Positions 1-64,000 of a stretch of DNA of 64,000 nucleotides are shown here, one piece after another. Made by a program: the position numbers and the translations under genes. The stretch lies in the IMG/VR virus record IMGVR_UViG_3300033075_001761. One strand, written 5' to 3'. The notes beneath the pieces are model-generated. The model was not told the DNA's origin, ran no database searches, and saw nothing but the letters and a program-made list of their open reading frames with translations. Source of the stretch: a virus. Taxonomy: Duplodnaviria > Heunggongvirae > Uroviricota > Caudoviricetes. How positions within the stretch are numbered: the stretch's first letter is position 1; every line of letters starts with the position of its first letter.

Positions 1-522
1 ACTCCTATTAAGACGCCAGCAGAAACGCCTATTCCAATCACTCCAGAGCCAGAACTAAATCCAAATAATATTGGTTTTAAATGCGCTACATGTAAGCCAA
101 ATGAGAAAACAAAATTGTTGGCGGCTCAAATAAAAGCAAACAAGATTGTTCAATCTCAATGCTTTAAAGATTTTATGATGAATTGGGGATTGATTTGGAC
201 AAACGGAAAAACTCCAGAAAAAGTTGTTGAACATTTAAGAACAACAAAGCTTACTGTACCTGTGCATTATTATGACGGTGATTGTAACGTTATTGGATAT
301 AGGCAACCGCCATACCATGACATTTATTTCAACCGTTGTTCTCATGATTTCTATAATTCATGTGATACGGCATCTAATGCTGTTCATGAGTGGAGCCATG
401 TTCTTGAGTATGATCATCCTTTTGAAAGAACAAACACAAGAGGTAAAACGGTTCCTTATGCAATTAACAATGCATTTGATCGATGTTGCTCTGAAGGAAA
501 TGGATTTAGGAACGATAATTAA
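1..522 (+). CDS. 5'-truncated ORF with an HEWSH (HExxH) motif. Possible zinc metallopeptidase-like secreted or host-interaction protein
   Basis: Frame 1 is open from base 1 to the stop at 520-522. HEWSH motif plus downstream Asp/His. Product call is motif-level only. Confidence 0.35.
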   Translation, partial: TPIKTPAETPIPITPEPELNPNNIGFKCATCKPNEKTKLLAAQIKANKIVQSQCFKDFMMNWGLIWTNGKTPEKVVEHLRTTKLTVPVHYYDGDCNVIGYRQPPYHDIYFNRCSHDFYNSCDTASNAVHEWSHVLEYDHPFERTNTRGKTVPYAINNAFDRCCSEGNGFRNDN

Positions 523-613
523 TTTTAATTACCAACATATTTTTGGCGTAGTTTAAAATTTGACCATCTATGCTTTTTCATTTTTAATGTCATTTCCATT
601 CTAGGAGGTTCAT

Positions 614-973
614 ATGGAAAAGTTAGGTGTTGAGAATTTGAAGATTGCAGTTGGCGGCGTTTCTTCTCTTGCTTCTGTGGCTATGAATGCGGCAAAGGGC
701 GGGTTTGGTGTTGAAGATCTTAAGTATCTTTACCAGCTTGCCACGATGTTTCCAGAGCTTTCCAAGCTTAAAGCAGGGCAAGTATTGCCAGAAGCAAAAG
801 ATCTTGATGCTTCTGAGATTAAGGAAATTGAGTCTGTTTTGAAATCTCACTTCGATCTTGAAGATGAGGCTTTGGAAGGAAAGATTGAGCAAATCGTTTC
901 TGTGGCTGGTAAGTTTGCAGGGCTTGTTCCTGAGCTTATTGCAATCGCAGAGTCGTTGAAGAAGAAAGCGTAA
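614..973 (+). CDS. hypothetical protein
   Basis: 119-aa ORF with a strong SD (ctAGGAGGttcatATG) 6 nt upstream. Confidence 0.5.
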   Translation: MEKLGVENLKIAVGGVSSLASVAMNAAKGGFGVEDLKYLYQLATMFPELSKLKAGQVLPEAKDLDASEIKEIESVLKSHFDLEDEALEGKIEQIVSVAGKFAGLVPELIAIAESLKKKA

Positions 974-1028
974 GCATTTATTTCATTGGCTGACCTAAAA
1001 GCGGTTGGCTTTTTTATTGGGAGTTTGT

Positions 1029-1391
1029 ATGAAATTTCTTTCTCTTTTTGCATGTTTGTTTTCTTTGAATGCCTTTGCGGCTGGATTGTCTCCTGAGGTT
1101 CGGTATCATTTGGGATACGGATACAATGAGATCAGCCGAGAACACGCTATGAAAAGCGCATTGTCTGCAAAGCTTCCTTTAGTCTTTGGTCTAGAGATTA
1201 AAGACAAGATTGGTTCGGAGTCTATTTTTAAAGATTGGGGTATTGAGTCCCATCTTTACAGGAATGAGGCTCGGATTGTTCATAAGATTAAAGAGCTAAA
1301 GATTGAAGCTGGAGCCAATCATACATGGATGCCAAAAACAAAAAAGCTTGGCGTAACTTGGGTTGGAGAGCTTGAATACCAGATTTGGTAA
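1029..1391 (+). CDS. small secreted protein (N-terminal signal peptide, C-terminal aromatic residue)
   Basis: ORF track 1005..1391. ATG at 1029 yields MKFLSLFACLFSLNAFAAG, a typical signal peptide. Ends ...YQIW. Confidence 0.45.
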   Translation: MKFLSLFACLFSLNAFAAGLSPEVRYHLGYGYNEISREHAMKSALSAKLPLVFGLEIKDKIGSESIFKDWGIESHLYRNEARIVHKIKELKIEAGANHTWMPKTKKLGVTWVGELEYQIW

Positions 1392-1427
1392 TCTGAATAC
1401 GAGATTTCGTAATTCGACAGATAAATC

Positions 1428-1468
1428 TTTTATGACTATATCCTATTTTTTATGACTATAGGGTATAG
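1428..1468. promoter_or_regulatory. direct repeats TTTTATGACTATA x2 (1428-1440, 1448-1460) plus inverted repeat ACTATA-GGG-TATAGT upstream of gene 1521
   Basis: Read directly from the sequence in the 130-bp gap upstream of ORF 1521. The related ATGACTA motif recurs at 32964. Confidence 0.3.
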
Positions 1469-1520
1469 TTTTTCTTTATTGCCATACCATAATCAAGTTT
1501 AGGCAAAACGGGAGGGCGCT

Positions 1521-1931
1521 ATGGCAATGAACCCAGCAGATGTTTCCGTTTCCGTAGAGTTGTACCAGCTTGTTGTTATGATTGTAGGTCTTGCTTTGAC
1601 GGCACTTGGCGGACTGGCCTTAGCCTGGTTGAACGGTATGAAAAAAACGATTGATAATTTTAGAGATAAACAAGACCAAGTTTTGCAGACTTTAGCAAAG
1701 CACGAAGTTCGTTTAAACAATATTGTGACTTCAAACAACCAAAGGGAAGAGAGTATTCTTCTATTGTACACAGAGAAGCTGTCTAAGCTAGAAAAAGAAA
1801 TTGAATACAGCCGTACGAATACAAAGCTTTCGATTGATCAGTTGGATGATAAATTCCAATCTATTTTCAAACAAGTTGAAAAGCTTCACGAGAGATTGGA
1901 AACTTATTACAAAGCAACGTTTTCTGAGTAG
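1521..1931 (+). CDS. membrane protein with one TM segment and a coiled-coil tail
   Basis: Hydrophobic stretch LVVMIVGLALTALGGLALAWL followed by charged heptad-like sequence. SD GGGAGGG upstream. Confidence 0.45.
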   Translation: MAMNPADVSVSVELYQLVVMIVGLALTALGGLALAWLNGMKKTIDNFRDKQDQVLQTLAKHEVRLNNIVTSNNQREESILLLYTEKLSKLEKEIEYSRTNTKLSIDQLDDKFQSIFKQVEKLHERLETYYKATFSE

Positions 1932-1942
1932 TTACCTTATTT

Positions 1943-1958
1943 GTCCAATCAATTAGAC
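1943..1958. repeat. 16-bp palindromic motif copy, GTCCAATCAATTAGAC (1 mismatch)
   Basis: 12 nt after the stop of gene 1521. Confidence 0.6.
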
Positions 1959-2043
1959 TTTTATTTGTTTTTGACTCATGTCCATAAAAAGACATTTTTA
2001 TAAGCGTACATTGTTGGCTGAGTAGCCAACAAAAGGAGACGCT

Positions 2044-2907
2044 ATGAGACTGTTCCTAGTTTTTTTTGTTTTGTTTCCATCCATGGCATTCGCCACGATC
2101 CTTCCTCCAAACAATCTCCATCTAGAAGATAATTTGTATGGATTTACAGGGATTGACCAAGAACAATTTAATGACGCGATTTCTAAAGCAGAGGAAGTTT
2201 ATAAGCCAATCGTAGAATCACACGGAGCTACTTTAAAGATCAATCGGCTTTGGACCAATGCAACCGTCAATGCATCTGCATATCAAAACGGACGCTCATG
2301 GATGGTTGATATGTTTGGAGGCTTAGCTAGGCGTCAAGAGATTTCTCCAGATGGATTTATGATGGTTATTGGGCACGAGATCGGGCATCACATTGCTGGA
2401 GTTGCTTTTTATGGCAATGCAGAATGGGCCAGTGCTGAAGGAGCTGCGGATTATTTTGCAACTCATTCCTTTGCAAAGATGATTTGGCAAAATGATTTGA
2501 TTGGCAACCAACAGGCAGCCCAATTTGTAGAGCAGATTCCTAAAGAAAAATGTGATGCCCAATGGGTAGAAGAGAAAGCAAGATTTCTTTGTTACAGGAC
2601 AGCAATGGCTGGAAAATCTTTGGCAACTTTGCTTGGAGCCTTGGGAGGACAGGTTCCAGATTTCGCAAGGCCATCTACAAGCGTTGTAACAAGAACATAT
2701 ACACCTCATCCTCATAGCCAATGTAGACTTGATACATACATGTCTGGAGCTTTGTGTAAAAAATCTTTTGACCCATTGGTGATCCCTGGACGTGGCAACA
2801 GGCAGCTAAGCCCTGAGGCAGAACAAGAGGCTTTTAGGTTTTCATGTAAACAATCTGAAGTCGGATTTAGGCCAAAGTGTTGGTACAAACAGCTTGAATC
2901 TAATTAA
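2044..2907 (+). CDS. secreted zinc metallopeptidase-like protein (HEIGHH motif)
   Basis: Signal peptide MRLFLVFFVLFPSMAFA, then HEIGHH (HExxH) with downstream Glu and GAADYFA. SD AAGGAG upstream. Confidence 0.5.
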   Translation: MRLFLVFFVLFPSMAFATILPPNNLHLEDNLYGFTGIDQEQFNDAISKAEEVYKPIVESHGATLKINRLWTNATVNASAYQNGRSWMVDMFGGLARRQEISPDGFMMVIGHEIGHHIAGVAFYGNAEWASAEGAADYFATHSFAKMIWQNDLIGNQQAAQFVEQIPKEKCDAQWVEEKARFLCYRTAMAGKSLATLLGALGGQVPDFARPSTSVVTRTYTPHPHSQCRLDTYMSGALCKKSFDPLVIPGRGNRQLSPEAEQEAFRFSCKQSEVGFRPKCWYKQLESN

Positions 2908-3000
2908 GTTCAAAGAAATCTTCGTCTAAAATCTGTTCTATTGAGAACGGATTTTTTTTTGGAAAACTCTTATATTCAATACAATTCATCGGAGATTTTT

Positions 3001-3972
3001 ATGTTTTCTTTGCCAATTCTTTCAACATGCGGAAATGCTTCTGTTTTTGCGATGGGTGCTTTAATATGCACTCAGCCAACACAAAACGCCTCTGTTAAAA
3101 TAAAAGTCCCTCCTACGGATGGACAATTTAGAGCTGTAGATTGCCAGAAAGATCTTACAGAAGACGGAACTCCAGATGACTTTAATTTTGAGAAATTCAG
3201 GAAGGGTTTTTGGCTTTGGAGAAAAACATTAGTTAAAATTTCCGAAACACCAAGTTTTTCTTTTTCAAATCCAAGAAATAACTGCCCAGTGATTGTTTCT
3301 GTGGCATCTAGAGATACAGGTACACAACAAGCCGCAATATTTTTTCAATCAAACCTTTCCTTGGACTTTCAGTACGAGTGTAATGGAGTCACTAAGGAGT
3401 CTTATCTTGCAGATCCAAATAGGGTTGGAAGCTTTGCTGGCTATTGCAGAAGCTTTGTTGGAACTGAGCATAAGCTTCGTGTGAAGCCGTTTAATCAAAA
3501 ATGGGTGCTTAATGCCGTTGGACCTAGCTGTAATTTTTTGTTTAAGACTTCGTGGGATATTCCTGGAGCAAGGCCAGAATTTACAGTGCCCGTTAAAGAC
3601 GGATTCTGCCCGATCTCTTTTGAACTTAAAGAATTGGTTAACGAAAAGGTTCAGATCAAAAAAGGATTCTTTGTAAGCGAAGGGCAATCGAGTTCTTATA
3701 AGCCGATTGATTCTGCAAACTTTGTAAAAGATGATGGGCAGATCAAAATAATTCCTCCTATGTTTGCAAATCTTATGTGGGCAAACGCTATCACTTCTGG
3801 TCAAGTCGTTTGGCAGGGTGATAAAAACAATGGTGTGATTGAAGTGAGTAGCGATAGATTCCTTATGAACACAAAGCTTTGCGCAGCGTCTTATTCAAAT
3901 GAACTTGGTAGCGAAAGCTTTGAATGCATCGATCCACAATCCATGAAAAGGATGCCTTATGAATTTCGATAA
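3001..3972 (+). CDS. cysteine-rich secreted protein
   Basis: ORF track 2941..3972 (TTG start). ATG at 3001 gives MFSLPILSTCGNASVFAMG, a signal-like N-terminus. About 14 Cys. Confidence 0.4.
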   Translation: MFSLPILSTCGNASVFAMGALICTQPTQNASVKIKVPPTDGQFRAVDCQKDLTEDGTPDDFNFEKFRKGFWLWRKTLVKISETPSFSFSNPRNNCPVIVSVASRDTGTQQAAIFFQSNLSLDFQYECNGVTKESYLADPNRVGSFAGYCRSFVGTEHKLRVKPFNQKWVLNAVGPSCNFLFKTSWDIPGARPEFTVPVKDGFCPISFELKELVNEKVQIKKGFFVSEGQSSSYKPIDSANFVKDDGQIKIIPPMFANLMWANAITSGQVVWQGDKNNGVIEVSSDRFLMNTKLCAASYSNELGSESFECIDPQSMKRMPYEFR

Positions 3973-4246
3973 TATTGTTCAGATGATCATGAAGTGGCTT
4001 AGTAGCGGGTCTGTTGGGATCTTTGGCGGAATTTTCGGTGTTTTTGGGCTTGGAATTGCTTATATGATCCTTAAAAAGAGGATTGTTGAGGCGGCGTCTA
4101 ATGCTAAGCTTAAAAAAGATGTAATTGATTCCATGAACGAGGCTCAAGAGATCGCAGTTCAAACATCAAAAGATATGAAAGAAGCTGAAGAAGTTCTAAG
4201 ATCGCAAGACAAAGAAGATGAGGCGATTTTAAGAGGCAAGAAGTAA
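3959..4246 (+). CDS. small single-TM membrane protein (holin-like topology)
   Basis: 95 aa. TM segment GIFGGIFGVFGLGIAYMIL followed by a highly charged C-terminus. Confidence 0.4.
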   Translation: MNFDNIVQMIMKWLSSGSVGIFGGIFGVFGLGIAYMILKKRIVEAASNAKLKKDVIDSMNEAQEIAVQTSKDMKEAEEVLRSQDKEDEAILRGKK

Positions 4247-4259
4247 GAGGGTATACGCT

Positions 4260-4553
4260 GTGTCCAGACCATACCAAGGAAGTAGACAGCCTAATAATAT
4301 TATCAACCTTCAGGTGCTTGAAGCGTTGCCAGATGTTCCTGTTATTATATCTGCAAACCAAGTGATTATTTTGATGCCAATATTTAGATTTTGCGAAGGA
4401 TCTACGCAGTATGTAGATGCGACTGGTGACTATGATTTGTGTATGAGTTTGGATGGGCTCTATTATCAACTTACAAATAGGACGGCATCTCTTTGTAAGT
4501 TTGCATACCGTTGGGTTCCTCCAACGATTATTCAAAGCCTTCGTAATTTGTAA
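4260..4553 (+). CDS. hypothetical protein (GTG start)
   Basis: 97-aa ORF. Start codon uncertain. Confidence 0.3.
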   Translation: MSRPYQGSRQPNNIINLQVLEALPDVPVIISANQVIILMPIFRFCEGSTQYVDATGDYDLCMSLDGLYYQLTNRTASLCKFAYRWVPPTIIQSLRNL

Positions 4554-4562
4554 GGAGAATTT

Positions 4563-5318
4563 ATGGGATTGTTAAGCCAGATTGGAAAACTTCTTACAGA
4601 CAACAAGCCAGTAACGGCGGCGATGTATTCTATGGACCCTGCTAGCGGTCAGGAAAAAGGAGATCCGTTTGTATTTCAATATTTCCCAGAAACTATTAAT
4701 GATACAAAATCTCCTAATTACGACATGAGAAATGCTCCTGGAGGCTCACATCCGATTATTCAATTTAAAGATGGAGGAACAAGAACGATTTCTTTTTCAG
4801 CAATTTTTACACAAGATAAAAAGCCAGAGGATGATTCTGGGCTTCTTGGAACTTTAGGTAATTTGCTTCAAGGAAATCTTTCTGTTTCTTTGACTGGAGA
4901 TGGAAAAGACACTGTTCTTATTGAAGATGCTATCGCTAAACTTAGGGCTTATACATACCCTCAGTACAAAGGCGGAGTTGCCATGGCTCCTCCTACTGTG
5001 CTTTTGTTTTTGCCATATAGCGGGATTGTTGGTCATCCAAATTTTAAAGATTCTATTACCGCAGTAATGACAGAGTGCGGAGTAAATTACTTGGCCTTTC
5101 ACAGATCTGGCCAACCAAGGATTGTGGAAGTTTCTTTGTCTTTTGTTGAAACAATACAAATTTCTAATAATTGGAAATATGTGAGTTACGATGATATTTC
5201 TACAAAAGTTAAAAATGATCTTGGCAAAGAATATTCTTTTAAATCTAATTTTGGTAAAGCGGCTCCAAGCAAATCTTCGCAATCAAAACAAAGCAATGTT
5301 ATTTCTTTGCCTCGATAA
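4563..5318 (+). CDS. putative virion structural protein (tail tube or baseplate-like FxFxYFPETI N-terminus)
   Basis: SD tAAGGAGaatttATG. The motif DPFVFQYFPETI ... IIQFKDGGTRTISFSAIF resembles contractile-tail tube or baseplate LysM-like proteins. This is a weak call. Confidence 0.45.
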   Translation: MGLLSQIGKLLTDNKPVTAAMYSMDPASGQEKGDPFVFQYFPETINDTKSPNYDMRNAPGGSHPIIQFKDGGTRTISFSAIFTQDKKPEDDSGLLGTLGNLLQGNLSVSLTGDGKDTVLIEDAIAKLRAYTYPQYKGGVAMAPPTVLLFLPYSGIVGHPNFKDSITAVMTECGVNYLAFHRSGQPRIVEVSLSFVETIQISNNWKYVSYDDISTKVKNDLGKEYSFKSNFGKAAPSKSSQSKQSNVISLPR

Positions 5319-5383
5319 TTTTTGAGAGTGCCTATTTAGAAGTCATGATAATACTGGTTTAGAAGTCATTAAAGGATTCGTTT

Positions 5384-5566
5384 ATGTTTACAATTGTTCT
5401 TCCAGAAGAGACTTTTAATATCGTAAAAAAAATTGCATCTCAAACTGGCAAGTCTTATGCGGATATTATTTCAATGGGCATTCAAAAACTTATTGAGCCC
5501 ATAAAAGAAGAAGAGAAGAAACATATTGGACGTGTGGCCAGATTTGGCAGTAAACAAAAAGAATAA
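5384..5566 (+). CDS. ribbon-helix-helix (CopG/Arc-like) DNA-binding protein
   Basis: 60 aa. An N-terminal beta-strand (FTIVLPEETF) followed by two helices, typical of RHH proteins. Confidence 0.4.
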   Translation: MFTIVLPEETFNIVKKIASQTGKSYADIISMGIQKLIEPIKEEEKKHIGRVARFGSKQKE

Positions 5567-5567
5567 A

Positions 5568-5583
5568 CTCTAATCAATTAGAC
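5568..5583. repeat. 16-bp palindromic motif copy, CTCTAATCAATTAGAC (1 mismatch)
   Basis: Starts 2 nt after the RHH gene stop. Confidence 0.6.
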
Positions 5584-5597
5584 TTTCTGTAAAGCTA

Positions 5598-6170
5598 TTG
5601 CAGGGGGTCTCTTTGGCCAAGAAAAGCAATTCTTATTATGGGCAGTTTGAAGAAGAGTTAAGCGAAGATAAGCTTGGAAAATCTAATAAAACTAAACAAA
5701 AGCAACAAACATATAAATCAGAACTTCTTTTGATTTGTGATTCAAAGAACATATTTGAGTCTAGTATTGTTTCGTCAATAAGAAAGCATTTTTCAAAAAC
5801 TCAACACGGTATGGTTCATGGCGAACCTTCATCTGGGTACTTAATTGGATTGGTGGTGAAGACACTTTCTCTAAAAAAGAAAGCGGTTTCTTTTGATTAC
5901 GTAATTAAAAAAAAGCATAGGGCAAAAACAAATACAGCATTGTTTATGATTCAAAACTCTTTGGCCAAAGAGTTTTTGATTCCATGCAAGGAGCATAAAG
6001 AGATTGAAAGCCCAGATTTTTATCCAGAGTTTGGGTCCGAAGAAATTCTTATAGAACTGACCGTTGGAGCCTACGGCAGATATTCCGACGATGATTTAAT
6101 CCAAATAGCGGACAGAATCGGATGTTCTATAGTAGAGTGTTTTGATAAATTCATTACAAGCTCTATTTAG
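5598..6170 (+). CDS. hypothetical protein
   Basis: 190-aa ORF. TTG start in the track, so the true start is uncertain. Confidence 0.35.
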   Translation: MQGVSLAKKSNSYYGQFEEELSEDKLGKSNKTKQKQQTYKSELLLICDSKNIFESSIVSSIRKHFSKTQHGMVHGEPSSGYLIGLVVKTLSLKKKAVSFDYVIKKKHRAKTNTALFMIQNSLAKEFLIPCKEHKEIESPDFYPEFGSEEILIELTVGAYGRYSDDDLIQIADRIGCSIVECFDKFITSSI

Positions 6171-6173
6171 GAT

Positions 6174-6443
6174 TTGAGTATGAAAAGCAAAATTGATATT
6201 GATCAAGGTTGGAAGAACTTTGCTAAGCAGTATTGCGAGTTCGAGGGCTATGATACGCAAACAAAACTCGATGTAATCGATATTATTTGCAAAGAAGCCA
6301 ATTCGATTTACAGACTTACGGATGTGTCTCATATTCAAATCAGAGCCGTAAAGCTACAAAAACTAGCAGAAATTTCTACTCACTGCCTAATAGATAAGCA
6401 CATAAATGCTAGACTTGCCTTTTTAAAGTGGTGTTTGACGTAA
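6174..6443 (+). CDS. hypothetical protein
   Basis: 89-aa ORF tightly packed after the previous gene. Confidence 0.4.
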   Translation: MSMKSKIDIDQGWKNFAKQYCEFEGYDTQTKLDVIDIICKEANSIYRLTDVSHIQIRAVKLQKLAEISTHCLIDKHINARLAFLKWCLT

Positions 6444-6453
6444 ACTAAAGCAG

Positions 6454-6822
6454 GTGGATTACATGACATTTACATCATGCCAAGCCTTAGGAACACGGCT
6501 TAGAAACATAGAACAGAATAGTGGAGGGTCTGTAAGTGGCTTTGATGAATTTTCTGTATTCCATGTTCTTCCAGATACCACGGTGGTTATTAAACAAAAT
6601 AGAGAAATGTTGGTTAGTCAGTTTATTGCTGTTGAAGGAACTTTAGAAGTCGATGGAATTTTGACTGTTATTCAAGAGAACCAACCTACTTATGGAATGA
6701 ATTTTGATTTTATAGGTTCAAGGCAAAGTTTAGAAATACCTGTTAATATGCAAATGCTAATAGACCATTCCTTGACCAATTTTGGTACCCTTACCGTAGC
6801 GGGTAGGCTTGTGGTTTTGTGA
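6454..6822 (+). CDS. hypothetical protein (possibly tail-fibre associated)
   Basis: 122-aa ORF immediately upstream of the tail-fibre gene. Confidence 0.4.
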   Translation: MDYMTFTSCQALGTRLRNIEQNSGGSVSGFDEFSVFHVLPDTTVVIKQNREMLVSQFIAVEGTLEVDGILTVIQENQPTYGMNFDFIGSRQSLEIPVNMQMLIDHSLTNFGTLTVAGRLVVL

Positions 6823-6829
6823 GGGAAAA

Positions 6830-7930
6830 ATGAGTCAAATTAAATTAAAAGAAGAGCTAGAAAGTACAATTGGCAATCCTCCGACAGGCCAGCAAACATT
6901 TTTTATTGACTTGGCAGATGGTCATTACAAAAAGAAAATGCCAGACGGGACTGTAATTGATTTTGAATCGGCAGCTAATTATTCAGATGAAAAAGCACAA
7001 GATGCTATCGGAGGAATTTTAGACGATACTGCGTCCGTTAAATTTACATATAACGATGGGCTACCAGAAATATCAGCAATCGTTCTTGCTTCTGGCGTAG
7101 ATCACGATTCATTAATGAACTTTGTTTCCGACGAACATATTGCTCACGCTTCTGTTTCTATCGCCGCTGGAAATGGTCTTGTAGGTGGAGGAAACATATC
7201 GGCATCAAGAACTATTTCTATGCCCGACGTAGGCGCTTCTGGTACGTACGGAAGCCCATCGGTTGTTCCTGTTATTACAACAGATGCCCAAGGAAGAGTG
7301 TCTTCTGTTACAAACACTCCAATTGTAATTGTCCCTAGCTCTGTGTCTGGATTTGACGAATCAGCGCAGGATGCAATTGCCAGTGCATTAACAGATTCAC
7401 CGTCTGTAGCATTTTCTTACAATGATATTTCAGATCAAATTAGTGCAAACGTTTTGGCTTCTGGCGTCAATCACAATACTTTGCAAAACTATTTGGCAAA
7501 CGAACATGTAAGCCATAGCGCAGTAAGCATACTTGCTGGGCCAGGGCTTGTTGGCGGAGGAGATCTGACGGCCTCTAGAACGCTTGAACTCCCAACATTA
7601 GGCGCTTCTGGTGTTTACGGATCTTCTGGAACGATCCCAGTTATTCAACTTGACTCTTACGGAAGGGTTGTGGCGGCTTCTTCTGAGGCAATTGGCGCAC
7701 AAACAATTCAATCTATTTCTGGAATCTCAGAACAGTATGGGTTTATCCAAGCTTCAGATAGTCTTTTACAAGCTTTAAGCAAACTTCAATATACTCAGTC
7801 TATCCAGAAGTATTTAGTAAATCAGGATGTGACAATTGAAGACGGAGAAACTTGGATAAGAGATAGAACCAAATTAGTAGGGACTGCTAAGGTAACTCTT
7901 GTTGGCTCTGCTAAGATGAAATTAATTTAA
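6830..7930 (+). CDS. tail fibre protein with two phage tail-fibre repeats (Phage_fiber_2-type)
   Basis: Two copies of the G.GL.GGG.L.ASRT..L...GASG.YGS......DAQGRV repeat (residues ~118-175 and ~233-290), as known from lambda Stf and P2 H side fibres. ATG at 6830 with GAGGGA SD. Track ORF 6809. Confidence 0.65.
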   Translation: MSQIKLKEELESTIGNPPTGQQTFFIDLADGHYKKKMPDGTVIDFESAANYSDEKAQDAIGGILDDTASVKFTYNDGLPEISAIVLASGVDHDSLMNFVSDEHIAHASVSIAAGNGLVGGGNISASRTISMPDVGASGTYGSPSVVPVITTDAQGRVSSVTNTPIVIVPSSVSGFDESAQDAIASALTDSPSVAFSYNDISDQISANVLASGVNHNTLQNYLANEHVSHSAVSILAGPGLVGGGDLTASRTLELPTLGASGVYGSSGTIPVIQLDSYGRVVAASSEAIGAQTIQSISGISEQYGFIQASDSLLQALSKLQYTQSIQKYLVNQDVTIEDGETWIRDRTKLVGTAKVTLVGSAKMKLI

Positions 7931-7942
7931 GGGAGATACGAC

Positions 7943-9079
7943 ATGGCTTTAGTTGAGTTTGATAACCAATCGGCATCAGGCATTGCCACTCCTGGTTCTG
8001 GTTATACTTCTGTGTTTGTTGATGCATCCGATAAAAAATTAAAAACAAAAGATGATACAGGAGCCGTTACTGATTATTCGGCGCCAGGAAATTCAATTAC
8101 GCAATTGACTGGAGAAGTGACTGCTGGACCTGGGCCTGGTTCTGTTGCTGCTACAGTTTCAAATGCGGCTGTAATCGGTAAAGTCCTGACTGGATATACT
8201 GTTCTCTCAGGAAACGTCTCTGCTACGGATACAATCTTGCAAGCGATTGGAAAGCTTTCTACGCGATCTGGAAACGCCATGTACGGAGCAGGAACGGATG
8301 GCGACCAAACAATCACAGTAGACACAACACTTGTAAAAGACATGTATTACAACAATCTTACAATTAATGCTGGAGCTACTGTATTTACAGCAGGGTACAG
8401 AATTACTGTATACGGAACGTTAACACTTCCTTCTGGCGCATTTATTAAGCGCGAAGGAAATAATGGGGTTCTAAGCGTTGCGGGAGCTGCACAAGCTGCT
8501 GGCACTCTTCCTGGATTTGTGGCTGGCGGAGCTGGGCAAACGGGCGCAGGAACCGCTGGTACGGCGGTTTCAAACGCATTTGGAGGTTCTGGAGGCGCAG
8601 GAGGAGCTGGCGTATCTGGAGGTGGAGGCGCTGGAGTTGCGACTGTTCCTGCCGCTACAGTCGGCGGAATTGATATTGCTTACAACGTGAATTTCGCTTC
8701 TGTGATGCAAGTTCTACCAGGAACTCTTGGAACTGGAGCTGGCGGAGGAGGCGGAGGAGGCGGAGCTGGCGTAGGATTCCCTGGAGGCGGAGGAGGAAGC
8801 GCAGGTGGCGTTGTTGTTATTCGTGCCCGTAGCATTGCCGGAGCTGGGACTGTTTCTGTTATCGGCGGAAACGGAGGCGCTGGCACGAGCGGAGGCGGAA
8901 ATACAGGAGGAGGCGGAGGAGGCGGAGGAGGAGTGATTGTTGTTATTAGCGACAACGACCCTTTGTTGACTACTACAATTACCTTCACTGTAACGGGAGG
9001 AATTGGCGGACCTGGAGGAGCTTCTGGTGCTTCTGGAGCAAATGGAGCCAATGGACGTACATTCTTCTTGAGGCCGTAA
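7943..9079 (+). CDS. glycine-rich tail fibre or spike-like protein
   Basis: Conserved fibre-like N-terminus (TPGSGYTSVFVDASDKKLKTKDDTGAV). The C-terminal half is G-rich runs alternating with short beta-strand segments (VVVIRARSI, VIVVISDND), suggesting a beta-helix. Confidence 0.55.
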   Translation: MALVEFDNQSASGIATPGSGYTSVFVDASDKKLKTKDDTGAVTDYSAPGNSITQLTGEVTAGPGPGSVAATVSNAAVIGKVLTGYTVLSGNVSATDTILQAIGKLSTRSGNAMYGAGTDGDQTITVDTTLVKDMYYNNLTINAGATVFTAGYRITVYGTLTLPSGAFIKREGNNGVLSVAGAAQAAGTLPGFVAGGAGQTGAGTAGTAVSNAFGGSGGAGGAGVSGGGGAGVATVPAATVGGIDIAYNVNFASVMQVLPGTLGTGAGGGGGGGGAGVGFPGGGGGSAGGVVVIRARSIAGAGTVSVIGGNGGAGTSGGGNTGGGGGGGGGVIVVISDNDPLLTTTITFTVTGGIGGPGGASGASGANGANGRTFFLRP

Positions 9080-9080
9080 T

Positions 9081-9713
9081 ATGAAGTGGTTGGTTTTTGA
9101 GCTCATAGATCGAACAGTAATGGGAATGTACGAATCTGTAGAAGTAAATTTAGGTGCAATCGTGTCTTCTTTGCCTTTGCTCCATATAGAACTTCCTGAT
9201 GGAGTGCTTCCTACAAACTGCGTTTTGACTGGCAACGAAGGTACGTATGAAGTGATTGCAGGAGCTCCATTGCAGGAGCCTGCTGCTATCACACCAGCAG
9301 AGATTGTTGCGGCTTCTGAAGCTGGAAGAAGGAAGGCTCTTTCGAGTGCTAGATACTGTATTGTGACTTCGTTTAACCAAGGACTTACACATGACCAATG
9401 GACTGGTTATGATGAGTCTTTGCCAGGAGACAAAGTCCCTGTTGTAATTCCTGTTAAAAGCAAACTCAGGGAAATTACATTTTCGTGGCCAGAGACTAGT
9501 GTGGATGGAATTTTTCAGCTTTATAAAAACGGAAAAGACATAGCAAACATTGTTTTTTCTCATACTTTTTCAAATTCAGGACCTTCTGTTGTGACTGGAA
9601 TTGAAGTTCAACTAGAGGTTGGAGATCTTATTAGAGGCCGCTGGAAAGACTCAGGGGAAAATCCAACGGATGCGGCAATAACATATGTATTAGAGGTTAT
9701 TGACGATGGCTAA
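9081..9713 (+). CDS. hypothetical protein (tail-fibre module)
   Basis: 210-aa ORF starting 1 nt after the fibre gene stop. Confidence 0.45.
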   Translation: MKWLVFELIDRTVMGMYESVEVNLGAIVSSLPLLHIELPDGVLPTNCVLTGNEGTYEVIAGAPLQEPAAITPAEIVAASEAGRRKALSSARYCIVTSFNQGLTHDQWTGYDESLPGDKVPVVIPVKSKLREITFSWPETSVDGIFQLYKNGKDIANIVFSHTFSNSGPSVVTGIEVQLEVGDLIRGRWKDSGENPTDAAITYVLEVIDDG

Positions 9714-10527
9714 ATTTTTAAAAAACAAAACTGTACTTACAAAAACATATCAGGGAAGATCTTTTGCTCCAGATGTTTTTGTTGAAATACCAGATTCTTC
9801 TATTTACGATTTTGCAAATGATTTAGAAATTTTGGCCGATATCATTGCCGGAAATTGTGCAATGAGTTCGGACGGAAGCACTGAAATTGTTGACAAGAGT
9901 GAACAGATAAATTTCTTAAAAGGAATGGTTCTGTCTGCAAAAGACGCTGATGGAGCTTTGCTAAGTCGCGTCAAAACAACTAAGGCGGGTTGGCACTATG
10001 AGCCTCGCTCTATCAACTTTGTAACTGGAAAACCATCTTCCCATTACAACAGAAGGCATAACGGCGGTTCTATTATGGCCGGAACTGACTATGGCGATGC
10101 CATTTTAAGATTCTGGAATGCTTCTGACATAGAACTTATAAAGGGCGTTGAAGAGAGTGATGTTGATTTTCAAACGAGAGTTGCTTCAGACTGCACAAAA
10201 TCATGTCTTGACTGGCATCCTACATATTCCATGGAGATTGTTGGCGGGATGTTGCAGATCTTTGAGCCGCCTACAACTGACGCATACATGTGGGCAATCA
10301 TCGCTCCCGACATCCCCGAAGCTTACGGTGGAAGCGTCCCTTTCCTTGCTGGCGGGTTCAACCTCAAGTTTTTCAAAAGTGGATCACTTGAGCACTACGA
10401 CGGGCGATCTGCAAAGTTGATCAACCCTGACTTTTTGTACAACTCAAGTAAATTCAGAATTGTCGTTAAGCATGACGTTGGTGTACATATCGGAATTCAG
10501 GTTTATTTCGAGCATTTCAGAGCATAG
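9700..10527 (+). CDS. hypothetical protein (tail-fibre module)
   Basis: 275-aa ORF overlapping the previous by 14 nt. Confidence 0.45.
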   Translation: MTMAKFLKNKTVLTKTYQGRSFAPDVFVEIPDSSIYDFANDLEILADIIAGNCAMSSDGSTEIVDKSEQINFLKGMVLSAKDADGALLSRVKTTKAGWHYEPRSINFVTGKPSSHYNRRHNGGSIMAGTDYGDAILRFWNASDIELIKGVEESDVDFQTRVASDCTKSCLDWHPTYSMEIVGGMLQIFEPPTTDAYMWAIIAPDIPEAYGGSVPFLAGGFNLKFFKSGSLEHYDGRSAKLINPDFLYNSSKFRIVVKHDVGVHIGIQVYFEHFRA

Positions 10528-10535
10528 GTTCATAT

Positions 10536-10694
10536 ATGGAAACAGTCGTTGTAAAAAAAGATGAATATTTAGAGATTTTAAATATTTCAACTCTTGCTAT
10601 AGAGGCTTGTCAGGCGGGAGCTATTGAGGAGCTTTATTTATCTTTGATTCGAGAACATGTTGAGGTTTATTTAAAACTGAAAGGGCAGGAATGA
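10536..10694 (+). CDS. small hypothetical protein (52 aa)
   Basis: Below the ORF-track threshold. Its ATGA overlap with the next small ORF suggests translational coupling. Confidence 0.25.
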   Translation: METVVVKKDEYLEILNISTLAIEACQAGAIEELYLSLIREHVEVYLKLKGQE

Positions 10695-10843
10695 AAGAGT
10701 TTCTAGGAGTTTCTTATAGAGATCTTGGCAAAAACAAATGGGAGCTTGTTTGGCCTTCTGGACTTAAAGCAAGACTGATGGCTAACACTGAAGAAGAAAT
10801 TAAAGCTAAAATCCAAGAGGTTGTATCTATGTTAGAAACATGA
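10691..10843 (+). CDS. small hypothetical protein (50 aa)
   Basis: Below the ORF-track threshold. Start overlaps the previous stop (ATGA). Confidence 0.25.
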   Translation: MKEFLGVSYRDLGKNKWELVWPSGLKARLMANTEEEIKAKIQEVVSMLET

Positions 10844-10858
10844 CTTCTTGGAGGATAT

Positions 10859-11530
10859 ATGAATCTTACGGCTCAGATTATTTCATTTTTCATGGAGTCT
10901 CGGCCTTGGGTTTGGTTATTAAGAAAAGTTATTAGCGTTCTTCATTTCCGTCTTATTGGATATCCTAAATATAAAATAGAAAAGTATTATCAAATAAGAA
11001 ATATTCTTAGAGACAATTTAGATACTAAAAAGATTTATGGTTTTGTATCAAAAGACTCTCAAAGCCTTTCTTATATATTCAATAGAATATTTACCGGAGC
11101 TAAGTGGAGTCATGCTGGCGTTGTTCAGCTTCTTGAAGACGGAGAAGTTGGAATTGTTCATATGCTTGGTAATGGAATGAACTTTGATTATTTAATTGAG
11201 TTATTGAAAGAGTGTGATGAGTTTAAATTGTTAGAACTTCCATTTGATGAAGAAGAACAAAGTACAGCTAAATCAAGGTTAGAAAAGCTCATTACAGTTA
11301 GTAATCAAATTGATTATGACTTTGGATTTTCCATCTCTCATGAAGCCTTAGATTATGTTGAAGGCAAGATCTCGATCAAAAATACAAGCAAGAGGCTTAA
11401 GCTTTATTGCAGTGAATTATGCTGGGTTTTAGGGGTAAAAGAAGGTAACGAATTTGCTCTAAGAAAGATCCAAGGCAAAGAAGTTTTTGAGCCAGATGAT
11501 GTGATCGCAATTTCAAAAGTTATTTTTTAA
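10859..11530 (+). CDS. putative permuted papain-fold peptidase (YiiX/C92-like)
   Basis: SD GGAGGatatATG. His (WSHAGVV) precedes the Cys (YCSELCW), the permuted order seen in YaeF/YiiX-type peptidases. Motif-level only. Confidence 0.4.
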   Translation: MNLTAQIISFFMESRPWVWLLRKVISVLHFRLIGYPKYKIEKYYQIRNILRDNLDTKKIYGFVSKDSQSLSYIFNRIFTGAKWSHAGVVQLLEDGEVGIVHMLGNGMNFDYLIELLKECDEFKLLELPFDEEEQSTAKSRLEKLITVSNQIDYDFGFSISHEALDYVEGKISIKNTSKRLKLYCSELCWVLGVKEGNEFALRKIQGKEVFEPDDVIAISKVIF

Positions 11531-11554
11531 TTTGTTTTTTAATTTTATTTTCTA

Positions 11555-11665
11555 TTCAAGCTTTTAGTTTGAATGGAGTTTCTTTTATTTGACTTTTAGT
11601 TTTTATGGAATTTTTTTAGTTTGATTTTAGTTTTTATGGAATTTTTTTATTTGGATTTTATCTTG
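11555..11665. repeat. tandem ~30-bp direct repeats (TTGA(C)TTTTAGTTTTTATGGAATTTTTTTA), iteron-like
   Basis: Two near-identical copies at 11589-11618 and 11621-11649, plus degenerate flanking copies. AT-rich. Confidence 0.6.
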
Positions 11666-11673
11666 GAAAGAAC

Positions 11674-11820
11674 CCGTCGCTTGACTGGAGAGCCAAATCA
11701 GATAACCTGACAAACCAATCAAGCGACAAGGGGGGGGGAACAATCCTTCTTGAAGCGCACTAACTTCACAAAAGGCTTCAGCAACCCGAAGTTAGAGCGA
11801 CTTCTCCCCCCTTGTCAAGA
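11674..11820. other. nested inverted-repeat (multi-hairpin) element with G9 and C6 tracts. Candidate origin or structured leader
   Basis: Three stem pairs: 11676-11688 with 11715-11727 (GTCGCTTGAYTGG), 11726-11738 (GACAAGGGGGGGG) with 11806-11816, and 11752-11767 with 11788-11804. Confidence 0.5.
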
Positions 11821-11837
11821 AAGACGAGGGATTTTTT

Positions 11838-14258
11838 TTGTTTTTTAAGTTAGAAGACATTCACACAGTAAATCTCTCTAAGCCTCTAAAGAGCATTAAG
11901 CATAAGTTTTTTGATGATATTGGATGCACAAACTATCTTCCGGTCTATCCTTTAAAAAAGCTATATAAAGCAGCAGATATAACTTCCTTTGATCAAATTC
12001 TATTTAGCCTTATTTTGTGGCGTTCTAGAAACAAGCATAAGTGTAGTTTCTACGAGCAATCTGCCAGCACGTTTTCTGGAATTCTTAAAATCGACGTAGC
12101 CACAGTTACAAGGTCTCTACAGAGGCTAAAGCACGTTGGGCTACTGAGAATGGCTGAGAAGCCAGAAAACGCTTCTGCGTTCTTTAAACGGCACTTTTAT
12201 ATACCAAAGTGCATAGAGACTGACGGCAATCCTTTTTTGATCCCCTTAGAGGTATTGAAAGATAAAAACCTCACATGGGATCAAAAACTGATCTACGGAG
12301 AGGTTTGTTACAAATTCGCTATTCAGGAAAGGCATGGCTTTGGGAAGTTCAAAACCATGGAGGGTTTTGTTCCTCTTGGAAAAAAGCGTTTAAAAGCCAG
12401 GATTTCAAGAAGTGAGAATTATTTCTGGAAACGCTGTAAAGAGTTGGAAGAGATGGGCTTGGTTCGGATAGAGAAGAGAATTATCGATAAAACGTTAGTC
12501 TGGTTTTATTCGCTCAATAAATTAGCAGACTCTTATGGGAAGAAAGAATCCTTTCAGGAAATAGAACAAGTCATTTCTGAGTCAATAAAGAGCAAAAGAG
12601 CTAAAAAGTACAAGAGATCTGTCAAAAAGGTCCATGAGGGTTCCTTTGGCCAAGAGACCGAAAAGATAAAGGAAATGGATCGAGAATTATGTTTGTTGTG
12701 TGACATGGAAGAACAGGAAAAAGAAGAAGTTCCTTCTTCTTATTCTTCTTATAGTATTAATAATATTATATCTGAGGAGAATTTTTCATTATTAGAGAAA
12801 GAATTAGATAATGAAATCAACTTAGCTTCGGTAGATTGCGGGAGCTATTTAGAAGAAGAGGATATTCTGAGTGAAAAAGTTCCTTGCGTGAGCTTGCGTG
12901 AGCTTGCGGGAGCAGAGGATATTCTGAGTGAAAAAATAGATCCTTTGCATTGTATTTTAAAGGAAAGTTTTTCAGTTTTAAATAAAGAAGTTGTAATGGA
13001 TCTCGCACCTTCGGTGCTCGATCGAAATGTTTTTGGAGAAAATTCTGTCGGAAAATGTTTAAGGGGATCGGGAACCAATCCCCCTACCCCCTTTCCTATT
13101 GGAGCTTGTTTTTATAGCAATCGAAAGAGAGCACGTTTAGAGGCCCGAGAAGCTCTTAAACTCACGAGGTATAGCCAATCTATAGGGCGCATACGGAACG
13201 TGAGCGTAGGCAAGGCCAAATCAATTCTTTGGGCATGGTTTAAGACTGAGATTGAGCGCAAGGCGATCGTTGGAGAGCGGTTCCATGAAGACGCATTGGG
13301 GATTGAGCAAGCAGAGGCCAAGAAAAAACTGATGCGTAAGTACAAGAAGAGATATGCGCAGATGATAGAAATTGGAGCGAAAGAGATACTTCAGAGTGGT
13401 AAGACGCCATATTTTTCTACACTTGGGATGATTGTTCATACGAACAAAGGGGATTTCATTATGAGTTCAGATTGGAGAGCGAACAAAGAGTTGAATGAGG
13501 CTAAGCGGATAAAGAATAAGGAAGAGCGGAAAGAAAAGACAAAATCAGCGGTGGAGAAAGCCTTGTCCAAAATGCAGGTAGCGGCTGATGTTAAGATGCT
13601 TGGCAATGGTTTTTTCATAAGCACAGTGGAAGAATTTCCAGAAGTGAAGTCTAATCGATTGGACATTTTTGCTAAAGAGATGAAGAAGTCCAAATTCAAA
13701 GATAAAACAAAGAACCACAAAATTGATAACGAATCGAGACAAGAAGGCGAAAGTCATAACGAGTGGTTGTTGAGGATTTCTAAGCGAAAAGCCATTGTTG
13801 CGTATGAGAAATTCTTCTTGGAAGGCGGACCTAGCAATGTGGACAAATCGGATTTGGCTGTTCTTGACAACGCACTTTCTCAGTTGATACAGGAGAAAAC
13901 TCTTAAAGATCCCGAATCTGTGGCGCTCTACATTGAAAGAGCCTCTTGTGAATCAGATTTTCGAGAAAAGGTTGGTCTTTGGCAATTGAATCGATGCAAA
14001 AAACAAGATTTTAGGATTCGCCAGATTTTTGGAAATTACAACATAGGGTGTTTTGTGAAATACATAAGAGATTACCTAGATTGGGATATTTCAGACTCCT
14101 CTAAAAAATCTGCTGTTCAGATGGATCGAGAGAATTTAAAGGTCTTTCATGACGACTCACAGGAAGTCATGGATGAGTTGAATCGAAGCTATTTTGAGCG
14201 ACTTAAGAGGTTAAAAGAGGACATGTTGGCAAGGGATCAACAAAATCAGAATGCTTAA
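11838..14258 (+). CDS. large replication-associated protein with winged-helix-like motifs, internal repeats and a K/E-rich coiled coil. Putative initiator or helicase loader
   Basis: 806 aa with a TTG start. Two wHTH-like segments (TVTRSLQRLKHVGLL and KRCKELEEMGLVRIEKR). Sits directly upstream of DnaB and DnaG and downstream of iteron-like repeats. Function is inferred from context. Confidence 0.45.
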   Translation: MFFKLEDIHTVNLSKPLKSIKHKFFDDIGCTNYLPVYPLKKLYKAADITSFDQILFSLILWRSRNKHKCSFYEQSASTFSGILKIDVATVTRSLQRLKHVGLLRMAEKPENASAFFKRHFYIPKCIETDGNPFLIPLEVLKDKNLTWDQKLIYGEVCYKFAIQERHGFGKFKTMEGFVPLGKKRLKARISRSENYFWKRCKELEEMGLVRIEKRIIDKTLVWFYSLNKLADSYGKKESFQEIEQVISESIKSKRAKKYKRSVKKVHEGSFGQETEKIKEMDRELCLLCDMEEQEKEEVPSSYSSYSINNIISEENFSLLEKELDNEINLASVDCGSYLEEEDILSEKVPCVSLRELAGAEDILSEKIDPLHCILKESFSVLNKEVVMDLAPSVLDRNVFGENSVGKCLRGSGTNPPTPFPIGACFYSNRKRARLEAREALKLTRYSQSIGRIRNVSVGKAKSILWAWFKTEIERKAIVGERFHEDALGIEQAEAKKKLMRKYKKRYAQMIEIGAKEILQSGKTPYFSTLGMIVHTNKGDFIMSSDWRANKELNEAKRIKNKEERKEKTKSAVEKALSKMQVAADVKMLGNGFFISTVEEFPEVKSNRLDIFAKEMKKSKFKDKTKNHKIDNESRQEGESHNEWLLRISKRKAIVAYEKFFLEGGPSNVDKSDLAVLDNALSQLIQEKTLKDPESVALYIERASCESDFREKVGLWQLNRCKKQDFRIRQIFGNYNIGCFVKYIRDYLDWDISDSSKKSAVQMDRENLKVFHDDSQEVMDELNRSYFERLKRLKEDMLARDQQNQNA

Positions 14259-14284
14259 AAGGCGAATTTTTAAATGGAGAAGTT

Positions 14285-14836
14285 ATGAGTGTTGATGTTA
14301 GCCTTATAGAGAACGAGAAGAGAGCGCGATGTCTTGTAAGAATGCGAAAGGCAAACATCCCGTCATCTATGGCTGATATGCAATACGACGAAATTTGCGG
14401 TCGATTTTTTCTTGAGACGATTGCTCCAGGCGGGCCGTTGTCGTCAAAAACATTTTTTATGTTTGATATTGAGTCAATAGGAGGGAAGATTCCGATAGGT
14501 CATTTCATGAGATCTATTGCAAGAATTGATGCAAATTTTTGCGGTGTATTTTATGTAAACTTATCCAATGGTTTTGACGTAGATTTTGAAGTCTATGATT
14601 ACTCAGGAAATTATACCGGAAATTTTTCTCATTTCGGCGGTTTTTTATTTTTGGTTTATGAGCACGAACTTACAAAAGAAGAAAGCTGCGAGCTTTTAAA
14701 GATTTTGCTTAGGCGCGTAGAGGGCTGTCAGCCTACAATAATTTTTACAAAAAAAGATTTGTTAAGAAGATTGTCAGAAGCAAATAAAAGTTCTTTTGAA
14801 GAAGTTAAAAAGTCATTTAAATCGGTGGGACTATGA
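14285..14836 (+). CDS. hypothetical protein
   Basis: 183-aa ORF with a GGAG SD. Overlaps the dnaB-like start by 4 nt. Confidence 0.45.
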   Translation: MSVDVSLIENEKRARCLVRMRKANIPSSMADMQYDEICGRFFLETIAPGGPLSSKTFFMFDIESIGGKIPIGHFMRSIARIDANFCGVFYVNLSNGFDVDFEVYDYSGNYTGNFSHFGGFLFLVYEHELTKEESCELLKILLRRVEGCQPTIIFTKKDLLRRLSEANKSSFEEVKKSFKSVGL

Positions 14837-16158
14837 GTAATTTGGATAAAGTTTATTTAAAATCTTTATTATCTATTAGAGATTCTGAAAAATTTCTTAG
14901 CCATCAGATTAATGATTCTTTTCTTTCTTCTGGTTACGATAAAATATACTTATATATTATTGAGTGTTTTAAGAAATATGGAAGCATTGCTGATGTAGGT
15001 CATATCGAAGAATATTTTAGTGTAGACCTAAAATCTAGCCCTACAGTTTCTATTGAGCAGGCAAAGAATCTTATAAGGGCAAGATTTGGTTTTGATTTAG
15101 TGAATGAGAATTTTAAAAAAATAAATGAGTCTTTTCAAAGCAGCACTGAAAAAGATATTGATCGATATCTAAAAGATATGATTTCTGTTGTGTTTGACGC
15201 AGAGAAAAAAGCTACAGCAGGAGTTTCTTCTTATTATAATTTATTTGATATGAAGAATTATAGCCAGGAGGTTCTTACATCTGGAAAGCCAAGTCAAAAG
15301 AGTATTGACACTCCGTTTCCGAGCTTGACTGAGCGCATGGGAGGAATGAAGCCAGGAGATCTTATTACATTAGCTGCACGAGCGGGCATAGGTAAGACAT
15401 TCATGCTTCTTCAGTTTATGATTCATGCGGCAAACCAGGGCAAGAAGTGTTTGTTGATCACAACAGAGATGAGTTTGGATCAGATTAAGAATAGGTTTAT
15501 TTCTTTGTATGGAGAGATAAAAGTAGGAAAGCCTCCAAAAAACCAATTGAGCTTGGAAGACTTTTCTAGGTTTATGGAAAAGGTTAAGGAAGCGAGAGAA
15601 GGCTCTGAGATTGGAGTGATTGATAGTGGATTTTCAATGACAGTAGAAGACATTGAAATCGATATTTTGAAAAACAAGCCGGATTTTCTTTGTATTGACG
15701 GATTTTATATTTTGAGAACAAAGAATACACATAGAGATAAGTTTAACAGAATTGCAGAAATCATGGACACAATAAAAGGATATGCGCTTAAATATAACAT
15801 ACCGATTCTTGTTACCTCACAATTAAACAGAGGAACTGGAGAATCTGTGAGCTATGGAAAATCGAAGCCAAAAACTCCTCAGATTGGCGGGTTGGAGAGA
15901 TTGGCATTTTCTGACAACATAGCAATGGTTTCTGATTATGTATTTTTTATGGATCATCCTATGACATCTGAGAGACAGTCTATAACTGATGTGATGACGC
16001 TTGCGCCAAGGAAGATGAGACAGGTATTCACGCAGAATGGATTTTCTGACATACATATTAAGTGGGATATACATAACATTGTGTTTAAGGAAGATCTTTT
16101 TTGGGAGCATCCAGACAAGGTGAAAGAGATCGAGAAGGCAACAAACTGGCTGAAGTGA
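14833..16158 (+). CDS. dnaB: DnaB-family replicative DNA helicase
   Basis: GDLITLAARAGIGKTFMLLQF (Walker A in the DnaB C-terminal RecA-like domain), Walker B-like FLCIDGFYIL, and an N-terminal helical domain. Confidence 0.7.
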   Translation: MSNLDKVYLKSLLSIRDSEKFLSHQINDSFLSSGYDKIYLYIIECFKKYGSIADVGHIEEYFSVDLKSSPTVSIEQAKNLIRARFGFDLVNENFKKINESFQSSTEKDIDRYLKDMISVVFDAEKKATAGVSSYYNLFDMKNYSQEVLTSGKPSQKSIDTPFPSLTERMGGMKPGDLITLAARAGIGKTFMLLQFMIHAANQGKKCLLITTEMSLDQIKNRFISLYGEIKVGKPPKNQLSLEDFSRFMEKVKEAREGSEIGVIDSGFSMTVEDIEIDILKNKPDFLCIDGFYILRTKNTHRDKFNRIAEIMDTIKGYALKYNIPILVTSQLNRGTGESVSYGKSKPKTPQIGGLERLAFSDNIAMVSDYVFFMDHPMTSERQSITDVMTLAPRKMRQVFTQNGFSDIHIKWDIHNIVFKEDLFWEHPDKVKEIEKATNWLK

Positions 16159-16168
16159 TTGAGTATGG

Positions 16169-17116
16169 ATGGAATATTCGGTTGATGTAGAAGAAATTTT
16201 AACAAAAATGGGTGTGTCCAAGATTGCAAGATCTGGGCACAACATAAATTCTACTTGTCCGTTCTTTTTTAAACACTCCGATGGGAAAGACTCCCATCCA
16301 TCATTTTCTGTTGAAGCAAATCCTCCGTATAGGGCGATATGCGGAGGATGTGGAACCAAGGGAACAATCATTTCTTTATGCCATCAGTATTTTCAAGAGA
16401 CTGGTGTATCAATACTAGAGAAAAAAAACTCTGATTTTAATAAACTAGAATGGAAGTCTAGAGTAAAATTTTTTAATAAAAATGATGCAAATTTTATTGG
16501 TCATTTAATGTTTAATTTTGATGACTATAAGAAATACTGTAGGCAGTTGCCTCAATATGCAATTGACAGAGGGATTACGGTTTCTCAGGCCAAGAGATGG
16601 AATCTTGGGTTTAATCCAGAGACAAAAAGGTTGTTTATACCAGTGTTCAGTAAGACTGGAGCTTTTGTAGGATATTCAGAGAGAGATGTGACTGGGTTTT
16701 CTTCACCAAAGTACAAGCATGCAAAAGGATTTAAGAGAAATCTTTATTTGTATGGAGAGCATTTTTTGGACAAGTCGAGCCCTATTTGTTTTTTGAGTGA
16801 AGGATTTTTTGATGTGTATAGCCTAGAGAGGGCAGGGCTAACAAATTGTTTTGCATCCATGGGTACGGTTCCATCTAAGGACCAGGTTAACTTTTTATGC
16901 CAGTTTGAGTATATTGTGATTTTTCCGCACCAAGATAAGGCGCAGGCTGATGGAACTAGACCTGGTGTCCGTATGGCCGAAGCGTTTAAGACAGAGCTAG
17001 AAAACAGGTATAAAACAGTTTTGTTGGCACCTTTTGTGGGCGGCTATAAAGACGTTGGTGATTGGCCGATCGAGAGTGTTCATAAAGTTGTTGAGGAACT
17101 TTTGAAAGATATTTGA
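16169..17116 (+). CDS. dnaG: DnaG-type DNA primase (zinc-binding domain plus Toprim)
   Basis: CHC2 zinc finger CPFFFKHSDGKDSHPSFSV...CGGCGTKG. Toprim FLSEGFFDVYSL...ASMGT. Confidence 0.65.
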   Translation: MEYSVDVEEILTKMGVSKIARSGHNINSTCPFFFKHSDGKDSHPSFSVEANPPYRAICGGCGTKGTIISLCHQYFQETGVSILEKKNSDFNKLEWKSRVKFFNKNDANFIGHLMFNFDDYKKYCRQLPQYAIDRGITVSQAKRWNLGFNPETKRLFIPVFSKTGAFVGYSERDVTGFSSPKYKHAKGFKRNLYLYGEHFLDKSSPICFLSEGFFDVYSLERAGLTNCFASMGTVPSKDQVNFLCQFEYIVIFPHQDKAQADGTRPGVRMAEAFKTELENRYKTVLLAPFVGGYKDVGDWPIESVHKVVEELLKDI

Positions 17117-17796
17117 ATTTAGTTTACTGTTCGCCAAATTTAAAATTCAAGGCGGATGCAATGATATTCAGCGTTCCAGCAGACAAGATGACACCAGAAG
17201 AAAGAAAAAAAAGAAACGAACAGCTATATAAAAAGGCTGAAAAGAAGCTTCAAGAAAAAGGCTTTCCGGTCTATGGGGTTTTGGAGCCAGAGCTTTTGCA
17301 AATGAAAGTGGATATGAAGTCTCTTATCCAAAGCAACAACAGTATTGCCCAGGCCGTGAATGATCTTCAGAAGAAATTTATGGATTTAGAGCAAACCATT
17401 GGACGCATGATCAATGATCATATTGGAGTTGTGGCTTATCTTAAGGAGAAGGATTCTGGAGCGCCAGAGAGGGTGTCCCTTCATGCCCAGACTGTAGAGT
17501 TCAATAAGATGAATCTTGTTCCGAAGGAATCTGGGATTGCTGAAGAAGGCGATACGATTTTGATTCGGTTTCAGTTGTTTGATGGCGAGACAATGGTTGA
17601 TGACCAGTCTAAAAACGTTATGGCTTATCAGCTAGGAACGCATGATTTGTCTTGTGAAGACCAGATTGTTGGTATGAAACGAGGCGAGAGCAAAGACATG
17701 GACATTGTGTTTGCCAAGCATCCAAAGCCAGAGCTTATCGAGAAGATTTTGACATTCAGACTTTGGATTGAAGATGTAAGGGTAAAGAAGACGTGA
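17113..17796 (+). CDS. FKBP-type peptidyl-prolyl cis-trans isomerase domain protein
   Basis: C-terminal GDTILIRFQLFDGETMVDDQ...YQLGTHDLSCEDQIVGMKRGESKDMDIVFAKHP matches the FKBP fold consensus. Start is 17113 or 17161. Confidence 0.45.
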   Translation: MNLVYCSPNLKFKADAMIFSVPADKMTPEERKKRNEQLYKKAEKKLQEKGFPVYGVLEPELLQMKVDMKSLIQSNNSIAQAVNDLQKKFMDLEQTIGRMINDHIGVVAYLKEKDSGAPERVSLHAQTVEFNKMNLVPKESGIAEEGDTILIRFQLFDGETMVDDQSKNVMAYQLGTHDLSCEDQIVGMKRGESKDMDIVFAKHPKPELIEKILTFRLWIEDVRVKKT

Positions 17797-18926
17797 ATAT
17801 ACTTTTTCTTGCAAGATGGGTTGATGCAACGTCTTACTTTAGATGCGAACTTCCGGCTAAGTATATATCTTCATATGGCCATGAATGCCGTATGGATTAC
17901 ATTAAGCCGTTAAGCCAAGTAAAAGGAAGCGGGCTTAAAGAACATGATATTCAATGGGCTGATGTAATTATATTTCAAAGGCCAATAGCTACAGATGAAG
18001 TTGAGATTATTGCCGATGTGAAATCTAGGTATCCAGGAAAGCTTTTGGTTGGCGAGTACGATGACAACTATGATGACGTTCCGATTTGGAATCCTGGATA
18101 TACTTACATTGGAGCAAAGAGAGGGCAGTGGTCTGAGGCCCTTAAATATTATGACATGGTGACTGTTTCTACAGAACCGTTGAAAGAATTGATTGTTGAT
18201 AAGCACAAATACAAAGGCCCAGTTAAAGTTATTAAGAATTCAATGGATTTGAATTTGTTTGAGTCTTCGGAGCCAAACTATACACATAAAATAGTTGGGC
18301 CAGATTTGAGTGAAGAATTTAAGGACATAGTGAATTTTGAAATGACTGTAGAGCAGTTTAATAAAATTACAGAGGACAAAATAGTTGTTGGATGGTTTGG
18401 ATCAAGGACTCATTATGGTGACATTGATTTAATTGAGAATGAGCTTTTAGATGTTTTGAAAGATAATGAAGATGTTGTTTTGTTGTTTGTAGGGTTTTTA
18501 AATTGGAGAACTGTGCTTAGTGTTGATTATGGGCGGTTGTTTTATAATCCAGGCGTTTGGCCAGTTCAGAAATATCTTTCCTTTTTGAAAGCTGTGAATA
18601 TCGATGTATCCCTATCTCCAGTAGCTCCAAATGCGTTTAATAGATGCAAAAGTTTTCTTAAGGTTTTAGAAGCTATGGCGGCTGGGTTTATACCAGTGGC
18701 ATCCGAGTTTGATACCTATGAGCACGATATGTTTGAAGGGTTTTATGCTGATTACACTTATGGATCTTGGAGGACTCAGATCAACAAAGCCATTGATGAG
18801 GTTCGCTTTGGAAACAAAAAGAAGTTTGCAGACAAAAACTATGAAATCGTACAAGAATTTTACGATGCAAAAAATATGGTTCGAGAATGGATTTCTTTTT
18901 TTGAAGAAGGATTAAGCAAAAAATGA
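17793..18926 (+). CDS. GT-B fold glycosyltransferase (GT1/GT4-like)
   Basis: C-terminal domain KIVVGWFGSRTHYGDIDL...LKVLEAMAAGFIPVAS matches the GT-B nucleotide-sugar-binding region (EAMA.G.PVVA). Confidence 0.5.
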   Translation: MNILFLARWVDATSYFRCELPAKYISSYGHECRMDYIKPLSQVKGSGLKEHDIQWADVIIFQRPIATDEVEIIADVKSRYPGKLLVGEYDDNYDDVPIWNPGYTYIGAKRGQWSEALKYYDMVTVSTEPLKELIVDKHKYKGPVKVIKNSMDLNLFESSEPNYTHKIVGPDLSEEFKDIVNFEMTVEQFNKITEDKIVVGWFGSRTHYGDIDLIENELLDVLKDNEDVVLLFVGFLNWRTVLSVDYGRLFYNPGVWPVQKYLSFLKAVNIDVSLSPVAPNAFNRCKSFLKVLEAMAAGFIPVASEFDTYEHDMFEGFYADYTYGSWRTQINKAIDEVRFGNKKKFADKNYEIVQEFYDAKNMVREWISFFEEGLSKK

Positions 18927-19180
18927 CAATTATAGAATGCATTTTTTTGTGTCTTATTTGTTTAGTTATTGGAGTTGTTTTTGGCTGGTTTTTTACTGCA
19001 TTAGCTTTTAGCAAAGACAAACGTTACGTTCTTTTAAAGGAACACGATGTTATTTTGCACAGGTATGATTTAGAGATTTTGGTTGCATCAGCGCCAAGGC
19101 ATGTGAAGAGAAGATTGATTGAAGAAAGAGCAGGAAAGATAAAAGAGATTGCAGAACAAGAGCTTAAAGAAGAAGAATAA
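18923..19180 (+). CDS. small single-TM membrane protein
   Basis: 85 aa. N-terminal TM LCLICLVIGVVFGWFFTALAF and a charged C-terminus. Confidence 0.4.
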   Translation: MTIIECIFLCLICLVIGVVFGWFFTALAFSKDKRYVLLKEHDVILHRYDLEILVASAPRHVKRRLIEERAGKIKEIAEQELKEEE

Positions 19181-19218
19181 AATCCGCACATCGGTTGACC
19201 GATTGTTTGGTTTCAAAT

Positions 19219-19262
19219 AAAAGATTTGCAGGATTCATTTAAAATCCTCTTAAAACTTTTTT
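19219..19262 (+). terminator. candidate rho-independent terminator (AGGATT-N7-AATCCT hairpin plus a T-run)
   Basis: Hairpin at 19222-19240 followed by CTTAAAACTTTTTTT. A second small hairpin, ATCGG-TTGA-CCGAT, lies at 19190-19203. Confidence 0.3.
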
Positions 19263-19274
19263 TGGAGAAAACTA

Positions 19275-19961
19275 ATGTTCTTTAAAGGCGAAGACGCAAT
19301 TGATTCTGAAGCAAAGCGATTGGCGGCAGTGAAGGCTCAAAGGCTGAATCAACCTCCGCTATTTTGGCTTAAAACAGGAGAAACAAAAGAAGTTATTATG
19401 TTGGACGATGATTTCATCAGCTATTATGAGCACTACATGGTTGAAGGAAACGATTGGAAAAATGCTGTTCGTGAAATGTGTATTGGGGATACATCTTGCC
19501 CTTTGTGTACCCATGGTGTTCGCAGAAGCCTAGTAAGTCTTTTGTCTTTGGTGGATACAAGCGAATGGACTGACAAGCAGGGAAATATTCACAAGAACGA
19601 AAAGAAGATCATGAAGATTAACAACGCACAAGCGATTAATCTTAAAATCCTTAAGGCAAACTTAGGAGGTCTTAAGGGAAAGAGGCTTCAGATCACCAGG
19701 CCAACCGATAAAGATCCAAATACTGGGTCTGCGTTCATTCCTATGGCCAAGGACGGCAAGGTTGTTTCGTATGATCTCGTTGCTCAAGCGGCGCAAGGAA
19801 AAGACGTTTCTCCATTAGATTATAAAAAGCACTTCGTTCAGAAGACTTCTGAAGAGCTGAAAAAGCTCGTTATGCACAAAGGCGTTAAAGTTTCTACGCT
19901 AAACCTAGATGACGATTCTAGTCCATCTCCAAAAGCGGACGACGAAGATATTCCGTTTTAG
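19275..19961 (+). CDS. putative single-stranded DNA-binding protein (T4 gp32-like Zn-binding type)
   Basis: Cys/His cluster H..CIGDTSCPLCTHG and patchy similarity to the gp32 core. Sits at the head of the helicase-RecA-nuclease-RuvC block. Identity is tentative. Confidence 0.4.
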   Translation: MFFKGEDAIDSEAKRLAAVKAQRLNQPPLFWLKTGETKEVIMLDDDFISYYEHYMVEGNDWKNAVREMCIGDTSCPLCTHGVRRSLVSLLSLVDTSEWTDKQGNIHKNEKKIMKINNAQAINLKILKANLGGLKGKRLQITRPTDKDPNTGSAFIPMAKDGKVVSYDLVAQAAQGKDVSPLDYKKHFVQKTSEELKKLVMHKGVKVSTLNLDDDSSPSPKADDEDIPF

Positions 19962-19995
19962 TTTTGACTCTAGACAAAATTCATCTTGGTGATCT

Positions 19996-21372
19996 GTGGA
20001 CGTTATTATTTCAAATTTGGCCTGGCTTAAGCAGTCGGATCTTGATTCATATGATGTGTATTTCATTAAAAATGATTGCACTATAGTTCCACGGGCTGGC
20101 GCAGATTGGATGCCCAACAAAGAGCCCGTAGTCCTTTACAGGAAAGAAGGCGATTACGTTGGTATCCCAAGATTTTACTATGAAGAAGTCTTTAAGAAAA
20201 AGTCTTTGGAAAGACATCCGCCATTCAGATTTAAAGAAATAAACAAGATTCCAAAAGGAAGGTCTATAAAAAAATATGAGCCATCCATAAATCTTTATGA
20301 ACAACAGAAAGAAGCGGTCGATGAATTTTTGTCAAAGGTTAAGGATGATTCAAAGATTTTTTCTGGAGGAATTTTTTCTGCCCATGTAGGAGCTGGGAAA
20401 ACAATTTGTAGCTTTTATATTGCAAATGCGTTGGGCGGAAAAACGCTTGTATTAGCACACACAGAACCTCTTTTAGATCAGCTAAGAAGAAGTCTTCTGA
20501 TGTTGTTTCCTGATGCGACAATCGGAAGGATTCAGGGTAAGGTTTGTGATTATGAAGGCAAGGATTTTGTTTTTGCAACGCTTCAATCATTGATGAATGA
20601 ATCTGGAGATAAATATCCAGCAGAGATTTTTGATTATTTTGAAACTGTTGTGATCGATGAAATGCACAGATCTGGAGCCGCTTCGTTTTCCACGGTAGTT
20701 CCTAAATTTTCAGTAAGATATACAGTTGGGCTTACAGGGACTTCAAGAAGAGCAGATGGTTGTGAGAACGTATTTTATTACTATATTGGCTCTATCGCTT
20801 CAACGATGAAGCAAGACAGTAGGCTCATTCCATCCGTATGGGTTAGAGAGACTGGCTTCAATCATATGTCTTTGTATGATTCCAAGCATAAGCCAAAAAT
20901 TGTAACGGCATTAGCGGCAAGCAAGAAGCGTTCAATGCTGATTGCTGAACATGTTTTCAAAGCAATGGAGCGAGGAAGAAATCCTTTAGTGATGAGTGAG
21001 AGGATTTCTATTTTGCAGGATATTTATTCGTTTGTAGAAACTATGATCAAAGCAAAGAATCTTCCATATACACAGGACTTCTATATTGGCGGTAAAGATG
21101 AAGACGCATTGATTAAAGCAAGTCAGGCAACTGCTGTTTATGCAACGATTCAGATTGCACGAGAAGGAATAGACATAAAAAGGCTTGATACTCTTTTTTT
21201 GACAACGCCAGTTTCAGATGTCGAGCAAGTTTCTGGACGAGTAACAAGGGTGCTTGAAGGAAAGAAGGAGCCTTTGATTGTTGATTATGTGGACAGCAAT
21301 ATTGTCTTATGCCAAGGGAGTTTTAATTCCAGGATGAGATTTTACAGAAAACTTGGATGCAAGATTATTTAA
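19996..21372 (+). CDS. SF2 DNA helicase (DEAH-type, XPB/UvsW-like)
   Basis: Motif I AHVGAGKT, motif II VVIDEMH, motif III GLTGTS, motif VI QVSGRVTR. GTG start. Confidence 0.65.
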   Translation: MDVIISNLAWLKQSDLDSYDVYFIKNDCTIVPRAGADWMPNKEPVVLYRKEGDYVGIPRFYYEEVFKKKSLERHPPFRFKEINKIPKGRSIKKYEPSINLYEQQKEAVDEFLSKVKDDSKIFSGGIFSAHVGAGKTICSFYIANALGGKTLVLAHTEPLLDQLRRSLLMLFPDATIGRIQGKVCDYEGKDFVFATLQSLMNESGDKYPAEIFDYFETVVIDEMHRSGAASFSTVVPKFSVRYTVGLTGTSRRADGCENVFYYYIGSIASTMKQDSRLIPSVWVRETGFNHMSLYDSKHKPKIVTALAASKKRSMLIAEHVFKAMERGRNPLVMSERISILQDIYSFVETMIKAKNLPYTQDFYIGGKDEDALIKASQATAVYATIQIAREGIDIKRLDTLFLTTPVSDVEQVSGRVTRVLEGKKEPLIVDYVDSNIVLCQGSFNSRMRFYRKLGCKII

Positions 21373-21373
21373 T

Positions 21374-21823
21374 AAAGGAGAGATCATGACCGAAGAAGTT
21401 GTTTTAGACTCAAATAGTTCGGAAGAGGCAGCAGGAACGCTCTCGTTTGAGACTAAAAAAAGAGGCCGTCCTAAAAAGGTTGTATCAGACACAGTGACTA
21501 CAACGCTTTCTGTTGGATCAAAGAAGCACACAGGGCCAGGAACAGAGTCGCAACCAGAAGTCACAAAAACAAAAACAAATCATAGAGAAGTTTGTACAGA
21601 GTCTATGGCCAGGGTTGCTGGTACATGGGGAATTACAAAGAGTCTTGGGAATTATGAGTTTGCTAGAGTTGACGTTCAGATAGAGCATTATTGCGAAAAG
21701 GGAAAAGAGACTCAAAAAATTATTGAGCTAGAACAAATTGCCTGTGATTATTTGAGTGTAATGGTCATGGATGTTGCTGAGAAGATTTTTAAAGAGAAGA
21801 AACTTAAGGATACATCTCTATGA
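21374..21823 (+). CDS. AT-hook-containing DNA-binding protein
   Basis: SD AAGGAGagatcATG. KKRGRPKKV AT-hook in the N-terminal region. Track ORF 21353. Confidence 0.45.
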   Translation, partial: KGEIMTEEVVLDSNSSEEAAGTLSFETKKRGRPKKVVSDTVTTTLSVGSKKHTGPGTESQPEVTKTKTNHREVCTESMARVAGTWGITKSLGNYEFARVDVQIEHYCEKGKETQKIIELEQIACDYLSVMVMDVAEKIFKEKKLKDTSL

Positions 21824-22959
21824 GCAAAGACAAGCCAGCAGAAAAGTCTAATCAATTAGACGAAAAGCCTGTTTCAAAAAGAGAGCTTGCCAGACAAGGC
21901 GTGCTGGCAGTCATTAATAAGAAATTTAATCTTAGGGTTACGAACCATAATTCCGAATATGTACCCATGTACAGATTGTCTACAGGGGTTTTCTCTCTCG
22001 ACGTTGCTACGCATGGCGGAATTCCAATGGGAAGAGTTACAAAAATCCATGGTTCTTCGTCGAGCGGAAAGACTACCATTGCCTACAGGCTTATTGCTGA
22101 TGCTCAAAGGCGATCTCAAGAGACTGGAAAGTATCTTTTTGAAGAGAAAGATCCAAAAAACAAAGTTCCAATGAAGGCTATATTTTTTGATTTAGAAGGT
22201 ACGTTCGATAAAGAATGGGCGGCATACCACGGCGTTAATTTGTCGGAGCTTGATTACATTAAACCGTCAACAGCGGAAGAGACGGGAACATCTATTGCCG
22301 CGCTTATTAGAGCCGGAGCCTATGATTTGATTGTGCTTGATTCGTTGGCGCAAATGATCTCAGCACAAGAGTTTGATAGCGCACTGGAAGAGCATAATGT
22401 TGGAATATCTGCTAAGCAGAACAATAAGATGTTTAGGCAGGTTCAAGCCGCGCTAAATGAGTTGGCTAAAGATCCTGATCGAAAAATACTTCCAGCATTG
22501 ATTGTGTTGAATCAACAAAGAGCTGGGATGAGTATGTATGGTCCGAAATTAATCGAACCAGGCGGAGAGGGTCAGAAGTTCGCCGTTTCTGTGAACATAA
22601 AGCTGTCAGGAAATAAGATCGATTACTTTGATAAAGACAAAAAATACCCAAGAGCAACAACGATTACGTTCTTGATTGAAAAGAACAAGACAGGCGCGCC
22701 TAAGGTTGAAGGCGATTTTGAAATGGCTGTGGCCAATGATCCAGATGGAGAGTTCAAAAAGGGACAGATTTTTGAAGAAAAGAATGTTGTAGATTTTGCA
22801 GAGAAGTGTGGGTTTTTATCCAAGGATGGAGCTAAGTGGAAAATGTTTGACGAGATTCATCCAAGAAAAGAAGATGTTCTTGAGAAGTGGTTTCGCAATG
22901 CTGATAGATATGCATTTGTGAAGGCCAACATTCTTAAGACTCTTTTTCAAAAGAGTTAG
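21820..22959 (+). CDS. recA: RecA-family recombinase
   Basis: LDVATHGGIPMGRVTKIHGSSSSGKTTIAYRLIADAQ (Walker A), IVLDSLAQM (Walker B region), LIVLNQQR and the GGEGQKFAVSVNIKL L2-region. Collinear with E. coli RecA. Confidence 0.7.
   Translation: MSKDKPAEKSNQLDEKPVSKRELARQGVLAVINKKFNLRVTNHNSEYVPMYRLSTGVFSLDVATHGGIPMGRVTKIHGSSSSGKTTIAYRLIADAQRRSQETGKYLFEEKDPKNKVPMKAIFFDLEGTFDKEWAAYHGVNLSELDYIKPSTAEETGTSIAALIRAGAYDLIVLDSLAQMISAQEFDSALEEHNVGISAKQNNKMFRQVQAALNELAKDPDRKILPALIVLNQQRAGMSMYGPKLIEPGGEGQKFAVSVNIKLSGNKIDYFDKDKKYPRATTITFLIEKNKTGAPKVEGDFEMAVANDPDGEFKKGQIFEEKNVVDFAEKCGFLSKDGAKWKMFDEIHPRKEDVLEKWFRNADRYAFVKANILKTLFQKS
21846..21861. repeat. 16-bp palindromic motif copy, GTCTAATCAATTAGAC (perfect)
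   Basis: Read directly. Lies in the first codons of recA (encodes KSNQLD). Confidence 0.7.
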
Positions 22960-22961
22960 GC

Positions 22962-23375
22962 ATGTGGGGAAATAAGAAAAAGCCAAAAGACCCAATGAGA
23001 GACTTTTTTGAGTCTCAAAGGGAAAGGAAAACAGGTCACGAATCTGTGTTTAGACATGAAGAGCAAGCAGCAGAGCTTGTAGGTGGAAAGAGGCATAAAG
23101 GAAGCGGATCTGTGAGTGGTCATAAGTCTGACGCCAGCTCGGAAGATTTCCAGGTTGAATGCAAACAGACAGAGAAAGAGTCCATTTCTATAAAGCTAGA
23201 ATGGCTTGACAAGATTAGTAGAGAAGCTTTTGGAAGAGGTAGAAAGCCGCTCCTTCACATAAGATTTCTTCAGGCAGATGGCATCATGAATCAAAAAGAT
23301 TGGGTTCTCATTTCAGCTAAGGATTTTAAAAATTATGTTGTTTGTGGATTTTCTTCAGAAGACATTATTCAGTAA
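22962..23375 (+). CDS. hypothetical protein
   Basis: 137-aa basic protein immediately after recA. Confidence 0.45.
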   Translation: MWGNKKKPKDPMRDFFESQRERKTGHESVFRHEEQAAELVGGKRHKGSGSVSGHKSDASSEDFQVECKQTEKESISIKLEWLDKISREAFGRGRKPLLHIRFLQADGIMNQKDWVLISAKDFKNYVVCGFSSEDIIQ

Positions 23376-24186
23376 GAGCGAGCTTCTTCAGAGCGTTTTA
23401 AAAGGCGAAGAAAGGGATAAGTATCCGTATGTTGTTGGTAGCGTAATTAGGGCTAGCGGAGCTTATAATCTATGCCCAAGAGAAGAGTTTATATGCTCAA
23501 AAGAAGAGCTTGTTCGTAAGGACAAAATTTCTCCTAAAACCAATGTTATTTTTAAACATGGTAGGGTTTTTGAGTCGTGGTTTAGAGATGAAGTTTTGGG
23601 CGACGCTGGGAAAGTTATTGGTAAATGGAAGTGTTTGAAGTGCGAGCATATTCCAAATGAAGTCGCTGGAATTAAAAGGTATTTAAAGCCTTCTGTTTGC
23701 CAGAAGTGTTTTGGAACAAGGTTTGAATATATGGAAGAGTTTGCGCTTGACCAAGAAACAGGTATTGGCGGAAGTTGTGATGGATTTTTGTATCACAACA
23801 ATGAGTATTTCATTCTAGAAATGAAGACCAGCAACAACTATTCGTATCAATCATTCAAGAACGCTGTCGGCGATTCTCATAGAGTTCAAGTCAATATTTA
23901 CATGTGGCTGTTTGGGTATAGGGCGGCAAGGGTATTTTATTTTAACAAAGATACTGGCGATACTTGTGAGCATGTGGTTTCTATTGATTGGGATATTGTG
24001 AATCGGATTAAGAGTCGGGCAAAGCAGCTTCAAGAATCTATGAGAACAAACAATCCACCGCAAAAGATTTGCTCAATAATAGATTGTAAAAGAGCAAAGA
24101 GTTGTTCTGTAAAAGATATTTGTTTTAGTGATAAATATGAACATAAAGTAGCTGAGGATATTTTCCTTCCGGCAGATTTTGAATGA
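23335..24186 (+). CDS. Cas4/RecB-like PD-(D/E)xK nuclease with a Cys cluster
   Basis: N-terminal YNLCPRE motif. Core CDGFLYHNNEYFILEMKTS (D...E.K). C-terminal CSIIDCKRAKSC cysteines consistent with an Fe-S cluster. Confidence 0.5.
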   Translation: MLFVDFLQKTLFSKSELLQSVLKGEERDKYPYVVGSVIRASGAYNLCPREEFICSKEELVRKDKISPKTNVIFKHGRVFESWFRDEVLGDAGKVIGKWKCLKCEHIPNEVAGIKRYLKPSVCQKCFGTRFEYMEEFALDQETGIGGSCDGFLYHNNEYFILEMKTSNNYSYQSFKNAVGDSHRVQVNIYMWLFGYRAARVFYFNKDTGDTCEHVVSIDWDIVNRIKSRAKQLQESMRTNNPPQKICSIIDCKRAKSCSVKDICFSDKYEHKVAEDIFLPADFE

Positions 24187-24755
24187 ATAATAATATAGCA
24201 AGAAAAAACGTTGTAGCTGGGCTTGATCTTAGCCTTAGGGGAGCTGGAGTTGCTGTTATAGGGCTGGATGGAGCCGTCAGTGCCGCAACCTTTGGATATC
24301 CACTAAGCAAAGAGAGTACAGATAGAGATAGGCTGGAAAGAATTTTAAAGGTCACGTCTCAGCTCATGGATTTTTTAAAGCTCCACAATGTTAATTATAT
24401 TGGAGTTGAAAATTATGCGTTCAGCAAAATGAACTCAATCAGTTGCCAGGCAGAGCTTGGCGGCGTTGTTAAGAGTCAAATTTATGTTTCTATGAAAATA
24501 GTCCCCATAACCATACCAGTTACTTCTGTAAGAAAATTTGTTCTTGGTAAGTCTACAAACAGCAAAGTAACAGTTCAAAAGCATTTTAAAGCACTTGGAT
24601 ACATTCTTAAGACGGCAGATGAATATGATGCTCTTGCTGTAGCGTATTTAACGGACTTCTGGGCGAATGATAGAAATTGTGGCGGAAACAAATATCATTC
24701 AGAGTTATTGGATAGACTAGATCTTCAATCTAGCAAATCAATACAATCAAGATAA
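24183..24755 (+). CDS. ruvC: RuvC-like Holliday junction resolvase
   Basis: GLDLSLRGAGVAV (motif I), central E, and C-terminal DEYDALAVAY (DA.DALA motif). Confidence 0.6.
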   Translation: MNNNIARKNVVAGLDLSLRGAGVAVIGLDGAVSAATFGYPLSKESTDRDRLERILKVTSQLMDFLKLHNVNYIGVENYAFSKMNSISCQAELGGVVKSQIYVSMKIVPITIPVTSVRKFVLGKSTNSKVTVQKHFKALGYILKTADEYDALAVAYLTDFWANDRNCGGNKYHSELLDRLDLQSSKSIQSR

Positions 24756-24824
24756 ATTTGACCGCTTTGTAAAAAATAGTTACAAGATTCCAATAAATCA
24801 AAATTCACATTCAGGAGTCCTAAG

Positions 24825-25790
24825 ATGGATATTGCTGACGAAGTTTTTTCAAGCCCAGCAGAAGTTATTGAGAAGAAAAAGCGCGGCAAAAAGGTTCAAG
24901 AAGAGCAGGAAGAAGTAAGCATTATTTCTATTTCAGACTTAGCTCCTGTATCTGAATTCAATCTCTCAACCATTGATTTTGAGTCTACAGAGGAAGATTT
25001 GGATGATGTTGTTGTGGTTGATGAAGAGTTAGAAAAGTTCAGAGAAGAAGTTCGGAATAAGATAAATGAGATTCAAAATACTTATTGGTTTCTTGGAGAG
25101 GCTTTAACAAGAATCAGTAAAGACAAGCTGTTTAAGTCGTGGGGTCATAAGACCTTTAATGAATACATTGAGCGTGAGTGTAATCACGCGAAGAGTTCTG
25201 TTTATTCGTTAATGAAGACGTATGATTATTTTCATACACAAATAAAAGAAAAGCTTTCAACAAAGCCAGAAGCCTATCCTGTTCTTATTGATGCCGCAAA
25301 GCTCGTTGGCTGGGCAAAAAGCAGCAAGGTGGCCCAAGAACAGGTCGTTACTACAGAAAACTATAAAGAAGTGATCGAGAGCATGAAGACAATGACCGTC
25401 TCTCAGCTCGACGCTCATTTAAAAGAAATTCGATCTCAATTGTCGCCAGAAGAGGCTTCTGATGCCATTGAGGACAATGATTTAAAAACAGTAAAGAAAA
25501 GCTTTGCTTTGACTCTGTTTCAAAAAGAAGTCGTCGAACGGGCGATTGAAAAGGCTAAAGGCATTTTGAGAGAAGGAGCTTCGGACTCAAAGGCAATTTC
25601 CATGATCTGCGGAGAGTTTGATTCAGATCACGAATCTTCTGGGGAGTCTTCTGTTGCAGAGTTTGCTTCAAAGATTGAGCGAACTACAGACTATAACGTG
25701 ATCCTTGTCTCTAAAAATTATGACAAGATTTTGTATGGAACAGAGACTATGGCAAAATTGGCAGAAGAACCAAATGCTACAGAAAATTAA
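24825..25790 (+). CDS. acidic hypothetical protein
   Basis: 321 aa with a highly acidic N-terminus. SD AGGAG upstream. Confidence 0.45.
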   Translation: MDIADEVFSSPAEVIEKKKRGKKVQEEQEEVSIISISDLAPVSEFNLSTIDFESTEEDLDDVVVVDEELEKFREEVRNKINEIQNTYWFLGEALTRISKDKLFKSWGHKTFNEYIERECNHAKSSVYSLMKTYDYFHTQIKEKLSTKPEAYPVLIDAAKLVGWAKSSKVAQEQVVTTENYKEVIESMKTMTVSQLDAHLKEIRSQLSPEEASDAIEDNDLKTVKKSFALTLFQKEVVERAIEKAKGILREGASDSKAISMICGEFDSDHESSGESSVAEFASKIERTTDYNVILVSKNYDKILYGTETMAKLAEEPNATEN

Positions 25791-25833
25791 GCTTAAATTT
25801 AGGCGCTTGTTACGCATAAGAACGAGGTTGGGC

Positions 25834-26166
25834 GTGCAAAATATAGATTTTGAAGTTCCGTTGGTCCAGGGTGATACGGGCCCGACGATTCAGTTTGAAA
25901 TCACAGATGCCGACGGAGAACCTGTAGACCTAGACGGAAAGACGGTTGGCTTTACCATTAAGAGGTTTGGAGAATCTCAGGCAGTCAACCAAACCGCCTC
26001 GGGGTGTACGATTGAATCTGCGTCAGGCGGCATTGTTAACTATGATTTTGGGTCTGATGTTCTTTCTAGGGCTGGATCATATTTTGGAGATGTTATTATT
26101 TTTGACGGATTAAAAACAACTGTGAGCAGGGCTGTTAGATTTCTTGTTAGAGACAATAATCAGTGA
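25834..26166 (+). CDS. BppU_N-like Ig-fold domain protein (DUF2479-like)
   Basis: IDFEVPLVQGDTGPTIQFEITDADGEPVDLDGKTVGFTIKRFG matches the baseplate-upper-protein N-domain pattern. GTG start chosen to avoid overlap. Track 25705. Confidence 0.4.
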   Translation: MQNIDFEVPLVQGDTGPTIQFEITDADGEPVDLDGKTVGFTIKRFGESQAVNQTASGCTIESASGGIVNYDFGSDVLSRAGSYFGDVIIFDGLKTTVSRAVRFLVRDNNQ

Positions 26167-26168
26167 AA

Positions 26169-26184
26169 TTCTAATTGATTGGAC
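26169..26184. repeat. 16-bp palindromic motif copy, TTCTAATTGATTGGAC (2 mismatches)
   Basis: In the intergenic region between the 26166 stop and the 26190 start. Confidence 0.45.
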
Positions 26185-26189
26185 TTTAG

Positions 26190-26591
26190 ATGAGTAATGA
26201 ATACCTAGAAGAATTCAGAGATAGTTCTCATGTAATTTTTGAAGATAGAATTCAAGGAATTGAGATCTGGGCTGGCGACCTGTTTGAGGCAAAAACAGTG
26301 AAGGGCCATACGAATCTAATAGTAGCGATGCGCGTTAAAGACGGACATATGTTTTATAGCCACGGAGATAAGGTAAAGAAAACTCCCATTGCCGACTTTA
26401 TAAAAGCTATCGAATGGGGCGATTTGCAAATACGGCTACCAAAAGAAATAGACACAGATAGATTATCTCAGGTGGCAATTGGGCTGGACGCCATTGCCAA
26501 CAGAAGAACTGGACAACAGCAGATCGAACACTTGGAGTGTTCGGCTGAAGAGAGGCTTAGAACAGGTCATCCAAGCATAGATCTTGGGTAA
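26190..26591 (+). CDS. hypothetical protein
   Basis: 133-aa ORF. Confidence 0.45.
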   Translation: MSNEYLEEFRDSSHVIFEDRIQGIEIWAGDLFEAKTVKGHTNLIVAMRVKDGHMFYSHGDKVKKTPIADFIKAIEWGDLQIRLPKEIDTDRLSQVAIGLDAIANRRTGQQQIEHLECSAEERLRTGHPSIDLG

Positions 26592-26605
26592 AAATGAGGA
26601 CGTAA

Positions 26606-27598
26606 ATGATTCTTGTTTTTGGCTCGAAAGGCCAGCTTGGTAAAAGGATGTGCCAAAACCTAGAATCACTTGGGTTGGATTTTTGTTCTTTAAGCAGAGA
26701 TGATTTTGACTTTGAGGATTTGTTGCTTGTTAGAAAAGCGATTTCAGAAATTAGGCCAGAAGTTATTTTAAACTGCGTTGGCTATACAAATGTAGCCATG
26801 GCAGAAAAAGAACGCGAAAAGGCCATGTACCTGAATGCAGTTATCCCAAGGGTTTTGTGCGAAGAGCAGAAGAAGCATTTTGGGTGTGTCGTTCATTTTT
26901 CTACGGACTATGTGTTTGATGGAGAAAAAGAAGAGCCTTATTTAGAAACAGATTCTCCGAATCCAATAAATTATTACGGATATACAAAATTAGAGGGTGA
27001 GAACTTAGTTAAAGCATCCAGAACTCCATATTTAATCTTTAGAATTGGATGGGTTTATTCTTCTGACGATACTTCTTTTGTGATGAGAGTATCAAAAAAG
27101 TTGGCCATGGAAGACGGTGCAAAGGTTGTTATTGATCAGGTGGGCACTCCGAACTCAGCCGACTGGGTGGCGTTTCAGGTGTGTAGTTTGCTGTATAATT
27201 ATAGGAAAGACATGTGTTCTTTTGTTGCGGCAAAAAAAGGTGTTTATCATTTGTCAGCAAGTGGCAGTTGTTCGTGGTATGATTTTGCGCTTAAAATTTC
27301 GTCAATACTTCCAAGAACAAACAATAAAGTCAGAGAAGTTGGCGTTTTGTTTTCTTGTGATGGAATTTTTGGAAATCTTAAAAGACCATTGTTTTCTGTT
27401 TTAGATAACCAGAAGTCTAAATCTTTGCTCAGATTAGAAATTCCAGATTGGGAGATCTTGTTTAGAGAAACAATGACAGAGCATTTAGAATCTATGCAGA
27501 TAGCCGACAAAAAAATTGTTCGGAAATTAATCATTCCTCCATGGCAGGAAGAAAAGAAAAAAATTAAAAAAAGGAAAAGAAAATGGCGAAGCAAGTAG
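26606..27598 (+). CDS. rmlD: dTDP-4-dehydrorhamnose reductase family (RmlD-like NAD(P)H 4-ketoreductase)
   Basis: ILVFGSKGQLG Rossmann motif, YYGYTK (YxxxK), RmlD-like length. Lys/Arg-rich C-terminal tail overlaps the next gene. No RmlC is present, so the sugar product is uncertain. Confidence 0.55.
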   Translation: MILVFGSKGQLGKRMCQNLESLGLDFCSLSRDDFDFEDLLLVRKAISEIRPEVILNCVGYTNVAMAEKEREKAMYLNAVIPRVLCEEQKKHFGCVVHFSTDYVFDGEKEEPYLETDSPNPINYYGYTKLEGENLVKASRTPYLIFRIGWVYSSDDTSFVMRVSKKLAMEDGAKVVIDQVGTPNSADWVAFQVCSLLYNYRKDMCSFVAAKKGVYHLSASGSCSWYDFALKISSILPRTNNKVREVGVLFSCDGIFGNLKRPLFSVLDNQKSKSLLRLEIPDWEILFRETMTEHLESMQIADKKIVRKLIIPPWQEEKKKIKKRKRKWRSK

Positions 27599-28686
27599 CC
27601 GATACGTACTTAATTACTGGCGGGCTAGGGTTTATTGCCAGCAATTTTATTTTAGACTTATGCTCAAAAGAATCCCCAGTCATAGTAAATATTGATTTGA
27701 TGACCTATGCGGCAAGCAGATCGAACCTGAAGGGCCTTAAGAATCATGGGTATCACTTAAAAATTATAGACATTGGCAATGAATATCATGTTGCCAAGAT
27801 ACTTAAGCAATACAAGCCAAATATAATTGTAAATTTTGCATCAGAATCACATGTAGATAATTCAATTGATGGACCTGAGGCTTTTTTAAAGCACAACGTA
27901 GTTTCTCATTTTAATTTCATAAAGGCTTGTTCTGATTATTTTCAAAAGCTTTCAGACCAAGACAAGGCCAGGTTTAAGTTTCTTCACGTAAACACAGATG
28001 AGGTTTACGGTTCTTTAAAAAAAGACGAACCACCATTTCATGAAGGCATGAAGTTTCAAACAAATTCTATCTACTCAGCAACAAAAGCTTGTCAGAGTCA
28101 TTTTTTAAGAGCTTTTCATGAGACATGGAAGTTTCCGTATATGGAAACGCATTGTTCAAACAACTATGGTCCAAGGCAGCACAAAGAAAAGCTGATTCCA
28201 AAAACAATTATAAACGCATGGATGGATAGGCCAATTCCTGTTTACGGGACTGGAACCAACGTCAGAGATTGGATTCATGTTAGCGATCACTGCTCTGCGC
28301 TTAGTCACATTTTGAAGAACGGAAAAAACGGTCATTCGTATAATATTGGCGCAGAAAACGAGATCTCAAATATTGAAATTGTGAATATGATTTGTGAGAT
28401 CGTTGATAGGCATAAGGGTGTTGAGCCGTCTTCTAAAAAGTCTTCTAAGAATTTGATTAAATTTGTTGAGGACAGAAAAGGCCATGATTTCAGGTATGCA
28501 ATCGACAATAGAAAAATTTATTCTGAAATTAAATGGATTCCTTTAAAAAAGTTCCACTCAGGTCTAGAAGAGACTGTTTCTTGGTACTTAAAAAATGTTG
28601 TACCAACAGAAATGCAGGTTCCAGTAAAGTTTCCTCAAGAAGAAGAAATTCATGAAGATACTATTGAAGAAGGGGAAGAAGAATGA
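27583..28686 (+). CDS. rmlB: dTDP-glucose 4,6-dehydratase
   Basis: YLITGGLGFIASNF (GxxGxxG) and YSATKACQSHF (YxxxK). Collinear with RmlB. Confidence 0.7.
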   Translation: MAKQVADTYLITGGLGFIASNFILDLCSKESPVIVNIDLMTYAASRSNLKGLKNHGYHLKIIDIGNEYHVAKILKQYKPNIIVNFASESHVDNSIDGPEAFLKHNVVSHFNFIKACSDYFQKLSDQDKARFKFLHVNTDEVYGSLKKDEPPFHEGMKFQTNSIYSATKACQSHFLRAFHETWKFPYMETHCSNNYGPRQHKEKLIPKTIINAWMDRPIPVYGTGTNVRDWIHVSDHCSALSHILKNGKNGHSYNIGAENEISNIEIVNMICEIVDRHKGVEPSSKKSSKNLIKFVEDRKGHDFRYAIDNRKIYSEIKWIPLKKFHSGLEETVSWYLKNVVPTEMQVPVKFPQEEEIHEDTIEEGEEE

Positions 28687-29552
28687 AGGGTCTTATCTTA
28701 TTGGGCGGAACGGGGTCTAGGCTTTGGCCTATTACAAAATCTGTTAATAAAGCCCTTCTACCTTTGTATTCAAAGCCAAGTTGTTATTATTCTCTGTCAA
28801 TTTTGATGTTGGCTAAAATAAGAGAGATCGCAATTATAACAACTCCGAATGATGTATCTAGCTTTATGAATTTGTTTGGAGATGGAAGTAAGTGGGGTTG
28901 TGATTTTTCTTATATAGTTCAAGAAAATCCAGAAGGCATTGCGCAAGCGTTTCATCTTGGGAAAGACTTTTGCAAAGAAGAATCGTCATGCTTGGTTCTT
29001 GGCGATAATTTTTTCTACGGCCATCATTTCCAAGATTTCCTTTTGTCAGCCAAAGATCATACTGAAGCTACAGAGGAAGCATGTATTTTCGGATATAAAG
29101 TTCCAGATCCAGAGCGATATGGAGTTGTGTTGATGAATGAAGAGGGCGTGGCCATTGATTTAGAAGAAAAGCCAATTGCTCCAAAATCTCCATATGCGGT
29201 TCCTGGAATTTATTTTTTCCCAAGCGGAGTATGTGAAGAAGCAAAAAAACTGTCCCCATCTAGGCGCGGAGAATATGAGATTACAGATTTAAATCGCGTT
29301 TATATGAACAATAAAAAAATGCGATGTAAAATCATGAGCAGAGGGATTAGCTGGTTTGACACAGGAACCCCTGATTCATTGATGGAGGCATCTTCTTTTG
29401 TTCAAGCAATTGAAAAAAGGCAGAGCATATTAGTATGCTCTCCTGAAGAAATTGCATACAGGAATGGATGGATTACCAGAAAAGAAGTCTCCATTTTGGC
29501 TAGAGAATTAAAATTAAATACATATGCGAGTTTATTAGATCAAATTGAGTAG
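28683..29552 (+). CDS. rmlA: glucose-1-phosphate thymidylyltransferase
   Basis: [32 protein letters not shown] matches the RmlA N-terminal signature nearly residue for residue. Confidence 0.7.
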   Translation: [289 protein letters not shown]

Positions 29553-29554
29553 GG

Positions 29555-30172
29555 GTGTTTATGAAGTTTGAAATCAATGAGGGCGAAGATGCCGTTTGTA
29601 GTTATTCTGGAAAACAGAAAAGTGTAGTTATTAGGTTTGAAGACCTTGATGGGAATCAAACTGGATGGTTTGGATCTGATATTTTAGAAAAAGCTTTGAG
29701 GCTTATGCAGCTTTCTTCTGGAGTTCAGCAGTTTACCCCTATGGCTCGACCAGAAATTCCACAACAATACAAAACGCCATATACAGAAGCTCCTTTTGTG
29801 GCGACTATAGGACCAATGGCTGGAGACGTGCATTACGATGAATCTCACCAAAAAACGGTCACGAATCAGACAGCTCCAGTTCAACGGAGGCAGGCCACTC
29901 CAAGATCCCCTGAAGAAAAGCATGTTGTTGAAGGTTTTGCGAGTGATTTGGTTGGCGTTATTAAGAAGCGTGAAAAAGAAGAAGAGCCCGTTACGGGAAA
30001 AGATTTAGTAAATGTTGTGAAGCGTTGGAAAAATAGTTTTAAAAGGATTGAAAATGCACTTCCTATACTCTCTGCGCACATGGGGAAAATGGATCAAGAT
30101 CAGTTTAAGAACCTTGTTCATCGTGCGACGTTGGCTGAAAAATATGAAAAAGAAGAGGTTGAAGAGTCATGA
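29555..30172 (+). CDS. hypothetical protein
   Basis: 205-aa ORF 3 nt after rmlA. Confidence 0.45.
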   Translation: MFMKFEINEGEDAVCSYSGKQKSVVIRFEDLDGNQTGWFGSDILEKALRLMQLSSGVQQFTPMARPEIPQQYKTPYTEAPFVATIGPMAGDVHYDESHQKTVTNQTAPVQRRQATPRSPEEKHVVEGFASDLVGVIKKREKEEEPVTGKDLVNVVKRWKNSFKRIENALPILSAHMGKMDQDQFKNLVHRATLAEKYEKEEVEES

Positions 30173-30549
30173 ATGCTGTAAGTAATGAGATTAGCCAACA
30201 GAACAAGGCCATTGAAGCTTCTGTATATGAGATACTTTATCTTTTGCGTAAAAAGAATACAGCGTATGATGGTTCCGCCTTTAAAGACATGTGTATTGCT
30301 GGTCAAAAAATTCCAGCAGAACAGACCATTTTGGTTCGTATAACTGATAAAATGAGAAGACTTCAGAGTGTATCGGCAGAATTTGAGAGTGAAGATACTC
30401 TTTTAGATTTGGCCGGATATATTATTTTGTTGAAGTCACTTAAGAACTATCGGCTGATGGAGACAAAAAATGGCTCAAGTAATAACGAATCCGTATCAGG
30501 AATATGTGCCGGAATTGGGAGTGGTGTGGCTATTCCGGGAGGTTGTTAA
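30169..30549 (+). CDS. hypothetical protein
   Basis: 126-aa ORF with a low-complexity C-terminus that overlaps the next ORF. Confidence 0.35.
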   Translation: MNAVSNEISQQNKAIEASVYEILYLLRKKNTAYDGSAFKDMCIAGQKIPAEQTILVRITDKMRRLQSVSAEFESEDTLLDLAGYIILLKSLKNYRLMETKNGSSNNESVSGICAGIGSGVAIPGGC

Positions 30550-30688
30550 GAAAGACATAGAGCTTATTGATGGCGGGTATCGAGAAATGATTTGGGCAAA
30601 TATTTATTATGCTGAGAGTGCAAGCGGACCATTTACAGAGCTACTTGAAGTTATTCCGTATTCTTTCAACCCTCCCCCCGGAGCTTAA
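30470..30688 (+). CDS. hypothetical protein
   Basis: 72-aa ORF with a GGAG SD 8 nt upstream. Overlaps the previous ORF by 80 nt in another frame. Confidence 0.3.
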   Translation: MAQVITNPYQEYVPELGVVWLFREVVKKDIELIDGGYREMIWANIYYAESASGPFTELLEVIPYSFNPPPGA

Positions 30689-30737
30689 AGCTCAGTTCAT
30701 GATGTTTTTTAGTTGTAAATAGTTTTGTTTTTGACTA

Positions 30738-30989
30738 ATGCTCTATTTGTCAAAACAAAGAAGGCCGCATCTATTCATGAAGCCAGATAATGAAAATTTA
30801 GATTTATTAAAGTCCGAAGCATGGTCTGAGCAATGTTTTTTTGTTGAGTGCCCTCATTGCAATTCTACAATTGCCCTTGATTACAAGGTTTATGAAGGCG
30901 AAGAGGTTCATGACTTTTGTGCAAAGTGTAAAAATGATTTTTTTGTTTGCGGAAAAAGGGAATCAACACGTTACTACGAAGGAAAATAA
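30738..30989 (+). CDS. zinc-ribbon protein
   Basis: CPHCNS...CAKCKNDFFVCG gives two CxxC pairs. Confidence 0.4.
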   Translation: MLYLSKQRRPHLFMKPDNENLDLLKSEAWSEQCFFVECPHCNSTIALDYKVYEGEEVHDFCAKCKNDFFVCGKRESTRYYEGK

Positions 30990-30992
30990 TCG

Positions 30993-31205
30993 ATGGATGT
31001 TCGTGGTTATGAAATGCAAATTGAAGAATTGAAAGATAGATTAGAGCTTGAAAAAGAAGTTAAAGATGATCATGTAAACCAAAAGATGGAATTAGTAAGG
31101 ATTGTGAACGCCGCAGAAAAAATCATACGCCGTTATGGCCGAGCCTATGATACAGAGGTTGAGGATTGGCTTTCAATGCTTCACAGCTTTAAAGAAGATT
31201 ATTAA
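30993..31205 (+). CDS. hypothetical coiled-coil protein
   Basis: 70-aa ORF. Confidence 0.4.
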   Translation: MDVRGYEMQIEELKDRLELEKEVKDDHVNQKMELVRIVNAAEKIIRRYGRAYDTEVEDWLSMLHSFKEDY

Positions 31206-31209
31206 TTTT

Positions 31210-31554
31210 ATGAAAGATCGTATTTTTGCAAGAGCTTTTAATCACGATACTTTGTGCTGGACTATGGAAAGTCTAAAAAATGAGCTTAAGCGGGCGTATG
31301 ATTATATTGATAAGCTACAAAAGGATGCACAAGAACATAGACTAAAATTTGAAAGTTTAACTTATGTTAATTCTTTTCATGAGTCAAAAATATATGCACT
31401 TAGAGAATTGAAAAAAATGGCAGATGACACTGTTCTTAGGTATGCAACGCTAAAGAGTGATCGCTATGAAGACGGCAAACCTGCTCGTGATTATCTGATG
31501 CAAAGCGCAGCCATTGATGTTCTTGAATCTTTTGAGAATAAATTAAATAAATAG
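31210..31554 (+). CDS. hypothetical protein
   Basis: ATG at 31210 right after the previous stop. Track ORF 31135. Confidence 0.4.
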   Translation: MKDRIFARAFNHDTLCWTMESLKNELKRAYDYIDKLQKDAQEHRLKFESLTYVNSFHESKIYALRELKKMADDTVLRYATLKSDRYEDGKPARDYLMQSAAIDVLESFENKLNK

Positions 31555-31615
31555 AACGGAGGTAGTTTAAGTATAGAGTTTTTATTCATATTGTTTTTGG
31601 TTTTTTTTATTTTTC

Positions 31616-32428
31616 ATGAAAAGGATAATAAATGTTATGGTATACACTAAGGTTTGTGCTCTTTTGGTTGCTTGTGTTGGGCTTTCTTCTTGTGGTTTTG
31701 AACAAGTTGATACCGGGTTTCGTGGCGTTAAAACGACGTTCGGAGAAATTATCGGAGGACCCTTGCCAGAAGGACTGCACTTCTACAACCCATTCACAAG
31801 CGACATCATCGAAATCGAAGTCAGAGAACAACTCTTAAATGGAAAAACGCAGTGTTTTACTAAGGACACGCAAACTGTTGTCGTAGAATATTCCGTTACA
31901 TATTATCCAGATCCCAGTAAAGTGACTGTTCTCTATAAAGAGTTCGGAAGAGATTATGAGCAAAAAGTTGTTATCCCAAAATTGTTAGGCTCAATTAAGG
32001 ATGTTGTAGGACAACAAATTGCTGATGAGCTTGTCGGCAAAAGAGAACTCGTAAGGACTAAAACCCAAGAAGAAGTTAAAGTTGCAGCAGCAGTTCGCGG
32101 AATCACGGTATCATCTTTGGAGTTTACAAATTTAGATTTTGACGATGCTTATGAAGCGGCAGTTGAGCAAAAGGTTGTGGCCATCCAGAACGCTGCCAAG
32201 GCCAAAAATGAAACGGTAACATTTGAGGAGAAAGCCAAACAAACAATAGTGAGTGCTCAAGCAGAGGCGGAGTCTATGAAGATTCGTTCTCAGGCCCTTA
32301 GAGAGAACAAAGGGTTGGTTGAGTATGAAATTGCTACTCGTTGGGATGGAGTTTTGCCCTCTGTTGTGGCAAATTCTAGTGGGAACCTACTAAACATACC
32401 TAAAGAAATGTTCGATGCCAAGAAATGA
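31616..32428 (+). CDS. SPFH/band-7 (prohibitin/HflC-like) lipoprotein
   Basis: Lipoprotein signal with lipobox LSSC. SPFH core VDTGFRGVKTTFGEI...GLHFYNPFTSDIIEIEV, then a coiled coil. Confidence 0.55.
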   Translation: MKRIINVMVYTKVCALLVACVGLSSCGFEQVDTGFRGVKTTFGEIIGGPLPEGLHFYNPFTSDIIEIEVREQLLNGKTQCFTKDTQTVVVEYSVTYYPDPSKVTVLYKEFGRDYEQKVVIPKLLGSIKDVVGQQIADELVGKRELVRTKTQEEVKVAAAVRGITVSSLEFTNLDFDDAYEAAVEQKVVAIQNAAKAKNETVTFEEKAKQTIVSAQAEAESMKIRSQALRENKGLVEYEIATRWDGVLPSVVANSSGNLLNIPKEMFDAKK

Positions 32429-32918
32429 CTTAGCCGGAAAAAAATTTGGAAGATTAACTGTTTTAAATTTTTCAGATTCTATTAATTGGAGGCCAAGATG
32501 GCTATGTCTTTGTGAGTGTGGAAAAGAAAAGATAGTTGCAGCCAGACATCTAACTTCTAAATCAATTATTTCATGTGGATGCTTTAAAACAGAACAATTA
32601 ATAAAAAATAAAACAACACATGGATTTAGTCGTTCTAAAACATATGAGTCATGGTCAAAAATGCATGCGAGGTGTAAAAATCTTAAAAATAATAGATTCT
32701 TAAGATATGGTGGTCGAGGTATAATTGTTTGCGAAGAATGGAATTCTTTTGAAGCCTTTCTTCTCGATATGGGTGAAAGACCCATTGGAAAAACAATAGA
32801 TAGAATCGATAACAACGGTAATTATTGTAAAGAAAACTGTAAATGGTCTACACCAAAGGAACAATGCACGAATAGATTACAAAGGAAATCTAAAAAAAAT
32901 ATGTGCCATGAGGTGTAA
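32415..32918 (+). CDS. HNH homing endonuclease (free-standing)
   Basis: GKKFGRLTV...WLCLCECG...SCGC N-terminal zinc module, then YGGRGIIVCEEW...IDRIDNNGNYCKENCKWSTPKEQ (HNH_3-type). Confidence 0.55.
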   Translation: MPRNDLAGKKFGRLTVLNFSDSINWRPRWLCLCECGKEKIVAARHLTSKSIISCGCFKTEQLIKNKTTHGFSRSKTYESWSKMHARCKNLKNNRFLRYGGRGIIVCEEWNSFEAFLLDMGERPIGKTIDRIDNNGNYCKENCKWSTPKEQCTNRLQRKSKKNMCHEV

Positions 32919-32963
32919 TACAGTTCCTTTTATTAACATTGCAAAATAGATCCTTTCTAATTT

Positions 32964-33003
32964 ATGACTAATTTTTAGTCATTCCGACTATTAGTTAGTC
33001 ATT
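32964..33003. promoter_or_regulatory. operator-like palindromes ATGACTAA-TTT-TTAGTCAT plus two further TAGTCAT half-sites
   Basis: Perfect 19-bp palindrome at 32964-32982, GACTAT-TAG-TTAGTC at 32986-33000 and TTAGTCAT at 32995-33002. In the 229-bp gap upstream of wHTH gene 33148. Confidence 0.35.
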
Positions 33004-33147
33004 AATAAGTTAAGACAAATCCTTTAATATTGTATTCTTATAAATGGCATAAAACTTGCTAAGTCCTAATTTGGGCCTAGTAAAATAGTCGTAGACATTT
33101 GCTTAAATTTAGGTCTATTTAGTTTTCTTTCAACAAAGGAGTCTTTC

Positions 33148-33357
33148 ATGGGCAGTAAAAAGCTTTCAGTTATTCAGGCAAACATTCTTTCTCTTCTTAG
33201 GAAGAATCCAACCAAGGTTTATTATTATTCATCTGTTGCGGCTGAGGTTGGAGTTCATCAGAAAGGCATAGGCTCTTCCATGAGAGCGCTTGGAGCCAGA
33301 GGATTTGCCGAAGAGTGCGCAAGGGTGATATTAAAACCAAGAACTAATAAAAAATAA
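33148..33357 (+). CDS. small winged-helix DNA-binding protein
   Basis: 69 aa with a LexA-N-like wHTH (IQANILSLLRKNPTKVYYYSSVAAEVGVHQKGIGSSMRAL). SD AAGGAG. Confidence 0.4.
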   Translation: MGSKKLSVIQANILSLLRKNPTKVYYYSSVAAEVGVHQKGIGSSMRALGARGFAEECARVILKPRTNKK

Positions 33358-33358
33358 A

Positions 33359-33637
33359 TTAGAGATCAAATTCTGCTATTATTTTTACAATTAAAGGCGA
33401 TTTTGCGCCAAATGGTATGTATCGACAAACTTCGACAACCCTTGTTTTGTAGTGTTTTGAAAATGTCTTTGCCTGTTGTTTAATCGAATTTATGTTTCCA
33501 TATGGATAATCTAAAAAAAATTCCCAAGAATTAGAATTATAATTTTTATACATCACCATGTAGTTCTCTTTTTCGGGTATTTTAAATAGAAGAGAAGCCA
33601 GAGCTGCGGAGTCCACATAATCCCCCTTGGAGGCCAA
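33359..33637 (-). CDS. hypothetical protein (minus strand)
   Basis: 92-aa ORF on the opposite strand filling the gap between + genes. Confidence 0.35.
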   Translation of the reverse strand: MASKGDYVDSAALASLLFKIPEKENYMVMYKNYNSNSWEFFLDYPYGNINSIKQQAKTFSKHYKTRVVEVCRYIPFGAKSPLIVKIIAEFDL

Positions 33638-33995
33638 AATGATTGGAATAGAATCCGTTTATGTTTCGATGGTAACAGAAAGTCTTACTTCTGAGTTAAA
33701 GTCTGTATATTTCCATCCAGAAGAAATTGCTTATTGTAATGCTCAGGAAGTGCCCATGAGGCATTATGCCATGCGGTATTGCGGGAAGCGCGCTATTTTT
33801 AAGGCTCTTGGACTTCTGGATGACAATCCTAGTTATTTAGATGTTAAGATCTTAAGAAGTGATGGAGGAAGGCCAAATGTTGTTATGCTTGGGAATACGT
33901 CTTTGGCAATGCGCAGGATGGGGTTTGGTAAATGTGCCCTTAGCATGGATAGCTTAGGCGATGTCGCAACCGCCTCAACTACATTTGAGCGTTGA
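33627..33995 (+). CDS. holo-ACP synthase-like 4'-phosphopantetheinyl transferase (AcpS family)
   Basis: MIGIESVYV... FHPEEIAYCNAQEVPMRHYAMRYCGKRAIFKALG ... GGRPNVVMLG parallels the AcpS motifs (GIG.D, F...E..Y, ...A.KEA..KALG, G.P). Confidence 0.45.
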   Translation: MEAKMIGIESVYVSMVTESLTSELKSVYFHPEEIAYCNAQEVPMRHYAMRYCGKRAIFKALGLLDDNPSYLDVKILRSDGGRPNVVMLGNTSLAMRRMGFGKCALSMDSLGDVATASTTFER

Positions 33996-34194
33996 GCAGA
34001 CTAAAGAAATAATTGACGAATTGACGTTTCTTTACGCACAAATAAAAGGTGAAATAGTAAGACCGTGTGGCAGCAAGAAAATGACAACAATATCTATCCA
34101 TCTTTTATCTGGATTAATTGGGCAGTGGTCTGAAAAAACAATTAAAAAAATAGAATCAGTTATAGACGAAGATTTCAAAATGTATTCAAATTGA
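33961..34194 (+). CDS. hypothetical protein
   Basis: 77-aa ORF. Confidence 0.35.
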   Translation: MSQPPQLHLSVEQTKEIIDELTFLYAQIKGEIVRPCGSKKMTTISIHLLSGLIGQWSEKTIKKIESVIDEDFKMYSN

Positions 34195-34298
34195 ATTATT
34201 TTTGAATCTGTGATTTAAAGAAATCCTTGTGATACGCATGTTTTGCAAAGTCATGATTTTGTTCGTTTGAACATTAATTATTATTAAAAGGAGCTAAT

Positions 34299-34448
34299 AT
34301 GGCTGATGATAAGAGAAATGAAGGAAAAGTTGGATTGAACACAAATGAAGAAACTGATCTTGAGAAAGAAGGTAAAAAGACAAAAAAACGACAACTGAAT
34401 GAAGTTGTTGGTGATAATGAAGATGAACAAGATCTGCTAGAAGAGTGA
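34299..34448 (+). CDS. small acidic protein (49 aa)
   Basis: Below the track threshold. SD AAAGGAGctaatATG. Confidence 0.3.
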   Translation: MADDKRNEGKVGLNTNEETDLEKEGKKTKKRQLNEVVGDNEDEQDLLEE

Positions 34449-34452
34449 GCAA

Positions 34453-34992
34453 ATGAAAATTCATAGAGATGGAGAAAATCCATATCGTTTGGAGACTGAG
34501 TTTTTTGAAGTTTCTAATTTTTTGGATTTTGATGATGAGGCATATTCTAAATTCAGGACGCCTAAATTAACTGAAGAAGATGAGCTTTTTGGTCCTTCGC
34601 CAAAGGCTCAAAGAATTGTTTATCCAAAAAAGGTAAGTGGAGATCCTGCCTATCTTGTCTTTTCGGAAATGTGGTCTTCGATATCAAAAATTTTTTGTGA
34701 ATTGATTATTTATAAAAGTTTTGATGAATTGAAGGCCATAGAAACAGATGCTTTTTGGATTATTTTTAATAACGAAGAAAAAATAAATACTAACAATTAC
34801 GAGTCTTTGTCCGAATTAAAGAAAATTTGCTTTGAAATTGTTTCGCAATGGAAGTACATGTTGGAAAAGTATAGGCCAAACTTAAAGAGCCAATCGGAAG
34901 ATGATCCATTTGCTCCAGTTTCGCCTAACAAAAAGAGCGTAAGTTCTGCTGCAAAGTCTATTGTTCAGAGGATGAAGAATGCAAAAGTCTAA
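34453..34992 (+). CDS. hypothetical protein
   Basis: 179-aa ORF. Confidence 0.4.
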   Translation: MKIHRDGENPYRLETEFFEVSNFLDFDDEAYSKFRTPKLTEEDELFGPSPKAQRIVYPKKVSGDPAYLVFSEMWSSISKIFCELIIYKSFDELKAIETDAFWIIFNNEEKINTNNYESLSELKKICFEIVSQWKYMLEKYRPNLKSQSEDDPFAPVSPNKKSVSSAAKSIVQRMKNAKV

Positions 34993-35263
34993 TCAATTAG
35001 AATTTGGCGTAAGAGGTTTTTTAAATTATTTAGGTTCTTGGACCGTTTTAGAAAGAGTCCTGTTTGTTTTGGACAACTTATTTAATGAATTTTATTTATA
35101 TAGAATGTTTAGGGGTGGATTCTGGCGGGCTGTTGATGCATCAAGCGGAAGCTTTAAGGATGTTCGATATGTTCGTACTAGCATAGATTTTATTGATAAA
35201 TATAACCGTTATTTAAAAGATTCAGAGAAGTCTGTAGAGATTCGAGTTGTAAGGAAGAAGTGA
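34979..35263 (+). CDS. hypothetical protein
   Basis: 94-aa ORF. Contains a copy of the 16-bp palindrome at its start. Confidence 0.4.
   Translation: MQKSNQLEFGVRGFLNYLGSWTVLERVLFVLDNLFNEFYLYRMFRGGFWRAVDASSGSFKDVRYVRTSIDFIDKYNRYLKDSEKSVEIRVVRKK
34987..35002. repeat. 16-bp palindromic motif copy, GTCTAATCAATTAGAA (1 mismatch)
   Basis: At the 34453/34979 gene junction (encodes KSNQLE). Confidence 0.6.
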
Positions 35264-35553
35264 TGGCACATTCGTTTGTGAGCTATAAGAGAAGCGGAGA
35301 TGACTTCTTGTACGGTGAAGATCATGCTTATAGAAATTCAAAGATTATCAATAGGGCAACCGGAGAGATTTATGAGTCTGCTAAGGCGGCTTCAGAATCG
35401 TTAGGAATAAGCTCAGTAATTATTCATAGGTACTGTAAGAAAATAAGCAAAAGCGCGTTTGATTTGGACTATTATCCAGAGGTTTACAAAACCTGGCTAC
35501 AGAGGATGAAGGAAAAGGGCGCTCTCACAACCAGCCCAATGCTTGAGAAATGA
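35260..35553 (+). CDS. small HTH protein (NUMOD1-like motif)
   Basis: [33 protein letters not shown] resembles the DNA-binding modules of free-standing homing endonucleases. Weak call. Confidence 0.35.
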
Positions 35554-36157
35554 TTGGAAGATTGGTTTTAAAGATCTCTTTAATTTCTTCTGCCATAATT
35601 CTGTGCTCAAGTTGTGTTGATTGATCGCATCGTACTTGAAGATATGTGATCCAGCTTCGTATATTTCCAGAGCAATACAGAGTTGTTTCTGTGCTTAGCG
35701 GCAAAAGCATTCTTGCACATTCTTTTGCAATGCCTTTTTCTAGAGCGTCTTCATATGCTTTGATAGAGAGATTCCAAAGCGTGCTTTGTTTTTCTTCAAA
35801 CCAGTCATGTATTTCTTGACTTAAGTCATCAATTGAATTTTGTCTGTTCTTAGAATCTTGTCTTCTGGGCTTTGTTTTAATATATGAGTCTTTCCTGACT
35901 GATTGATATCTAAGAGAAAATTCTTGAAAAACCATGGATCTATGGCGAAGAAGTTGAGCTGAAATTGCTCTAGATGTTTTTATTTCCACGCACATGTTCG
36001 CCATTTCAAATATGGACCAATGCTTATGTTTTATGCAGTATTCAAGAAGTTTAGGCGCAGTTTCCGTATTAGTCTGATTTTTTGGATTCGATACCCTGGC
36101 GCAATAGCTTATGATTTGTTCTGCATTTTCTGTGATCCAAACTAATTTTGTAGACAT
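35525..36157 (-). CDS. thyX: flavin-dependent thymidylate synthase
   Basis: ThyX signature [14 protein letters not shown] (RHRx7S) plus the N-terminal conserved region. Minus strand. Confidence 0.7.
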
Positions 36158-36252
36158 AAAAACCTTTCGCTAGAGTAAAGTCATTAAGTTGACTTGATTG
36201 AGCGATTTGTATACCAGAACACAACTATATTTAAAAATGAGTTGGAGCCCAT

Positions 36253-36603
36253 ATGTACAAACAGGCCGTCAATTTAAAAATAAATGAGATGATTACAAAA
36301 GAGGTTGAAGCTGTATATCCAGAGATGGCAAGAAATTTTAATAGGTTTGTGGATTTTGTTTCAGAATTAAGGATCATGGTTGAAGACATGTTTCCAGTCA
36401 ATGACGAGGATGTTCTTATGTTTTTGGCATGCATGGGAGAAGCCGACGAGCATTTTGGCAATGCGTTTTTTTCTTATATCCACAGAAACAATAAAGAGCT
36501 ATCCAAAAAGCTGTCAAAGATTGTTGGAAGTGAGGAATTTGATGATTTTGAAGATGATTCGGCCAGTGTTGTGATTAATCCTGGAAACGTTGTTCTTAAC
36601 TAA
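36253..36603 (+). CDS. hypothetical acidic protein
   Basis: 116-aa ORF. Confidence 0.45.
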   Translation: MYKQAVNLKINEMITKEVEAVYPEMARNFNRFVDFVSELRIMVEDMFPVNDEDVLMFLACMGEADEHFGNAFFSYIHRNNKELSKKLSKIVGSEEFDDFEDDSASVVINPGNVVLN

Positions 36604-36700
36604 TAAGCAATATCATTGAGTTACAAACAAAATAAAATGCTTGAATGCTAGTTGTTTTTTGTGCTCTAAAACAAAGCATGACTAAGAATGGAGATGTTTT

Positions 36701-37018
36701 ATGATTAAAGACAGAGGCGTTTTTGACGGAAGAGAGCATAAAGTTGCATTTGAATTTTATGTAAATCAGTTTAAATCTATGTATTCTGAGTTAGAAAAAT
36801 CTGTTTCAGAAAACTTGTCTGATTCTAGAGAAAAGTCTTTGGCTCTTTCTAGGCTTGAGGAAAGTTTCTTTTGGGTTGAACAGTCGGTTCTTATGACGAC
36901 AAGAACACCTCCAACAAAGACTACGGCAGCTCTTTCTAAATTAGTTTGGAGCATTGATTCAAGTAAGCCTGAAGATGTTGCAGCAAGTGCTCATAGCCAC
37001 GGCAACAAAGTTTCTTAG
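36701..37018 (+). CDS. hypothetical protein
   Basis: 105-aa ORF. Confidence 0.45.
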   Translation: MIKDRGVFDGREHKVAFEFYVNQFKSMYSELEKSVSENLSDSREKSLALSRLEESFFWVEQSVLMTTRTPPTKTTAALSKLVWSIDSSKPEDVAASAHSHGNKVS

Positions 37019-37082
37019 TTGTTGTGTCTTTGACTCACTGATAAAAACATGTAATTTCTTTTAATCATTTGAGGAATTGTAT

Positions 37083-37313
37083 GTGAGCAATGAACAAGTA
37101 AGGCCGCTTATATCGGCTCTAGTGAATGAAGTCCTTAAGATTTGTGAGCAGGAATATGTTTTTAGTTTGCAATTTTTTATGTCAGAGACAGAAAAAGAGA
37201 TTCTTAAAAGTTTGTATTTAAAATATGGGTCAGCCGCCAAGATTGCCAGAAGAACCAACATGAATAGAACAACTATTCAAATGAAAAAGGCAAAATTTTT
37301 GTGTGATGTATAG
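37083..37313 (+). CDS. small HTH DNA-binding protein
   Basis: LKSLYLKYGSAAKIARRTNMNRTTIQ is a Fis/sigma-region-4-like HTH. GTG start with a GAGGA SD. Track 37077. Confidence 0.4.
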   Translation: MSNEQVRPLISALVNEVLKICEQEYVFSLQFFMSETEKEILKSLYLKYGSAAKIARRTNMNRTTIQMKKAKFLCDV

Positions 37314-37536
37314 ATTTCTGAATGAGCCCATTAAATATACTTTTGTTGTGGGCGAAAAAGTAAAGCATGTAAACGATGCGGATAATTCTATAATTATGGA
37401 TACGTTGTATGTAGTCGATTTTGTAGATGCTCCGTATTATTTAATTAAGAAGGTTGGAGAGCTTGAAACTATGTTTTGGGCCTTTGCAAACAATCTAAGA
37501 AGCGTTGCTAAGCCACAAAAAAGAACAAGAGGATAG
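37303..37536 (+). CDS. hypothetical protein
   Basis: 77-aa ORF. Confidence 0.35.
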   Translation: MMYRFLNEPIKYTFVVGEKVKHVNDADNSIIMDTLYVVDFVDAPYYLIKKVGELETMFWAFANNLRSVAKPQKRTRG

Positions 37537-37540
37537 ATGA

Positions 37541-38488
37541 GTGAAAGAAGAAGAACCTTTAGTTAGCATAAAAGTGCTTTATTGCGATGGGCTTCCTTCA
37601 AAGGCTCCTACGTACAATGCTGATGGAAGCCTTGAGAACGATGGAGGCGGAGATTCTATGCTCTGGGCTGGTCTGGTTCACTTCGCAGAGAGCCTATACA
37701 AAGATACGAAATATTATAACAAGGCGCTTGTAGACAGGATTGAAGATGGTATTGCAAGGTCGCAGGATATGAGTGGAAGGATGTGGAGAAATCCAAAGCG
37801 TGTCTTTAATGATAAAGAAGATCCTTTTTCTAGGGATATGGCCATTGGGCTTTGTTTATATGCCATCAATTGCGAAGATCTTAAGGTTTTTTCTAATTGG
37901 GTTAGGTATTGCAAAAAGAATTCTATTTTTCGTATACCAACAATGTTTCCGTCAAAAGAAAGCTCAGACACTAGGCACTTGTTTTCGCCTAATTTAATAC
38001 AGCTTATCAATATGATTAGCGATGTTAGAACTGGCAAAAGAGTTGGATTTTTTGGCTTCTTTGTTTATTGGGCAACGCTTTTGGTATCTGCGTTGTTTGG
38101 AAGCACTGGATACGCAATGCATTTGATTGCTGTGCAGACTATGGCGATCGGCAGGCTTTTAGCTCAAAGAGACCAGAACAAGTTAATTTTTTTGAATAAA
38201 ATTATTAATTTAGTTTTAAAATTAAGACAGCCAAATAACCCGTTTTTTAAGATTTTAGGGTCTAAGACTTTAACTGAAGTTAGGGCGTCTTTTGTTATGT
38301 TGTGTGCATATTGTAAGGAGTTTATTAACAGTAAGTCTGGATATTTTCAGTGGTTTTTAGAAAGAGACACAAAAGGAAAGGCTTGGTTAAATTCGATGGG
38401 ATGGGATTTTTACTTTATGTTTAGTCTGTTTTCTAAAAATGACGGTAGGTATATGATTTCATTGGAAGAAGTTAGTTTAAAGAAATAA
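37541..38488 (+). CDS. hypothetical membrane-associated protein
   Basis: 315-aa ORF with hydrophobic segments (FFGFFVYWATLLVSALFG). Confidence 0.45.
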   Translation: MKEEEPLVSIKVLYCDGLPSKAPTYNADGSLENDGGGDSMLWAGLVHFAESLYKDTKYYNKALVDRIEDGIARSQDMSGRMWRNPKRVFNDKEDPFSRDMAIGLCLYAINCEDLKVFSNWVRYCKKNSIFRIPTMFPSKESSDTRHLFSPNLIQLINMISDVRTGKRVGFFGFFVYWATLLVSALFGSTGYAMHLIAVQTMAIGRLLAQRDQNKLIFLNKIINLVLKLRQPNNPFFKILGSKTLTEVRASFVMLCAYCKEFINSKSGYFQWFLERDTKGKAWLNSMGWDFYFMFSLFSKNDGRYMISLEEVSLKK

Positions 38489-38649
38489 TAGTTATGTTTT
38501 GTCTATAATGTATAAGTTTACACAGTTAGCATAAAAACTCCAGCAATATAGTAGCGTTATAATTTTGTCCTAAAGTATTTCCGAAATTCCTCGATATGTA
38601 TTTCATGGAAGCATGTGGGCTTCTAGGAACTAAACACATAGGAGGTTTT

Positions 38650-39510
38650 ATGAAACTAGTAATCTTGGCTTCGGTTGCGGTGGCAGTAACGGCTTGTGGA
38701 CGCGCAAAGGACTCTTTCGAGCAAGTTCATCCACAGTCTGAAAAGCAAGCTGAGGAGGAGTCTGACGATTTTGACGGTCGTGGGTATAGCGTAGCTACCA
38801 AGGGCAAGCTCGCTCCTTGTAATGACAAGCGAGATGGCTCTTTAGTTCGCGTTCGGGATGAGTCCAAGTTCTATGTTTGTGATGATAGCAATTGGAAAGA
38901 TATCGACCTTAATGGAGCTAAGGGCGATAAGGGCAAAGGAATGGGGGTTGAGATCTCAATAGCCCAGCATTGCGGAGCCGCAAGCGGCCAGCTTATCCGT
39001 GTGTTCAAAGACGCTAATCAGGACGGATTATATAATACAAATGATGGCGATGTTGAGCAGACTACCCAAGAGGTTTGTAATGGAGTAAACGGGTCAAACG
39101 GCACTAACAACAAGATGGCTTTGCATTACCAGTGCTCTATTACTATGGATAATAATCAATTTAACGCAAATGAAGTGATGGTTGTTCAGTACCAGGTTTA
39201 TAAAACAACGGCAGGAGATGTAAGTTCTAGTTATGTAATTGCGCGTCCTAATGTTTCAAACGGGGGTCAGTTCCAGGGCCCTACTGTGTTTTATCCCGCA
39301 GGCCATGCCAAAGCGTCTACGGTTGAAAGCACGTACAGATTGAACCTTACTATTGGTGGCGTAACTGATCCTGGCATCTTTACTTCGACGTTTAATTTTA
39401 CAACAAAACAAGCTACAATGAAGTACAGAGACACCGACCAAAGTTCACTGGCTGGGTCTGATTATACGCAAACATGGACTTCTAGTTGTACTGAAACTGT
39501 GTCTAATTGA
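38650..39510 (+). CDS. secreted lipoprotein
   Basis: SD GGAGGttttATG. MKLVILASVAVAVTACG carries a lipobox. Track ORF 38596. Confidence 0.5.
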   Translation: MKLVILASVAVAVTACGRAKDSFEQVHPQSEKQAEEESDDFDGRGYSVATKGKLAPCNDKRDGSLVRVRDESKFYVCDDSNWKDIDLNGAKGDKGKGMGVEISIAQHCGAASGQLIRVFKDANQDGLYNTNDGDVEQTTQEVCNGVNGSNGTNNKMALHYQCSITMDNNQFNANEVMVVQYQVYKTTAGDVSSSYVIARPNVSNGGQFQGPTVFYPAGHAKASTVESTYRLNLTIGGVTDPGIFTSTFNFTTKQATMKYRDTDQSSLAGSDYTQTWTSSCTETVSN

Positions 39511-39516
39511 TTAGAC
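39501..39516. repeat. 16-bp palindromic motif copy, GTCTAATTGATTAGAC (perfect, opposite orientation)
   Basis: Overlaps the lipoprotein stop codon at 39508-39510. Confidence 0.7.
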
Positions 39517-39544
39517 TTTTAGTTCGGATTTAAAATATAGATTG

Positions 39545-39573
39545 GCCGCCAAATGTGGCGGCTTTGTTTTTTT
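39545..39573 (+). terminator. rho-independent terminator
   Basis: GCCGCCA-AATG-TGGCGGC (7-bp GC-rich stem) followed by TTTGTTTTTTT, 35 nt after the lipoprotein stop. Confidence 0.6.
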
Positions 39574-39652
39574 ATAAATTGCAAAGCCTTAACTTTTATG
39601 CTATATATATTGAGTTAATTTTCATATTCACGTTGGTTAGAAAGAAATACAA

Positions 39653-39907
39653 ATGAAGCGAATCTGTTATGAAAAAAGCAAACACATGACGCCTCCCGCT
39701 GTTTTTCTCCTGTTCAGGACAGGGCATGTTGATAGCGTTAATAGTCTTTGCGAGTCATTTAATATTTCGAGGTCTACTTATTACGGGTCTCCGTATTATC
39801 TTGAATTTGAGATGGCTCGAATTTTAGGATCTGCCGAGAGTAAGAAAAGAAAAATAGATGAAGACGCCATGGAGTCTGTGGCAAAACTTAGGGAGAGAGT
39901 TGTTTGA
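39653..39907 (+). CDS. hypothetical protein
   Basis: 84-aa ORF. Confidence 0.35.
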   Translation: MKRICYEKSKHMTPPAVFLLFRTGHVDSVNSLCESFNISRSTYYGSPYYLEFEMARILGSAESKKRKIDEDAMESVAKLRERVV

Positions 39908-40203
39908 GTCAAAGTGATAACGGCCATAATAGACCCGTGTTTATTGGTGACATATTTTTTAAAACAAAGAATATGGCCGCAAGATTTTTAAGGGTGTCTG
40001 TTCCTACACTTAATTTAATTTTAGAAGACAAGCACAATTATTTTTCAGGATCTAAGCTCGGGATTCATTATGCTACAATGAATAAAGAGGGAGTGTTTGT
40101 TAGGCCGAACGGAATTGGCCTACCTCCCAAGCCTCAAGGAGCGGAGGAAAGTTCGGATGGACTACAGAAAGAGACGGGAAGAATTGATAGCGTTGATTCC
40201 TAG
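39904..40203 (+). CDS. hypothetical protein (NUMOD-like HTH segment)
   Basis: 99-aa ORF. AARFLRVSVPTLNLIL is HTH-like. Confidence 0.35.
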   Translation: MSQSDNGHNRPVFIGDIFFKTKNMAARFLRVSVPTLNLILEDKHNYFSGSKLGIHYATMNKEGVFVRPNGIGLPPKPQGAEESSDGLQKETGRIDSVDS

Positions 40204-40444
40204 CCTAAAAAAGAAGCAAGACATAGCAAAGGCCCAGAAACAGCTTAGAGATGCGGAAGAGCATGTAGCCAATGAACTGATCAGGGAGATTTTGTTGGAC
40301 CCCGATTGGAGTAGGGCAAGGCTGTCTCAAGAGCTGTCCATAACCACAACAAGAATTCAGAATTGGATGAGACCAGAGAGAAAAGTTCCGCATAAGTATT
40401 TTCATGCTTTACTAAAGATTCATGAGATCATAGGCAGCATGTGA
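40157..40444 (+). CDS. HTH DNA-binding protein
   Basis: ATG at 40157 with a GGAGG SD. WSRARLSQELSITTTRIQNWMR is an HTH. Track 40097. Confidence 0.4.
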   Translation: MDYRKRREELIALIPSLKKKQDIAKAQKQLRDAEEHVANELIREILLDPDWSRARLSQELSITTTRIQNWMRPERKVPHKYFHALLKIHEIIGSM

Positions 40445-40468
40445 GCAGTAATTGAGAATCATAAGCGA

Positions 40469-40789
40469 TTGGAGAGCATAGGAATGGATTTTTTGGCCTT
40501 AAGCCATAAGCTATCAAGACTTTTGGACTCTATACCCATAGAGCTCCATAGGGCCTTTGTTACCAATGGCGATGATAGGTCAAGAGAGTACAGGAGGGTC
40601 TGTGACCAATACACAAAGAGCATGTGCAGTCGCAGTGAGCTTTCTGACCAAGTTCTAGCTATGAAAGAGTTTATAGCATTCCTAGAGGACCAGAAAGAGA
40701 TTATGGAGGCTAAAAATAAGCCTAGGGAGTTTTTTAAAAACATCCGAACGACAAAAATAGAAGCCGTTGATATTCCTGATTTTAAATAG
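40469..40789 (+). CDS. hypothetical protein
   Basis: 106-aa ORF. A minus-strand ORF at 40459..40845 overlaps it and is judged spurious. Confidence 0.4.
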   Translation: MESIGMDFLALSHKLSRLLDSIPIELHRAFVTNGDDRSREYRRVCDQYTKSMCSRSELSDQVLAMKEFIAFLEDQKEIMEAKNKPREFFKNIRTTKIEAVDIPDFK

Positions 40790-40930
40790 ATAGATTGTGC
40801 CAACTGTGCAGCGGCATTCAAATGAAAAAATCCCAATAAAAACAACTATTGACTAAAGTTATAGCACTAATGTACCGAGTATAATTATGTGGACTTTTCA
40901 AATCGCACTATTGGAATAAGGAATGTTTAA

Positions 40931-41398
40931 ATGAGCATTAAAAATTATTTAAGCGAGCTGTATGAGTCTGATCAGGATGAATGGAGAATAAGGTTAATAA
41001 GTTTGATTAATGAAGGTCGTATTTCTGAGATAGATTTTATTAATCTGAAAGTTTTTTTAATTGAGATGGGAAGCTCAGATTATGCAGAAATAGAAAGCCG
41101 TATGAGTTTGCTCATGATGCACTTGTTAAAGGCAATTTATCAGCCAAAAAGAATGGGAAAAAGTTGGATTCTTACTATAATTGAACAAAGGAGAAAGTTA
41201 AAAACAAAGATTTTAAAAAGCAAGAATTTTGAAAATCACCTAAGAAGCACGTTTAAAAATCTTTATTTAGAAGCAAGGCAAGACGTTTCATTAGAGACGA
41301 GAATGCCTATAGAAGAGTTTTCCAAAGAGCCTCCATTTACGTTTGATGAAGTAATAGACTCTGGTTACATACCAAATGCAGAGCTATACAATGATTAA
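40931..41398 (+). CDS. DUF29-family protein
   Basis: LYESDQDEWRIRLISLINEGRISEIDFINL...MMHLLKAIYQPKRMGKSWILTIIEQRRKL matches the DUF29 family consensus (LYE.DFY.W...L..G....D..NL...HLLK..YQP...SW..TI.EQR). Confidence 0.5.
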   Translation: MSIKNYLSELYESDQDEWRIRLISLINEGRISEIDFINLKVFLIEMGSSDYAEIESRMSLLMMHLLKAIYQPKRMGKSWILTIIEQRRKLKTKILKSKNFENHLRSTFKNLYLEARQDVSLETRMPIEEFSKEPPFTFDEVIDSGYIPNAELYND

Positions 41399-41804
41399 AA
41401 ATAATGCACATAAAGATGCATATATAGAAAATCAAATAAAAAGATCAAAAGAAATAAAAAGATTTATATGGGAAGAAATAGACCCATTGGATGATTTGTT
41501 TGAGATGACAACAATAAATTCTAAAAGAAGCGGGGTTAGTCATTACATTTGGGCCGGAATAAGAAATAAACAACATGCAGATAGGATTAAAATAACAAAT
41601 CATCCTTCTAAGCTAGATTGGAATGATTCGTTTGTGGTGAGTGTAGAGGATAATCCTAAAATTGTGGCTGGAATTTGCGAGCTAAGCACAAAGGAATTAA
41701 AAAATGTATTTGAGTTCGTAAAACTGAATAAAGACTTGATTATCAAATATTCTAATCACGAAATGGATACAGAGCATTTTTTGAACGCACTTAAAAAGGT
41801 CTGA
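41376..41804 (+). CDS. hypothetical protein
   Basis: 142-aa ORF overlapping the DUF29 gene by 23 nt. Confidence 0.4.
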   Translation: MQSYTMIKNNAHKDAYIENQIKRSKEIKRFIWEEIDPLDDLFEMTTINSKRSGVSHYIWAGIRNKQHADRIKITNHPSKLDWNDSFVVSVEDNPKIVAGICELSTKELKNVFEFVKLNKDLIIKYSNHEMDTEHFLNALKKV

Positions 41805-41826
41805 TCAAAAGAAGAGCAATCAAAAA

Positions 41827-41842
41827 GTCTAATCAATCAGAC
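41827..41842. repeat. 16-bp palindromic motif copy, GTCTAATCAATCAGAC (1 mismatch)
   Basis: 23 nt after the stop of gene 41376, at the start of the 372-bp noncoding gap. Confidence 0.6.
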
Positions 41843-42176
41843 AAAAGGCACAGAAGAGTTTGATTAAACACGAAAACATGTGTATATTTATAAGCGATAA
41901 GTTAAATCCCTAAAGACTTATTGGCCCCTTGTTCGAGATTCACGAACTCCTCCAATAGTTAGCTTTTTGGACAAAGGGCGTTTTGAGCAGGGCATAGACC
42001 CTGAGGACCAAGGAAAATGGCTCAGGGCGGAAGAACTGCAAATGTGAATAACTTTCCAAAGAGTTGTTCATATAGCTAAAATTACAGTCAAAAACAAAAC
42101 GTACAAAAAGTTGTATTCTGTCGAGTCGTTTGATAGAAAGTCACGCCGTTGGCTTCGGCAGTAAAGGAAAATAAAT

Positions 42177-42437
42177 ATGTATTCAAATATATTTAAAAAT
42201 AAATTAAAAGAAATATTAGAATTTTATACCAATGAAAATAATTGGGATTATATAGAAAATCCAGAAAGCACAGAATACGATCCAGAACACATACCACTTG
42301 CATATGAGGACAAAGGAGAAAAGGCTAGAGAATTATTTATTCTAATAAATAAAGAAGAACAGAAATTAAAAGACGCAGAAATAAAAATAAAATTAGTTTA
42401 TGAAGCAAGAGATTATTCTGTGAATAAAAACAGTTAA
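42177..42437 (+). CDS. hypothetical protein
   Basis: 86-aa ORF in a very AT-rich block. SD AAAGGAAAATAAATATG. Confidence 0.4.
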   Translation: MYSNIFKNKLKEILEFYTNENNWDYIENPESTEYDPEHIPLAYEDKGEKARELFILINKEEQKLKDAEIKIKLVYEARDYSVNKNS

Positions 42438-42454
42438 TAAGGATAAATAAAAAA

Positions 42455-42652
42455 ATGAAACTATATTTTGGATACATAGGATTCTGGATGATAACATTAT
42501 TCTTGACAGGATTAGTAAATTATATTTCGGGCAAATCCATTAAATTCTCATTCTCATTTATAAACACCTTTTTAATAAGCTTCATGTTGGCTATACCAAG
42601 CTACTGGGCTCATAAATATTTATTGGAACAATTATTTAAATGCCTTCTGTAA
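42455..42652 (+). CDS. small two-TM membrane protein
   Basis: 65 aa with hydrophobic segments. Confidence 0.35.
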   Translation: MKLYFGYIGFWMITLFLTGLVNYISGKSIKFSFSFINTFLISFMLAIPSYWAHKYLLEQLFKCLL

Positions 42653-42894
42653 TAAACAATAAAAAATCAGTAATTCATTATTCATTAAATGAGCCGAATA
42701 AAAAAAAGAAACAAAATATTTGGCCAATCACAGCATGTGGGGTTTGGATAAATAAAACAGAACTAACAATAAATAAAAAAGAATTAAAAAAAGAGCCCGA
42801 AATAAAAGAAATAAAAAAAGAAATAAAAGAAACACATAGAGCAGATATGGTCACATGTTTGTTTTGCCAAAAATTAATTAAAGGAATTAAATAA
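42640..42894 (+). CDS. hypothetical Lys-rich protein
   Basis: 84-aa ORF. Confidence 0.35.
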   Translation: MPSVINNKKSVIHYSLNEPNKKKKQNIWPITACGVWINKTELTINKKELKKEPEIKEIKKEIKETHRADMVTCLFCQKLIKGIK

Positions 42895-42895
42895 A

Positions 42896-43549
42896 ATGAA
42901 AGACAGATTAGAAGATAAAATAAGCATTGAACAAGCCCTAAAGATACAGGAAGAGATTAACAATGATTTTATAAAGCTTGAAAGTGTTAGATACCAGATG
43001 AACAGACTTCAAGAGCAGTTGGAGAAGAGGGCTGAAGAGCTTGGAGGTCTGGAGAAAAAATTAATAAATAAAGAAATAATATTAAAAAACAAAGAAAAAG
43101 AGCTTCTTAAAAAAGAGGTGATTTTTTCAGAGATTAATGAAGAAGATTTGGATATAGAGCGGTTTAGAAAAAACTTGGACAAGCATCAGCAAGGGCCTTT
43201 AAAGTCAGAAACGGAAGATATAAGGAAGGCGTACGAAGGGCCAGAAGAAGAGCAGAGCCCTGGAGAAGAGTTTTTGGCTAAATATAGACTGGACAAAAAC
43301 AAAAGAAGTGATCAAAAATCAGCGTGCGAAAAATCAGACAGGCTAGGCGGTTTTTGTACTTCTAGGAGTTTGAGCCCTTCATATGGTCAATTACCCAGCG
43401 TTGTTTATAAGCCAAGGGTTTTTGTAGATGGAAATATGTGGTGTGCATTGTGGGGAGAGAATTTGATGGAAGGAGTGGCTGGGTTTGGTAAGAGTCCAGC
43501 GGAAGCTGTGAATGATTTTGATAGGAATTGGTTTAAGGCAATCTTATGA
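42896..43549 (+). CDS. hypothetical coiled-coil protein
   Basis: 217-aa ORF. Confidence 0.4.
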   Translation: MKDRLEDKISIEQALKIQEEINNDFIKLESVRYQMNRLQEQLEKRAEELGGLEKKLINKEIILKNKEKELLKKEVIFSEINEEDLDIERFRKNLDKHQQGPLKSETEDIRKAYEGPEEEQSPGEEFLAKYRLDKNKRSDQKSACEKSDRLGGFCTSRSLSPSYGQLPSVVYKPRVFVDGNMWCALWGENLMEGVAGFGKSPAEAVNDFDRNWFKAIL

Positions 43550-43893
43550 CTTTATTTAATATAGAAAAAGAGATTTTGGAGCTTGTAAAAGGCAAGGATG
43601 ATATTGAGTTTGTGACTATAGGAAAAGGGAGTGTCTGGGGAGACTCTCTTGAGAAGTCTGTTAAGAAGGAATTTTCCAAGAGAGCAAACAAGGCAATGAC
43701 GTGGGCCACCTTCTTAATGTTTTTGAATAGAGTTGGGTGCCGAGAGGTTGAGAATGGGTACGGAGAGATTTGTTTGCCACCAATTGTAGTTTGGACTTCA
43801 GAAAAAGTTATTTATTTGGATGAGCACGACGGAGCCGTAAGTTTCCGTTGGGTTCCCAGAAATCCTGGGCCTGAAATTCATGAGAATTGGTGA
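43546..43893 (+). CDS. hypothetical protein
   Basis: 115-aa ORF. Confidence 0.4.
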   Translation: MTLFNIEKEILELVKGKDDIEFVTIGKGSVWGDSLEKSVKKEFSKRANKAMTWATFLMFLNRVGCREVENGYGEICLPPIVVWTSEKVIYLDEHDGAVSFRWVPRNPGPEIHENW

Positions 43894-44156
43894 ATGGCAT
43901 GAAGTATTTAAAACAAAAAGTAAGTTTGGCGAGAGGATTCCCAGATCCAAATTTAGAGCTTGAGACTGTTTTGAAGTATGGCCAGCCGACGATCCAGGAT
44001 TTTTTGGAAGCGGCGTCTATAGTTCGGGCATATCATGAAATTGTCTTGAACATTACCCAGGCCGATAGAAACGAGACGTGCAAAGAGCTTAAAGCCAGAT
44101 ACAAAGACAGGAAGAAGCTTTTGGCTGGCCTTAAGAGCATAAAAGGGGCTTTGTAG
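43887..44156 (+). CDS. hypothetical protein
   Basis: 89-aa ORF. Confidence 0.4.
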   Translation: MVNGMKYLKQKVSLARGFPDPNLELETVLKYGQPTIQDFLEAASIVRAYHEIVLNITQADRNETCKELKARYKDRKKLLAGLKSIKGAL

Positions 44157-44477
44157 AGACTTTAAAAGAACCCTGTAGGTTATTTCCTTTTTATTTTGGT
44201 CGGTTTTAAACAAATTCAAAAAACACTTGAGTCAATCTTGTTTGTTTGTGTATACGAAATTCACATAAGAACAAAGGCTTTTTAGATATGAGCTTGCTTG
44301 AAAAAGAACGAATTGGAGAGCCGAAAAGTTTGCTTATAGAAGCCGGGATGGTTTTGTCCAAAATTAGAATGCTTGGGTACAAGCAAGATCTTGAGGTTCT
44401 CAGTGGATTTTTTTGAAAACAAGGTTATTTTGGAAATCTTTAAAAAAAATATGAGCAAATGCGTAAGGAGTGTGGTC

Positions 44478-44909
44478 ATGAATGAAACCAGTGATTTAAA
44501 GAATCCTTTAAAAGAAGGATCTTTTTATGAAACAAGAGGTGGGTTCAAAGCCAAATGTGTTCATATATTTGAGAATGGAGAGGCTTTGATGGTTGATTTT
44601 CCTTCTTTAAATACGCTTGTTATTGGAGCGACAAATTTCTGGAAAGTTCGTACGCATGGAAGAATGAGAGATGATATTTTTAATAATTCATACGACATTG
44701 TTTCTGAGTGGCACGAAATGGTGATGGTAGCTCCCGCGCTAGTAGCGTGTGTAAGCGCACAAGGATCAGTTAAAGGATCAATTCCGTATCAAACAGAGTA
44801 TTTCTACTCTTCAAAAGAAGAGGCTGAAGATGCATGCGCGAAGAACGGGAACAAATTGATCAATTGGCCAGCATATGAGTCAAATTGGCCAAAAATAAGA
44901 AAAGAATAG
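44478..44909 (+). CDS. hypothetical protein
   Basis: ATG at 44478 with SD AAGGAGtgtggtcATG. Track ORF 44373. Confidence 0.4.
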   Translation: MNETSDLKNPLKEGSFYETRGGFKAKCVHIFENGEALMVDFPSLNTLVIGATNFWKVRTHGRMRDDIFNNSYDIVSEWHEMVMVAPALVACVSAQGSVKGSIPYQTEYFYSSKEEAEDACAKNGNKLINWPAYESNWPKIRKE

Positions 44910-45211
44910 TGCGGTTAAAAATGATCAAATCAATAAATGACAATGATGCAATGTATCTTGTTATACCTGGATACGTTGTTTCAAAGTTTGACAAGCAAAA
45001 GCATAGAGTTGGAATTGGACAATTGGTTAAATTGTATGGAATTAAAAGAGGGGAATATGTCACATCGATGATAGGCATCAATAAAAAAATGCCTATATTA
45101 TCTCCTAGAAAAGACGGTAGTTATCGTTGTAAGCGTTGCGGATGTCCAAATCCAACTAACATGAATCATAGATGTGACGATGACAGAGGAGTGTTTGGCT
45201 ATGAATACTGA
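44885..45211 (+). CDS. hypothetical protein with a C-terminal Cys cluster
   Basis: 108-aa ORF with CKRCGCPNPTNMNHRC. Confidence 0.4.
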   Translation: MAKNKKRIVRLKMIKSINDNDAMYLVIPGYVVSKFDKQKHRVGIGQLVKLYGIKRGEYVTSMIGINKKMPILSPRKDGSYRCKRCGCPNPTNMNHRCDDDRGVFGYEY

Positions 45212-45268
45212 ACCAAAGAATTGTATTGGACTTTTGTAGAAGAATTATTTTTAAACAAAGAGGGATTT

Positions 45269-45610
45269 ATGGATCTTGATCAACTTACACTCGGGCAGCT
45301 TAAGCAAATTTCGTCTTTAAACATTGGAAGATCAAAAGCAGATCATCCATTTAAAATAGGAAGATCATACATGATACGAACTGTCACGATGAGCAACGTT
45401 GGCGAAGTTGTGGCCGTCGTGGGTGATTTCCTCGTTCTTAAGAATTGTGCTTGGATTGCCGATTCTGGGCGCTTTTGTGACTTCTTGAAAGATGGAGCTG
45501 TTAGCATTGCGTGCGAAATTGAGCCAATGCTTGGGGAGGTTTTCGTAAACATGAAATCGATTATAGACGTGAGCGAATGGATACACGGCCCTCTTTTGGA
45601 TCAAAAATGA
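45269..45610 (+). CDS. hypothetical protein (N-terminus MDLDQLTLGQLKQ..., duplicated downstream of the microsatellite)
   Basis: ATG at 45269 with an AGAGGGA SD. Track ORF 45221. Confidence 0.4.
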   Translation: MDLDQLTLGQLKQISSLNIGRSKADHPFKIGRSYMIRTVTMSNVGEVVAVVGDFLVLKNCAWIADSGRFCDFLKDGAVSIACEIEPMLGEVFVNMKSIIDVSEWIHGPLLDQK

Positions 45611-45629
45611 TATTAATAAACAACATTAA

Positions 45630-45800
45630 TAGCAAGAGCGGGAGCAAGAGCAGGAGCTGGAGCAGGAGCAGGAGCAGGAGCAGGAGCTGGAGCTGGAGCT
45701 GGAGCTGGAGCGGGAGCAAGAGCGGGAGCAAGAGCAGGAGCTGGAGCAGGAGCAGGAGCAGGAGCTGGAGCAGGAGCTGGATCGGAAGCAGGAGCAGGAG
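45630..45800. repeat. hexanucleotide microsatellite (GCAGGA/GCTGGA/GCGGGA)n, about 28 units
   Basis: Read directly. All six frames are open across it (SR/SW, GA, QE/LE on the + strand and PA on the - strand). Only the SR/SW + frame (45577) and the PA - frame have in-frame start codons. Confidence 0.7.
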
Positions 45801-45900
45801 GACATTGATCAACTGACACTAGGGCAAGTTAAGCTTTGGCAATGACAGTGGAGATTTTTATTAACATGCTTCCTAAAGATCTCTCCGAAGAAGAATTCCG

Positions 45901-46110
45901 TTGATCGCTAACGTCGAAGAACTCTCAGCGTTCATCTCTAAACTCGTAAGACACTACACACTCTGTGAGTCCTATACTTCGCGACTACGCGTAGAGCTCT
46001 TGCGTGAACTCTCATTTGATGGTCAACTCTCAACGCTGCAAGTCGAAATGCTTGTGCGCAAACAACGTCGCATCGCGCAAAGCGTGAAGTGGATAACGCC
46101 TCACGCTTAA
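45901..46110 (+). CDS. hypothetical protein inside a GC/CpG-rich island
   Basis: 69-aa ORF. Its codon usage (CGC, GCG, CTC) is unlike the rest of the window. Confidence 0.3.
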   Translation: MIANVEELSAFISKLVRHYTLCESYTSRLRVELLRELSFDGQLSTLQVEMLVRKQRRIAQSVKWITPHA

Positions 46111-46159
46111 ACACTTATAGTAGATAGGATTTAAATATGATCACTCTATTCTGCATCGC

Positions 46160-46360
46160 TTGCACAACTCCCGAGGCGTTCAAGATCCTAGACGCGCAAA
46201 CGTAGAAGCTGCAAAATCTATTTTAGATGGGTTAAATACTTCGTTTCCTTGTAGAGAAAATGCAATGGCAATTACCAAGTTGGATGAGTGTTTGATGTGG
46301 CTTGAAAAAAGAACAAAAGACAGAGAGCAAAGGCAGGTTGAAGGAACTTCAAACGCATGA
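46160..46360 (+). CDS. hypothetical protein
   Basis: 66-aa ORF straddling the edge of the GC-rich island. Confidence 0.3.
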
Positions 46361-46566
46361 AGGCAGGGCCATGCCTTTATTGTAAAAGTGTAGACAAGAT
46401 TGTTTTTGATACTTTTTATGAGCACTGTGTTCGTACGGGCGGATTAAAATATTTGGTTGTCATAAAGTGCAATCAGTGTGGCATGTGTGGCCCACATGCT
46501 AAAACAGAAGAACAAGCAATAAAAAGATGGAACTTGTTATCAGAGATGATTTCTAATAAAAAATAG
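46357..46566 (+). CDS. Lar-family restriction-alleviation (anti-restriction) zinc-ribbon protein
   Basis: PCLYCKS...[23 protein letters not shown] parallels Lar-family proteins (PCPFCG ... C..CG..GP....E.AI..WN). Confidence 0.5.
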
Positions 46567-46609
46567 TTCGATAAAAATTCTAGGAATTAATTCAGAAAGA
46601 GACAGTTAT

Positions 46610-46900
46610 ATGAGAGTTTTTGCTTTAATGTGGAGTGATATGGAAGGCAGAAGCTCTCTTAAAGGGATTTATTCGAGCAGAAAAAATGTACTGATGGCCA
46701 TATCAAAATGGAGTGTTAGAGATGGATTTTATACTTTAGAGTATGTTGTTGATTACGGCCTTTATCCAAAGGATCTTACAAATTCAGAATCAGCCCTTAG
46801 GTCAATCGCTTCTAATCCTGATTTAAATCCAAGCTTTGATGTTGCAAGAAAGATCGCAAACAAGGCAATTAAAGATGATTGGAGTGAAACAGATGAATAA
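46610..46900 (+). CDS. hypothetical protein
   Basis: 96-aa ORF. Confidence 0.4.
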   Translation: MRVFALMWSDMEGRSSLKGIYSSRKNVLMAISKWSVRDGFYTLEYVVDYGLYPKDLTNSESALRSIASNPDLNPSFDVARKIANKAIKDDWSETDE

Positions 46901-47147
46901 TAGGTTTGAAAAAGTTTGGGAAAAATTAAAAACAAATAATTTATTGGCAAATACATGTTCATTATGTGGTTACGAATGCGCTTTTTTTAGGAAAGGCAGC
47001 TCTTTGTTTTATGATCCAGGTTGTGATTGCGTGAACAGCAGAAGAATTGAGCCGTGTTCGATTTCAAGGTTAGAAGATATATTGGAATGGAACAAAGGAA
47101 CAGATTTTTTAGATGGAAAATATTGGATTAACAAATGTACATTTTAA
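46893..47147 (+). CDS. Cys-rich hypothetical protein
   Basis: ATG at 46893. Track 46836. CSLCGYEC...CDC. Confidence 0.35.
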   Translation: MNNRFEKVWEKLKTNNLLANTCSLCGYECAFFRKGSSLFYDPGCDCVNSRRIEPCSISRLEDILEWNKGTDFLDGKYWINKCTF

Positions 47148-47212
47148 ACAATTATGCTTGAGTTTTCTTGGGCTTTTCGTATAAGCATGTCAAATTTGAT
47201 CATGGAGAAAAA

Positions 47213-47458
47213 ATGAAGTTTTTTAAAAAGCCGATTGAAGTTGAAGCATATCAGTGGACAGGAATTTATGACGAATCTGTTCCAGAGTGGCTTTCTGGAA
47301 AGATTAAAGATTATGGGAAAAGTGGGTTTAGGCTTGATTCTGTTATAGGCGGATTACTTGAATTAAAGAAAAATGATTGGATTATTAAGGGTGTTGTTGA
47401 CGAGCTTTATACATGCAGGTCGGACGTATTTGCACTCACATATGATAAAGTTCTATAA
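47213..47458 (+). CDS. hypothetical protein
   Basis: ATG at 47213 with a GGAG SD. Track 47168. Confidence 0.4.
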   Translation: MKFFKKPIEVEAYQWTGIYDESVPEWLSGKIKDYGKSGFRLDSVIGGLLELKKNDWIIKGVVDELYTCRSDVFALTYDKVL

Positions 47459-47486
47459 AAACACTAGTGAAATCAACTGCATTTCG

Positions 47487-47503
47487 TTTTTTTTTTTTTT
47501 TTT
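47487..47503. repeat. 17-nt poly(T) homopolymer tract preceded by a GAAAT...ATTTC hairpin
   Basis: Read directly. Intergenic, between gene 47213 and gene 47591. Confidence 0.7.
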
Positions 47504-47590
47504 GAATAACTAATAGTAATTTTCTTGACTGTTGTCGCAGTTTTTTGCATTAAGAGAATGCGAGTCAAAACAATAACTGTTGGAGGTTTT

Positions 47591-47923
47591 ATGTTAGGTG
47601 AAGAAAAAAGATTTGGGCCAAAGTTTGGTAAGCGTACAAAAGCTCAGATCGCAAAGGTATTAGAAGAGACAAAAGATTTGACAGGACAATCTCTTCGTGA
47701 TTACGCAGCAAAAAACAGTATAAATGCAGCTACAATTTATAGATGGAAACAATTAAAAAGAGCTGACGGAAGAGATCGTATAAGTAAAAAGACATCAAGA
47801 AGTTCTGTTGTTAAAGCGGATTCTGGAATGAAAATGTCGAAATCTCATGTAGATGGAATTATTTCCGATTTAAGGAAAAAGATTTCTGTGCTAGAAGAAA
47901 TAGCAAAGTTTTACAAAGAGTAG
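47591..47923 (+). CDS. IS3-family OrfA-like HTH protein (HTH_Tnp_1-type) with a C-terminal leucine zipper, stand-alone
   Basis: SD GGAGGttttATG. HTH ...NSINAATIYRWKQLKR. C-terminal ISDLRKKISVLEEIAKFYKE is like the IS3 OrfA zipper. No OrfB follows. Confidence 0.45.
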   Translation: MLGEEKRFGPKFGKRTKAQIAKVLEETKDLTGQSLRDYAAKNSINAATIYRWKQLKRADGRDRISKKTSRSSVVKADSGMKMSKSHVDGIISDLRKKISVLEEIAKFYKE

Positions 47924-47932
47924 GAGTTTTGA

Positions 47933-48664
47933 ATGAAGGCATTGTTAGCGTTTGTTTTGTTGGGGTGTAACGGGTTTAAAAAAGAGAAGCCCGATCCGGC
48001 TCCGGTTCCGGCTCCCAAGCCCACAGAAACACAAATGCCAAGTCCTGTTCCTACAAAGACCGCCAATCCGATAAAAGAGACAATCAAGCAGCCAGTAAAA
48101 AACAAATGCGAAACAAAGGTTGAGAAAATCAACCTGATCAACAGGAATGGGTTTTCTCTTCCCGCGACTGGATATATGGTTGAGGAGTCTCACTATCTAG
48201 TCAAAGGCGATTCTTTCCCTAAGTCGGCATCAGATGGAATAGAATTGCACATACAAAAGAATTGCTCATTATTAAGGAAGTTCGCTCCAGGGCTCGATGC
48301 AAAATGTACTCCAGTTTATAAAAACTCATGGGAAAGAGTATGGACCCCGGCAGAAGGAGGAAGGGTTGGGCAGGGAGCAAGGGGTATGAATTTCCCATCC
48401 AGAGAAGAAGTGATTTGGCAGGCTAATATGTTTTTCGCAAAAGGCTTTCTTCCAAACCCAGGAGAGAAGTGGCTTGTGACGAATATAGCGACAAAGAAGT
48501 CATTTGTTGTGAATATGGGGTATGAAGTTGGGCCAAGGGATTCCAAGTGGATTGGAGGGCTGGTTCCTGAGGCTTCTTATATGGTTGGAGGAGCTGGAGT
48601 CGAGGTGTCTCTGGGAAGGATTTTGGATCAGAACGTTTCGTATGGACCGATCAATTGCCAATAA
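47933..48664 (+). CDS. lipoprotein with a Pro-rich linker and a C-terminal beta-rich domain (possibly DPBB/RlpA-like)
   Basis: MKALLAFVLLGCNG lipobox, PDPAPVPAPKPTETQMPSPVP linker. The C-terminal domain assignment is speculative. Confidence 0.45.
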   Translation: MKALLAFVLLGCNGFKKEKPDPAPVPAPKPTETQMPSPVPTKTANPIKETIKQPVKNKCETKVEKINLINRNGFSLPATGYMVEESHYLVKGDSFPKSASDGIELHIQKNCSLLRKFAPGLDAKCTPVYKNSWERVWTPAEGGRVGQGARGMNFPSREEVIWQANMFFAKGFLPNPGEKWLVTNIATKKSFVVNMGYEVGPRDSKWIGGLVPEASYMVGGAGVEVSLGRILDQNVSYGPINCQ

Positions 48665-48682
48665 AGTTAAATTATTGACTCA

Positions 48683-49123
48683 TTGGCCAGTTTGTGTTCT
48701 TCTCGTCCAAAGAAATACAGACAATCTTTAAAGAGGCCAAAAGTGAGACAAAATAAAATTTCTTGTTTTGGTATCTTTGGACTAATCTCAATTAGCTTGA
48801 TAAATTTCATCTTTCACAAAGCGGTGTGTATGAAGCATTCGTTTTTGAGTCTCTTGATTTCAGAGCTGAGGCTAACTTTGCAGCAAGTTATTTTGAGAAC
48901 GATTGTTTTTGCATGTGTTTCTTATTTAATCGTATTTATAGAGATGCCGTATTTAAGGGCGTTTAAGTTCCCTCCTGAAATAGAAATGCCATTGCTCATT
49001 GCGTCTATGACTTTACTATTGTTTTTCGCATGGATCTTGTTTGTAAAAGACGTGTCAGAAGCGTTAGAAAAGATTGAAACAAGAATTGCTCAGGAGAAAT
49101 TAAAAGGTGGCCAAAAGAATTAG
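48683..49123 (+). CDS. multi-TM membrane protein
   Basis: 146 aa with 3-4 hydrophobic segments. Confidence 0.4.
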   Translation: MASLCSSRPKKYRQSLKRPKVRQNKISCFGIFGLISISLINFIFHKAVCMKHSFLSLLISELRLTLQQVILRTIVFACVSYLIVFIEMPYLRAFKFPPEIEMPLLIASMTLLLFFAWILFVKDVSEALEKIETRIAQEKLKGGQKN

Positions 49124-49586
49124 CTCATATCCAGGATGTTTTTTGTTTGAATATTCAGGCAATCAAGAGTTTGCTCCAATGTATCAAACATTTGATTCAT
49201 CAGGATTTGACCTTGTTTCGCAAAGTCATGTGACAATTCAGCCAGGAAAAGTAGAGATGATTCCTACTGGTATGTTTTTAAAATACGACCAGAACGCTCC
49301 TAATTTTATGGAGCATGGAATGATTCCTGGTTCAATTGATATTCAAATCAGGCCAAGGTCTGGACTAAGTAGTAAAGGAATACTTGGACTATTTGGAACT
49401 GTAGATTGTGATTTTGAGGGAGAGATAAAAGCTGGACTTTTAAATTCTACAGATGAGCCTTTCTCTGTAACTATTGGCATGAGAGTGGCTCAAGTCGTTG
49501 TGGGCATATGTTTAAAAATGCCAGGGATAAAGACCAAGGCGGTTATTCGTGGAGAAGGTGGATTTGGTAGCACTGGCCTAAAATAG
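49107..49586 (+). CDS. dut: dUTP diphosphatase (trimeric dUTPase)
   Basis: All five dUTPase motifs are present: SSGFDL, RPRSGLSSKG, GTVDCDFEGEI, MRVAQVV and RGEGGFGSTG. Confidence 0.65.
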   Translation: MAKRISSYPGCFLFEYSGNQEFAPMYQTFDSSGFDLVSQSHVTIQPGKVEMIPTGMFLKYDQNAPNFMEHGMIPGSIDIQIRPRSGLSSKGILGLFGTVDCDFEGEIKAGLLNSTDEPFSVTIGMRVAQVVVGICLKMPGIKTKAVIRGEGGFGSTGLK

Positions 49587-49671
49587 TAGCATTTACAAAT
49601 AAATGACTATGGCTATTTAAATTTTCTAATCAATTCATAAACTCTAGGAAACAACCCAGAGAGCAATTAGT

Positions 49672-49911
49672 TTGGAACTACATATAGGAAATGCCATAAT
49701 TTGCGACGATGGAGTTCGCGTTCTTAGAAAGAACAGAGAGCATCCAGAAGCTTTTCAGGCTTGGATTGTTTTGTATTTTGATGGTTCTATAAGTGTTCAT
49801 TTCTCAGAAAAGAAAGCATTTGAAGAGTCGGCGTGTGATTTAGATTCGTTTGTGCAAGAGATTGTTTGGGATAACCCAGAGTTTTTAAGTCCTGACGGCG
49901 CAATTAACTAG
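49672..49911 (+). CDS. hypothetical protein
   Basis: 79-aa ORF. Confidence 0.35.
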   Translation: MELHIGNAIICDDGVRVLRKNREHPEAFQAWIVLYFDGSISVHFSEKKAFEESACDLDSFVQEIVWDNPEFLSPDGAIN

Positions 49912-49912
49912 G

Positions 49913-50386
49913 TTAAAAAATAATCAAACTTGTTTCGTTATCTTTGTATGTTTTAATTACGTTTTTAATAAACCAGTCTTGATGGTCATAGGTTCCATGT
50001 ACATATCCGCTATGGCAAATGGTCGATAAGAAATCCCATTCATTTGAAATATTCTTGGCAAGATTTTTCCAATTAGAAAAAGGAAGTTTATCTAGATTTC
50101 TCCAAAACATAGTTATAAAAGATTCTGGAGAGTAAAAAGAGAAGTAATCAAAATGTTTTCCGTCAGGATTTACATAAGAATGCTTTCCAGAACCAGGAAC
50201 TATTTTCTCAAGATCTTCATTCCATCGTATGCATGAAAAATTAAGGGCGTCTTTTGCTAAGTGATGATTCCCAAACTCGCTTTGGAATGCCCATATAGAA
50301 AGTGTTACTTTTTTAAATTGAGGATATTCAATCCTGCTTTCTTTGTATGAAGACACAAGAGCGTCCCATTGCTTAGTTTTCGTCAT
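49913..50386 (-). CDS. hypothetical protein (minus strand)
   Basis: 157-aa ORF, divergent from gene 50494. Confidence 0.45.
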   Translation of the reverse strand: MTKTKQWDALVSSYKESRIEYPQFKKVTLSIWAFQSEFGNHHLAKDALNFSCIRWNEDLEKIVPGSGKHSYVNPDGKHFDYFSFYSPESFITMFWRNLDKLPFSNWKNLAKNISNEWDFLSTICHSGYVHGTYDHQDWFIKNVIKTYKDNETSLIIF

Positions 50387-50493
50387 AAGTAATCCATTTA
50401 ATTTATGGTTAGGATTGTGTTCATTTTCTACTTTTTACTTTAAAATTATAATTCAAATGCCAGAAATCAATTTTTCAAAAGGAGATTAGTATT

Positions 50494-50883
50494 ATGCACT
50501 ATGAAATCGTTGACAATTCTTCAATTAGAGGCGGAGCGGACATGAATATTTCCGATGTAGGAGATGTTTATTTAATCAGCGGAAGATTGTCTGCTGAAGT
50601 TGGAAAGCGTGTTTTTGGAAGATGGGTAGGCATTGGGTCTCAGTCGAAAGACTTTTCTATAAGAGTTCCAAAGCAAAAGATGTCTGAAGCTTTTGTTTCA
50701 GAAGCCCATTCGTTTACGTTTGACGGAATCGAATTCACAAGATCTGGAGGTTCTGAATTTAGGTTCTCTGCAAATGGAGCAAGTGGCTCGTTTCAGTATT
50801 CATTAGATGGAAATGATCCTGTCGATATTTCTTCTGTTGAGGTTTCAGCTCTTGGAATGAACGTAAGGCTTTCCAGAGTCTAA
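50494..50883 (+). CDS. hypothetical protein
   Basis: 129-aa ORF with an AAAGGAG SD. Confidence 0.45.
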   Translation: MHYEIVDNSSIRGGADMNISDVGDVYLISGRLSAEVGKRVFGRWVGIGSQSKDFSIRVPKQKMSEAFVSEAHSFTFDGIEFTRSGGSEFRFSANGASGSFQYSLDGNDPVDISSVEVSALGMNVRLSRV

Positions 50884-50893
50884 TTGATTAGAC
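50878..50893. repeat. 16-bp palindromic motif copy, GTCTAATTGATTAGAC (perfect)
   Basis: Overlaps the stop of gene 50494 (TAA 50881-50883), 16 nt before the aminotransferase start. Confidence 0.7.
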
Positions 50894-50908
50894 GTTTTTG
50901 GAGTAAAA

Positions 50909-52072
50909 ATGATCCAGTTATTTCGTCCAGTGTATGAAGTTGAAGAATGCCTTGCAGAGATTAGAGAGGTTCTAGAGAGCGGGTGGGCTGGAACTGGTCC
51001 TAAATGTGCAAAGTTTGAAAAGCTTTGGGGAGAGTATATTGGAAATCCAAATACTCATTATGTAAGCTCGGCAACAGCAGCTCTTCACATTGCTATGAGA
51101 CTTTGCGATTTAAAGCCTGGTTCAAAAGTTGTTACAACTCCAATTACGTTTTGCTCATCAAACTCAATTATTCTTTATGAAAATCATATTCCTGTTTTTG
51201 CAGACATAGATCCTAAAACGCTCTGCTTGTCAGTAGATTCTGTGATTGAGTCTGTTGTGTCTAACGATGCCGACGCCGTTGTTTGGGTTCATTACTCTGG
51301 ATACGCAACTCCACAGTTTGAAGAGTTTATGATTTGGAGAAATGAAGTTCGTCCAAATTTAAAAGTTATTGAAGATTGCGCTCATGCGGCAGGAGCTTGG
51401 TACAGAGAAGTTCTGTCGGGAAATAAAACACAAAGAGAGATGGTAGGATCAAGAACAGATACATTTTCTTGCCATTCATTTCAGGCAGTAAAAAATCTTA
51501 ATACAGCGGATTCTGGGTCTATTCAGGTACCAGAAGAGTATTTAGAAAGAGTAAAGAAACTTGCATGGCTAGGCATTGATAAATCAACATATACGAGAAC
51601 GGGCTCAAAGATGGGCAATGAGCTGTATAAGTGGAAGTATAATATTGAAGAGTTGGGCTGGAAGTATAATGGAAACGATGTGATGGCCGCTATTGCTTTG
51701 GTGCAACTAAAGAAACTAGATAGCTATAATGAAAAGCGTTCAGAAAATTACAACACGTATGTACATGAGTTTGAAAAGTTCGGAATGGAAATGATTTATC
51801 AAGGAGATAATTCAAGCCATCATTTATGTGTAACTTTAGTAGAAAAAAGAGAAGAGGCTATGCAAGCCTTAAAGGAGCATGGATTTGCTCCAGGGGTTCA
51901 TTATCTGCCGAACTATGAATTCCCAGTCTTTGAAAAGTTTTACAAAAAAGGCTCATGCCCAGTGGCAGAAAGTTTGTCAGGAATGATTCTTACGCTTCCA
52001 AATCATTTGCAGGTTGAGCAAAAGCACATCGAACAAATTTCAAAAATCATTTTTGAATCCCAAAAGGAGTAA
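50909..52072 (+). CDS. DegT/DnrJ/EryC1/StrS-family PLP-dependent sugar aminotransferase
   Basis: Family N-terminus (LFRP...E.....L.SGW..GP), EDCAHAAGA, and the active-site SCHSFQAVKNLNTADSG (SFHxxK). Confidence 0.65.
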   Translation: MIQLFRPVYEVEECLAEIREVLESGWAGTGPKCAKFEKLWGEYIGNPNTHYVSSATAALHIAMRLCDLKPGSKVVTTPITFCSSNSIILYENHIPVFADIDPKTLCLSVDSVIESVVSNDADAVVWVHYSGYATPQFEEFMIWRNEVRPNLKVIEDCAHAAGAWYREVLSGNKTQREMVGSRTDTFSCHSFQAVKNLNTADSGSIQVPEEYLERVKKLAWLGIDKSTYTRTGSKMGNELYKWKYNIEELGWKYNGNDVMAAIALVQLKKLDSYNEKRSENYNTYVHEFEKFGMEMIYQGDNSSHHLCVTLVEKREEAMQALKEHGFAPGVHYLPNYEFPVFEKFYKKGSCPVAESLSGMILTLPNHLQVEQKHIEQISKIIFESQKE

Positions 52073-52074
52073 GT

Positions 52075-53463
52075 ATGGAAATGGTAATTATTATAGCAGT
52101 AGTGGCCGCAGTCATGGTGATTAGTTTTTTTTTGATGAAAGGAACAACGGAGTCTTCTAAGGAAGAGACCGGCAAAGAGCCTAGCCCAATAAAAGAACCA
52201 ATAAAGCCTCCAGAAGAGAAAAGGCCGCCTCCTCCAGATGAGGTGTTGGAAAAAAAATCGGACTCAGTGGATTTAAGAAGGTTTTTGAGGCTTACAAAGT
52301 CGCAAACAGAAGGAAAACTGAATCTTTGCCTCCACGAAGGAGACAAGATCGTTGAGCAGGTACTTGTTGTTTCAGGCTCTCCTAGCAAGCAATATTTTAG
52401 ATTAGCAAGCGTAAGCAAAGCAGGATCTATGGAGCCATGCCCAGAGGGATATTATGGACTAGGCGTTGTGGAATGGGCTAATGGCCAAGGAAACTACAAT
52501 GCTTCATGGGGAGAAGGATTGGGCCCTGTTTGGGTATCTGTAAATCCACACATGGAAACAGAAAGATCGGCAATTGGAATTCATTTGGATGCAAACGGAT
52601 CGTACGCACCTGGTACTGCTGGTTGTTTAGGCATTCCTTCAGTTGAATCTTTGAAAAAGGTTGTTTCTTGGTTTGCTGATCCTGTCAAACGGCCAAAACT
52701 TTTGGTTGTGAATTATGGATTAGGAAGCGTTGAGTCTAAAGGGTTTGGTTATAAGTCGTTTGGGCAGGCTAAAATTGAGCCAGTAAAACCAGAGCCAAAG
52801 CCCGATCCAAAGCCAGAAATAAAACCATCATCTAAAACGTTGGCAAACCTGTCTGTAGGAATTGATGTCGGCCATGGGTACTATGGAGAGGATGACGCCC
52901 AATCTGAGCCTGGAGCTGTTGGAAATGGCTCAAAAGAGGTTGTCTTGAATGAAGAGTGCGCCTTGGAAATAAAGAAGGTTCTTGAAGCCAAAGGAGCCAC
53001 TGTACAGGTGTATGCATACAAAGGATCGGCTCCACACCTTACACTAGGAAAAAAAGGAAACAGGGCGGCATTGGGCTCTAAGGCCGGGGGAACGGGAGAA
53101 CCTGTAGATATTATGATTAGCTGCCACCACAACGCATTTAACGGAAGCGCAAACTATTCTTGTGTTGTTTTGGACAATACAAGAAGCTCTAGCGAAGATG
53201 CAGAATTGGCAGGATTTATAGCATCTTCTATGAATAAGATTTTAGGCTTTGGATTGTCCTCAGGAGGAGGAATTGTCAGAAGATCTTTGGGTGTGTTTAA
53301 TGGAAGGCAAACATGGCCAGCGAAGGCCGCATGTCTAACAGAGCCTTTTTTTATTGATGCCAAAATGTTTTCAGGGAAAGATATGAACGCCTTGGCAAGA
53401 AAAGGCGGGCAAGCTATTGCAGAAGGAATTGAGAAGTACGCAAAAGAAAATCAATTGGTTTAA
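52075..53463 (+). CDS. membrane-anchored cell-wall enzyme: N-terminal TM, YkuD-type L,D-transpeptidase domain and C-terminal Amidase_3 (MurNAc-L-Ala amidase) domain. Candidate SAR-type endolysin
   Basis: TM MVIIIAVVAAVMVISFFL. YkuD motif IGIHLDANGSYAPGTAGCLGI. Amidase_3 region IDVGHGYYGEDDAQSEPGAVGNGSKEVVLNEECALEIKKVLEAKGATV...ISCHHNAF. Confidence 0.55.
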   Translation: MEMVIIIAVVAAVMVISFFLMKGTTESSKEETGKEPSPIKEPIKPPEEKRPPPPDEVLEKKSDSVDLRRFLRLTKSQTEGKLNLCLHEGDKIVEQVLVVSGSPSKQYFRLASVSKAGSMEPCPEGYYGLGVVEWANGQGNYNASWGEGLGPVWVSVNPHMETERSAIGIHLDANGSYAPGTAGCLGIPSVESLKKVVSWFADPVKRPKLLVVNYGLGSVESKGFGYKSFGQAKIEPVKPEPKPDPKPEIKPSSKTLANLSVGIDVGHGYYGEDDAQSEPGAVGNGSKEVVLNEECALEIKKVLEAKGATVQVYAYKGSAPHLTLGKKGNRAALGSKAGGTGEPVDIMISCHHNAFNGSANYSCVVLDNTRSSSEDAELAGFIASSMNKILGFGLSSGGGIVRRSLGVFNGRQTWPAKAACLTEPFFIDAKMFSGKDMNALARKGGQAIAEGIEKYAKENQLV

Positions 53464-54552
53464 TCAATGGAAATCAGAAGGATCTTTTAAAAGATAGATA
53501 TCAGAGATAGCTTTTAAAACTTTTCTGCCAGTTATACATGTTTCTTCTTTGACTGGTTTTACAACAATTCCTTCTCTGACTTTTTGCTTACCAATAAAGC
53601 TATCTCCATCTCTCATGCTCATAATCATTTTGTGATTGTATGGTCCTACGTACATTTCAGGTACTCTTTCAAATCCTCGCTTATCACACCATTCCTTAAA
53701 TTCTTTATGGCTAAGGTACTTTCCATTGATTTGTACATCATAAAGATAGAGGGCGTGTTCTCCTATAGGAAGGCCGTACGAGTATCCTTTTTGAATTCCG
53801 GGCCCTACAACCTCTCCATAAATGGCTTCTCCATAGGTTAAGCGTTCTTTAATTAGATATTTATCACAAATCTTTTTGTACAGATTTTCACCTTCTGAAT
53901 GTTGAAGTTGTACATTTCTTGAGCCGTAAACAAATTCATATTCTTTCCAAAGACCAATAATTTTAAGAAAAAAACGGATTACTTTGGGCCAAAAAGTTGA
54001 AACATCTTTTTTAGACCAACCTGCTCGATAGGAAGTTCCGTGTAATTTTTCGCTTACGTAGACCTGTTGGTTTTCTTGGAATAAGTTTACGTAGTTTTTT
54101 ATATTTTCAATGTCTGTATATTTCTTGAAGTTTGAATTGTCTAATCGCTTAGACTTTTTAACGCTTGTTATTGCGCTTTGATAGTCAGGAAGAGGTGGTT
54201 CGTACTTTGTTATTTTAAGTTCTTTTGTAAGATCTGTTCCTTCTGGTCTTTCTTTAATTCCAAGCACATCAAATCCTGCAAGCATTCCTTGAGAGATGGC
54301 ACCTCGGATTTTGATAGATTTGACCCTTCCTTTTTGAAGAGTGATTTTGCTTCCTTCTGGGAACAGTTTATTCTCAATAGATTCGGGAAGTACAGAATCA
54401 ATAGGAATGTAAACAGCCAGGTCGCCTTCTTTGTATATGTATTTTCTAGAGACTACGTTCCATCCATTGATTGTGATCAGATCCAAAGAATCTGCGTTTG
54501 GATGTTTTTCTACGGACTGAATCCTTACAACTTCTACTTTTAGCGTGCTCAC
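53464..54552 (-). CDS. ATP-dependent RNA ligase (Rnl2-like nucleotidyltransferase with an N-terminal tRNA-binding-type OB domain)
   Basis: Minus strand. N-terminal VEVVRIQSVEKHPNADSLDLITIN (Myf/EMAP-like OB). Motif I EKLHGTS (KxHG as in T4 Rnl2), motif IV REGIVVKP. Confidence 0.55.
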   Translation of the reverse strand: MSTLKVEVVRIQSVEKHPNADSLDLITINGWNVVSRKYIYKEGDLAVYIPIDSVLPESIENKLFPEGSKITLQKGRVKSIKIRGAISQGMLAGFDVLGIKERPEGTDLTKELKITKYEPPLPDYQSAITSVKKSKRLDNSNFKKYTDIENIKNYVNLFQENQQVYVSEKLHGTSYRAGWSKKDVSTFWPKVIRFFLKIIGLWKEYEFVYGSRNVQLQHSEGENLYKKICDKYLIKERLTYGEAIYGEVVGPGIQKGYSYGLPIGEHALYLYDVQINGKYLSHKEFKEWCDKRGFERVPEMYVGPYNHKMIMSMRDGDSFIGKQKVREGIVVKPVKEETCITGRKVLKAISDIYLLKDPSDFH

Positions 54553-54632
54553 GGTAGCCTCCTATAAATGAAGGCTTCTTTTCACATATTAGGAAATCCA
54601 TTGGCAAGTCCTAATATTAGTGGGTGGCAATA

Positions 54633-55886
54633 TTATTTACACTTAACAGGAATTCTGATAGTCATTCCATGTTCTGGGTGGACAAGAAAAAGAGCCTGCT
54701 GTGGTTCTTCATAAGAGAAGTTCATACCCGCAGAAAATTCGTCAAAACCTTTACATGAGCCGTTTATTATCAATGAATTAGTCATAATTAGCTGGTGAAA
54801 ATGTCCTATCATCATTACATCAAAAGCTCTATGCAATGCTGATTGGCGTTTAAGTTTTTTGCTCATCCCAAGCATGATCGGAGTGAAGATCCCGGAGATC
54901 CCATTGCCGCCTTTAAATTGGTCTCCGTGAGTTAAAAGGAAAGTTGTATTGGCAACTTTAAAAGTGATGTCTGTGGATTCAGGTATATCAAAGGTGATTC
55001 TTTTGTCTGAAATAAATCTTTTGGCCAAAAGCTGATAAATAAGCCACTCATAGTTTTGCTGAACCCTGTATTTGAACCTAGGCTTTTTATGGATTCGGCC
55101 ATGGTTTCCTACAACGCATGGTACATAGACTTTTCCGAACACATCGGCTAACTCTCCGATGCCATCCCCAATGATTTGAACAGCACTTACGATTGTTTGA
55201 AGGATTGTGGCATCATTTGTTTCGGCCAATTCTTCATGGATGTTTCCAGAAACAATATCTCCGCCAAGAGCCAAAACAATCCCGTTATATTTAAATCCAG
55301 TCATTTTGATTTTAAGGATTTCAATAGTTCTGTTGAAACAGTTTTTAAGCCTCTGAACGCATATGTCGTGATTGTATTCGTTTACGTATTCAATATGTGC
55401 AGGTTCTACAACTTCGTCAAAATGGATGTCAGATAGGAACAGTACAGGTGTATTGGCATGGTTTCCTTTTCCATTTTTGTAATCGAGCCAATCTTTGTCG
55501 TTTTGGAAAGAAACAGATTTTGCTTCATGGATTAGATTTATAAGGCGTTCGTTTGTTGCTTGTTCATGGTGAGCTATTTCTAGTCTGGATTTTAAAGCCT
55601 GGATGTTTTGCCTAAGGACAACAATTTCTCTTTGGAATTTGTTTTCTTCTTGAAAAGAGATTTGTTCGTTCTTTGTAACCCCAGATCCGCCTTTTCTCAT
55701 ATCGATTTGTTCGCCAGATTCTATAGCTTTTTTAATTAGCCTATTTAGAGCTCTTTTCTTTAGCTTAAATTTTAAGCATATTGATTCTACGGTTGGGTAG
55801 TTCTTTTGATCTTTGTAAGCATCAAGAATTTGGGAAAGTTTATAATTCATTTTCATCTTCATCATCCTCCCCAGATATGGAAACAA
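54633..55886 (-). CDS. calcineurin-like metallophosphoesterase
   Basis: LSDIHFD, GGDIVSGN, VGNHG, LTHGDQ and GHFH binuclear-metal motifs. The start may be the internal ATG at 55847. Confidence 0.6.
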   Translation of the reverse strand: MFPYLGRMMKMKMNYKLSQILDAYKDQKNYPTVESICLKFKLKKRALNRLIKKAIESGEQIDMRKGGSGVTKNEQISFQEENKFQREIVVLRQNIQALKSRLEIAHHEQATNERLINLIHEAKSVSFQNDKDWLDYKNGKGNHANTPVLFLSDIHFDEVVEPAHIEYVNEYNHDICVQRLKNCFNRTIEILKIKMTGFKYNGIVLALGGDIVSGNIHEELAETNDATILQTIVSAVQIIGDGIGELADVFGKVYVPCVVGNHGRIHKKPRFKYRVQQNYEWLIYQLLAKRFISDKRITFDIPESTDITFKVANTTFLLTHGDQFKGGNGISGIFTPIMLGMSKKLKRQSALHRAFDVMMIGHFHQLIMTNSLIINGSCKGFDEFSAGMNFSYEEPQQALFLVHPEHGMTIRIPVKCK

Positions 55887-56157
55887 TTTTTTTGTTTTTT
55901 CGGACTTTAAGGATTTTGTCTTCAGAAATAAGACGACAGGCTACAAAGGAACCAAAATCAACAGATAACAACGGAGTTTTCCCGTCACAGTCTAAAACCT
56001 GAAATACGCTATGGGATTCATTCACAGAATATATGAGTGTAGAATATCCTTCTATTGAAACTTTCTTGGTTGTTTCAGGGTTGTAATTAAAAACGACTTC
56101 ATATGTTTTGAGAGCAGGAGTCTTTTTTTCCACATCGTCCTCCTTGTTTTGGGTCAA
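55840..56157 (-). CDS. hypothetical acidic protein (first gene of the minus-strand trio)
   Basis: 105-aa ORF. Confidence 0.4.
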   Translation of the reverse strand: MTQNKEDDVEKKTPALKTYEVVFNYNPETTKKVSIEGYSTLIYSVNESHSVFQVLDCDGKTPLLSVDFGSFVACRLISEDKILKVRKNKKIVSISGEDDEDENEL

Positions 56158-56222
56158 TTTTAAGATAAGGATGTGTTGGTAAAATAAGAGAAAGTCGGAA
56201 TAGAGTTTTATATGTCAAAACA

Positions 56223-56238
56223 GTCTAATCGATTGGAC
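56223..56238. repeat. 16-bp palindromic motif copy, GTCTAATCGATTGGAC (1 mismatch)
   Basis: In the divergent intergenic region, 7 nt upstream of the acetyltransferase ATG. Confidence 0.6.
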
Positions 56239-56244
56239 TAAATC

Positions 56245-56847
56245 ATGGTCAAAAAGATAGGGATTCTTGGAGCTGGAGCCTTTGCAAGAGAGATTTATTG
56301 TTATCTTGAACAGCATTTTTCAAAGTTCAGTATAGTTGAATACGTAGATATTAAATGTTTTTCAGAGATTGATTCTACTGTGTTTTATGGTCGAACACAT
56401 GATAAAGTCTCAAATGATATCGAATACGTATGTGGAGTGTCTGATCCGCTTCTTAAGCAGAAGTTTTATGATTTAGGACCTATGCTCCACGAACCAGTAT
56501 TGCTTTCTTCTTTTTGTGGAAGATGCGTAAAAGTCGGGTATGGGTCTATTGTTTGCCACGGGTCTATTCTAACAACCAATATTTCAATAGGAATAATGGC
56601 CACAATTAATCTTAATTGCACAGTTGGCCATGATGTTGTGATTGGGGATTTCTTTAATTCGGCTCCAGGTGTTAATATTTCTGGAAATGTAACCATAGGC
56701 AATCGAGTTTCAATAGGAACAAATGCTTGTATACGAGAAGGCGTTTGTATTTGCGATGATGTAACGATTGGAATGGGAGCGGTTGTTGTTAAAGACATTA
56801 CAGAGCCAGGAGTTTACATTGGAAATCCAGCAAGGAAAAAGATCTAA
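56245..56847 (+). CDS. NeuD/PglD-family sugar N-acetyltransferase (left-handed beta-helix)
   Basis: N-terminal IGILGAGAFAREI Rossmann-like region plus hexapeptide repeats (IGDFFNSAPGVNISGNVTIGNRVSIGTNACI). Confidence 0.6.
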   Translation: MVKKIGILGAGAFAREIYCYLEQHFSKFSIVEYVDIKCFSEIDSTVFYGRTHDKVSNDIEYVCGVSDPLLKQKFYDLGPMLHEPVLLSSFCGRCVKVGYGSIVCHGSILTTNISIGIMATINLNCTVGHDVVIGDFFNSAPGVNISGNVTIGNRVSIGTNACIREGVCICDDVTIGMGAVVVKDITEPGVYIGNPARKKI

Positions 56848-57877
56848 AATACCTTTCATAAAGCCAGATAGCCCTAGTTGGGATGTTTTTGAAAAGCATA
56901 TGATGGATTCTGTATCTGAAAATACATATAGCAATTTCGGACCAAACGAGAAAAAATTAAAAATAGAGCTTGATTCAATTGTAGGATATCCATGCATTCT
57001 TGTTTCTAATGCAACAATGGCTATTGAGGGAATGCATAATATTCTAAGCAGGTATTGTGACCATGCGTATGTTCCTGGATTTACATTTTTGGCAACCAAT
57101 TTATCTGCGCCAAGCAATGTGGAAGTAATGAAAACAGACTGTGAAGAGAATATTGGGTTTCATATTTTCCCAGAAGACATAAAACACAATAGCTATCTAA
57201 TGACCGTAGCTCCATTTGGAGCGAAGAAGCCGGAATGTTTTAGATCAGATGGAAAAGGACGTTTAAGGTATTGGATTGTAGACGCTGCTGCATCTCCTCT
57301 TTGCTATTTGAAAGATTGGCTTGAATCTGGAGCCGATGCCGTCATTGTATCTTTCCATGCAACAAAGATTCTTTCCGCATGTGAAGGAGGAGCCATCTTT
57401 TTTAGGAATTTACAGCTTAAAAGTGAATATGAAAAATATATAAATTTTGGGCTTTATTATTCCAATGGCGAAAAAAATGAAAGATTTACGCTAGGAAGAG
57501 GATCTAACCACAAAATGAGTGAGCTTAGTGCTTCTTGGTGTTTGGCAGGGCTGAATACAATTTACAAAAAAAGCTTGCATAGACGATTTGAGCAAATGGC
57601 CAAGTTTAAAAAAATTGCTATAGAATGCGGGAATAAATACATAGAATCTCCGTCTTCGTTTTGGATACAAACAAAAAATAAAGCATCAGAAGCGGCAGAA
57701 GAAATATTTAGAAAATATAATATAGAATGTAAAAGATACTATTACCCAATTTTAAACAGGTCAAAATCAGCATTTGTTTTGTCAGAGTATGGATTATGCC
57801 TTCCGTCTTACCCAATGAGCGATGAAGATTTTGAGTATGTTTTAGATAGTTTAAAAGAATATTTGAAAGGGATTTAA
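56768..57877 (+). CDS. second DegT-family sugar aminotransferase or dehydratase-like PLP enzyme
   Basis: IPFIKP family N-terminus, VDAAAS, and SFHATKILSACEGGAI (SFHxxKxxxxGEGG). The start may be TTG at 56818 (AGGAG SD) rather than the 80-nt overlapping ATG at 56768. Confidence 0.6.
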   Translation: MEWERLLLKTLQSQEFTLEIQQGKRSKIPFIKPDSPSWDVFEKHMMDSVSENTYSNFGPNEKKLKIELDSIVGYPCILVSNATMAIEGMHNILSRYCDHAYVPGFTFLATNLSAPSNVEVMKTDCEENIGFHIFPEDIKHNSYLMTVAPFGAKKPECFRSDGKGRLRYWIVDAAASPLCYLKDWLESGADAVIVSFHATKILSACEGGAIFFRNLQLKSEYEKYINFGLYYSNGEKNERFTLGRGSNHKMSELSASWCLAGLNTIYKKSLHRRFEQMAKFKKIAIECGNKYIESPSSFWIQTKNKASEAAEEIFRKYNIECKRYYYPILNRSKSAFVLSEYGLCLPSYPMSDEDFEYVLDSLKEYLKGI

Positions 57878-58782
57878 TGAAGCCTCTTCTTATATATGTG
57901 ACGTTCAATAGGATGGGAACAACTGTAAAAAGTTTGAACTCAATTCTTTCTGATAGCTCAGATTTTGAAATGATTATTGTTGACAATGATTCTAGAGATA
58001 AAACTAGAGAGTATTTAAAAACATTAAATGACGCTAGAATAAAAGAAATTAAATTATTTGATAGAAATTATGGAGCTGTTCAGGCTGCGAATTACGGAAT
58101 AAGCAAAAGAGAGCATGATCAAGATATAATTTTTATTGAAAACGATTGTAATGTTTTGACCAGAGATTTTGTCAATAAATTTCTTAAATCATCAGAAGTG
58201 TTTAATGCAGATCAGGTGCATGCAGGAATTATAGGTCTTCACGATGACAATTCTATATTTAATTGGAATGGAGAAAATGGATTTTTAGAAAGCTCTGTTT
58301 TTGGGCTTTGTTATTATATGAAATCTCATCTGTTAGATAGGGTCGGTTTTTATTGTGAGTCTGCAAACGGTGGGGACGTTGACCTAAACAATAGAATATC
58401 CAGAGGTATAGGATCAAGAATAGGCTATACAGCCGATGTAAAAGTAAAAGTGTTGCAACCAGATCAGGCTGATGGAGATGGAGGATGGAATTGCGCAGAT
58501 TGCCATAAAAACCAACCTGTATGCCAATTTTCACAAAAACAATGTCTGAATTTTTATCCATCCAAAGATGACAGATTGCATGGGTTATTTTGGAAGAACA
58601 GAAGAGATCATATGTATGAAATTATTAATAAGAGGATTGATTCAGGCAATCTTAAAGCGGGTTCGATTCATGTGACTGGAACTTTATCCGATATAGAATC
58701 TTCTGAAGCATTAGAAAATAGAGAATTTTTTGCGTCCTCTTACGAAGATTATTTAAAAAGAAATGGCCTAAATTTTCTATGA
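57877..58782 (+). CDS. GT-A fold glycosyltransferase, family 2-like
   Basis: LIYVTFNRMGTTVKSLNSIL...EMIIVDNDSRDKT is a GT2 N-terminal signature. DxD region follows later. Confidence 0.55.
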   Translation: MKPLLIYVTFNRMGTTVKSLNSILSDSSDFEMIIVDNDSRDKTREYLKTLNDARIKEIKLFDRNYGAVQAANYGISKREHDQDIIFIENDCNVLTRDFVNKFLKSSEVFNADQVHAGIIGLHDDNSIFNWNGENGFLESSVFGLCYYMKSHLLDRVGFYCESANGGDVDLNNRISRGIGSRIGYTADVKVKVLQPDQADGDGGWNCADCHKNQPVCQFSQKQCLNFYPSKDDRLHGLFWKNRRDHMYEIINKRIDSGNLKAGSIHVTGTLSDIESSEALENREFFASSYEDYLKRNGLNFL

Positions 58783-59225
58783 TATTAAAAATATGTGATT
58801 TAAAAAACATACTTGATTTAATATTTTTGTTTCAGGCAAGATCGCATTCTGAAGTTTCTAAGTATTTAAATGGGCCTCCTCCTGAGAGTTTCGATTCTCA
58901 TGTTTATTTTTTAGAAAAAACTCACCAAAAAGACAGAATTATTTATTTAATTGAAGTTGATGGTTTGAATGTTGGATATTGCCAGTTAAGAACAAGTGGA
59001 TACGATCAAGGAGAGGTTGGTTGGGTCATACATCCTGATTATCAGGGTAGAGGATTTGGAAACAAATCCATTGAACTACTTGTAACCAAGGCAAAAGATC
59101 TTGGGTTTGAATTTCCGCATCTTTATGTGAAGAGAGAAAATTCAAAAGCATTGTCCATGTATGAAAGATTTGGATTTGTTGAGAAATGGGACATTGATGG
59201 AAATGTAAAGATGATTTTACAATAA
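58779..59225 (+). CDS. GNAT-family N-acetyltransferase
   Basis: VGWVIHPDYQGRGFGNKSIELLV is the acetyl-CoA-binding motif A (Q/RxxGxG). Confidence 0.55.
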   Translation: MILKICDLKNILDLIFLFQARSHSEVSKYLNGPPPESFDSHVYFLEKTHQKDRIIYLIEVDGLNVGYCQLRTSGYDQGEVGWVIHPDYQGRGFGNKSIELLVTKAKDLGFEFPHLYVKRENSKALSMYERFGFVEKWDIDGNVKMILQ

Positions 59226-59237
59226 GGAGTCTGATAA

Positions 59238-60731
59238 ATGAGGATACTTTTTTTGTCAGATTTTGCTGATGATCCGCTTCTTAGGTGGAATGTTTATGAC
59301 ATGGTTAGTTATTTAAATTCTATTGGAGTGGCTTCAGAAAGTATAATTTATACTTTAGGAGTTGAAGCTTCTTTTTTTGATAAATTTGATGTTGTTATTT
59401 TTTATAGAACGAGTGCTAAAGCGTGTATTGATTTAATGCTAAGGCTTAAGAAAAATATAATGATTGGGTATCTTATAGATGATTTGATTTGGGTAGAAAA
59501 CAGAGTTTTAGGACCCGCACCAAAAACAAGAGTATTTGAAGAACAGATGGAAAATTCTGATTTTAATATATTCCCAAATAAATTATTGCAAAAATATGCT
59601 CCAAAAAAAGAGTTTGTCCTAAAGAGTCCTGGTGTTGGCTCAAAAATGTTAGAAGTTTTTAAATATATAAAACAAAAAGACAAAAATGTATTTAAGATTG
59701 CCTATACAAAAGGCCATGTAACTGGAGACTCAAAGGCTCATGTTAAGCGAGTTGTAGAGATGCTTTCTGAATATAAAGATATTGAACTTCATTGTTGGGC
59801 TAGAGACATTGAGTTTAATCACTTTTCAGGGGTCAAAGTAATTAATCATGGTTATAAAAGGCCGATAGAAGAGTTTTGGAAGTCGTTAATTGAAGTAAAT
59901 CCTCACATTGTTCTCAACCCTTTAGACGACGCTCCAGGGGATGATTTCAATAATTGTAAAAGTAATCCAAAGTATTTTGAGGCAGGGCTTTGCGAAAGTG
60001 TTCTTATAGCTCCAAGAATTAGAGTTTTTAATGAGTCTATAAAAGAAGGTATAAATGGTTTTTTTGCATCAACACCAGAGGAAACGGTTCAAAAGATTTT
60101 GTATCTTTATAAAAACAGAGATGAATTGATGTCTGTAGGTAAAAATGCAAAGAAAGATATTATTGAAAATTATATTTATGATGTTGTAGCAAAGGATTTT
60201 GTTAAAGACATTCAGGAAATACAAAAACAATTAAAAAAACCAACAAATAATAAAATTAATCAAAAATCATTTGTTCAGAGCTTGATAAGAGCAAATGATG
60301 TTGTAAATCATAAGCCTCAAGAAGGAGTTTGTTATTTAGAAGGTGTATCAACAGACATAACGACTCCTCCAATCAATCAGTTTAATTATTTTGAGCAATC
60401 AGAAGAGTTGTCAGGAAAACATATAAGTGGTTTTTGGATTAAGGGAGCCACTTTTATGAAAAGGCTTACAGGGCCTTTAAAGGTTGAAGTATTTAACAAG
60501 TCCAGGATGATTTATGTTGGGTTAATTGATCACAATAGCTTGATTGATAATAACTGGTGGCCAGTGCATTTTCAGGAAACAAAGCTTATAGGGCCTTCTG
60601 TTAGGATTCGTATTTATAATCAAAATCCATTTCCTGTAGCTTTGTATACAGCGAAGACTGAATCAGGTAAGGTTGCAAGTATAGGTAATGTTGCTGTAAA
60701 ACCAGCAGCAGTATGGTTTATCATTAAGTAA
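59238..60731 (+). CDS. putative GT-B glycosyltransferase (GT4-like C-terminal domain) with an additional C-terminal domain
   Basis: FNESIKEGINGFFASTPEETVQKILYLYKNRDEL fits the GT4 ...E.I.DG.NG.LV...D.E.LA.AI. consensus. Confidence 0.45.
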   Translation: MRILFLSDFADDPLLRWNVYDMVSYLNSIGVASESIIYTLGVEASFFDKFDVVIFYRTSAKACIDLMLRLKKNIMIGYLIDDLIWVENRVLGPAPKTRVFEEQMENSDFNIFPNKLLQKYAPKKEFVLKSPGVGSKMLEVFKYIKQKDKNVFKIAYTKGHVTGDSKAHVKRVVEMLSEYKDIELHCWARDIEFNHFSGVKVINHGYKRPIEEFWKSLIEVNPHIVLNPLDDAPGDDFNNCKSNPKYFEAGLCESVLIAPRIRVFNESIKEGINGFFASTPEETVQKILYLYKNRDELMSVGKNAKKDIIENYIYDVVAKDFVKDIQEIQKQLKKPTNNKINQKSFVQSLIRANDVVNHKPQEGVCYLEGVSTDITTPPINQFNYFEQSEELSGKHISGFWIKGATFMKRLTGPLKVEVFNKSRMIYVGLIDHNSLIDNNWWPVHFQETKLIGPSVRIRIYNQNPFPVALYTAKTESGKVASIGNVAVKPAAVWFIIK

Positions 60732-60747
60732 CTAATTTGTAGGTTTT

Positions 60748-61413
60748 ATGTCATTGTTCAAAGATCCAGAAGATCTAGCTACTAGGCTTAAGTCACAAGC
60801 TATTAAAAACAAAGCGCCAGTGTTTGTTCGTAAGTTAGTTTCTGCAAAGTGTTGGCCAGAAGTTTGCGAGAAGCTTTCCAACTCAGAAAACATTAAATCC
60901 ATTGCCGATTTTGTTCAGGTCACTGAGCTTACAGAGTATACGAGAGCTTCGTTTATTCGTCAGATGTATATGTTCTGTGAGTATTTTGAGAATGAATTTG
61001 GGAAGAATCAGACTCCAAATACATTTGAAGGTTTAGTGAATACAGTTGCCAGCAGGGTTGATCCAGTTGACGCTCTTTACTATTTGCTCAACATTCAGGC
61101 AGATCGGGTTCATGCATCGTATTTGGCAGAAAAGAAATCAAAGAAAATAGATGAGAAAATTACAAATAACATCAAGGTTTTTGTAGAGATCGTGAAGTCT
61201 ATTTCTACGGTTCAAAACGAGAAATCAAATTCTGACAAACAAAGCGGAGCCATTGATCCTGTAGAGCAGATGGAAAAGCAGAAGAAGATTTATGAAGAAA
61301 AGTTCGGAGAAGTTGGTGCCAAGATTTTGGCAAACCCAGACTCAAGAAAAAGAGTTCTTCATGTAGTAGAGATGATGACATCAAACGCAAATATCAAAAG
61401 TTCATCTAAGTGA
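60748..61413 (+). CDS. hypothetical protein
   Basis: 221-aa ORF. Confidence 0.45.
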   Translation: MSLFKDPEDLATRLKSQAIKNKAPVFVRKLVSAKCWPEVCEKLSNSENIKSIADFVQVTELTEYTRASFIRQMYMFCEYFENEFGKNQTPNTFEGLVNTVASRVDPVDALYYLLNIQADRVHASYLAEKKSKKIDEKITNNIKVFVEIVKSISTVQNEKSNSDKQSGAIDPVEQMEKQKKIYEEKFGEVGAKILANPDSRKRVLHVVEMMTSNANIKSSSK

Positions 61414-61422
61414 GATTTCATA

Positions 61423-61995
61423 ATGAGAAAGCAGCACGATCAGTATTTCACGCCAGCAGGTATGGTTAAGCATCTATCGAATGTAAAAGAGATAGATCTT
61501 TGTTCCAAATATATTTTGGAGCCATTTGTTGGCAGGGGAGATCTAATCCCTGGAATACAAGAAATGTTCCCGAGTTCGGAAATTAGGACAAATGATTTGC
61601 ATCCAACAGAAGAGTTTAATCCGTCTAATCGATTAGACGCCAGCACAAAAGAGTATTGGGACAATATAGAGTTTACTTCTGGAGTGATAACGAATCCTCC
61701 TTTTTCATTGGCCAATAAGATTATTCCATTGATGGTTGAGTCAAAGAATGTCCATGGATTTGTAGCGGCATTGCTTAGGCTGTCATTCTTAGAGCCAACA
61801 TTGGAAAGATGTGACTGGTTGCATGCAAATCCTCCAGACTATTTAATTTCGCTTCCAAGGATATCTTTTGACGGTAAAGGCACTGATACGGTTAATACAG
61901 CCTGGTTTGTTTGGCTAAAGAAGCCAAAAGAGTTTGGAAATATTATAATCATTCCAAAACAACCAAGGAGAAAGAAAAATGCTGACATCGCTTGA
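61423..61995 (+). CDS. small orphan N6-adenine DNA methyltransferase
   Basis: DQYFTP (motif X), EPFVGRGDLI (motif I, AdoMet binding) and GVITNPPF (motif IV, NPPF). No restriction partner is visible. Confidence 0.55.
   Translation: MRKQHDQYFTPAGMVKHLSNVKEIDLCSKYILEPFVGRGDLIPGIQEMFPSSEIRTNDLHPTEEFNPSNRLDASTKEYWDNIEFTSGVITNPPFSLANKIIPLMVESKNVHGFVAALLRLSFLEPTLERCDWLHANPPDYLISLPRISFDGKGTDTVNTAWFVWLKKPKEFGNIIIIPKQPRRKKNADIA
61623..61638. repeat. 16-bp palindromic motif copy, GTCTAATCGATTAGAC (perfect, CG centre, fully self-complementary)
   Basis: Inside the methyltransferase ORF (encodes PSNRLDA). Confidence 0.7.
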
Positions 61996-62284
61996 TGAAA
62001 GACTTAAGGGAGTTTTGGTTAATGCAAACTCTTGCTGCAATCCATTTGCAAGGATGCCTAAAGAATACAAAGAAGTTTTTCTTGAGGCGCTAACATTCTA
62101 TAATTTCTTTTTTGAACAAGAGGTAAAAAAAGAAGAAGAAAAAATCGTTATGGAAAAGCTTTTTGAGCTTTTAAAGATTGTTGGAAATCACAACAATACA
62201 GGAGCCAAAGGCGTTTATATTCAAAATCATTGGGAACAAGTTAAATCGTTGGCTCATGAGCTTGCGAGAGCAAGGATTGGTTAA
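61979..62284 (+). CDS. hypothetical protein (immediately upstream of the terminase)
   Basis: 101-aa ORF. Its stop overlaps the terminase ATG (TAATG). Confidence 0.4.
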   Translation: MLTSLDERLKGVLVNANSCCNPFARMPKEYKEVFLEALTFYNFFFEQEVKKEEEKIVMEKLFELLKIVGNHNNTGAKGVYIQNHWEQVKSLAHELARARIG

Positions 62285-64000
62285 TGCCAATTGTTCAGGA
62301 TGGCTTTAGAACATACACAGTTACGGATGAGCAGGATCTTATCCAAGAGCAGCTAAAGTATTTTGATCTATTGTCACCAGAAGAAAAGAGTTACGCGATT
62401 GAGATTATGTCTAGCCTTAATAGGGCCGGAGGGCATGATTGGATTTATTATGCCAGCATGGAAGAGTATGAAAGATATCCGGTTTCTATGGATGAGTTTT
62501 TAACGAACTCTGATTATTTAGGGGAAGTTGGAAGATCTATTTATACACCTTGGAAAAAAGATTTAATCGAGTTATTTGGGTCTAGAAGTTACACAAATGC
62601 TATATTTTTGGGCTCATTAGGGAGCGGCAAGAGTACAATATCAACAATTTGTATACTTAGAATGTTATACGATGCATCGTGCTTAAAAGAGCCAGCATTA
62701 ACATATGGGCTAGCTCCAGGGTCAAATATTACGTTGGCCGTATTAGCTCCCAATGAAAGAGTAGCAAGAGAAACTGTGTTTGAGCAGATGTTTTCAATGA
62801 TGAGGCAGAGCCCATACTTTACAGATGTATTTCCTCCTTTAAACAGGGTTAAAGAAAGATTCAAAAGCAATGGGCTACAGTTCAGAAAGAATCTGAATTT
62901 AATTGCCGGGTCAAGTACGGACTCTTCGATTCTTGGAAAGAACTTGATTGGAGCCTTTATAGATGAATTGAATTTCTTCCAAAAAGAAGCTTTGTCTAGA
63001 AGGCAGCATACAAGAGGAAACAAGTACGGAGCTGATACAAAGGCGGGAAGCCTTTACGATAAGATTATGAGACGTATGAAGTCTCGATTCCTTAAGAACG
63101 GTAAGATGCCAGGAATGCTTATTGCGGCAACATCAAAGGGAACAGAGGAATCTATTGCAGAAAGGATCATTACAGAGGCATTCAAAAAACAGGATACAAA
63201 TTATTTCATAAGAGACAGATCTGTAATCGACCTTAAAAAGGATCAATTTTCTGATAAAAAATTCAAGGTTCTTGTTGGAAACGAAAAGTACAGGTCCAGA
63301 ATTTTAGAAGATAAAGAATATGAGACAACAGAGTGGGAAGATGATGCAAGATTTATAGATATTCCAGAAGATCTAAAGCCAGATTTTGAGGCAGATGTAG
63401 AGCAGTGTTTAACTGGTGATACAAAAATTCCATTATTAGACGGGACTGAAGTTTGTATAAAAGATCTAGTAGGCCGCAATGAGTTCTGGGTTTATTCCTA
63501 TGATACAAATGGTTCCCTTCACTCTGGAAGGGGATACGATGCCAGGTTAACGATAAAAAATGCGCCTATTTACGGAGTTAAACTAGATAGTGGAGAAGTA
63601 ATTAAAGCAACAGCTAATCATCCATTTATGATGAGGGATGGCACGTATAAGAGTGTTAGCGAGCTTCAGCCGAAAGATTCTTTAATGCCTCTTTATCGTA
63701 GGTATACAAGTGCTGGATATGAATTAGTCAAACTAAATACTAGAGGTTCATATGGATGGGTTGCTACGCATAAGATACTAGCCATGAACGGTCTTAATAA
63801 TGGAATAGAGTTTGATAAAAATTCAGTTATTCATCATAAAGACAGAAACGCGAGAAACAATTCTCCTGACAATTTAGAATTAATGACTAGAGATGATCAT
63901 ATAAATGAACATCGAAATGATATGAAGAGCGGAATACATCCTATTCATAGTGTTGAGTCAAAGGATAAATCAACAAAAGCAAGGCGAGAGATGTGGAAAA
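62284..64000 (+). CDS. terminase large subunit-like packaging ATPase, interrupted by an intein. 3' end lies outside the window
   Basis: Open frame from ATG 62284 to the window end (no stop, so absent from the ORF track). Walker A GSLGSGKST, Walker B IGAFIDELNFF, motif III LIAATSKG. The intein begins at Cys after ADVEQ. Confidence 0.5.
   Translation, partial: MPIVQDGFRTYTVTDEQDLIQEQLKYFDLLSPEEKSYAIEIMSSLNRAGGHDWIYYASMEEYERYPVSMDEFLTNSDYLGEVGRSIYTPWKKDLIELFGSRSYTNAIFLGSLGSGKSTISTICILRMLYDASCLKEPALTYGLAPGSNITLAVLAPNERVARETVFEQMFSMMRQSPYFTDVFPPLNRVKERFKSNGLQFRKNLNLIAGSSTDSSILGKNLIGAFIDELNFFQKEALSRRQHTRGNKYGADTKAGSLYDKIMRRMKSRFLKNGKMPGMLIAATSKGTEESIAERIITEAFKKQDTNYFIRDRSVIDLKKDQFSDKKFKVLVGNEKYRSRILEDKEYETTEWEDDARFIDIPEDLKPDFEADVEQCLTGDTKIPLLDGTEVCIKDLVGRNEFWVYSYDTNGSLHSGRGYDARLTIKNAPIYGVKLDSGEVIKATANHPFMMRDGTYKSVSELQPKDSLMPLYRRYTSAGYELVKLNTRGSYGWVATHKILAMNGLNNGIEFDKNSVIHHKDRNARNNSPDNLELMTRDDHINEHRNDMKSGIHPIHSVESKDKSTKARREMWK
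63406..64000 (+). mobile_element. intein (class 1, Cys1) with an embedded HNH homing-endonuclease domain, within the terminase gene. Partial
   Basis: CLTGDTKIPLLDGTEVCIKDLVG (block A), TANHPF (block B, TxxH), and an HNH motif HHKDRNARNNSPDNLELMTRDDHINEH. C-terminal splice junction is not in the window. Confidence 0.55.

Follow-up and report, generated by a model that had tools for sequence, protein, structure and literature searches.

A dispersed 16-bp palindrome in a tailed-phage genome, shared with unrelated phages, as a candidate operator for a dimeric DNA-binding protein

Dispersed dyad repeats have been described in a few phages and are mostly of unsolved function. The L5/Cluster A stoperators are asymmetric 13-mers, oriented with transcription and bound by the gp71 repressor of a temperate phage. 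The OB operators of RK2 KorB and the conserved inverted repeats of phiC31 are palindromes of 13–17 bp, present in about 12–18 copies per 40–60 kb, and in both cases the gene for the binding protein (korB, repressor c) lies on the same replicon. The closest analogue of the sites described here is the 17-bp dyad repeat of Cluster O mycobacteriophages, TGTTCGG-NNN-CCGAACA, with nearly invariant arms and one copy per 2 kb, for which a dimeric regulator was proposed and which was reported absent from other phages (Cresawn et al. 2015, PMC4351075). Motifs read by host proteins are also on record, since the lytic phage phi29 has kept boxes for the host regulator Spo0A together with parS (PMC2731898), and CtrA boxes are found in unrelated alphaproteobacterial phages (PMC9437464).

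The palindrome GTCTAAT-YR-ATTAGAC is dispersed over the 64,000-nt stretch of phage DNA analysed here (the window), where an earlier note, made from the letters alone, had listed ten copies and considered them beyond chance. With up to two mismatches allowed, GTCTAATNNATTAGAC matched the window 12 times, against a mean of 0.33 and a maximum of 4 in dinucleotide-preserving shuffles, and 12 matches were reached in 0 of 100 shuffles, confirming the enrichment. All ten listed coordinates were correct, and the four copies given as perfect (21846, 39501, 50878 and 61623) are indeed so; two copies with one mismatch each, at 13649 and 54139, had been missed, and the supposed degenerate half-site copy at 49625 carries more than three mismatches and is not a family member. 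Because loosening the search of the window to three mismatches brought in no extra site, with 3.3 matches expected from shuffles at that threshold (up to three mismatches), the family is sharply bounded. The copies are placed as follows:

1943..1958, GTCCAATCAATTAGAC, one mismatch; 12 nt past the stop of gene 1521-1931, in the 112-nt gap ahead of gene 2044
5568..5583, CTCTAATCAATTAGAC, one mismatch; 2 nt past the stop of the 60-aa gene 5384-5566, with gene 5613 next
13649..13664, GTCTAATCGATTGGAC, one mismatch; within the 806-aa ORF 11838-14258, in frame as K-S-N-R-L-D
21846..21861, perfect; 26 nt into the RecA/UvsX-like gene 21820-22959, coding for S-N-Q-L-D
26169..26184, TTCTAATTGATTGGAC, two mismatches; occupies the 23-nt gap between genes 25774-26166 and 26190-26591, its own GGA being the only Shine-Dalgarno-like element ahead of the ATG
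34987..35002, GTCTAATCAATTAGAA, one mismatch; covers the stop of 34453-34992 and codons 3-8 of 34979-35263
39501..39516, perfect; includes the TGA stop of gene 38650-39510, with a GC-rich terminator about 35 nt downstream and then a TTGCAA-17-TATATA promoter
41827..41842, GTCTAATCAATCAGAC, one mismatch; 23 nt past the stop of 41391-41804, at the head of a 372-nt non-coding stretch and 18 nt upstream of a TTGATT-17-TATATT promoter-like element
50878..50893, perfect; includes the TAA stop of 50494-50883, 15 nt ahead of the aminotransferase ATG (gene 50909)
54139..54154, GTCTAATCGCTTAGAC, one mismatch; within the minus-strand RNA ligase gene 53464-54552, coding for S-K-R-L-D
56223..56238, GTCTAATCGATTGGAC, one mismatch; in a divergent intergenic region, ending 6 nt ahead of the ATG of gene 56245 and 8 nt downstream of a TATATG hexamer
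61623..61638, perfect; within ORF 61423-61995, coding for S-N-R-L-D

The centre is a pyrimidine-purine step in every one of these 12 copies (CA in five, CG in four, TG in three), and its orientation bears no relation to gene direction. The flanks weakly prolong the symmetry, the 5' side being A-rich and the 3' side T-rich, and the consensus of the 16-bp palindrome reads aGTCYAAT-YR-ATTRGACt, with no sequence conservation found past about 18–22 bp. Lone GTCTAAT half-sites outside the palindromes are not enriched (n = 2 in the window). Just beyond the window the same phage has two further copies, a perfect one at L031:2431 and another at L032:17570 that overlaps the stop of the portal gene, bringing the whole set to 14 copies over about 80 kb, or one per about 5–5.5 kb. 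These 14 sites lie 2–9 kb apart with a coefficient of variation of 0.42 (P = 0.0014).

A bias towards gene boundaries had also been proposed, and it was borne out by a position test in which 7 of the 12 copies touched non-coding DNA or a stop codon, versus 9.5% of all 16-mers (binomial p = 3.7e-5). A gene start or end lies within 35 nt of nine copies, and a stop codon falls inside the palindrome at 34987, 39501 and 50878. Copies contained in a single ORF number four (13649, 21846, 54139 and 61623) rather than the three first claimed, and 21846, though one of them, is 26 nt from a start codon and so counts among the nine near gene ends; the copy at 34987 lies in the overlap of two ORFs. The earlier observation that the embedded stop is avoided was right, since the four single-ORF copies and 34987 are all read in the sole stop-free frame, S-N/K-Q/R-L-D/E. 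Arginine is encoded by CGA in three of the four intragenic copies, with a CGA usage of 9% in this phage; together with the sole open frame, this argues that it is the DNA sequence that is kept, not the peptide. Few sites hold a fixed geometry to promoter-like hexamers.

The likeness to the Cluster O repeat extends to 7-bp inverted arms that are nearly invariant around a short variable centre, and to many genome-wide copies (14 in about 80 kb here) in a mixture of intergenic and intragenic positions. As in those phages, where tens of copies run throughout the genome, there is no sign of lysogeny and most sites are away from promoters; roughly 40% fall between genes, some sit barely within the 5' end of a gene and about a third are fully intragenic. 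The present palindrome differs in sequence, in its centre of 2 nt instead of 3 nt, in its lower density (one per 5.5 kb versus one per 2 kb), in its significantly even spacing and in being common to a distant relative and to unrelated podoviruses. With the L5 stoperators it shares the presence of many copies of one short site in short intergenic gaps, with elongation block and genome silencing as the proposed action. Unlike them, however, it is a perfect palindrome with copies also inside genes, and about 80 kb of the phage showed neither a repressor nor an integrase domain. The KorB and phiC31 sets likewise combine sites at promoters with others far away or in genes, under one global regulator per set; here, the precomputed Pfam annotation, which leaves many of the window genes blank, lists no ParB/KorB-type (ParBc) domain. 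The architecture also resembles that of the LacI/GalR-type operator galO (12 of 16 positions identical).

The same palindrome is dispersed in IMGVR_UViG_3300033144_002959, a distantly related myovirus of about 94 kb with about 26% protein identity to the window phage, partial synteny and a GC content of 50%, the last pointing to a different host; its 57 kb contain 11 copies, or about one per 5 kb. Between distant relatives, the density holds while the site positions change. Moreover, it is dispersed at about one per kb in a clade of small (15-kb) phi29-like podoviruses, for which no protein shared with the window was detected. Two of these podoviruses, L226 and L061, have 72% DNA identity and keep 8 of 9 site positions, the sole changes at kept sites being T/C at position 4 and A/G at position 13; judged from this alignment, position conservation over 28% DNA divergence indicates purifying selection on fixed sites. 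The palindrome was absent from the nearest cultured podovirus relatives, as far as checked (two Astrithrvirus genomes and Amedibacillus phage AD70P2). The sites are real, under selection, biased to gene junctions, evenly spaced and common to several phages. As the palindrome is common to the distant relative and to unrelated podoviruses, its binder is more likely to be supplied in trans than to be a private regulator, and selection of the site in three settings (the window phage, the relative at about 26% identity and the podovirus clade) points the same way. In a second podovirus lineage from the gut, the dispersed palindrome is a different one, GTTCGA-YR-TCGAAC.

With slightly better than even confidence, we propose that the palindromes are operator-type dsDNA sites for one homodimeric sequence-specific protein that would bind all along the phage genome. 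A site for a dimeric protein was also the preference of the earlier note, and it is still the best reading: the dyad is perfect, the centre is a pyrimidine-purine step, lone half-sites are not in excess and mismatches that would break pairing are tolerated. Protein binding, the dimeric state, which protein it would be and the regulatory effect are all inferences. The protein would dock about once per 5 kb, at the junctions between transcription and translation units, that is, over stop codons, just ahead of ribosome-binding sites and beside promoter hexamers. Its most likely action would be genome-wide control of transcription by promoter occlusion or elongation roadblock, amounting to a global on/off switch, and the even spacing would equally suit a genome-organising clamp of the KorB/ParB type. 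Supplied in trans, the binder could be a regulator of a common host or a horizontally shared factor, with a BlaI/MecI-type repressor released by the BlaR1 protease as the best lead for a host regulator.

The small HTH and RHH proteins of the window, one of which the earlier note had suggested as a possible binder, gave weak Pfam matches and had no homologues in the other motif-bearing phages, and nothing links any of them to the motif. One of them is listed here:

37083..37313, + strand, candidate binder; 76-aa helix-turn-helix protein matching Pfam HTH_50 at 2.3e-5, below the family cut-off

This product is also the window's best, though weak, match to the motif-flanking TrpR-like regulators of Saccharibacteria (hhalign probability 16%), and its AlphaFold model, with a pLDDT of 49, was unusable. 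A Pfam search of the 5384-5566 product gave no match, and no ORF near any copy has a LacI HTH signature. BlaI-, TrpR- or LacI-type proteins were found neither in the window nor in its flanks or the podoviruses, and searches of the same sequences for a BlaI-family (PF03965) gene by tblastn, hmmsearch and hhalign were likewise negative.

A bolder claim, which we hold tentatively and regard as unlikely, is that a single trans-acting protein reads this 16-bp "address" in both a myovirus lineage of roughly 95 kb and the 15-kb phi29-like podoviruses. One possibility would be a host repressor (e.g. BlaI-type, cleaved by the BlaR1 sensor protease) serving as a common master switch that several phage families recruited independently, deferring lysis. 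Alternatively, the podoviruses might reproduce the large phage's regulatory code and rely on its factor, so that one tailed phage would parasitise another in the manner of a virophage.

That the binder is specifically a host winged-helix repressor of the BlaI/MecI/CopY family, whose operator the phages would retain at most transcription units and which would hold them silent until a BlaR1-type membrane protease cleaves it (a "lytic deferment" gated by a host signal), seems to us decidedly unlikely. Classical BlaI/MecI/CopY operators of S. aureus and Enterococcus are of the TACA/TGTA type. In a search space of 596 billion bases, the 16-mer recurred identically as the predicted operator O1 at five BlaI-BlaR1 operons (Clostridiales and Lachnospiraceae MAGs, metagenomes), where the TAGACT of its right arm is the -10 hexamer, exactly 17 nt from TTGACA (TTGACA, 6 nt, GTCTAATCGAT[TAGACT]). 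These promoters of Clostridia have two dyads, the second copy lying just ahead of the ribosome-binding site as in the podoviruses, and the operator is conserved throughout although the proteins are 42–99% identical. Binning had placed the podovirus contigs with Lachnospiraceae, Ruminococcus and Oscillibacter MAGs, and, like phi29, these phages carry host-type parS-like sites. Spo0A and CtrA offer precedents, being host proteins that bind one motif in unrelated phages and couple the lytic programme to host state; CtrA sites are concentrated in one region, whereas the palindromes here are spread evenly, and in both precedents the host proteins and chromosomal regulons are known. On the other hand, close BlaI homologues (77% identical) have GTCTAATGGTGTAGAC instead, and the BlaI subfamily conserves only the outer GTCTA...TAGAC while its inner six bases vary, unlike the phage sites, which also keep the inner AAT-YR-ATT. 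The 16-mer is also paired at the promoters of HicAB, a MarR-like regulator, a 165-aa winged-helix protein and TrpR-like proteins of Saccharibacteria; such paired 16-mers are predicted to be operators of autoregulated dimeric regulators. At the scale of this search chance alone is expected to match any 16-bp palindrome to some bacterial operator, and, given also the several unrelated regulator families, the link to BlaI rests mainly on taxonomic plausibility. The 50% GC of the distant relative fits another host, and the TTGACA-6 nt-motif geometry was seen only at the bacterial blaI loci and at no phage copy. By that geometry, no phage copy overlaps the -35/-10 of a regulated promoter as a BlaI-type operator would.

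Still less credence is given to an action as RNA, in which a short hairpin between cistrons would serve as a terminator (weak or bidirectional), be processed by an RNase, stabilise 5' ends or form a translational operator upstream of the ribosome-binding site. Sites between stop codons and ribosome-binding sites would suit it, as would the A-rich 5' and T-rich 3' flanks (7–8 of 12 copies), the Shine-Dalgarno-like GGA inside the right arm at 26169 and 56223, and the RRM-domain protein encoded by the phage just beyond the window. One conserved podovirus copy, moreover, lies between convergent genes at the tip of a longer GGGA...TCCC hairpin with a T-run after it. Nevertheless, the earlier judgement against a terminator or a stable RNA hairpin stands. 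The minimum free energies of 32-nt windows at the copies range from -0.4 to -7.1 kcal/mol, the hairpin is a weak 6-bp A/U-rich stem with z-scores unremarkable in half of the copies, and mismatches at 1943, 5568 and 26169 abolish folding. The palindrome lacks the stable G+C-rich stem-loop of intrinsic terminators, and genuine GC-rich ones occur at 988, 2928 and 11809 and around 39536, the last after copy 39501. T is found at each of the three positions 3' of the motif in 7–8 of the 12 copies, in runs that are short (3–5 nt) and absent after 21846, 41827, 56223 and 61623. Variants include C.A and A.C mismatches besides G.U pairs, the T..G variant appears in L226 whatever the direction of transcription, mid-gene copies lie on both strands, and it is the arm sequence, not just its pairing ability, that is conserved across unrelated phages.

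Very unlikely, in our view, is a role in recombination or mobility, with the palindromes as boundaries for module exchange or as a self-spreading REP-like element; the earlier note had also listed modification, homing or recombination sites, for which no support was found. Consistent with mobility are the placement at gene boundaries, the occurrence in unrelated phages and the turnover of positions at kept density between distant relatives. Furthermore, all eight exact L061 copies share a TG centre on the same strand irrespective of how the genes are oriented, a hint of copying or homogenisation, and in Cluster O phages recombination between comparable repeats produced insertions and deletions (PMC4351075). 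Against it, no recombinase, homing enzyme or transposase of the HUH/RAYT type is associated with the sites, conservation ends at about 18–22 bp, and 16 bp is too short for efficient homologous exchange; in-frame intragenic copies and the site positions kept between L226 and L061 speak for purifying selection. Among the 120 genome loci listed, scattered copies in bacteria came from only one unrelated 68%-GC deltaproteobacterial MAG, and no plausible host genome with a palindrome regulon or many copies was among the matches listed.

Least probable of all is a core promoter or activator site with TAGACT as the -10 for host RNA polymerase and a phage factor: TAGACT looks functional as a -10 at the BlaI promoters, a following T makes TAGACT or TGGACT of 7 of the 12 window copies, and several podovirus genes have, ahead of their ATG, a hairpin, the motif and a ribosome-binding site in that order and no other promoter-capable element, but no phage copy has a properly spaced -35 hexamer or extended -10, a palindromic promoter would fire both ways, ordinary sigma-A-type promoters lie nearby, and several copies are deep in genes or at gene 3' ends before a terminator and a separate promoter.

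If the palindromes are operators for one dimeric protein, a 22-bp oligonucleotide could fish the binder from host or infected-cell extracts. Palindromes that differ between lineages suggest codes specific to a host or partner, and such codes, if they are so specific, could link uncultured phages to their hosts or to each other in metagenomes. The sites may then represent a new case in which unrelated phages have tied their whole genomes to a single host signal.

The 16-bp palindrome (GTCTAAT-YR-ATTAGAC; 22-bp oligonucleotide form, AAAGTCTAATCGATTAGACTTT) is real, selected and sharply bounded. Searching the window for GTCTAATNNATTAGAC with at most two mismatches returned 12 copies against 0.33 expected, a count reached in 0 of 100 shuffled sequences. 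The ten coordinates of the earlier note were all correct, as was its expectation of a count above that of shuffles, its list lacking only the copies at 13649 and 54139. Allowing a third mismatch added no site in the window, where shuffles yield 3.3 matches at that threshold; the degenerate half-site that had been placed in the family at 49625 therefore falls outside it, not being within three mismatches, and lone half-sites were not enriched in the window. Every copy is centred on a pyrimidine-purine step, and the flanks are weakly A-rich 5' and T-rich 3', which stretches the dyad to approximately 18–22 bp, with no further conservation beyond. The motif is the sole dispersed repeat family in the window, and two further copies lie in the phage DNA adjoining the window (L031:2431 and L032:17570, on contigs reaching past it), the second overlapping the stop of the portal gene.

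Site positions were judged against the gene calls supplied with the Logan contigs. Non-coding DNA or a stop codon was touched by 7 of the 12 copies, compared to 9.5% of all 16-mers (p = 3.7e-5), and nine lay no further than 35 nt from the nearest gene start or end, bearing out the earlier description of the sites as mostly located at gene boundaries. Three copies (34987, 39501 and 50878) contain the stop codon of the upstream gene, and two (26169 and 56223) finish 5–6 nt ahead of an ATG, where an A-to-G variant in the right arm provides the sole GGA usable as a ribosome-binding site. The TG-centred form of the motif has TAA, TGA and TAG spread over the three frames, and with a CA or CG centre one frame is free of stops; this open frame is used by every coding copy, giving the peptide S-N/K-Q/R-L-D/E, and the CGA codon (9% in the window phage) is used by three of the four copies inside a single ORF. 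The spacing of the 14 sites, from 2.1 to 9.1 kb, is far more even than random (coefficient of variation 0.42, P = 0.0014), the intragenic copies occupying stretches without intergenic room.

Were the motif to work as RNA, which we consider unlikely, its copies would have to act through a 6-bp A/U-rich stem with folding free energies of only −0.4 to −7.1 kcal/mol, and three of them (1943, 5568 and 26169) form no hairpin at all, in agreement with the earlier opinion that no stable hairpin, and hence no terminator, was to be expected. Ordinary GC-rich terminators are found elsewhere in the window phage. A textbook terminator lies 35 nt 3' of copy 39501 and is followed by a TTGCAA-17-TATATA promoter, so that this copy is itself neither of the two. 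Moreover, the variant positions of the motif include changes that break pairing, and in the phi29-like podoviruses (see below) the T..G variant occurs irrespective of the direction of transcription. The weak folds, the separate terminators and promoter and the pair-breaking variants thus point to recognition of the unit, in double-stranded DNA, by a symmetric protein dimer. A role as a recombination site is at odds with several observations and appears very improbable. A role as a promoter likewise conflicts with several observations and is very improbable; when a −35 hexamer at a constant distance from the motif was looked for, only bacterial blaI loci fitted.

The genome carrying these sites belongs to an uncultured tailed phage with no close relative among cultured phages or, by RecA, in IMG/VR: megablast with 6 kb of the window matched no cultured phage, and RecA-based searches returned the window phage itself and otherwise short contigs with at most 42% identity. 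Its sequence was recovered in Logan assemblies of SRR32380200/1, with approximately 8 kb gained on each side. Almost all genes are on the + strand; those for an SbcD-like exonuclease and for an RNA ligase are among the exceptions. The genome also has tail genes, among them one for a contractile-injection-system tube-like protein, a block of replication and recombination genes (DnaB-like helicase, second helicase and RecA/UvsX-like protein), two sugar-nucleotide and aminosugar clusters and an Amidase_3 endolysin. Scanning the window for tRNAs and against Rfam gave no match, its gene-free stretch included. Individual features are as follows.

8591-8947: glycine-rich GGAGGC/GGAGCT repeats within a 378-aa gene of the tail region (7943-9079).
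36701-37018, + strand: 105-aa protein with a match to the Acb2/Tad1 hairpin domain (PF24729, E = 6.8e-6, just under the family cut-off).
41805-42176: gene-free 372-nt stretch; motif copy 41827 and a promoter-like element, TTGATT-17-TATATT, stand at its start.
45607-45834: 12-nt unit resembling AGCAGGAGCTGG, repeated in tandem about 13 times or more.
62284-64000 and L032:10862-15328, crossing the window end: 1488-aa gene encoding MJ0330_N and HNH domains and two intein-splicing regions.
L032:15332-15637, about 3.3 kb past the window end: 101-aa protein with an RRM_1 RNA-recognition motif, adjoining the portal gene.
Just past the 3' end of the window: T4-type portal gene.

From its domain match, the 105-aa protein could be a nucleotide sponge directed against CBASS or Thoeris. 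The intein-splicing regions and HNH domain mark the 1488-aa product as an intein-interrupted phage protein. The RRM_1 protein beside the portal gene is unusual for a phage, and one Logan contig ends at the tandem 12-nt repeat.

The exact 16-mer was then scanned for in public collections (596 billion bases in total). The matches listed were mostly single and unrelated, and the single bacterial ones were set aside as background, many being the tips of unrelated terminator hairpins with differing outer stems. Among those listed, a few contigs had many copies, and these were small phi29-like podoviruses encoding a connector, a phi29-type capsid protein, a gp16 ATPase and a protein-primed polymerase: L226 with 14 copies in 14.8 kb, L061 with nine in 5.8 kb, and L200, L256, L040, L055/L036 and L038 with several each. 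No protein common to the window and these podoviruses was detected (tblastn at 1e-5; sensitive blastp gave noise). Most gene groups of the podoviruses, whichever way they face, have the palindrome 0–12 nt 5' of their ribosome-binding site, and in one case it caps a longer bidirectional terminator. Despite a DNA identity of 72%, L226 and L061 retain 8 of 9 sites in common, the changes at retained sites being solely T/C (position 4) and A/G (position 13). The nearest cultured relatives checked, two Astrithrvirus genomes and Amedibacillus phage AD70P2, lack the motif; Astrithrvirus phages (hosts Salmonella and Acinetobacter) have approximately 50% capsid identity to the podoviruses. An Rfam scan revealed no packaging RNA between two of the podovirus sites, where folds were unremarkable, and Pfam no DNA-binding domain in the early proteins. 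Binning had grouped the podovirus contigs with MAGs of Lachnospiraceae, Ruminococcus and Oscillibacter. Two other kinds of site were seen in gut phi29-like phages.

L040:7080-7093, L282:8621-8634 and L283:12025-12038 (three gut phi29-like phages): exact parS-type sequence GTTTCACGTGAAAC.
L283 (MT836125, human-faecal phi29-like phage), e.g. 829, 3430, 5288, 6599, 8933, 11001 and 12250: another palindrome, GTTCGA-YR-TCGAAC, 8 copies in 12.7 kb.

Among the parS carriers, L040 has the motif and L282 and L283 do not; in L040 the parS-type sequence sits within a terminator-like hairpin, beside a degenerate motif copy, and it does not occur in the window. The GTTCGA-YR-TCGAAC copies are placed directly before ribosome-binding sites or within genes, as the motif is in the podoviruses, and dispersed YR-centred palindromes may be widespread among podoviruses of the gut.

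Searching with the C/G variant, GTCCAAT-YR-ATTGGAC, uncovered a 93.7-kb IMG/VR phage of approximately 50% GC (IMGVR_UViG_3300033144_002959), with 11 inter- and intragenic copies in the 57 kb fetched (1 per 5 kb). Its distant kinship to the window phage is seen in a DnaB-like protein (26% identical, 1e-19), in matches to 19275-19961 and to three adjacent genes at 23335-25790 (one merely at E = 1e-3), and in a distant homologue of the intein-containing 1488-aa protein. Between the two phages the density of the motif is kept and its positions are not.

As to the binder, the exact 16-mer is the predicted promoter operator of five BlaI (PF03965)-BlaR1 (M56) operons in Clostridiales/Lachnospiraceae MAGs and metagenomes. 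The blaI promoter reads TTGACA, 6 nt, GTCTAATCGAT[TAGACT], so the right arm constitutes the −10 hexamer at 17-nt spacing, and a second dyad lies directly 5' of the ribosome-binding site. A BlaI-type protein is plausible as a host factor; the podovirus contigs were binned with the MAGs named above, and parS-like sites occur in the three gut phi29-like genomes. Homologues 77% identical use GTCTAATGGTGTAGAC, so the family reads the outer bases only. The exact 16-mer also occurs as paired sites 5' of HicAB, of a MarR-like gene and of a 165-aa winged-helix gene, and flanks TrpR-like genes at three Saccharibacteria loci. Further loci are listed here.

L169:2890-4090: non-coding DNA (1.2 kb) with type IV pilus genes on both sides, where ten copies of GTCCAATYRATTGGAC, conserved in their flanks, surround a TrpR-like HTH gene.
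L072, L084, L106 and L113 (at least four contigs of deltaproteobacterial MAG MFD02242.bin.3.158, 64–68% GC): the exact AT-rich 16-mer.
L292, L296, L301 and L303 (IMG/VR elements, 30–36 kb): arrays of differing 16-bp palindromes, GTCCAATCGATTGGAC, GTGCAATCGATTGCAC, GTGCAAACGTTTGCAC and GTAAACTCGAGTTTAC, adjoining a PcfJ-like gene.

Homologues of the L169 TrpR-like gene in two Saccharibacteria MAGs are motif-flanked too. One deltaproteobacterial copy is in-frame in dnaE2, with the A/T-rich codons TCT AAT CGA TTA despite 68% GC, and these copies look like an unrelated chromosomal regulon on the same site. The arrays are set in a repeated scaffold that duplicates part of the interior of a conserved 326-aa gene; approximately 26 elements of 30–36 kb have one GTCCAATCGATTGGAC copy each within this gene, and were discarded as uninformative because the copies are present by descent. 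Any 16-bp palindrome likely matches some operator in 596 billion bases. The outer-base reading, the paired HicAB, MarR-like and winged-helix sites, the TrpR-like loci and the deltaproteobacterial scatter led us to weight BlaI only modestly. The window, its flanks and the podoviruses yielded neither a BlaI-type protein (profile by tblastn, hmmsearch and hhalign), nor a LacI HTH signature, nor a TrpR-type protein. IMG/VR contigs encoding a BlaI homologue were also rejected, having two promoter sites only and no dispersed copies, and literature searches on the motif sequence and on BlaI with phage returned nothing relevant. The earlier proposal of a small HTH protein of the window as binder found no support, as these gave weak matches only; the best lead, the 76-aa gp37083 (37083..37313, + strand), has a tenuous likeness to the TrpR-like group (hhalign probability 16%), no homologue in other motif-bearing phages and an unusable AlphaFold model (pLDDT 49).

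The earlier reading of the motif as the site of a dimeric DNA-binding protein remains the best one, and the set fits genome-wide predicted operator-type sites for one such protein. This protein would act at gene and operon junctions, likely as a global transcriptional switch or roadblock; a KorB/ParB-like clamp would be an alternative suited to the even spacing. As the motif is common to unrelated phages and absent from the two Astrithrvirus genomes and AD70P2, the comparison of genomes favours a binder supplied in trans, by the host or through horizontal sharing. Two host regulators serve as precedents, Spo0A in the case of phi29 (PMC2731898) and CtrA in that of unrelated phages of Alphaproteobacteria (PMC9437464). 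Among described elements, the sites most resemble the 17-bp dyad repeat of Cluster O mycobacteriophages, with more than 30 copies, 14 of 34 intergenic, for which a dimeric regulator was proposed (PMC4351075). This kind of feature is already known, and its sharing across phage families constitutes the new, testable element.

Follow-up and report, generated by a model that had tools for sequence, protein, structure and literature searches.

The locus described here lies at a module boundary in a tailed-phage-like genome of at least 129 kb, of which we analysed a stretch of 64 kb (the window), and a promoter and a regulator are therefore expected there. Tail genes lie upstream, the neighbouring one C92-amidase-like, and replication genes lie downstream, in the order 806-aa gene, 183-aa gene, DnaB (14833-16158) and DnaG (16169-17116), the last two as reported in an earlier note on this DNA. 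That note regarded the gap between the modules as the largest structured non-coding block of the window and as a candidate replication origin, iteron-dependent or protein-primed. The gap does hold the top folding outlier of the window, but at 307 nt it is only the second-longest intergenic region, the longest being 372 nt (41805-42176, by a crude ORF call). The positions of the features discussed below are collected in Table 1.

The 806-aa protein is an orphan. The wHTH domain attributed to it earlier amounts to two weak signals, both below threshold; it has no Pfam match above threshold (and no Rep_trans domain) and no PDB match, and searches of 5.8 billion and 1.84 billion proteins returned nothing other than the protein itself. 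An AlphaFold model of its N-terminal 260 residues, computed without an alignment, had a pLDDT of 38 and was unusable. Partial homologues are encoded on three related sequences (L003, L004 and L006), and both the N-terminus (LFF...HKFF.DIGCTNYLPVYP) and the reading frame are kept in L004 and L006 without indels. The sub-threshold wHTH matches and the gene order weakly suggest that the protein is initiator-like. Only three related loci were found, one close (L006) and two more distant (L004 and L007). Since the last two are the same at this locus, there are three distinct variants, including the window, and co-variation statistics are correspondingly weak. Blastn against phage and plasmid collections gave no match, and searches of IMG/VR and the JGI metagenomes with protein patterns and degenerate DNA patterns gave no relatives.

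Table 1. Features at the boundary between the tail and replication modules (positions in the window).
Feature	Position	Strand	Basis
Weak AT-rich terminator-like hairpin and T-tract of the upstream gene	11550..11590	+	terminator scan
Three tandem AT-rich repeats of 31-32 bp	11561..11655	.	found in the window strain only
Terminator of the predicted countertranscript: interrupted 24-bp hairpin (complement of 11673-11730), then UUCUUUCC (complement of 11665-72)	11665..11730	-	
Predicted countertranscript (ctRNA), about 117 nt	11666..11782	-	ends from promoter and terminator
Putative promoter of the initiator-like gene: TTGACT (11681-86), 16 nt, TAACCT (11703-08)	11681..11708	+	inferred
Predicted 5' leader of the 806-aa gene	11715..11837	+	promoter and start codon
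Long antiterminator (pre-emptor) hairpin P2	11725..11816	+	inverted repeats, folding
Putative antisense promoter: UP-like A-tract (complement of 11832-46), consensus -35 TTGACA (complement of 11813-18), 18-nt spacer, TAACTT (complement of 11789-94)	11789..11846	-	sequence, conservation
Intrinsic terminator T: CCCTTGTC (11809-16), loop AAGAAA, GACGAGGG (11823-30), A, T8 (11832-39)	11809..11839	+	terminator scan in the window, L004 and L006
SD-like GAGGG (11826-30) and TTG start codon (11838-40)	11826..11840	+	conserved frame
806-aa orphan protein gene, first of the replication module	11838..14258	+	

The GC-rich part of the gap (11673-11846) is the strongest-folding 160-nt stretch of the window, and it is the top outlier on both strands in a GC-corrected folding scan of the whole window. 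Folded as RNA it has z-scores of -4.7 (plus strand) and -7.4 (minus strand), with none of 200 shuffles equally stable, and folded as DNA it has z-scores of -4.6 and -4.8. The earlier description placed three inverted-repeat pairs in this block, and all three exist: GTCGCTTGACTGG (11676-88) with CCAATCAAGCGAC (11715-27), GACAAGGGGGG (11725-35) with CCCCCCTTGTC (11806-16), complementary at 11 of 11 positions, and CGCACTAACTTC (11756-67) with GAAGTTAGAGCG (11788-99). They are not all nested, however; the third lies within the second and the first lies alongside. The G9 and C6 tracts were found at 11730-38 and 11806-11. The outer stem that would enclose all three pairs is a weak pairing, CCCGTC (11673-78) with GAC..GGG (11823-30), of just 6 bp with a bulge; it is weaker still in L006, and we rejected it as a functional helix. 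Identity to L006 is 86-90% across the block (11668-11846), about 73-85% across most of the flanking coding DNA, and 61-68% in the repeat zone upstream, the lowest value of the locus. RNAalifold applied to these two close sequences showed one-sided changes only. The Rfam 15 covariance models gave no match at the gathering score in the whole window, only chance-level matches at the locus with E up to 10, and nothing in L004 or L006; a tRNA/tmRNA search was likewise empty. Small ORFs within the element, on either strand, are limited to unsupported frames of 21-38 aa, mostly with TTG starts.

On the plus strand, a putative promoter would start transcription near 11715. Its motif is identical in L006 and reads TTGACT-16-TAGCTT in L004, within a block conserved at 16 of 20 positions; the -10 is weak (3 of 6 matches to TATAAT) and the promoter was not called by a consensus scan. 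The predicted leader can adopt two structures. The first, P2, is the hairpin whose base is formed by the second inverted repeat (GACAA...TTGTC), with an inner stem of 11752-67 with 11788-11804 and a small side hairpin at 11736-46. The second is the intrinsic terminator T, which was flagged independently at the equivalent place, directly before the start codon, in all three variants, with a U-tract of seven or eight residues that in L006 begins 3 nt past the stem. The 5' arm of T is the 3' arm of P2, with 8-9 nt in common, and the two structures are therefore mutually exclusive. The minimum-free-energy fold contains P2, and when the 5' arm of P2 is blocked T forms instead, in each of the three variants.

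This arrangement is preserved although the sequence of the arms changes. The arms of T are CCCTTGTC/GACGAGGG in the window, CCTTGTC/GACAAGG in L006 and CCTTTTGTC/GGCAGAAGG in L004, where both arms are one base longer and still matched, and where U·G-to-U-A switches keep pairing on the plus strand only; T is more stable on the plus than on the minus strand in the window and in L004. The P2 of L004 has the same GACAA...TTGTC base, a different but complementary interior (GACAAAAGAACC with GGTCCTTTTGTC), and ends 12 nt before GGA-T8, with the same spacing as in the window. The 5' arm of P2 thus co-varies as well (GACAAGGGGGG versus GACAAAAGAACC), so that all three arms, namely the P2 5' arm, the shared arm and the T 3' arm, change together between the window or L006 and L004. 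The SD-like sequence lies inside the 3' arm of T, and the TTG start codon is made up of the last two T of its U-tract and a G; SD sequences of the GGAG type precede 29 of the 44 genes. The earlier note had offered, as its fallback, that the hairpin block extends to the SD and TTG start and might act as a translational control element. Both signals are indeed where it placed them, and its fallback can now be sharpened, the evidence supporting a terminator/antiterminator switch that also sequesters the SD.

A second set of signals lies on the minus strand. The putative antisense promoter is kept in L006, and L004 has TTGACA-18-TAACCT at this position with an unrelated spacer; the A-tract, which occupies the position of an UP element, is the minus-strand view of an invariant T8GT6. 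The -10 is again weak (3 of 6 matches to TATAAT), and the promoter does not pass a consensus scan. Sites of the form TTGACW-N16-18-TAnnnT are uncommon, with just six occurrences in 128 kb counting both strands, and two of these six face one another within this 140-nt element. A scan of GTDB genomes for the A-tract and TTGACAA pattern gave 13 matches, none of them related by tblastn, and ten of these 13 unrelated bacterial sites have a hexamer with 5 or 6 of the 6 TATAAT positions 16-17 nt downstream; they are ordinary promoters and served as a control.

The transcript predicted to start here would be 104-127 nt long depending on the variant. Its 5' part contains a C9 run in single-stranded form and complements the P2 5' arm, and its 3' part is a terminator hairpin. 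In the window this hairpin has a folding energy of -34.1 kcal/mol on the minus strand versus -22.7 kcal/mol on the plus strand, an advantage for the minus strand that amounts to 11-12 kcal/mol in the window and L006. Of its 24 pairs, 8 are G·U on the minus strand, where the plus strand would have A·C mismatches. In both sequences UUCUUU follows the hairpin, and at the corresponding site L004 carries a canonical minus-strand terminator; nearby there is no gene on the minus strand for such a terminator to serve. Comparing the paired regions of the window and L006, about five substitutions keep pairing on the minus strand only, at the base of hairpin P3 (11688, G in the window and A in L006), at the P2 apex and in a GGG-to-GGA change, and two keep it on the plus strand only (11758 C-to-U and the U·G-to-U-A change in T). 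These strand-specific substitutions fit functional RNAs made from both strands. Outside the two terminators the strand signal is mixed, because the apical part of the L004 P2 pairs better on the plus strand and the L004 region as a whole has no greater stability on the minus strand.

The block is best explained as the regulatory leader of the 806-aa initiator-like gene, overlapping a small antisense RNA gene, and the switch is probably set by this cis-encoded antisense RNA. According to our model, transcription of the replication module would start just upstream, at the TTGACT-16-TAACCT promoter, and by default the nascent leader would fold into P2, leaving the SD free and preventing the terminator. 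The opposite strand would yield the countertranscript of about 117 nt from the A-tract/TTGACA/TAACTT promoter, ending after the long G·U-rich hairpin and UUCUUU. Pairing of the countertranscript with the 5' arm of P2 would free CCCTTGTC to pair with the SD-containing GACGAGGG, giving a terminator whose U8 ends on the TTG start codon; transcription would stop, and any read-through mRNA would have its SD sequestered. In its full form, that is countertranscript-driven transcription attenuation combined with SD sequestration, of the pT181/pIP501 kind, placed before an initiator-like orphan gene in a large uncultivated phage, we give this model about even chances. Sequence and folding directly show the alternative folds and that they exclude one another, how these are conserved and co-vary across the three variants, and the wobble pairs specific to one strand; from these we infer both promoters, the existence and ends of the two RNAs, and the regulatory outcome. 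A large, apparently lytic phage has no obvious need for a control of the copy-number type.

In pT181 and pIP501, a pre-emptor precedes a terminator that lies immediately 5' of the rep start and contains the RBS, and the antisense promoter is within the leader (PMC5703833). The present element resembles the RNAI/repC leader of pT181, from the staphylococcal Rep_trans plasmids, in that the pre-emptor P2 competes for the 5' arm of the terminator by pairing with it (in three of three variants), in that a rho-independent terminator with the RBS lies immediately upstream of the initiator-like start codon (again in all three), and in that the predicted antisense terminator would give a product complementary to the pre-emptor region of the leader, within a range of about 50-150 nt; a countertranscript of about 90-120 nt, complementary to the leader as in pT181, is predicted to free the terminator arm. 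It differs from pT181 in lacking any sequence or protein homology, the 806-aa protein matching neither the Rep_trans nor the PriCT_1/RepR initiator family; in its carrier, which is a large phage-like genome and not a small RCR plasmid; in its antisense -35, which falls within the terminator loop; and in its U-tract, which serves at once as start codon, as first two Phe codons and as UP-like A-tract of the antisense promoter. The L004 leader, of 258 nt with an internal antisense unit, resembles in layout RNAIII/repR of pIP501 (and of pAMbeta1 and pSM19035, also inc18 theta plasmids), although the initiator is unrelated and no gene for a CopR-like small HTH repressor is seen beside the element. 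As with RNAI of pSK41, a RepA_N plasmid with antisense-induced RBS sequestration, the induced hairpin holds the SD and would block translation too; unlike in pSK41, there is no RepA_N domain, and the seven or eight U after the hairpin mean that termination is also expected.

An unlikely reading, yet one that deserves consideration, is that the block works purely in cis, as an attenuator or a translational operator, with no antisense RNA, the choice between P2 and T being made by a ligand, by transcription kinetics or by a protein (for example the 806-aa protein regulating itself, or an early phage protein), and the minus-strand signals being coincidental. The P2/T alternative, the SD sequestration and the conservation would hold whatever the trigger, and the weak antisense -10 is in its favour. 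On the other hand, a purely cis-acting device gives no purpose to the hairpin with 8 G·U pairs, which in the window and L006 is stable on the minus strand only, nor to the canonical minus-strand terminator of L004; it leaves the conserved minus-strand consensus TTGACA and A-tract unexplained, and the block belongs to no Rfam family even at permissive thresholds.

The origin proposed by the earlier note included the tandem repeats upstream of the block. It counted two to four copies, and a repeat search of the window gave three, at 11561-11592, 11593-11624 and 11624-11655 (TRF: period 31, 3.2 copies, 11562-11660, score 141). They lie in a zone with a GC content of 0.21-0.29, 26-120 bp upstream of the -35 of the putative rep promoter. 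Their 25-nt core, TTTTAGTTTTTATGGAATTTTTTTA, occurs exactly twice (11594-11618 and 11625-11649) and nowhere else in the window, where shuffles expect none, and no paralogous copy of the repeat unit or of the element was found elsewhere in the window. A repeat-like sequence, GGATTTTTTTTGTTT, is seen again at the start of the 806-aa gene, and internal repeats lie within that gene at 12854-12935. The founder copy is the 3' half of the upstream gene's own terminator-like hairpin (11550-11578 in the terminator scan, followed by TTTCTTTTAT), whose arms CTATTCAAG...TTGAATAG are kept in L006. The array consists of two extra copies of this 3' half and its T-tract, and since these extra copies are nearly perfect the strain-specific duplication is young. 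A ToxI-like (type III antitoxin) reading of the repeats was dropped, as they have no Rfam support and are AT-only.

That the wHTH protein binds the 31-bp repeats, with the AT-rich zone melting and the hairpins helping to load DnaB and DnaG, is in our view improbable. As in the iteron origins of P1 RepA, lambda O/ori, R6K and pPS10, helically phased direct repeats adjoin a gene with wHTH signals, here in one strain and followed by DnaB and DnaG, and the repeat-like sequence at the gene start would suit such an origin. However, the array is absent from L006, whose DNA is 78-90% identical across the 5' half of the 806-aa gene (encoding the N-terminal wHTH region), and from L004 and L007, and no set of three or more direct repeats is kept in these relatives that share the initiator-like gene. 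The repeats are AT-only and recently duplicated, no part of the locus is less conserved than their zone, and the adjacent AT-rich zone, present in the window and L006, gives way in L004 to normal GC except for about 40 nt. What is conserved is a structure of the RNA type with strand-specific G·U pairs. GC skew is positive throughout the 64 kb, with no sign change anywhere and a mere step up at the module boundary, from about 0.13 to about 0.23, evidence that is weak given that the genes are co-directional and the window is half of the genome. On the comparison with relatives, then, the repeats are neither conserved iterons nor the core of the element; it is possible that they form an UP-like or curved region upstream of the promoter, or that they are a neutral slippage duplication. 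Sequence alone leaves room for an origin function somewhere in or near the locus.

Slightly less probable still is a free-standing structured small RNA, from either strand and with a target in trans such as a host mRNA or defence system, or a bidirectional compound terminator between the modules. Either would agree with a structure that is strong and conserved and that ends like a terminator on each strand. Against both, the upstream gene is already provided with a terminator-like hairpin, the minus strand has no gene in need of one, the replication module would be silenced if termination at the start codon were constitutive, and the three-way co-variation of the P2 5' arm, the shared arm and the T 3' arm is specific to a switch.

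Least probable is an origin primed by RNA, of the ColE1 or T4 oriF type, in which the structured, G-rich plus-strand leader, where it escapes termination, would stay on the DNA as an R-loop and prime synthesis, with the antisense RNA as inhibitor setting the initiation frequency, like RNA I against RNA II. A predicted sense/antisense pair of structured RNAs does lie at the head of the replication module, the window has a G9 tract and some prophages have RNA-based replication systems (PMC7157519), but the G9 tract is only G6 in L006 and absent from L004, the conserved terminator sits exactly on the SD and start codon of a protein gene, a position that speaks for gene control and not for making a primer, and GC skew does not switch in the window. 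If true, an RNA would govern the origin of a large uncultivated phage, the initiator-like protein of which is without a detectable homologue in 1.8 billion protein clusters.

The antisense-controlled leader that we favour would correct an appealing but probably wrong origin call; tandem repeats beside a rep-like gene are not iterons unless they are kept by relatives. Antisense-RNA attenuation of initiator genes is textbook knowledge for small Gram-positive plasmids, and a literature search turned up no description of it ahead of the replication genes of a large tailed phage. If real, the element would mean that phages use countertranscript timers in the style of plasmids to set the dose of their initiator or to shut it off. 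The switch would be compact, about 170 nt long, would require no dedicated protein and could be put to new use in synthetic biology. Several signals overlap in it, the U-tract being terminator tail, start codon and antisense promoter A-tract at once, and the antisense -35 lying within the loop of the terminator.

The structured block in the 307-nt gap between the tail-side and replication modules is probably the leader through which the 806-aa gene is regulated in cis, and its most economical reading, to which we give an even chance, is that of a countertranscript-driven attenuator. This interpretation is computational and draws on three sequence variants. The genome is large and phage-like, with nearly all window genes on the plus strand, including a tail-tube-like gene, an endolysin, an RNA ligase, a UvsX-like recombinase, DnaB and DnaG, and a 129,001-bp contig from JGI carries the window sequence too, as do two Logan runs. 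No minus-strand gene lies near the element. The replication genes follow it directly, as the earlier note had stated. The sequence also shows the inverted repeats described there, together with both homopolymer tracts, G9 and C6, and the block is the most structured outlier of the entire window on both strands in a GC-corrected scan. Its RNA fold lies well outside shuffles (z = -4.7 plus, -7.4 minus), its DNA fold is likewise far beyond them, and no match was found to Rfam, tRNA or tmRNA. GC skew rises from ~0.13 (1-12000) to ~0.23 (12000-52000) at the module boundary, its sign unchanged. The window's longest intergenic gap (372 nt, GC 0.38-0.45) is another one, moderately structured on the plus strand at 41921-42080 (residual z about -3) and with no match in Rfam.

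Features of the locus and of related sequences (window positions unless a Logan assembly sequence, L004 or L006, is named)
Feature	Coordinates	Strand	Details
Last gene of tail-side module	10859-11530		upstream of gap; weak C92 amidase match
Terminator hairpin of upstream gene	11550-11578		weak
Tandem repeats	11561-11655		three 31-32-bp units
Predicted antisense RNA	11666-11782	-	ends in terminator hairpin P3
Long hairpin P2	11725-11816	+	shares an arm with T
Small terminator-like hairpin	11776-11791; L006 3326-3341	-	CTTCGGGTTGCTGAAG, then CCTTTTGT
Hairpin T, window	11809-11839	+	CCCTTGTC-AAGAAA-GACGAGGG-A-T8; terminator scan
Hairpin T, L006		+	CCTTGTC-AAGAA-GACAAGG-AAC-T7; terminator scan
Hairpin T, L004		+	CCTTTTGTC-AATAC-GGCAGAAGG-A-T8; terminator scan
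Replication module	806-aa ORF 11838-14258	+	downstream of gap; 806-aa ORF first, then 183-aa ORF, DnaB, DnaG
Stretch within acidic linker of 806-aa protein	12740-12935		48-nt deletion in L006
AT-rich stretch in linker	12740-12800		GC 0.27; upstream of internal repeats
25-nt direct repeats	12854 and 12911		AG(A/C)AGAGGATATTCTGAGTGAAAAA; two copies
Short repeats between them	12883-12913		3.1 copies of CTTGCGTGAG
Additional leader, L004	2424-2603		about 180 nt, structured
Promoter-like motif, L004	2481-2454	-	TTGACC-16-AATAAT
Longest intergenic gap	41805-42176

The phage belongs to a highly isolated lineage. Searches of 5.8 billion proteins and of 1.84 billion cluster representatives gave no homologue of the 806-aa protein, and no relatives were found in IMG/VR, JGI metagenomes, GTDB genomes, GenBank phages or PLSDB; the sole relatives of the protein, reached via genes next to it and the 90% clusters of those genes in Logan assemblies, are fragments in three sequencing runs (L003, L004 and L006). 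In L003 the gene is represented by its C-terminal part alone (C-terminal 200 aa 78% identical), L006 is about 80-90% identical to the window in DNA, and L004, the same as L007 over this region, has an upstream protein 73% identical to the window's. The intergenic comparison thus covers three distinct versions (window, L006 and L004/L007). Domain searches with the protein returned two weak wHTH signals and a weak PHROG 'replication initiation' match, and no domain above threshold, Rep_trans and PriCT included.

The motif GGA-(T/C)T7-G-T6 is kept in all three versions and contains an SD-like AGG(G)A 8-9 nt ahead of the TTG start, in a genome where SDs of the GGAG type are the rule; the reading frame from the TTG is conserved throughout without indels (LFF...HKFF.DIGCTNYLPVYP). 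Just upstream of the start, every version carries an intrinsic-terminator-like hairpin, T, whose arms co-vary, a matched one-base lengthening included, and in which U·G-to-U-A switches keep pairing on the plus strand only. Its plus- and minus-strand energies are -13.6 vs -10.4 kcal/mol in the window and -14.1 vs -4.3 in L004; in L006 (-10.3 vs -11.7) the plus strand is not favoured, and the U-tract lies 3 nt away from the stem. The 5' arm of T doubles as the 3' arm of the much longer hairpin P2, which has a conserved base (GACAA with TTGTC), an interior that differs yet stays complementary (GGGGGG/CCCCCC vs AAGAACC.../...GGTCCTT), an end exactly 12 nt ahead of the GGA in the window and L004, and, in L004, an apex that pairs better on the plus strand. 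All three versions fold into P2 when unconstrained and into T once pairing of the P2 5' arm is blocked. As judged from sequence, this layout is what one expects of a transcription attenuator that would also hide the SD, and the conservation of T and P2 in every version supports the fallback suggestion of the earlier note, a control element at the SD and TTG of this gene. The additional leader of L004 lies between the TTGACT motif and P2, with its promoter-like motif on the left side of the antisense terminator. The same phage's assembly from SRR32380201 (L002) begins at window position 11828, just past the T stem, a break that may reflect the homopolymer/hairpin region, low coverage or a physical end.

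On the opposite strand, TTGTCAA reads as a consensus -35 (TTGACA), with an A-tract (AAAAAACAAAAAAAA) ahead of it at the position of an UP element and, 18 nt past it, TAACTT (window, L006) or TAACCT (L004) across a spacer unrelated between window/L006 and L004. A plus-strand TTGACT-16-TAACCT (TAGCTT in L004) lies upstream within a block conserved at 16/20 positions; the window as a whole has only six occurrences of this promoter-like pattern, two of them pointing at one another within the element. Both putative promoters have weak -10 hexamers and are missed by a consensus scan. Among 13 unrelated bacterial sequences matching 'TTGTCAA-N8-12-GRANY-T7-G-T6', none encoding relatives and all serving as an unplanned control, 10 have a hexamer identical to TATAAT at 5 or 6 of 6 positions, 16-17 nt past the opposite-strand TTGACA, and the A-tract plus TTGACA pattern is therefore a promoter signature. 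In unrelated bacteria from the gut and the environment, among them Clostridia, Lentisphaeria and Saccharibacteria (GTDB genomes, L008-L020), A6CA8-N-TTGACAA recurs as an A-tract/UP-like element before consensus sigma-70-type promoters. A canonical minus-strand terminator lies ~100 nt downstream of the putative antisense promoter in L004; the window and L006 have a 24-bp interrupted minus-strand hairpin followed by UUCUUUCC. On the minus strand G·U accounts for eight of its pairs, all of which would turn into A·C mismatches on the plus strand; the minus strand is favoured by 11-12 kcal/mol, and a G-to-A change at 11688 in L006 leaves the pair intact on the minus strand only. The L004 region as a whole has no extra stability on the minus strand. 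The predicted antisense RNA (104-127 nt) would be complementary to the P2 5' arm, with its C-run single-stranded; that it drives the leader seems to us about as probable as that it does not. The small minus-strand hairpin at the P2 apex coincides with the predicted 5' end of this RNA.

The block had been proposed in the earlier note as an iteron-type replication origin. An origin could also sit at another site; one example is the part of the 806-aa gene that encodes the linker and bears repeats, the layout of which is reminiscent of lambda, where ori lies inside gene O; to judge from its sequence, this region could be an alternative origin or equally a mere variable linker. The tandem repeats at the gap itself are real (TRF and a repeat finder), with 25-nt cores identical in two of the three units and absent elsewhere in the window, and alignment of the related loci found no array in L006 or L004/L007. 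The first 'copy' is made up of the loop, 3' arm and T-tract of the upstream gene's terminator hairpin, which is also found in L006, and the window exceeds L006 by two nearly perfect additional copies (about 62 nt). The repeat zone, at 61-68% identity with indels, is the lowest within the 5-kb comparison of window and L006; the hairpin block, at 86-90%, equals or exceeds most flanking coding DNA. The AT-rich zone of the window and L006 has no clear counterpart in L004, where GC is normal apart from about 40 nt, and GC skew never changes sign across the window, with no switch at the locus. Taken together, these results give the iteron-type origin no support, and we consider it unlikely. Mycobacteriophages include prophages with RNA-based origins (PMC7157519); an RNA-primed variant here, the most novel of the readings, seems to us slightly less likely still.

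In a countertranscript-driven attenuator, P2 would fold by default and the replication module would be transcribed and translated; pairing of the antisense RNA with the nascent P2 5' arm would let T fold on the start codon and sequester the SD. Plasmid pT181 has a pre-emptor and a stem-loop IV, with the RBS within the terminator, and pIP501 has a long leader with an internal antisense promoter and an inverted repeat plus poly-T just 5' of rep (PMC5703833). The phage leader, with its pre-emptor P2 and RBS-bearing terminator, fits the published pT181 logic, and the element likewise fits the attenuation logic published for pIP501. The likeness is one of function, not of homology. The 806-aa protein lacks Rep_trans, PriCT and any other supra-threshold domain. 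No phage precedent for ctRNA attenuation at such a place was found in the literature searched. The kind of mechanism, plasmid ctRNA attenuation, is already known. Its place here would be unusual, in front of an orphan protein where the replication module begins, in a phage whose genome measures at least 129 kb. The signals of the element overlap compactly.

Follow-up and report, generated by a model that had tools for sequence, protein, structure and literature searches.

We analyzed a 64,000-nt stretch of DNA, referred to here as the window, from a Caudoviricetes virus (IMG/VR record IMGVR_UViG_3300033075_001761), and focused our attention on two small overlapping genes, X and Y, together with a hexanucleotide array and a direct repeat. 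The features of this locus are as follows.

45260–45264, plus strand: GAGGG, a putative Shine-Dalgarno-like motif read from the sequence, 4 nt 5' of the X ATG
45269–45610, plus strand: gene X, 113 aa (MDLDQLTLGQLKQ...), with a helix motif at the N-terminus, then a variable linker and a beta-barrel predicted to be Sm/LSm-like
45271–45305, plus strand: direct repeat copy 1, the G of the X start codon plus codons 2–12 (D L D Q L T L G Q L K), which is the conserved N-terminal motif of the X family
45607–45610, plus strand: ATGA overlap of the Y start and the X stop in the sequence, suggestive of translational coupling
45607–45816, plus strand: gene Y, 69 aa, 8.1 kDa, pI 12.0, MILINNIN + (S-[R/W/K/G])n + RRTLIN and a stop, from translation and family comparison
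45631–45800, plus strand: hexamer array, 28 AGC-NGG units (Ser plus Arg/Trp/Gly/Lys codons), wholly within Y
45800–45834, plus strand: direct repeat copy 2, a putative 11-codon vestige of X (D I D Q L T L G Q V K) that has no start codon

The array has a period of 6 nt, 28.3 copies, 83% matches, and the consensus AGCAGG (Tandem Repeats Finder), and it is identical to what a preliminary description of this DNA had called a GCAGGA/GCTGGA microsatellite. Entropy at successive positions of the unit in the window is 0, 0, 0, 1.32, 0.61, and 0 bits. As that description had also noted, all six frames are open across the array: the plus strand holds ORFs at 45523–45816 (Ser-Arg/Trp), 45620–45808 (Ala-Gly), and 45633–45845 (Gln/Leu-Glu), and the minus strand holds ORFs at 45561–45812, 45613–45819, and 45626–45805. 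It had credited only the Ser-Arg/Ser-Trp frame and the minus-strand Pro-Ala frame with ATG starts. For the plus strand this stands, except that the relevant ATG lies at 45607, overlapping the X stop, rather than at 45577. On the minus strand it does not: the Pro-Ala frame starts with a GTG at 45819, and the frame with an ATG is the Cys/Ser-rich one. Downstream of the right repeat copy, Tandem Repeats Finder detected no second period-6 array in the window.

To determine which of these frames is conserved, we compared 76 non-redundant phage loci that carry an X homolog (40%–50% aa identity). The Ser-Xaa frame has an ATG before the array in 70 of them and a start codon of some kind in 75, and its stop falls a median of 3 nt past the end of the array (interquartile range 1–6). 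The Gly-x frame, which is Ala-Gly in the window and Gly-Arg, Gly-Leu, or Gly-Gln/His elsewhere, has an ATG upstream of the array in 19 of 76 loci, and its ORF extends a median of 28 nt beyond the array; the third plus-strand frame has an upstream ATG in nine. On the minus strand, the Pro-x frame is closed by TGA stops in TCA-type arrays and has no conserved start. The Gln/Leu-Glu frame contains stop codons within the array in 19 of 76 relatives.

Several properties of the Ser-Xaa ORF are those of a gene. Its leader has an 11-aa consensus, M-N-[AQ]-A-I-L-R-x-G-[FY]-D, from which the MILINNIN of the window deviates. Codon entropy in the leader is 0.93, 0.68, and 1.57 bits at positions 1, 2, and 3, a coding-type variation, and the conserved Arg and Gly are written with every available codon, six for Arg and four for Gly. 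Y starts at −1 or +2 relative to the X stop in 56 of the 78 listed X-Y pairs; where the gap is at least 13 nt, an SD-like motif precedes the Y ATG in seven of nine loci, and the Y ATG of the window has no strong SD upstream. Y is a separate ORF in every locus, with a median length of 71 aa (26–119), a median net charge of +10, and a Trp content of 12% across the family. Searches of Pfam, PHROGs, and NCBIfam with Y and with the alternative-frame products returned nothing meaningful. The array is contained in a complete ORF with both start and stop codons, and its unit is a multiple of 3 nt, as in an in-frame dipeptide repeat. We suggest that the array is very probably the coding body of Y, read in the Ser-Xaa frame (the plus-strand frame that the preliminary description had listed with an ATG) and translationally coupled to X via the ATGA, and that X and Y form an autonomous module. 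Y would then be a small, very basic Ser-Arg/Trp/Gly repeat protein made together with the upstream X. This judgment covers the genetic architecture of X-Y, and the functional part is graded apart below; the explanation as a whole, with the vestige and the proposed function included, we consider likely.

The predicted structure of X shows an Sm fold, in which an N-terminal helix is followed by a strongly bent five-stranded beta-barrel. X had no Pfam match at E ≤ 0.01 and no PHROG or NCBIfam match, none of 30 X-family members had an LSM/Hfq Pfam match at E ≤ 1, and a sequence search of PDB chains with the X family profile gave no match. Going by the structural model, X is probably a small, ring-forming barrel of the Sm/LSm fold with a tethered N-terminal helix. 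The family comprises 2,033 clusters at 50% identity and includes X-X tandem fusions (P0123, P0136, and P0208), which are compatible with oligomer formation, without proving oligomers. No X-Y or X-tail fusion protein is present among its best 150 representatives.

We next consider the array across relatives. Almost every one of 82 loci, with X only 40%–50% identical, has a period-6 array that begins 20–65 nt past X, and an array likewise follows X in an 83% relative (L002) and in the metagenomic record MW202573. TCG is the most frequent Ser codon in 34 arrays, AGC in 18, TCT in 13, and TCA in eight, so relatives keep the amino acid pattern with different nucleotide units. Across 1,721 units, 90% have an NGG codon (Arg, Gly, or Trp) as Xaa, and Arg accounts for 35%, Gly for 30%, and Trp for 27% of the 1,721; each of the three reaches at least 10% in 45 of 54 arrays. 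The arrangement of the genes varies at some loci: Y genes lie upstream of X in L046, L056, and L066, several phages carry tandem Y copies, and no Y was detected in L028.

Close pairs reveal how quickly the array changes. The two tandem modules of L029 have identical X genes (336/336) beside arrays of 249 and 267 nt that differ in unit order, which bears out the earlier view of the tract as slippage-prone, and the arrays of L050 and L052 differ beside X genes identical at 329 of 330 positions. All length variants found remain in frame. Within arrays, synonymous sites are nearly invariant (0.13 bits at the Ser wobble position and 0.22 bits at NGG position 3), and the first base of NGG is nearly saturated (1.45 bits). 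Simple protein-level purifying selection does not predict low synonymous variation combined with high variation at the first NGG base; the entropy pattern needs either concerted evolution plus selection for a mixture of Arg, Gly, and Trp, or an added constraint at the nucleotide level (GG every 6 nt). A diversity-generating retroelement was also considered for the hypervariable base; in arrays of AGC units, which hold other adenines, it is the only position that varies. The sequence comparisons indicate that the array evolves through in-frame gain, loss, and reshuffling of 6-nt units, far faster than its flanks, at a constant composition: Ser at alternate residues, with Arg, Gly, and Trp in about equal shares.

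The copies of the direct repeat (45271–45305 and 45800–45834) are 35 nt long and 83% identical, and a 23-nt core with at most three mismatches occurs at only these two sites, against 0.00 expected from 100 shuffles. The repeat is thus real and non-random, and longer than the 30 bp noted before. It had been said to flank the array; the right copy does abut it, whereas the left copy lies 326 nt upstream, at the X start. Between X codons 2–12 and copy 2, five codons are identical, four differ synonymously at the third position, and two differ conservatively at the first (L>I and L>V). Similarity stops at codon 13, and copy 2 continues with L W Q and a stop at 45843–45845. The prevalence of synonymous and conservative changes had been read as selection on both copies, but four of six differences would fall at third positions by chance with a probability of ~0.10 (binomial estimate), so the pattern is suggestive and non-significant. 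The derivation of the right copy from coding sequence does hold, as DIDQLTLGQVK corresponds to the best-conserved motif at the N-terminus of X-family proteins. The last codons of Y and its TGA (45814–45816) lie inside copy 2 in another frame.

A six-frame profile search and blastn-short found only codons 2–12 in copy 2, with none of the rest of X 3' of it. Further along, a search for sequence to the right of the array in the 83% relative found no homolog of the ORF at 45901–46110, and the Lar-like gene at 46357–46566 had only its own match, the matching contig (L107) being the same phage as the window. Tandem X-Y-X-Y modules occur in L012, L029, and L048. We infer that copy 2 is what remains of the 5' end of a second X gene. 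In a tandem duplication or a recombination event, the end of an array would have been joined to the start of an X gene at a GG(A) microhomology, the remainder of the second X copy would have been lost, and Y would have come to terminate within the vestige. The vestige begins at codon 2 directly against the array end, which fits an array-X junction formed by duplication or recombination.

We weighed this explanation against several others. The array might be a non-coding microsatellite or spacer left by replication slippage, with ORFs that are accidents of a stop-free repeat. Its six open frames would fit, as would the near-absence of synonymous variation, which recent slippage products share, and the tendency of assemblies to break inside it: Logan contigs of the window phage and of its relative stop there, and 16 of 80 IMG/VR loci (contigs of 17–64 kb) end within the array. 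A slippage product of this kind does not account for an array at the same site after X despite 40%–50% X identity, for the one frame that alone has a start (75 of 76), a conserved coding-type leader, and a stop a median of 3 nt past the array, or for Ser being kept via both the AGY and the TCN codon families, and we regard a non-coding array as extremely improbable. The function of another frame, whether a Gly-x frame reached by readthrough or frameshift from X, which would give an Sm protein with a GR/GA tail, or the minus-strand Pro-Ala frame, is highly improbable. The Gly-x frame does coincide with the X reading frame at 62 of 76 loci, the variable base N is synonymous in it, and the RG-rich tails of the eukaryotic proteins SmD1, SmD3, and LSm4 offer a precedent; the Pro-Ala frame has its GTG in the window. 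Against the former stand three stops (TGA, TAA, and TAA) between X and the Ala-Gly frame of the window and no start there, the scarcity of upstream ATGs and the overrun described above, an encoded residue that shifts between phages (Ala, Arg, Leu, or Gln/His), and the lack of X-tail fusions among the best 150 family representatives. The TGA closures and the lack of a conserved start count against the latter. A nucleotide repeat that is functional besides coding, as a two-tetrad G-quadruplex, a protein or RNA decoy, or an X-binding array, would explain GG at 6-nt spacing on the coding strand, the preference for NGG in 90% of Xaa codons when leaders use all Arg and Gly codons, and the near-invariance of unit positions 5 and 6 within arrays. 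NGG can, however, be explained by concerted evolution and by the single Trp codon, TGG, whose first-position neighbors are CGG, AGG, and GGG. The remaining half of each unit always encodes Ser, through one of two unrelated codon families, which points to protein-level constraint, and a second, nucleotide-level role is in our judgment unlikely.

The preliminary description had proposed that translation of the peptide DxDQLTLGQxK occurs, or occurred until recently, on either side of the repeat, in a gene remodeled by repeat expansion, a phase-variable or frameshift-prone locus, or a duplicated recognition peptide. In its favor, most differences between the copies are synonymous, the right copy shares its reading phase with the open Gln/Leu-Glu frame of the array, and one family protein (P0161) carries the N-terminal motif twice. 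However, the Gln/Leu-Glu frame, by which the array was to connect with the second peptide, contains no ATG, GTG, or TTG, begins just past two stops, and is closed in 19 of 76 relatives. The right copy has neither a start codon nor anything else of X. Its first 17 nt (45800–45816) serve as the 3' end of Y in the other frame, with five sense codons, one of them partial, and the TGA. Nor do the three proposed causes fare better. An array found downstream of X at almost all of 82 loci has long been conserved as the body of a separate gene, rather than being an expansion that remodels another; slippage of a 6-nt unit inside an ORF keeps the frame and gives no on/off switch, in line with length variants that are all in frame; and the orphan motif occurs only in this phage among 106 loci, with no further X after it, which does not suit a conserved recognition peptide. 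Translation at both ends is largely refuted and, like the use of another frame, has very little probability left; a peptide containing QEQEDIDQLTLGQVK, or an orphan copy kept in relatives, would revive it. Finally, Y could be a RiPP precursor, with a leader and a repetitive Ser-rich core, and X its leader-binding partner. The leader-plus-core layout with Ser at alternate positions, the tight coupling to a small conserved partner gene, and the tandem Y copies of several phages would all fit such a system. No conserved modifying enzyme adjoins the module, though, as the neighbors differ in every phage, and known RiPP leader-recognition elements have a winged-helix fold, unlike the predicted Sm-like barrel of X. 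We consider a RiPP precursor very unlikely.

The known systems closest to the X-Y module share some of its features and differ in others. Like Y, the SD repeats of staphylococcal Clf/Sdr proteins are long Ser-Xaa runs, each encoded by a short DNA repeat that stays in frame and differs in copy number from strain to strain, and the only NCBIfam matches of Y, very weak ones (E 0.004–0.01, far below the cut-offs), were to SD repeat regions. SD repeats are acidic stalks in large cell-wall-anchored adhesins, whereas Y is a free-standing basic protein of 26–119 aa in which Xaa is Arg, Gly, or Trp, with its own leader and an Sm-fold partner; we see no homology between them. Contingency loci share with the Y array slippage-prone short repeats in or beside a gene, with copy numbers that vary between near-identical genomes; in Y, slippage alters length and composition rather than an on/off state. 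As far as the account in PMC9879509 bears on them, the tandem repeats of Borgs are fast-evolving, create intrinsically disordered regions, appear to be selected as such, and formed recently and with independent origins (PMC9879509). On that account, Y resembles them as a fast-evolving nucleotide tandem repeat that would yield a disordered protein region, and differs from them as one conserved family at one position beside one partner, in 2,033 clusters.

For X, the nearest likeness is with GoF, MotB.1, and Frd.2 of T4-like phages, presented in the relevant part of PMC12152347 as small early proteins with a predicted LSm-like fold and no informative sequence homology (PMC12152347). X is likewise a small phage early-region protein with a predicted LSm-like fold, a likeness by description only; the part of PMC12152347 concerned makes no mention of a coupled repeat-peptide gene for these proteins, and X is absent from the cultured phages in the set of 50,697 records. 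With the RG tails of eukaryotic Sm/LSm proteins and the RS domains of SR proteins, X-Y shares the combination of an Sm-type barrel, predicted for X, with a low-complexity polycation of Arg, Ser, and Gly. It departs from them in that the low-complexity part is a separate, Trp-rich polypeptide and that no LSM/Hfq motif was detected in X. RS and RG domains are defined by dipeptide runs joined to an RNA-binding domain on the same polypeptide; in Y, Ser-Arg makes up only about one-third of the units, and Trp and Gly are equally common. We use the comparison with Sm and SR proteins as a working analogy, not as a statement of membership.

What the module might do can be outlined only tentatively, and the following functional reading is possible rather than probable. 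Y would be a disordered, Trp-studded polycation with a pI of about 12, produced at a constant ratio to X, and would probably dock through its leader on the X barrel; the complex would then probably bind or condense nucleic acid, most likely RNA, early in infection. A bolder version, which we think rather unlikely, makes X-Y the phage equivalent, in two polypeptides, of a eukaryotic Sm ring with its low-complexity RS/RG tail, serving as a phage-made condensate or RNA sink. An X ring might dock the leaders of several Y chains, whose Arg/Trp "stickers" with Ser/Gly spacers would drive condensation with RNA or DNA early in infection. Balancing selection would hold the mixture of Arg, Gly, and Trp while unit number and order turn over rapidly, and acidic repeat proteins encoded near some modules might act as counter-ion partners.

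If this explanation is right, assembly-breaking, junk-like DNA is in fact a conserved gene, which matters for genome annotation; gene calling on a Logan fragment that opens within the array picked the wrong frame for Y. The module has 2,033 clusters, yet no Pfam, PHROG, or NCBIfam entry. The unusual codon pattern of Y offers a clean test case for selection on composition rather than sequence in a disordered protein, and X and Y are candidates for a new class of early phage proteins with an action on nucleic acids. At 113 and 69 aa, both proteins are short enough to be synthesized readily. Literature searches on peptide patterns, phage hexanucleotide repeats, and phage Sm-like proteins returned nothing on the pair, and we found no prior description of it in the literature searched.

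The X-Y pair is widespread in uncultured phages and recurs in the early/DNA-metabolism region of many unrelated ones. Its X relatives in IMG/VR were found by an alignment-based scan; a single X protein query against IMG/VR and JGI metagenome contigs gave no close relatives. The DNA from 44300 to 46700 matched none of 50,697 phage records. Rfam gave only a chance-level match (E 0.28) in 44800–46800, a scan found no tRNA genes in the window, and promoters and terminators around the locus were not above shuffled expectation. Neighbor genes form no conserved cluster across 58 loci; the PHROG assignments of ten neighbor proteins, chosen by eye, included SSB, a RecE-like exonuclease, Erf, DNA methyltransferases, HNH, and PNK. 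In the GenBank phage set, X occurs in a single metagenomic record among the 50,697 (MW202573, in which Y is annotated as a 43-aa hypothetical protein) and in no cultured phage. Among 185,579 species genomes, 23 MAG contigs had a match, mostly of about 33–48 kb (range 1.4–356 kb) and binned to many phyla, and many of them look like mis-binned phage. In four phages (L026, L044, L048, and L076), acidic Gly-Tyr/Gly-Asp repeat genes adjoin Y.

A single period-6 array follows gene X in the window; Tandem Repeats Finder placed it at 45631-45800, with 28.3 copies of a consensus AGCAGG. As the preliminary description had stated, the array is open in all six frames (6/6) and is flanked by a direct repeat. 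The repeat spans 35 nt at 83% identity (45271-45305 and 45800-45834), and its 23-nt core, allowing up to three mismatches, occurs at these two sites only, with none expected by chance. The left copy consists of the G of the X start codon and X codons 2-12, while the right copy adjoins the array.

45269-45610, + strand: gene X, 113 aa
45607-45816, + strand: gene Y, 69 aa, 8.1 kDa, pI 12.0
45901-46110: sole sizeable ORF of 45817-46356, TTG start, 69 aa
46357-46566, + strand: Lar-like gene, 69 aa, Cys-rich

We compared the window with 80 fetched IMG/VR loci carrying X homologues of 40-50% identity. In almost all of them a period-6 array begins 20-65 nt past X. Its unit varies by phage (AGCNGG, TCGNGG, TCTNGG, or TCANGG), and each version consists of a Ser codon and then NGG. 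Frame usage was assessed in 76 non-redundant loci.

Table. Start and stop signals of the three forward frames of the array (76 non-redundant loci).
Ser-Xaa frame: ATG before the array, 70/76; any start, 75/76; stop, median 3 nt past the array (IQR 1-6)
Gly-x frame: ATG before the array, 19/76; any start, 48/76; stop, median 28 nt past the array
Third frame: ATG before the array, 9/76; any start, 32/76; stop, median 43.5 nt past the array

In 56 of the 78 listed X-Y pairs, the Ser-Xaa ORF begins at position -1 (ATGA) or +2 (TAATG) counted from the X stop codon, and an SD-like motif is present in seven of the nine loci where the gap from X is at least 13 nt. The first residues of this ORF form a conserved leader, M-N-[AQ]-A-I-L-R-x-G-[FY]-D, whose codons vary mostly at the third position (0.93 bits at position 1, 0.68 at position 2, and 1.57 at position 3); its conserved R is encoded by each of the six Arg codons and its conserved G by each of the four Gly codons. 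In TCA-type arrays, stop codons lie inside the minus-strand Pro-x frame. For the window, the Ser-Xaa frame yields Y, which translates as MILINNINSKSGSKSRSW...SRSRRTLIN*. Its relevant ATG is at 45607 and not at 45577 as first proposed, and the start of the minus-strand P-A frame, given earlier as ATG, is GTG. The 83% relative L002 shares the AGCAGG array and the ATGA overlap, and in MW202573 Y is annotated as a hypothetical protein of 43 aa (MNAAIIRAGLDASWSWSWSWSRSRSW...).

Across 74 arrays, within-array entropy at unit positions 1-6 was 0.01, 0.01, 0.13, 1.45, 0.29, and 0.22 bits. The Ser residue is invariant, and the codon used for it is uniform inside arrays (97% share) but differs between them (TCG in 34, AGC in 18, TCT in 13, and TCA in 8). 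The Xaa codon is GGG, TGG, AGG, or CGG in 90% of 1,721 units, and the residue at this position is Arg in 35% of units, Gly in 30%, and Trp in 27%; in 45 of the 54 arrays compared, none of the three falls below 10%. Complete Y proteins are 26-119 aa long (median 71), carry a median net charge of +10, and contain 39% Ser, 15% Arg, 14% Gly, and 12% Trp. Array turnover is far faster than flank turnover. Tandem modules in locus L029 have identical X genes (336/336) and identical upstream DNA, and their arrays measure 249 and 267 nt with a different unit order; L050 and L052 match at 329 of 330 X positions, and their arrays are very different. Repeat number, which had been put forward for comparison between related genomes, differs even beside identical X copies.

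Such homogeneity at five unit positions would follow from concerted evolution, in which units multiply, disappear, and change order without leaving the frame, while selection would maintain a mixed content of Arg, Gly, and Trp. The only Trp codon is TGG, and the three codons one first-base change away from it are CGG, AGG, and GGG; less probably, a constraint at the nucleotide level, requiring GG every 6 nt, might act in addition. A purely DNA-level role of the array is unlikely because coding signatures are present. We infer Y to be a polycation, disordered and studded with Trp, that is produced in a fixed ratio with an Sm-fold X in the early region. We tentatively propose that Y binds or condenses nucleic acid, probably RNA, and that its leader docks X. 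A RiPP-like role for Y is less likely, since the module has no co-conserved enzyme and the predicted fold of X is not that of known leader-recognition elements.

The fold of X is Sm-like by prediction, from an AlphaFold2 model and its structural matches. Given the family alignment, the model is confident (pLDDT 87.5, pTM 0.72) and shows a short N-terminal helix formed by the conserved motif, a variable low-confidence linker, and a beta-barrel. When the PDB was searched with Foldseek, Sm/LSm chains occupied the top of the list throughout. Against viral models the best matches were uncharacterised phage proteins, some labelled DUF6948, to which no sequence match of X was found; nor did X match Pfam, PHROG, NCBIfam, or PDB sequences. 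The family is large: 323 word-indexed homologues of ~110 aa were found, and a full HMM scan gave 2,033 clusters at 50% identity (E<=1e-3). The N-terminal MNIDxLTLGQIKEI is among its best-conserved parts. X occurs in one of 50,697 GenBank phage records, a metagenome-assembled genome, and among 185,579 species genomes in 23 MAG contigs only, mostly ~33-48 kb (range 1.4-356 kb) and binned to many phyla; many of these contigs look like mis-binned phage DNA.

We found no description of the X-Y pair in the literature searched. Staphylococcal Ser-Asp repeats are one of the nearest described systems, and eukaryotic Sm proteins paired with RG/RS low-complexity regions are a near comparison. The cited accounts add Borg tandem repeats, which generate disordered regions (PMC9879509), and early proteins of T4-like phages with an LSm-like fold (PMC12152347). 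None of the four shares the X-Y architecture, and Y is an instance of a known principle, an in-frame coding tandem repeat that produces a low-complexity protein.

The second DQLTLGQ copy, here called the vestige, covers X codons 2-12 only (45801-45833). It starts directly at the array end and lacks a start codon, with GAG at the ATG position, and a six-frame profile search and blastn-short found no other parts of X downstream of the array. In a different frame, the vestige supplies the final codons of Y (R R T L I N) together with the Y stop codon, TGA (45814-45816). The Q/L-E frame, through which a second peptide had been thought to be encoded, has no start and opens after TAA and TAG; its continuity with the vestige is most simply a one-in-three coincidence. 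Five of the 11 repeat codons are identical, four differ synonymously, and two are L>I or L>V. Four of the six differences are synonymous, the bias from which protein-level selection on both copies had been proposed; with six differences it is only suggestive (p ~0.1). This synonymous-biased divergence of 17% suggests either of two origins for the second copy, a paralogue that formerly functioned or a related phage. When relatives were searched for it, an orphan motif copy appeared among 106 loci in the window's phage only (L107, from another sample, is that phage too). Because relatives have tandem X-Y-X-Y modules, duplication or recombination is the simplest history: it would have set a second X behind the array, joined where ...AGCAGGAGG and ATGGAY share a GG(A) microhomology, and the remainder of that copy would have been lost afterwards. 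Within the family, some proteins join two X units in tandem, giving a single chain with two barrels (P0123, P0136, P0208), and P0161 has the N-terminal LT.G.LKEI motif twice, so the motif duplicated in the window is duplication-prone elsewhere too.

Tandem X-Y-X-Y modules occur in L012, L029, and L048, and Y lies upstream of X in L046, L056, and L066. Tandem Y copies each have their own ATG and leader, and their arrays are unlike.

L056 2992-3852: four tandem Y copies
L026 2924-5009: six tandem Y copies
L024 4213-4724: two tandem Y copies
L050 2755-3180: two tandem Y copies (L050/L052)

Acidic Gly-Tyr, Gly-Asp, or Gly-Ser repeat peptides, also encoded with period 6, adjoin basic Y genes (L026 3723-3974; L044 973-1248; L048 1-153 and 895-1094; L076 5374-5697; L025 1-168), and in L026 a single ORF fuses an acidic GD/GY stretch with an SR stretch. 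These oppositely charged peptides from side-by-side genes could be partners. Several phages carry long tandem repeats of 15 nt near X, e.g., GCTGATTTATCTAAT (L007 1265-3071; L041 3119-3340; L059 6604-6955; L042 14-235), which look like pentapeptide-repeat protein genes.

Contigs of 17-64 kb terminate within the array (L001 and L002 at their ends, L107 at its start, and loci L006, L016, L022, L036, L047, L052, L055, L064, L068, L071, L074, L075, and others), making the array a systematic assembly breakpoint. In the L107 array fragment, the gene caller used the wrong (Gly-Ala) frame.

The genes around X-Y are not conserved. Ten neighboring proteins, chosen by eye and scanned against PHROGs, included SSB, a RecE-like exonuclease, Erf, DNA methyltransferases, an HNH endonuclease, PAPS reductase, and polynucleotide kinase; the setting is an early or DNA-metabolism accessory region, in the window likewise. 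The window is phage DNA: nearly all its long ORFs lie on the + strand, its GC skew is steadily positive, and the large ORFs match a DnaB-like helicase, a DNA helicase, a UvsX-like recombinase, an exonuclease, an endolysin, and glycosyltransferases. The X-Y locus sits within a series of small + strand genes, with replication genes on one side and the Lar-like gene on the other. The protein of the latter resembles Lar restriction-alleviation protein (PF14354 at 24.8 bits, below the 28.6-bit Pfam cut-off; PHROG 599, E 4e-5) and had no further relative in the protein collection.

The 540 nt 3' of Y (45817-46356) contain no called gene in the Logan annotation of L107; ORF 45901-46110 had zero homologues among 5.8 billion proteins, and Rfam gave a chance-level match only. 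G+C is apparently raised around 45900-46110 relative to adjoining DNA, the single profile value being 0.44 for 45001-46000, array included. Elsewhere, ORF 7943-9079 (+, 378 aa), whose sole match is a weak one to a PHROG of unknown function, contains G+C-rich 9-nt and 27-nt repeats at 8581-8933 (GGAGGAGGC and variants) that probably encode a Gly-rich segment. A+T-rich tandem repeats at 11562-11660 and 42748-42832 (31 nt x 3.2; 11-21 nt units) lie in low-G+C stretches (G+C 0.28-0.33) and may be regulatory or origin-like regions. Minus-strand genes are rare in the window; two at 53464-55886 (362 aa, and a 417-aa exonuclease-like protein, PHROG 284) coincide with its sole local loss of positive GC skew.
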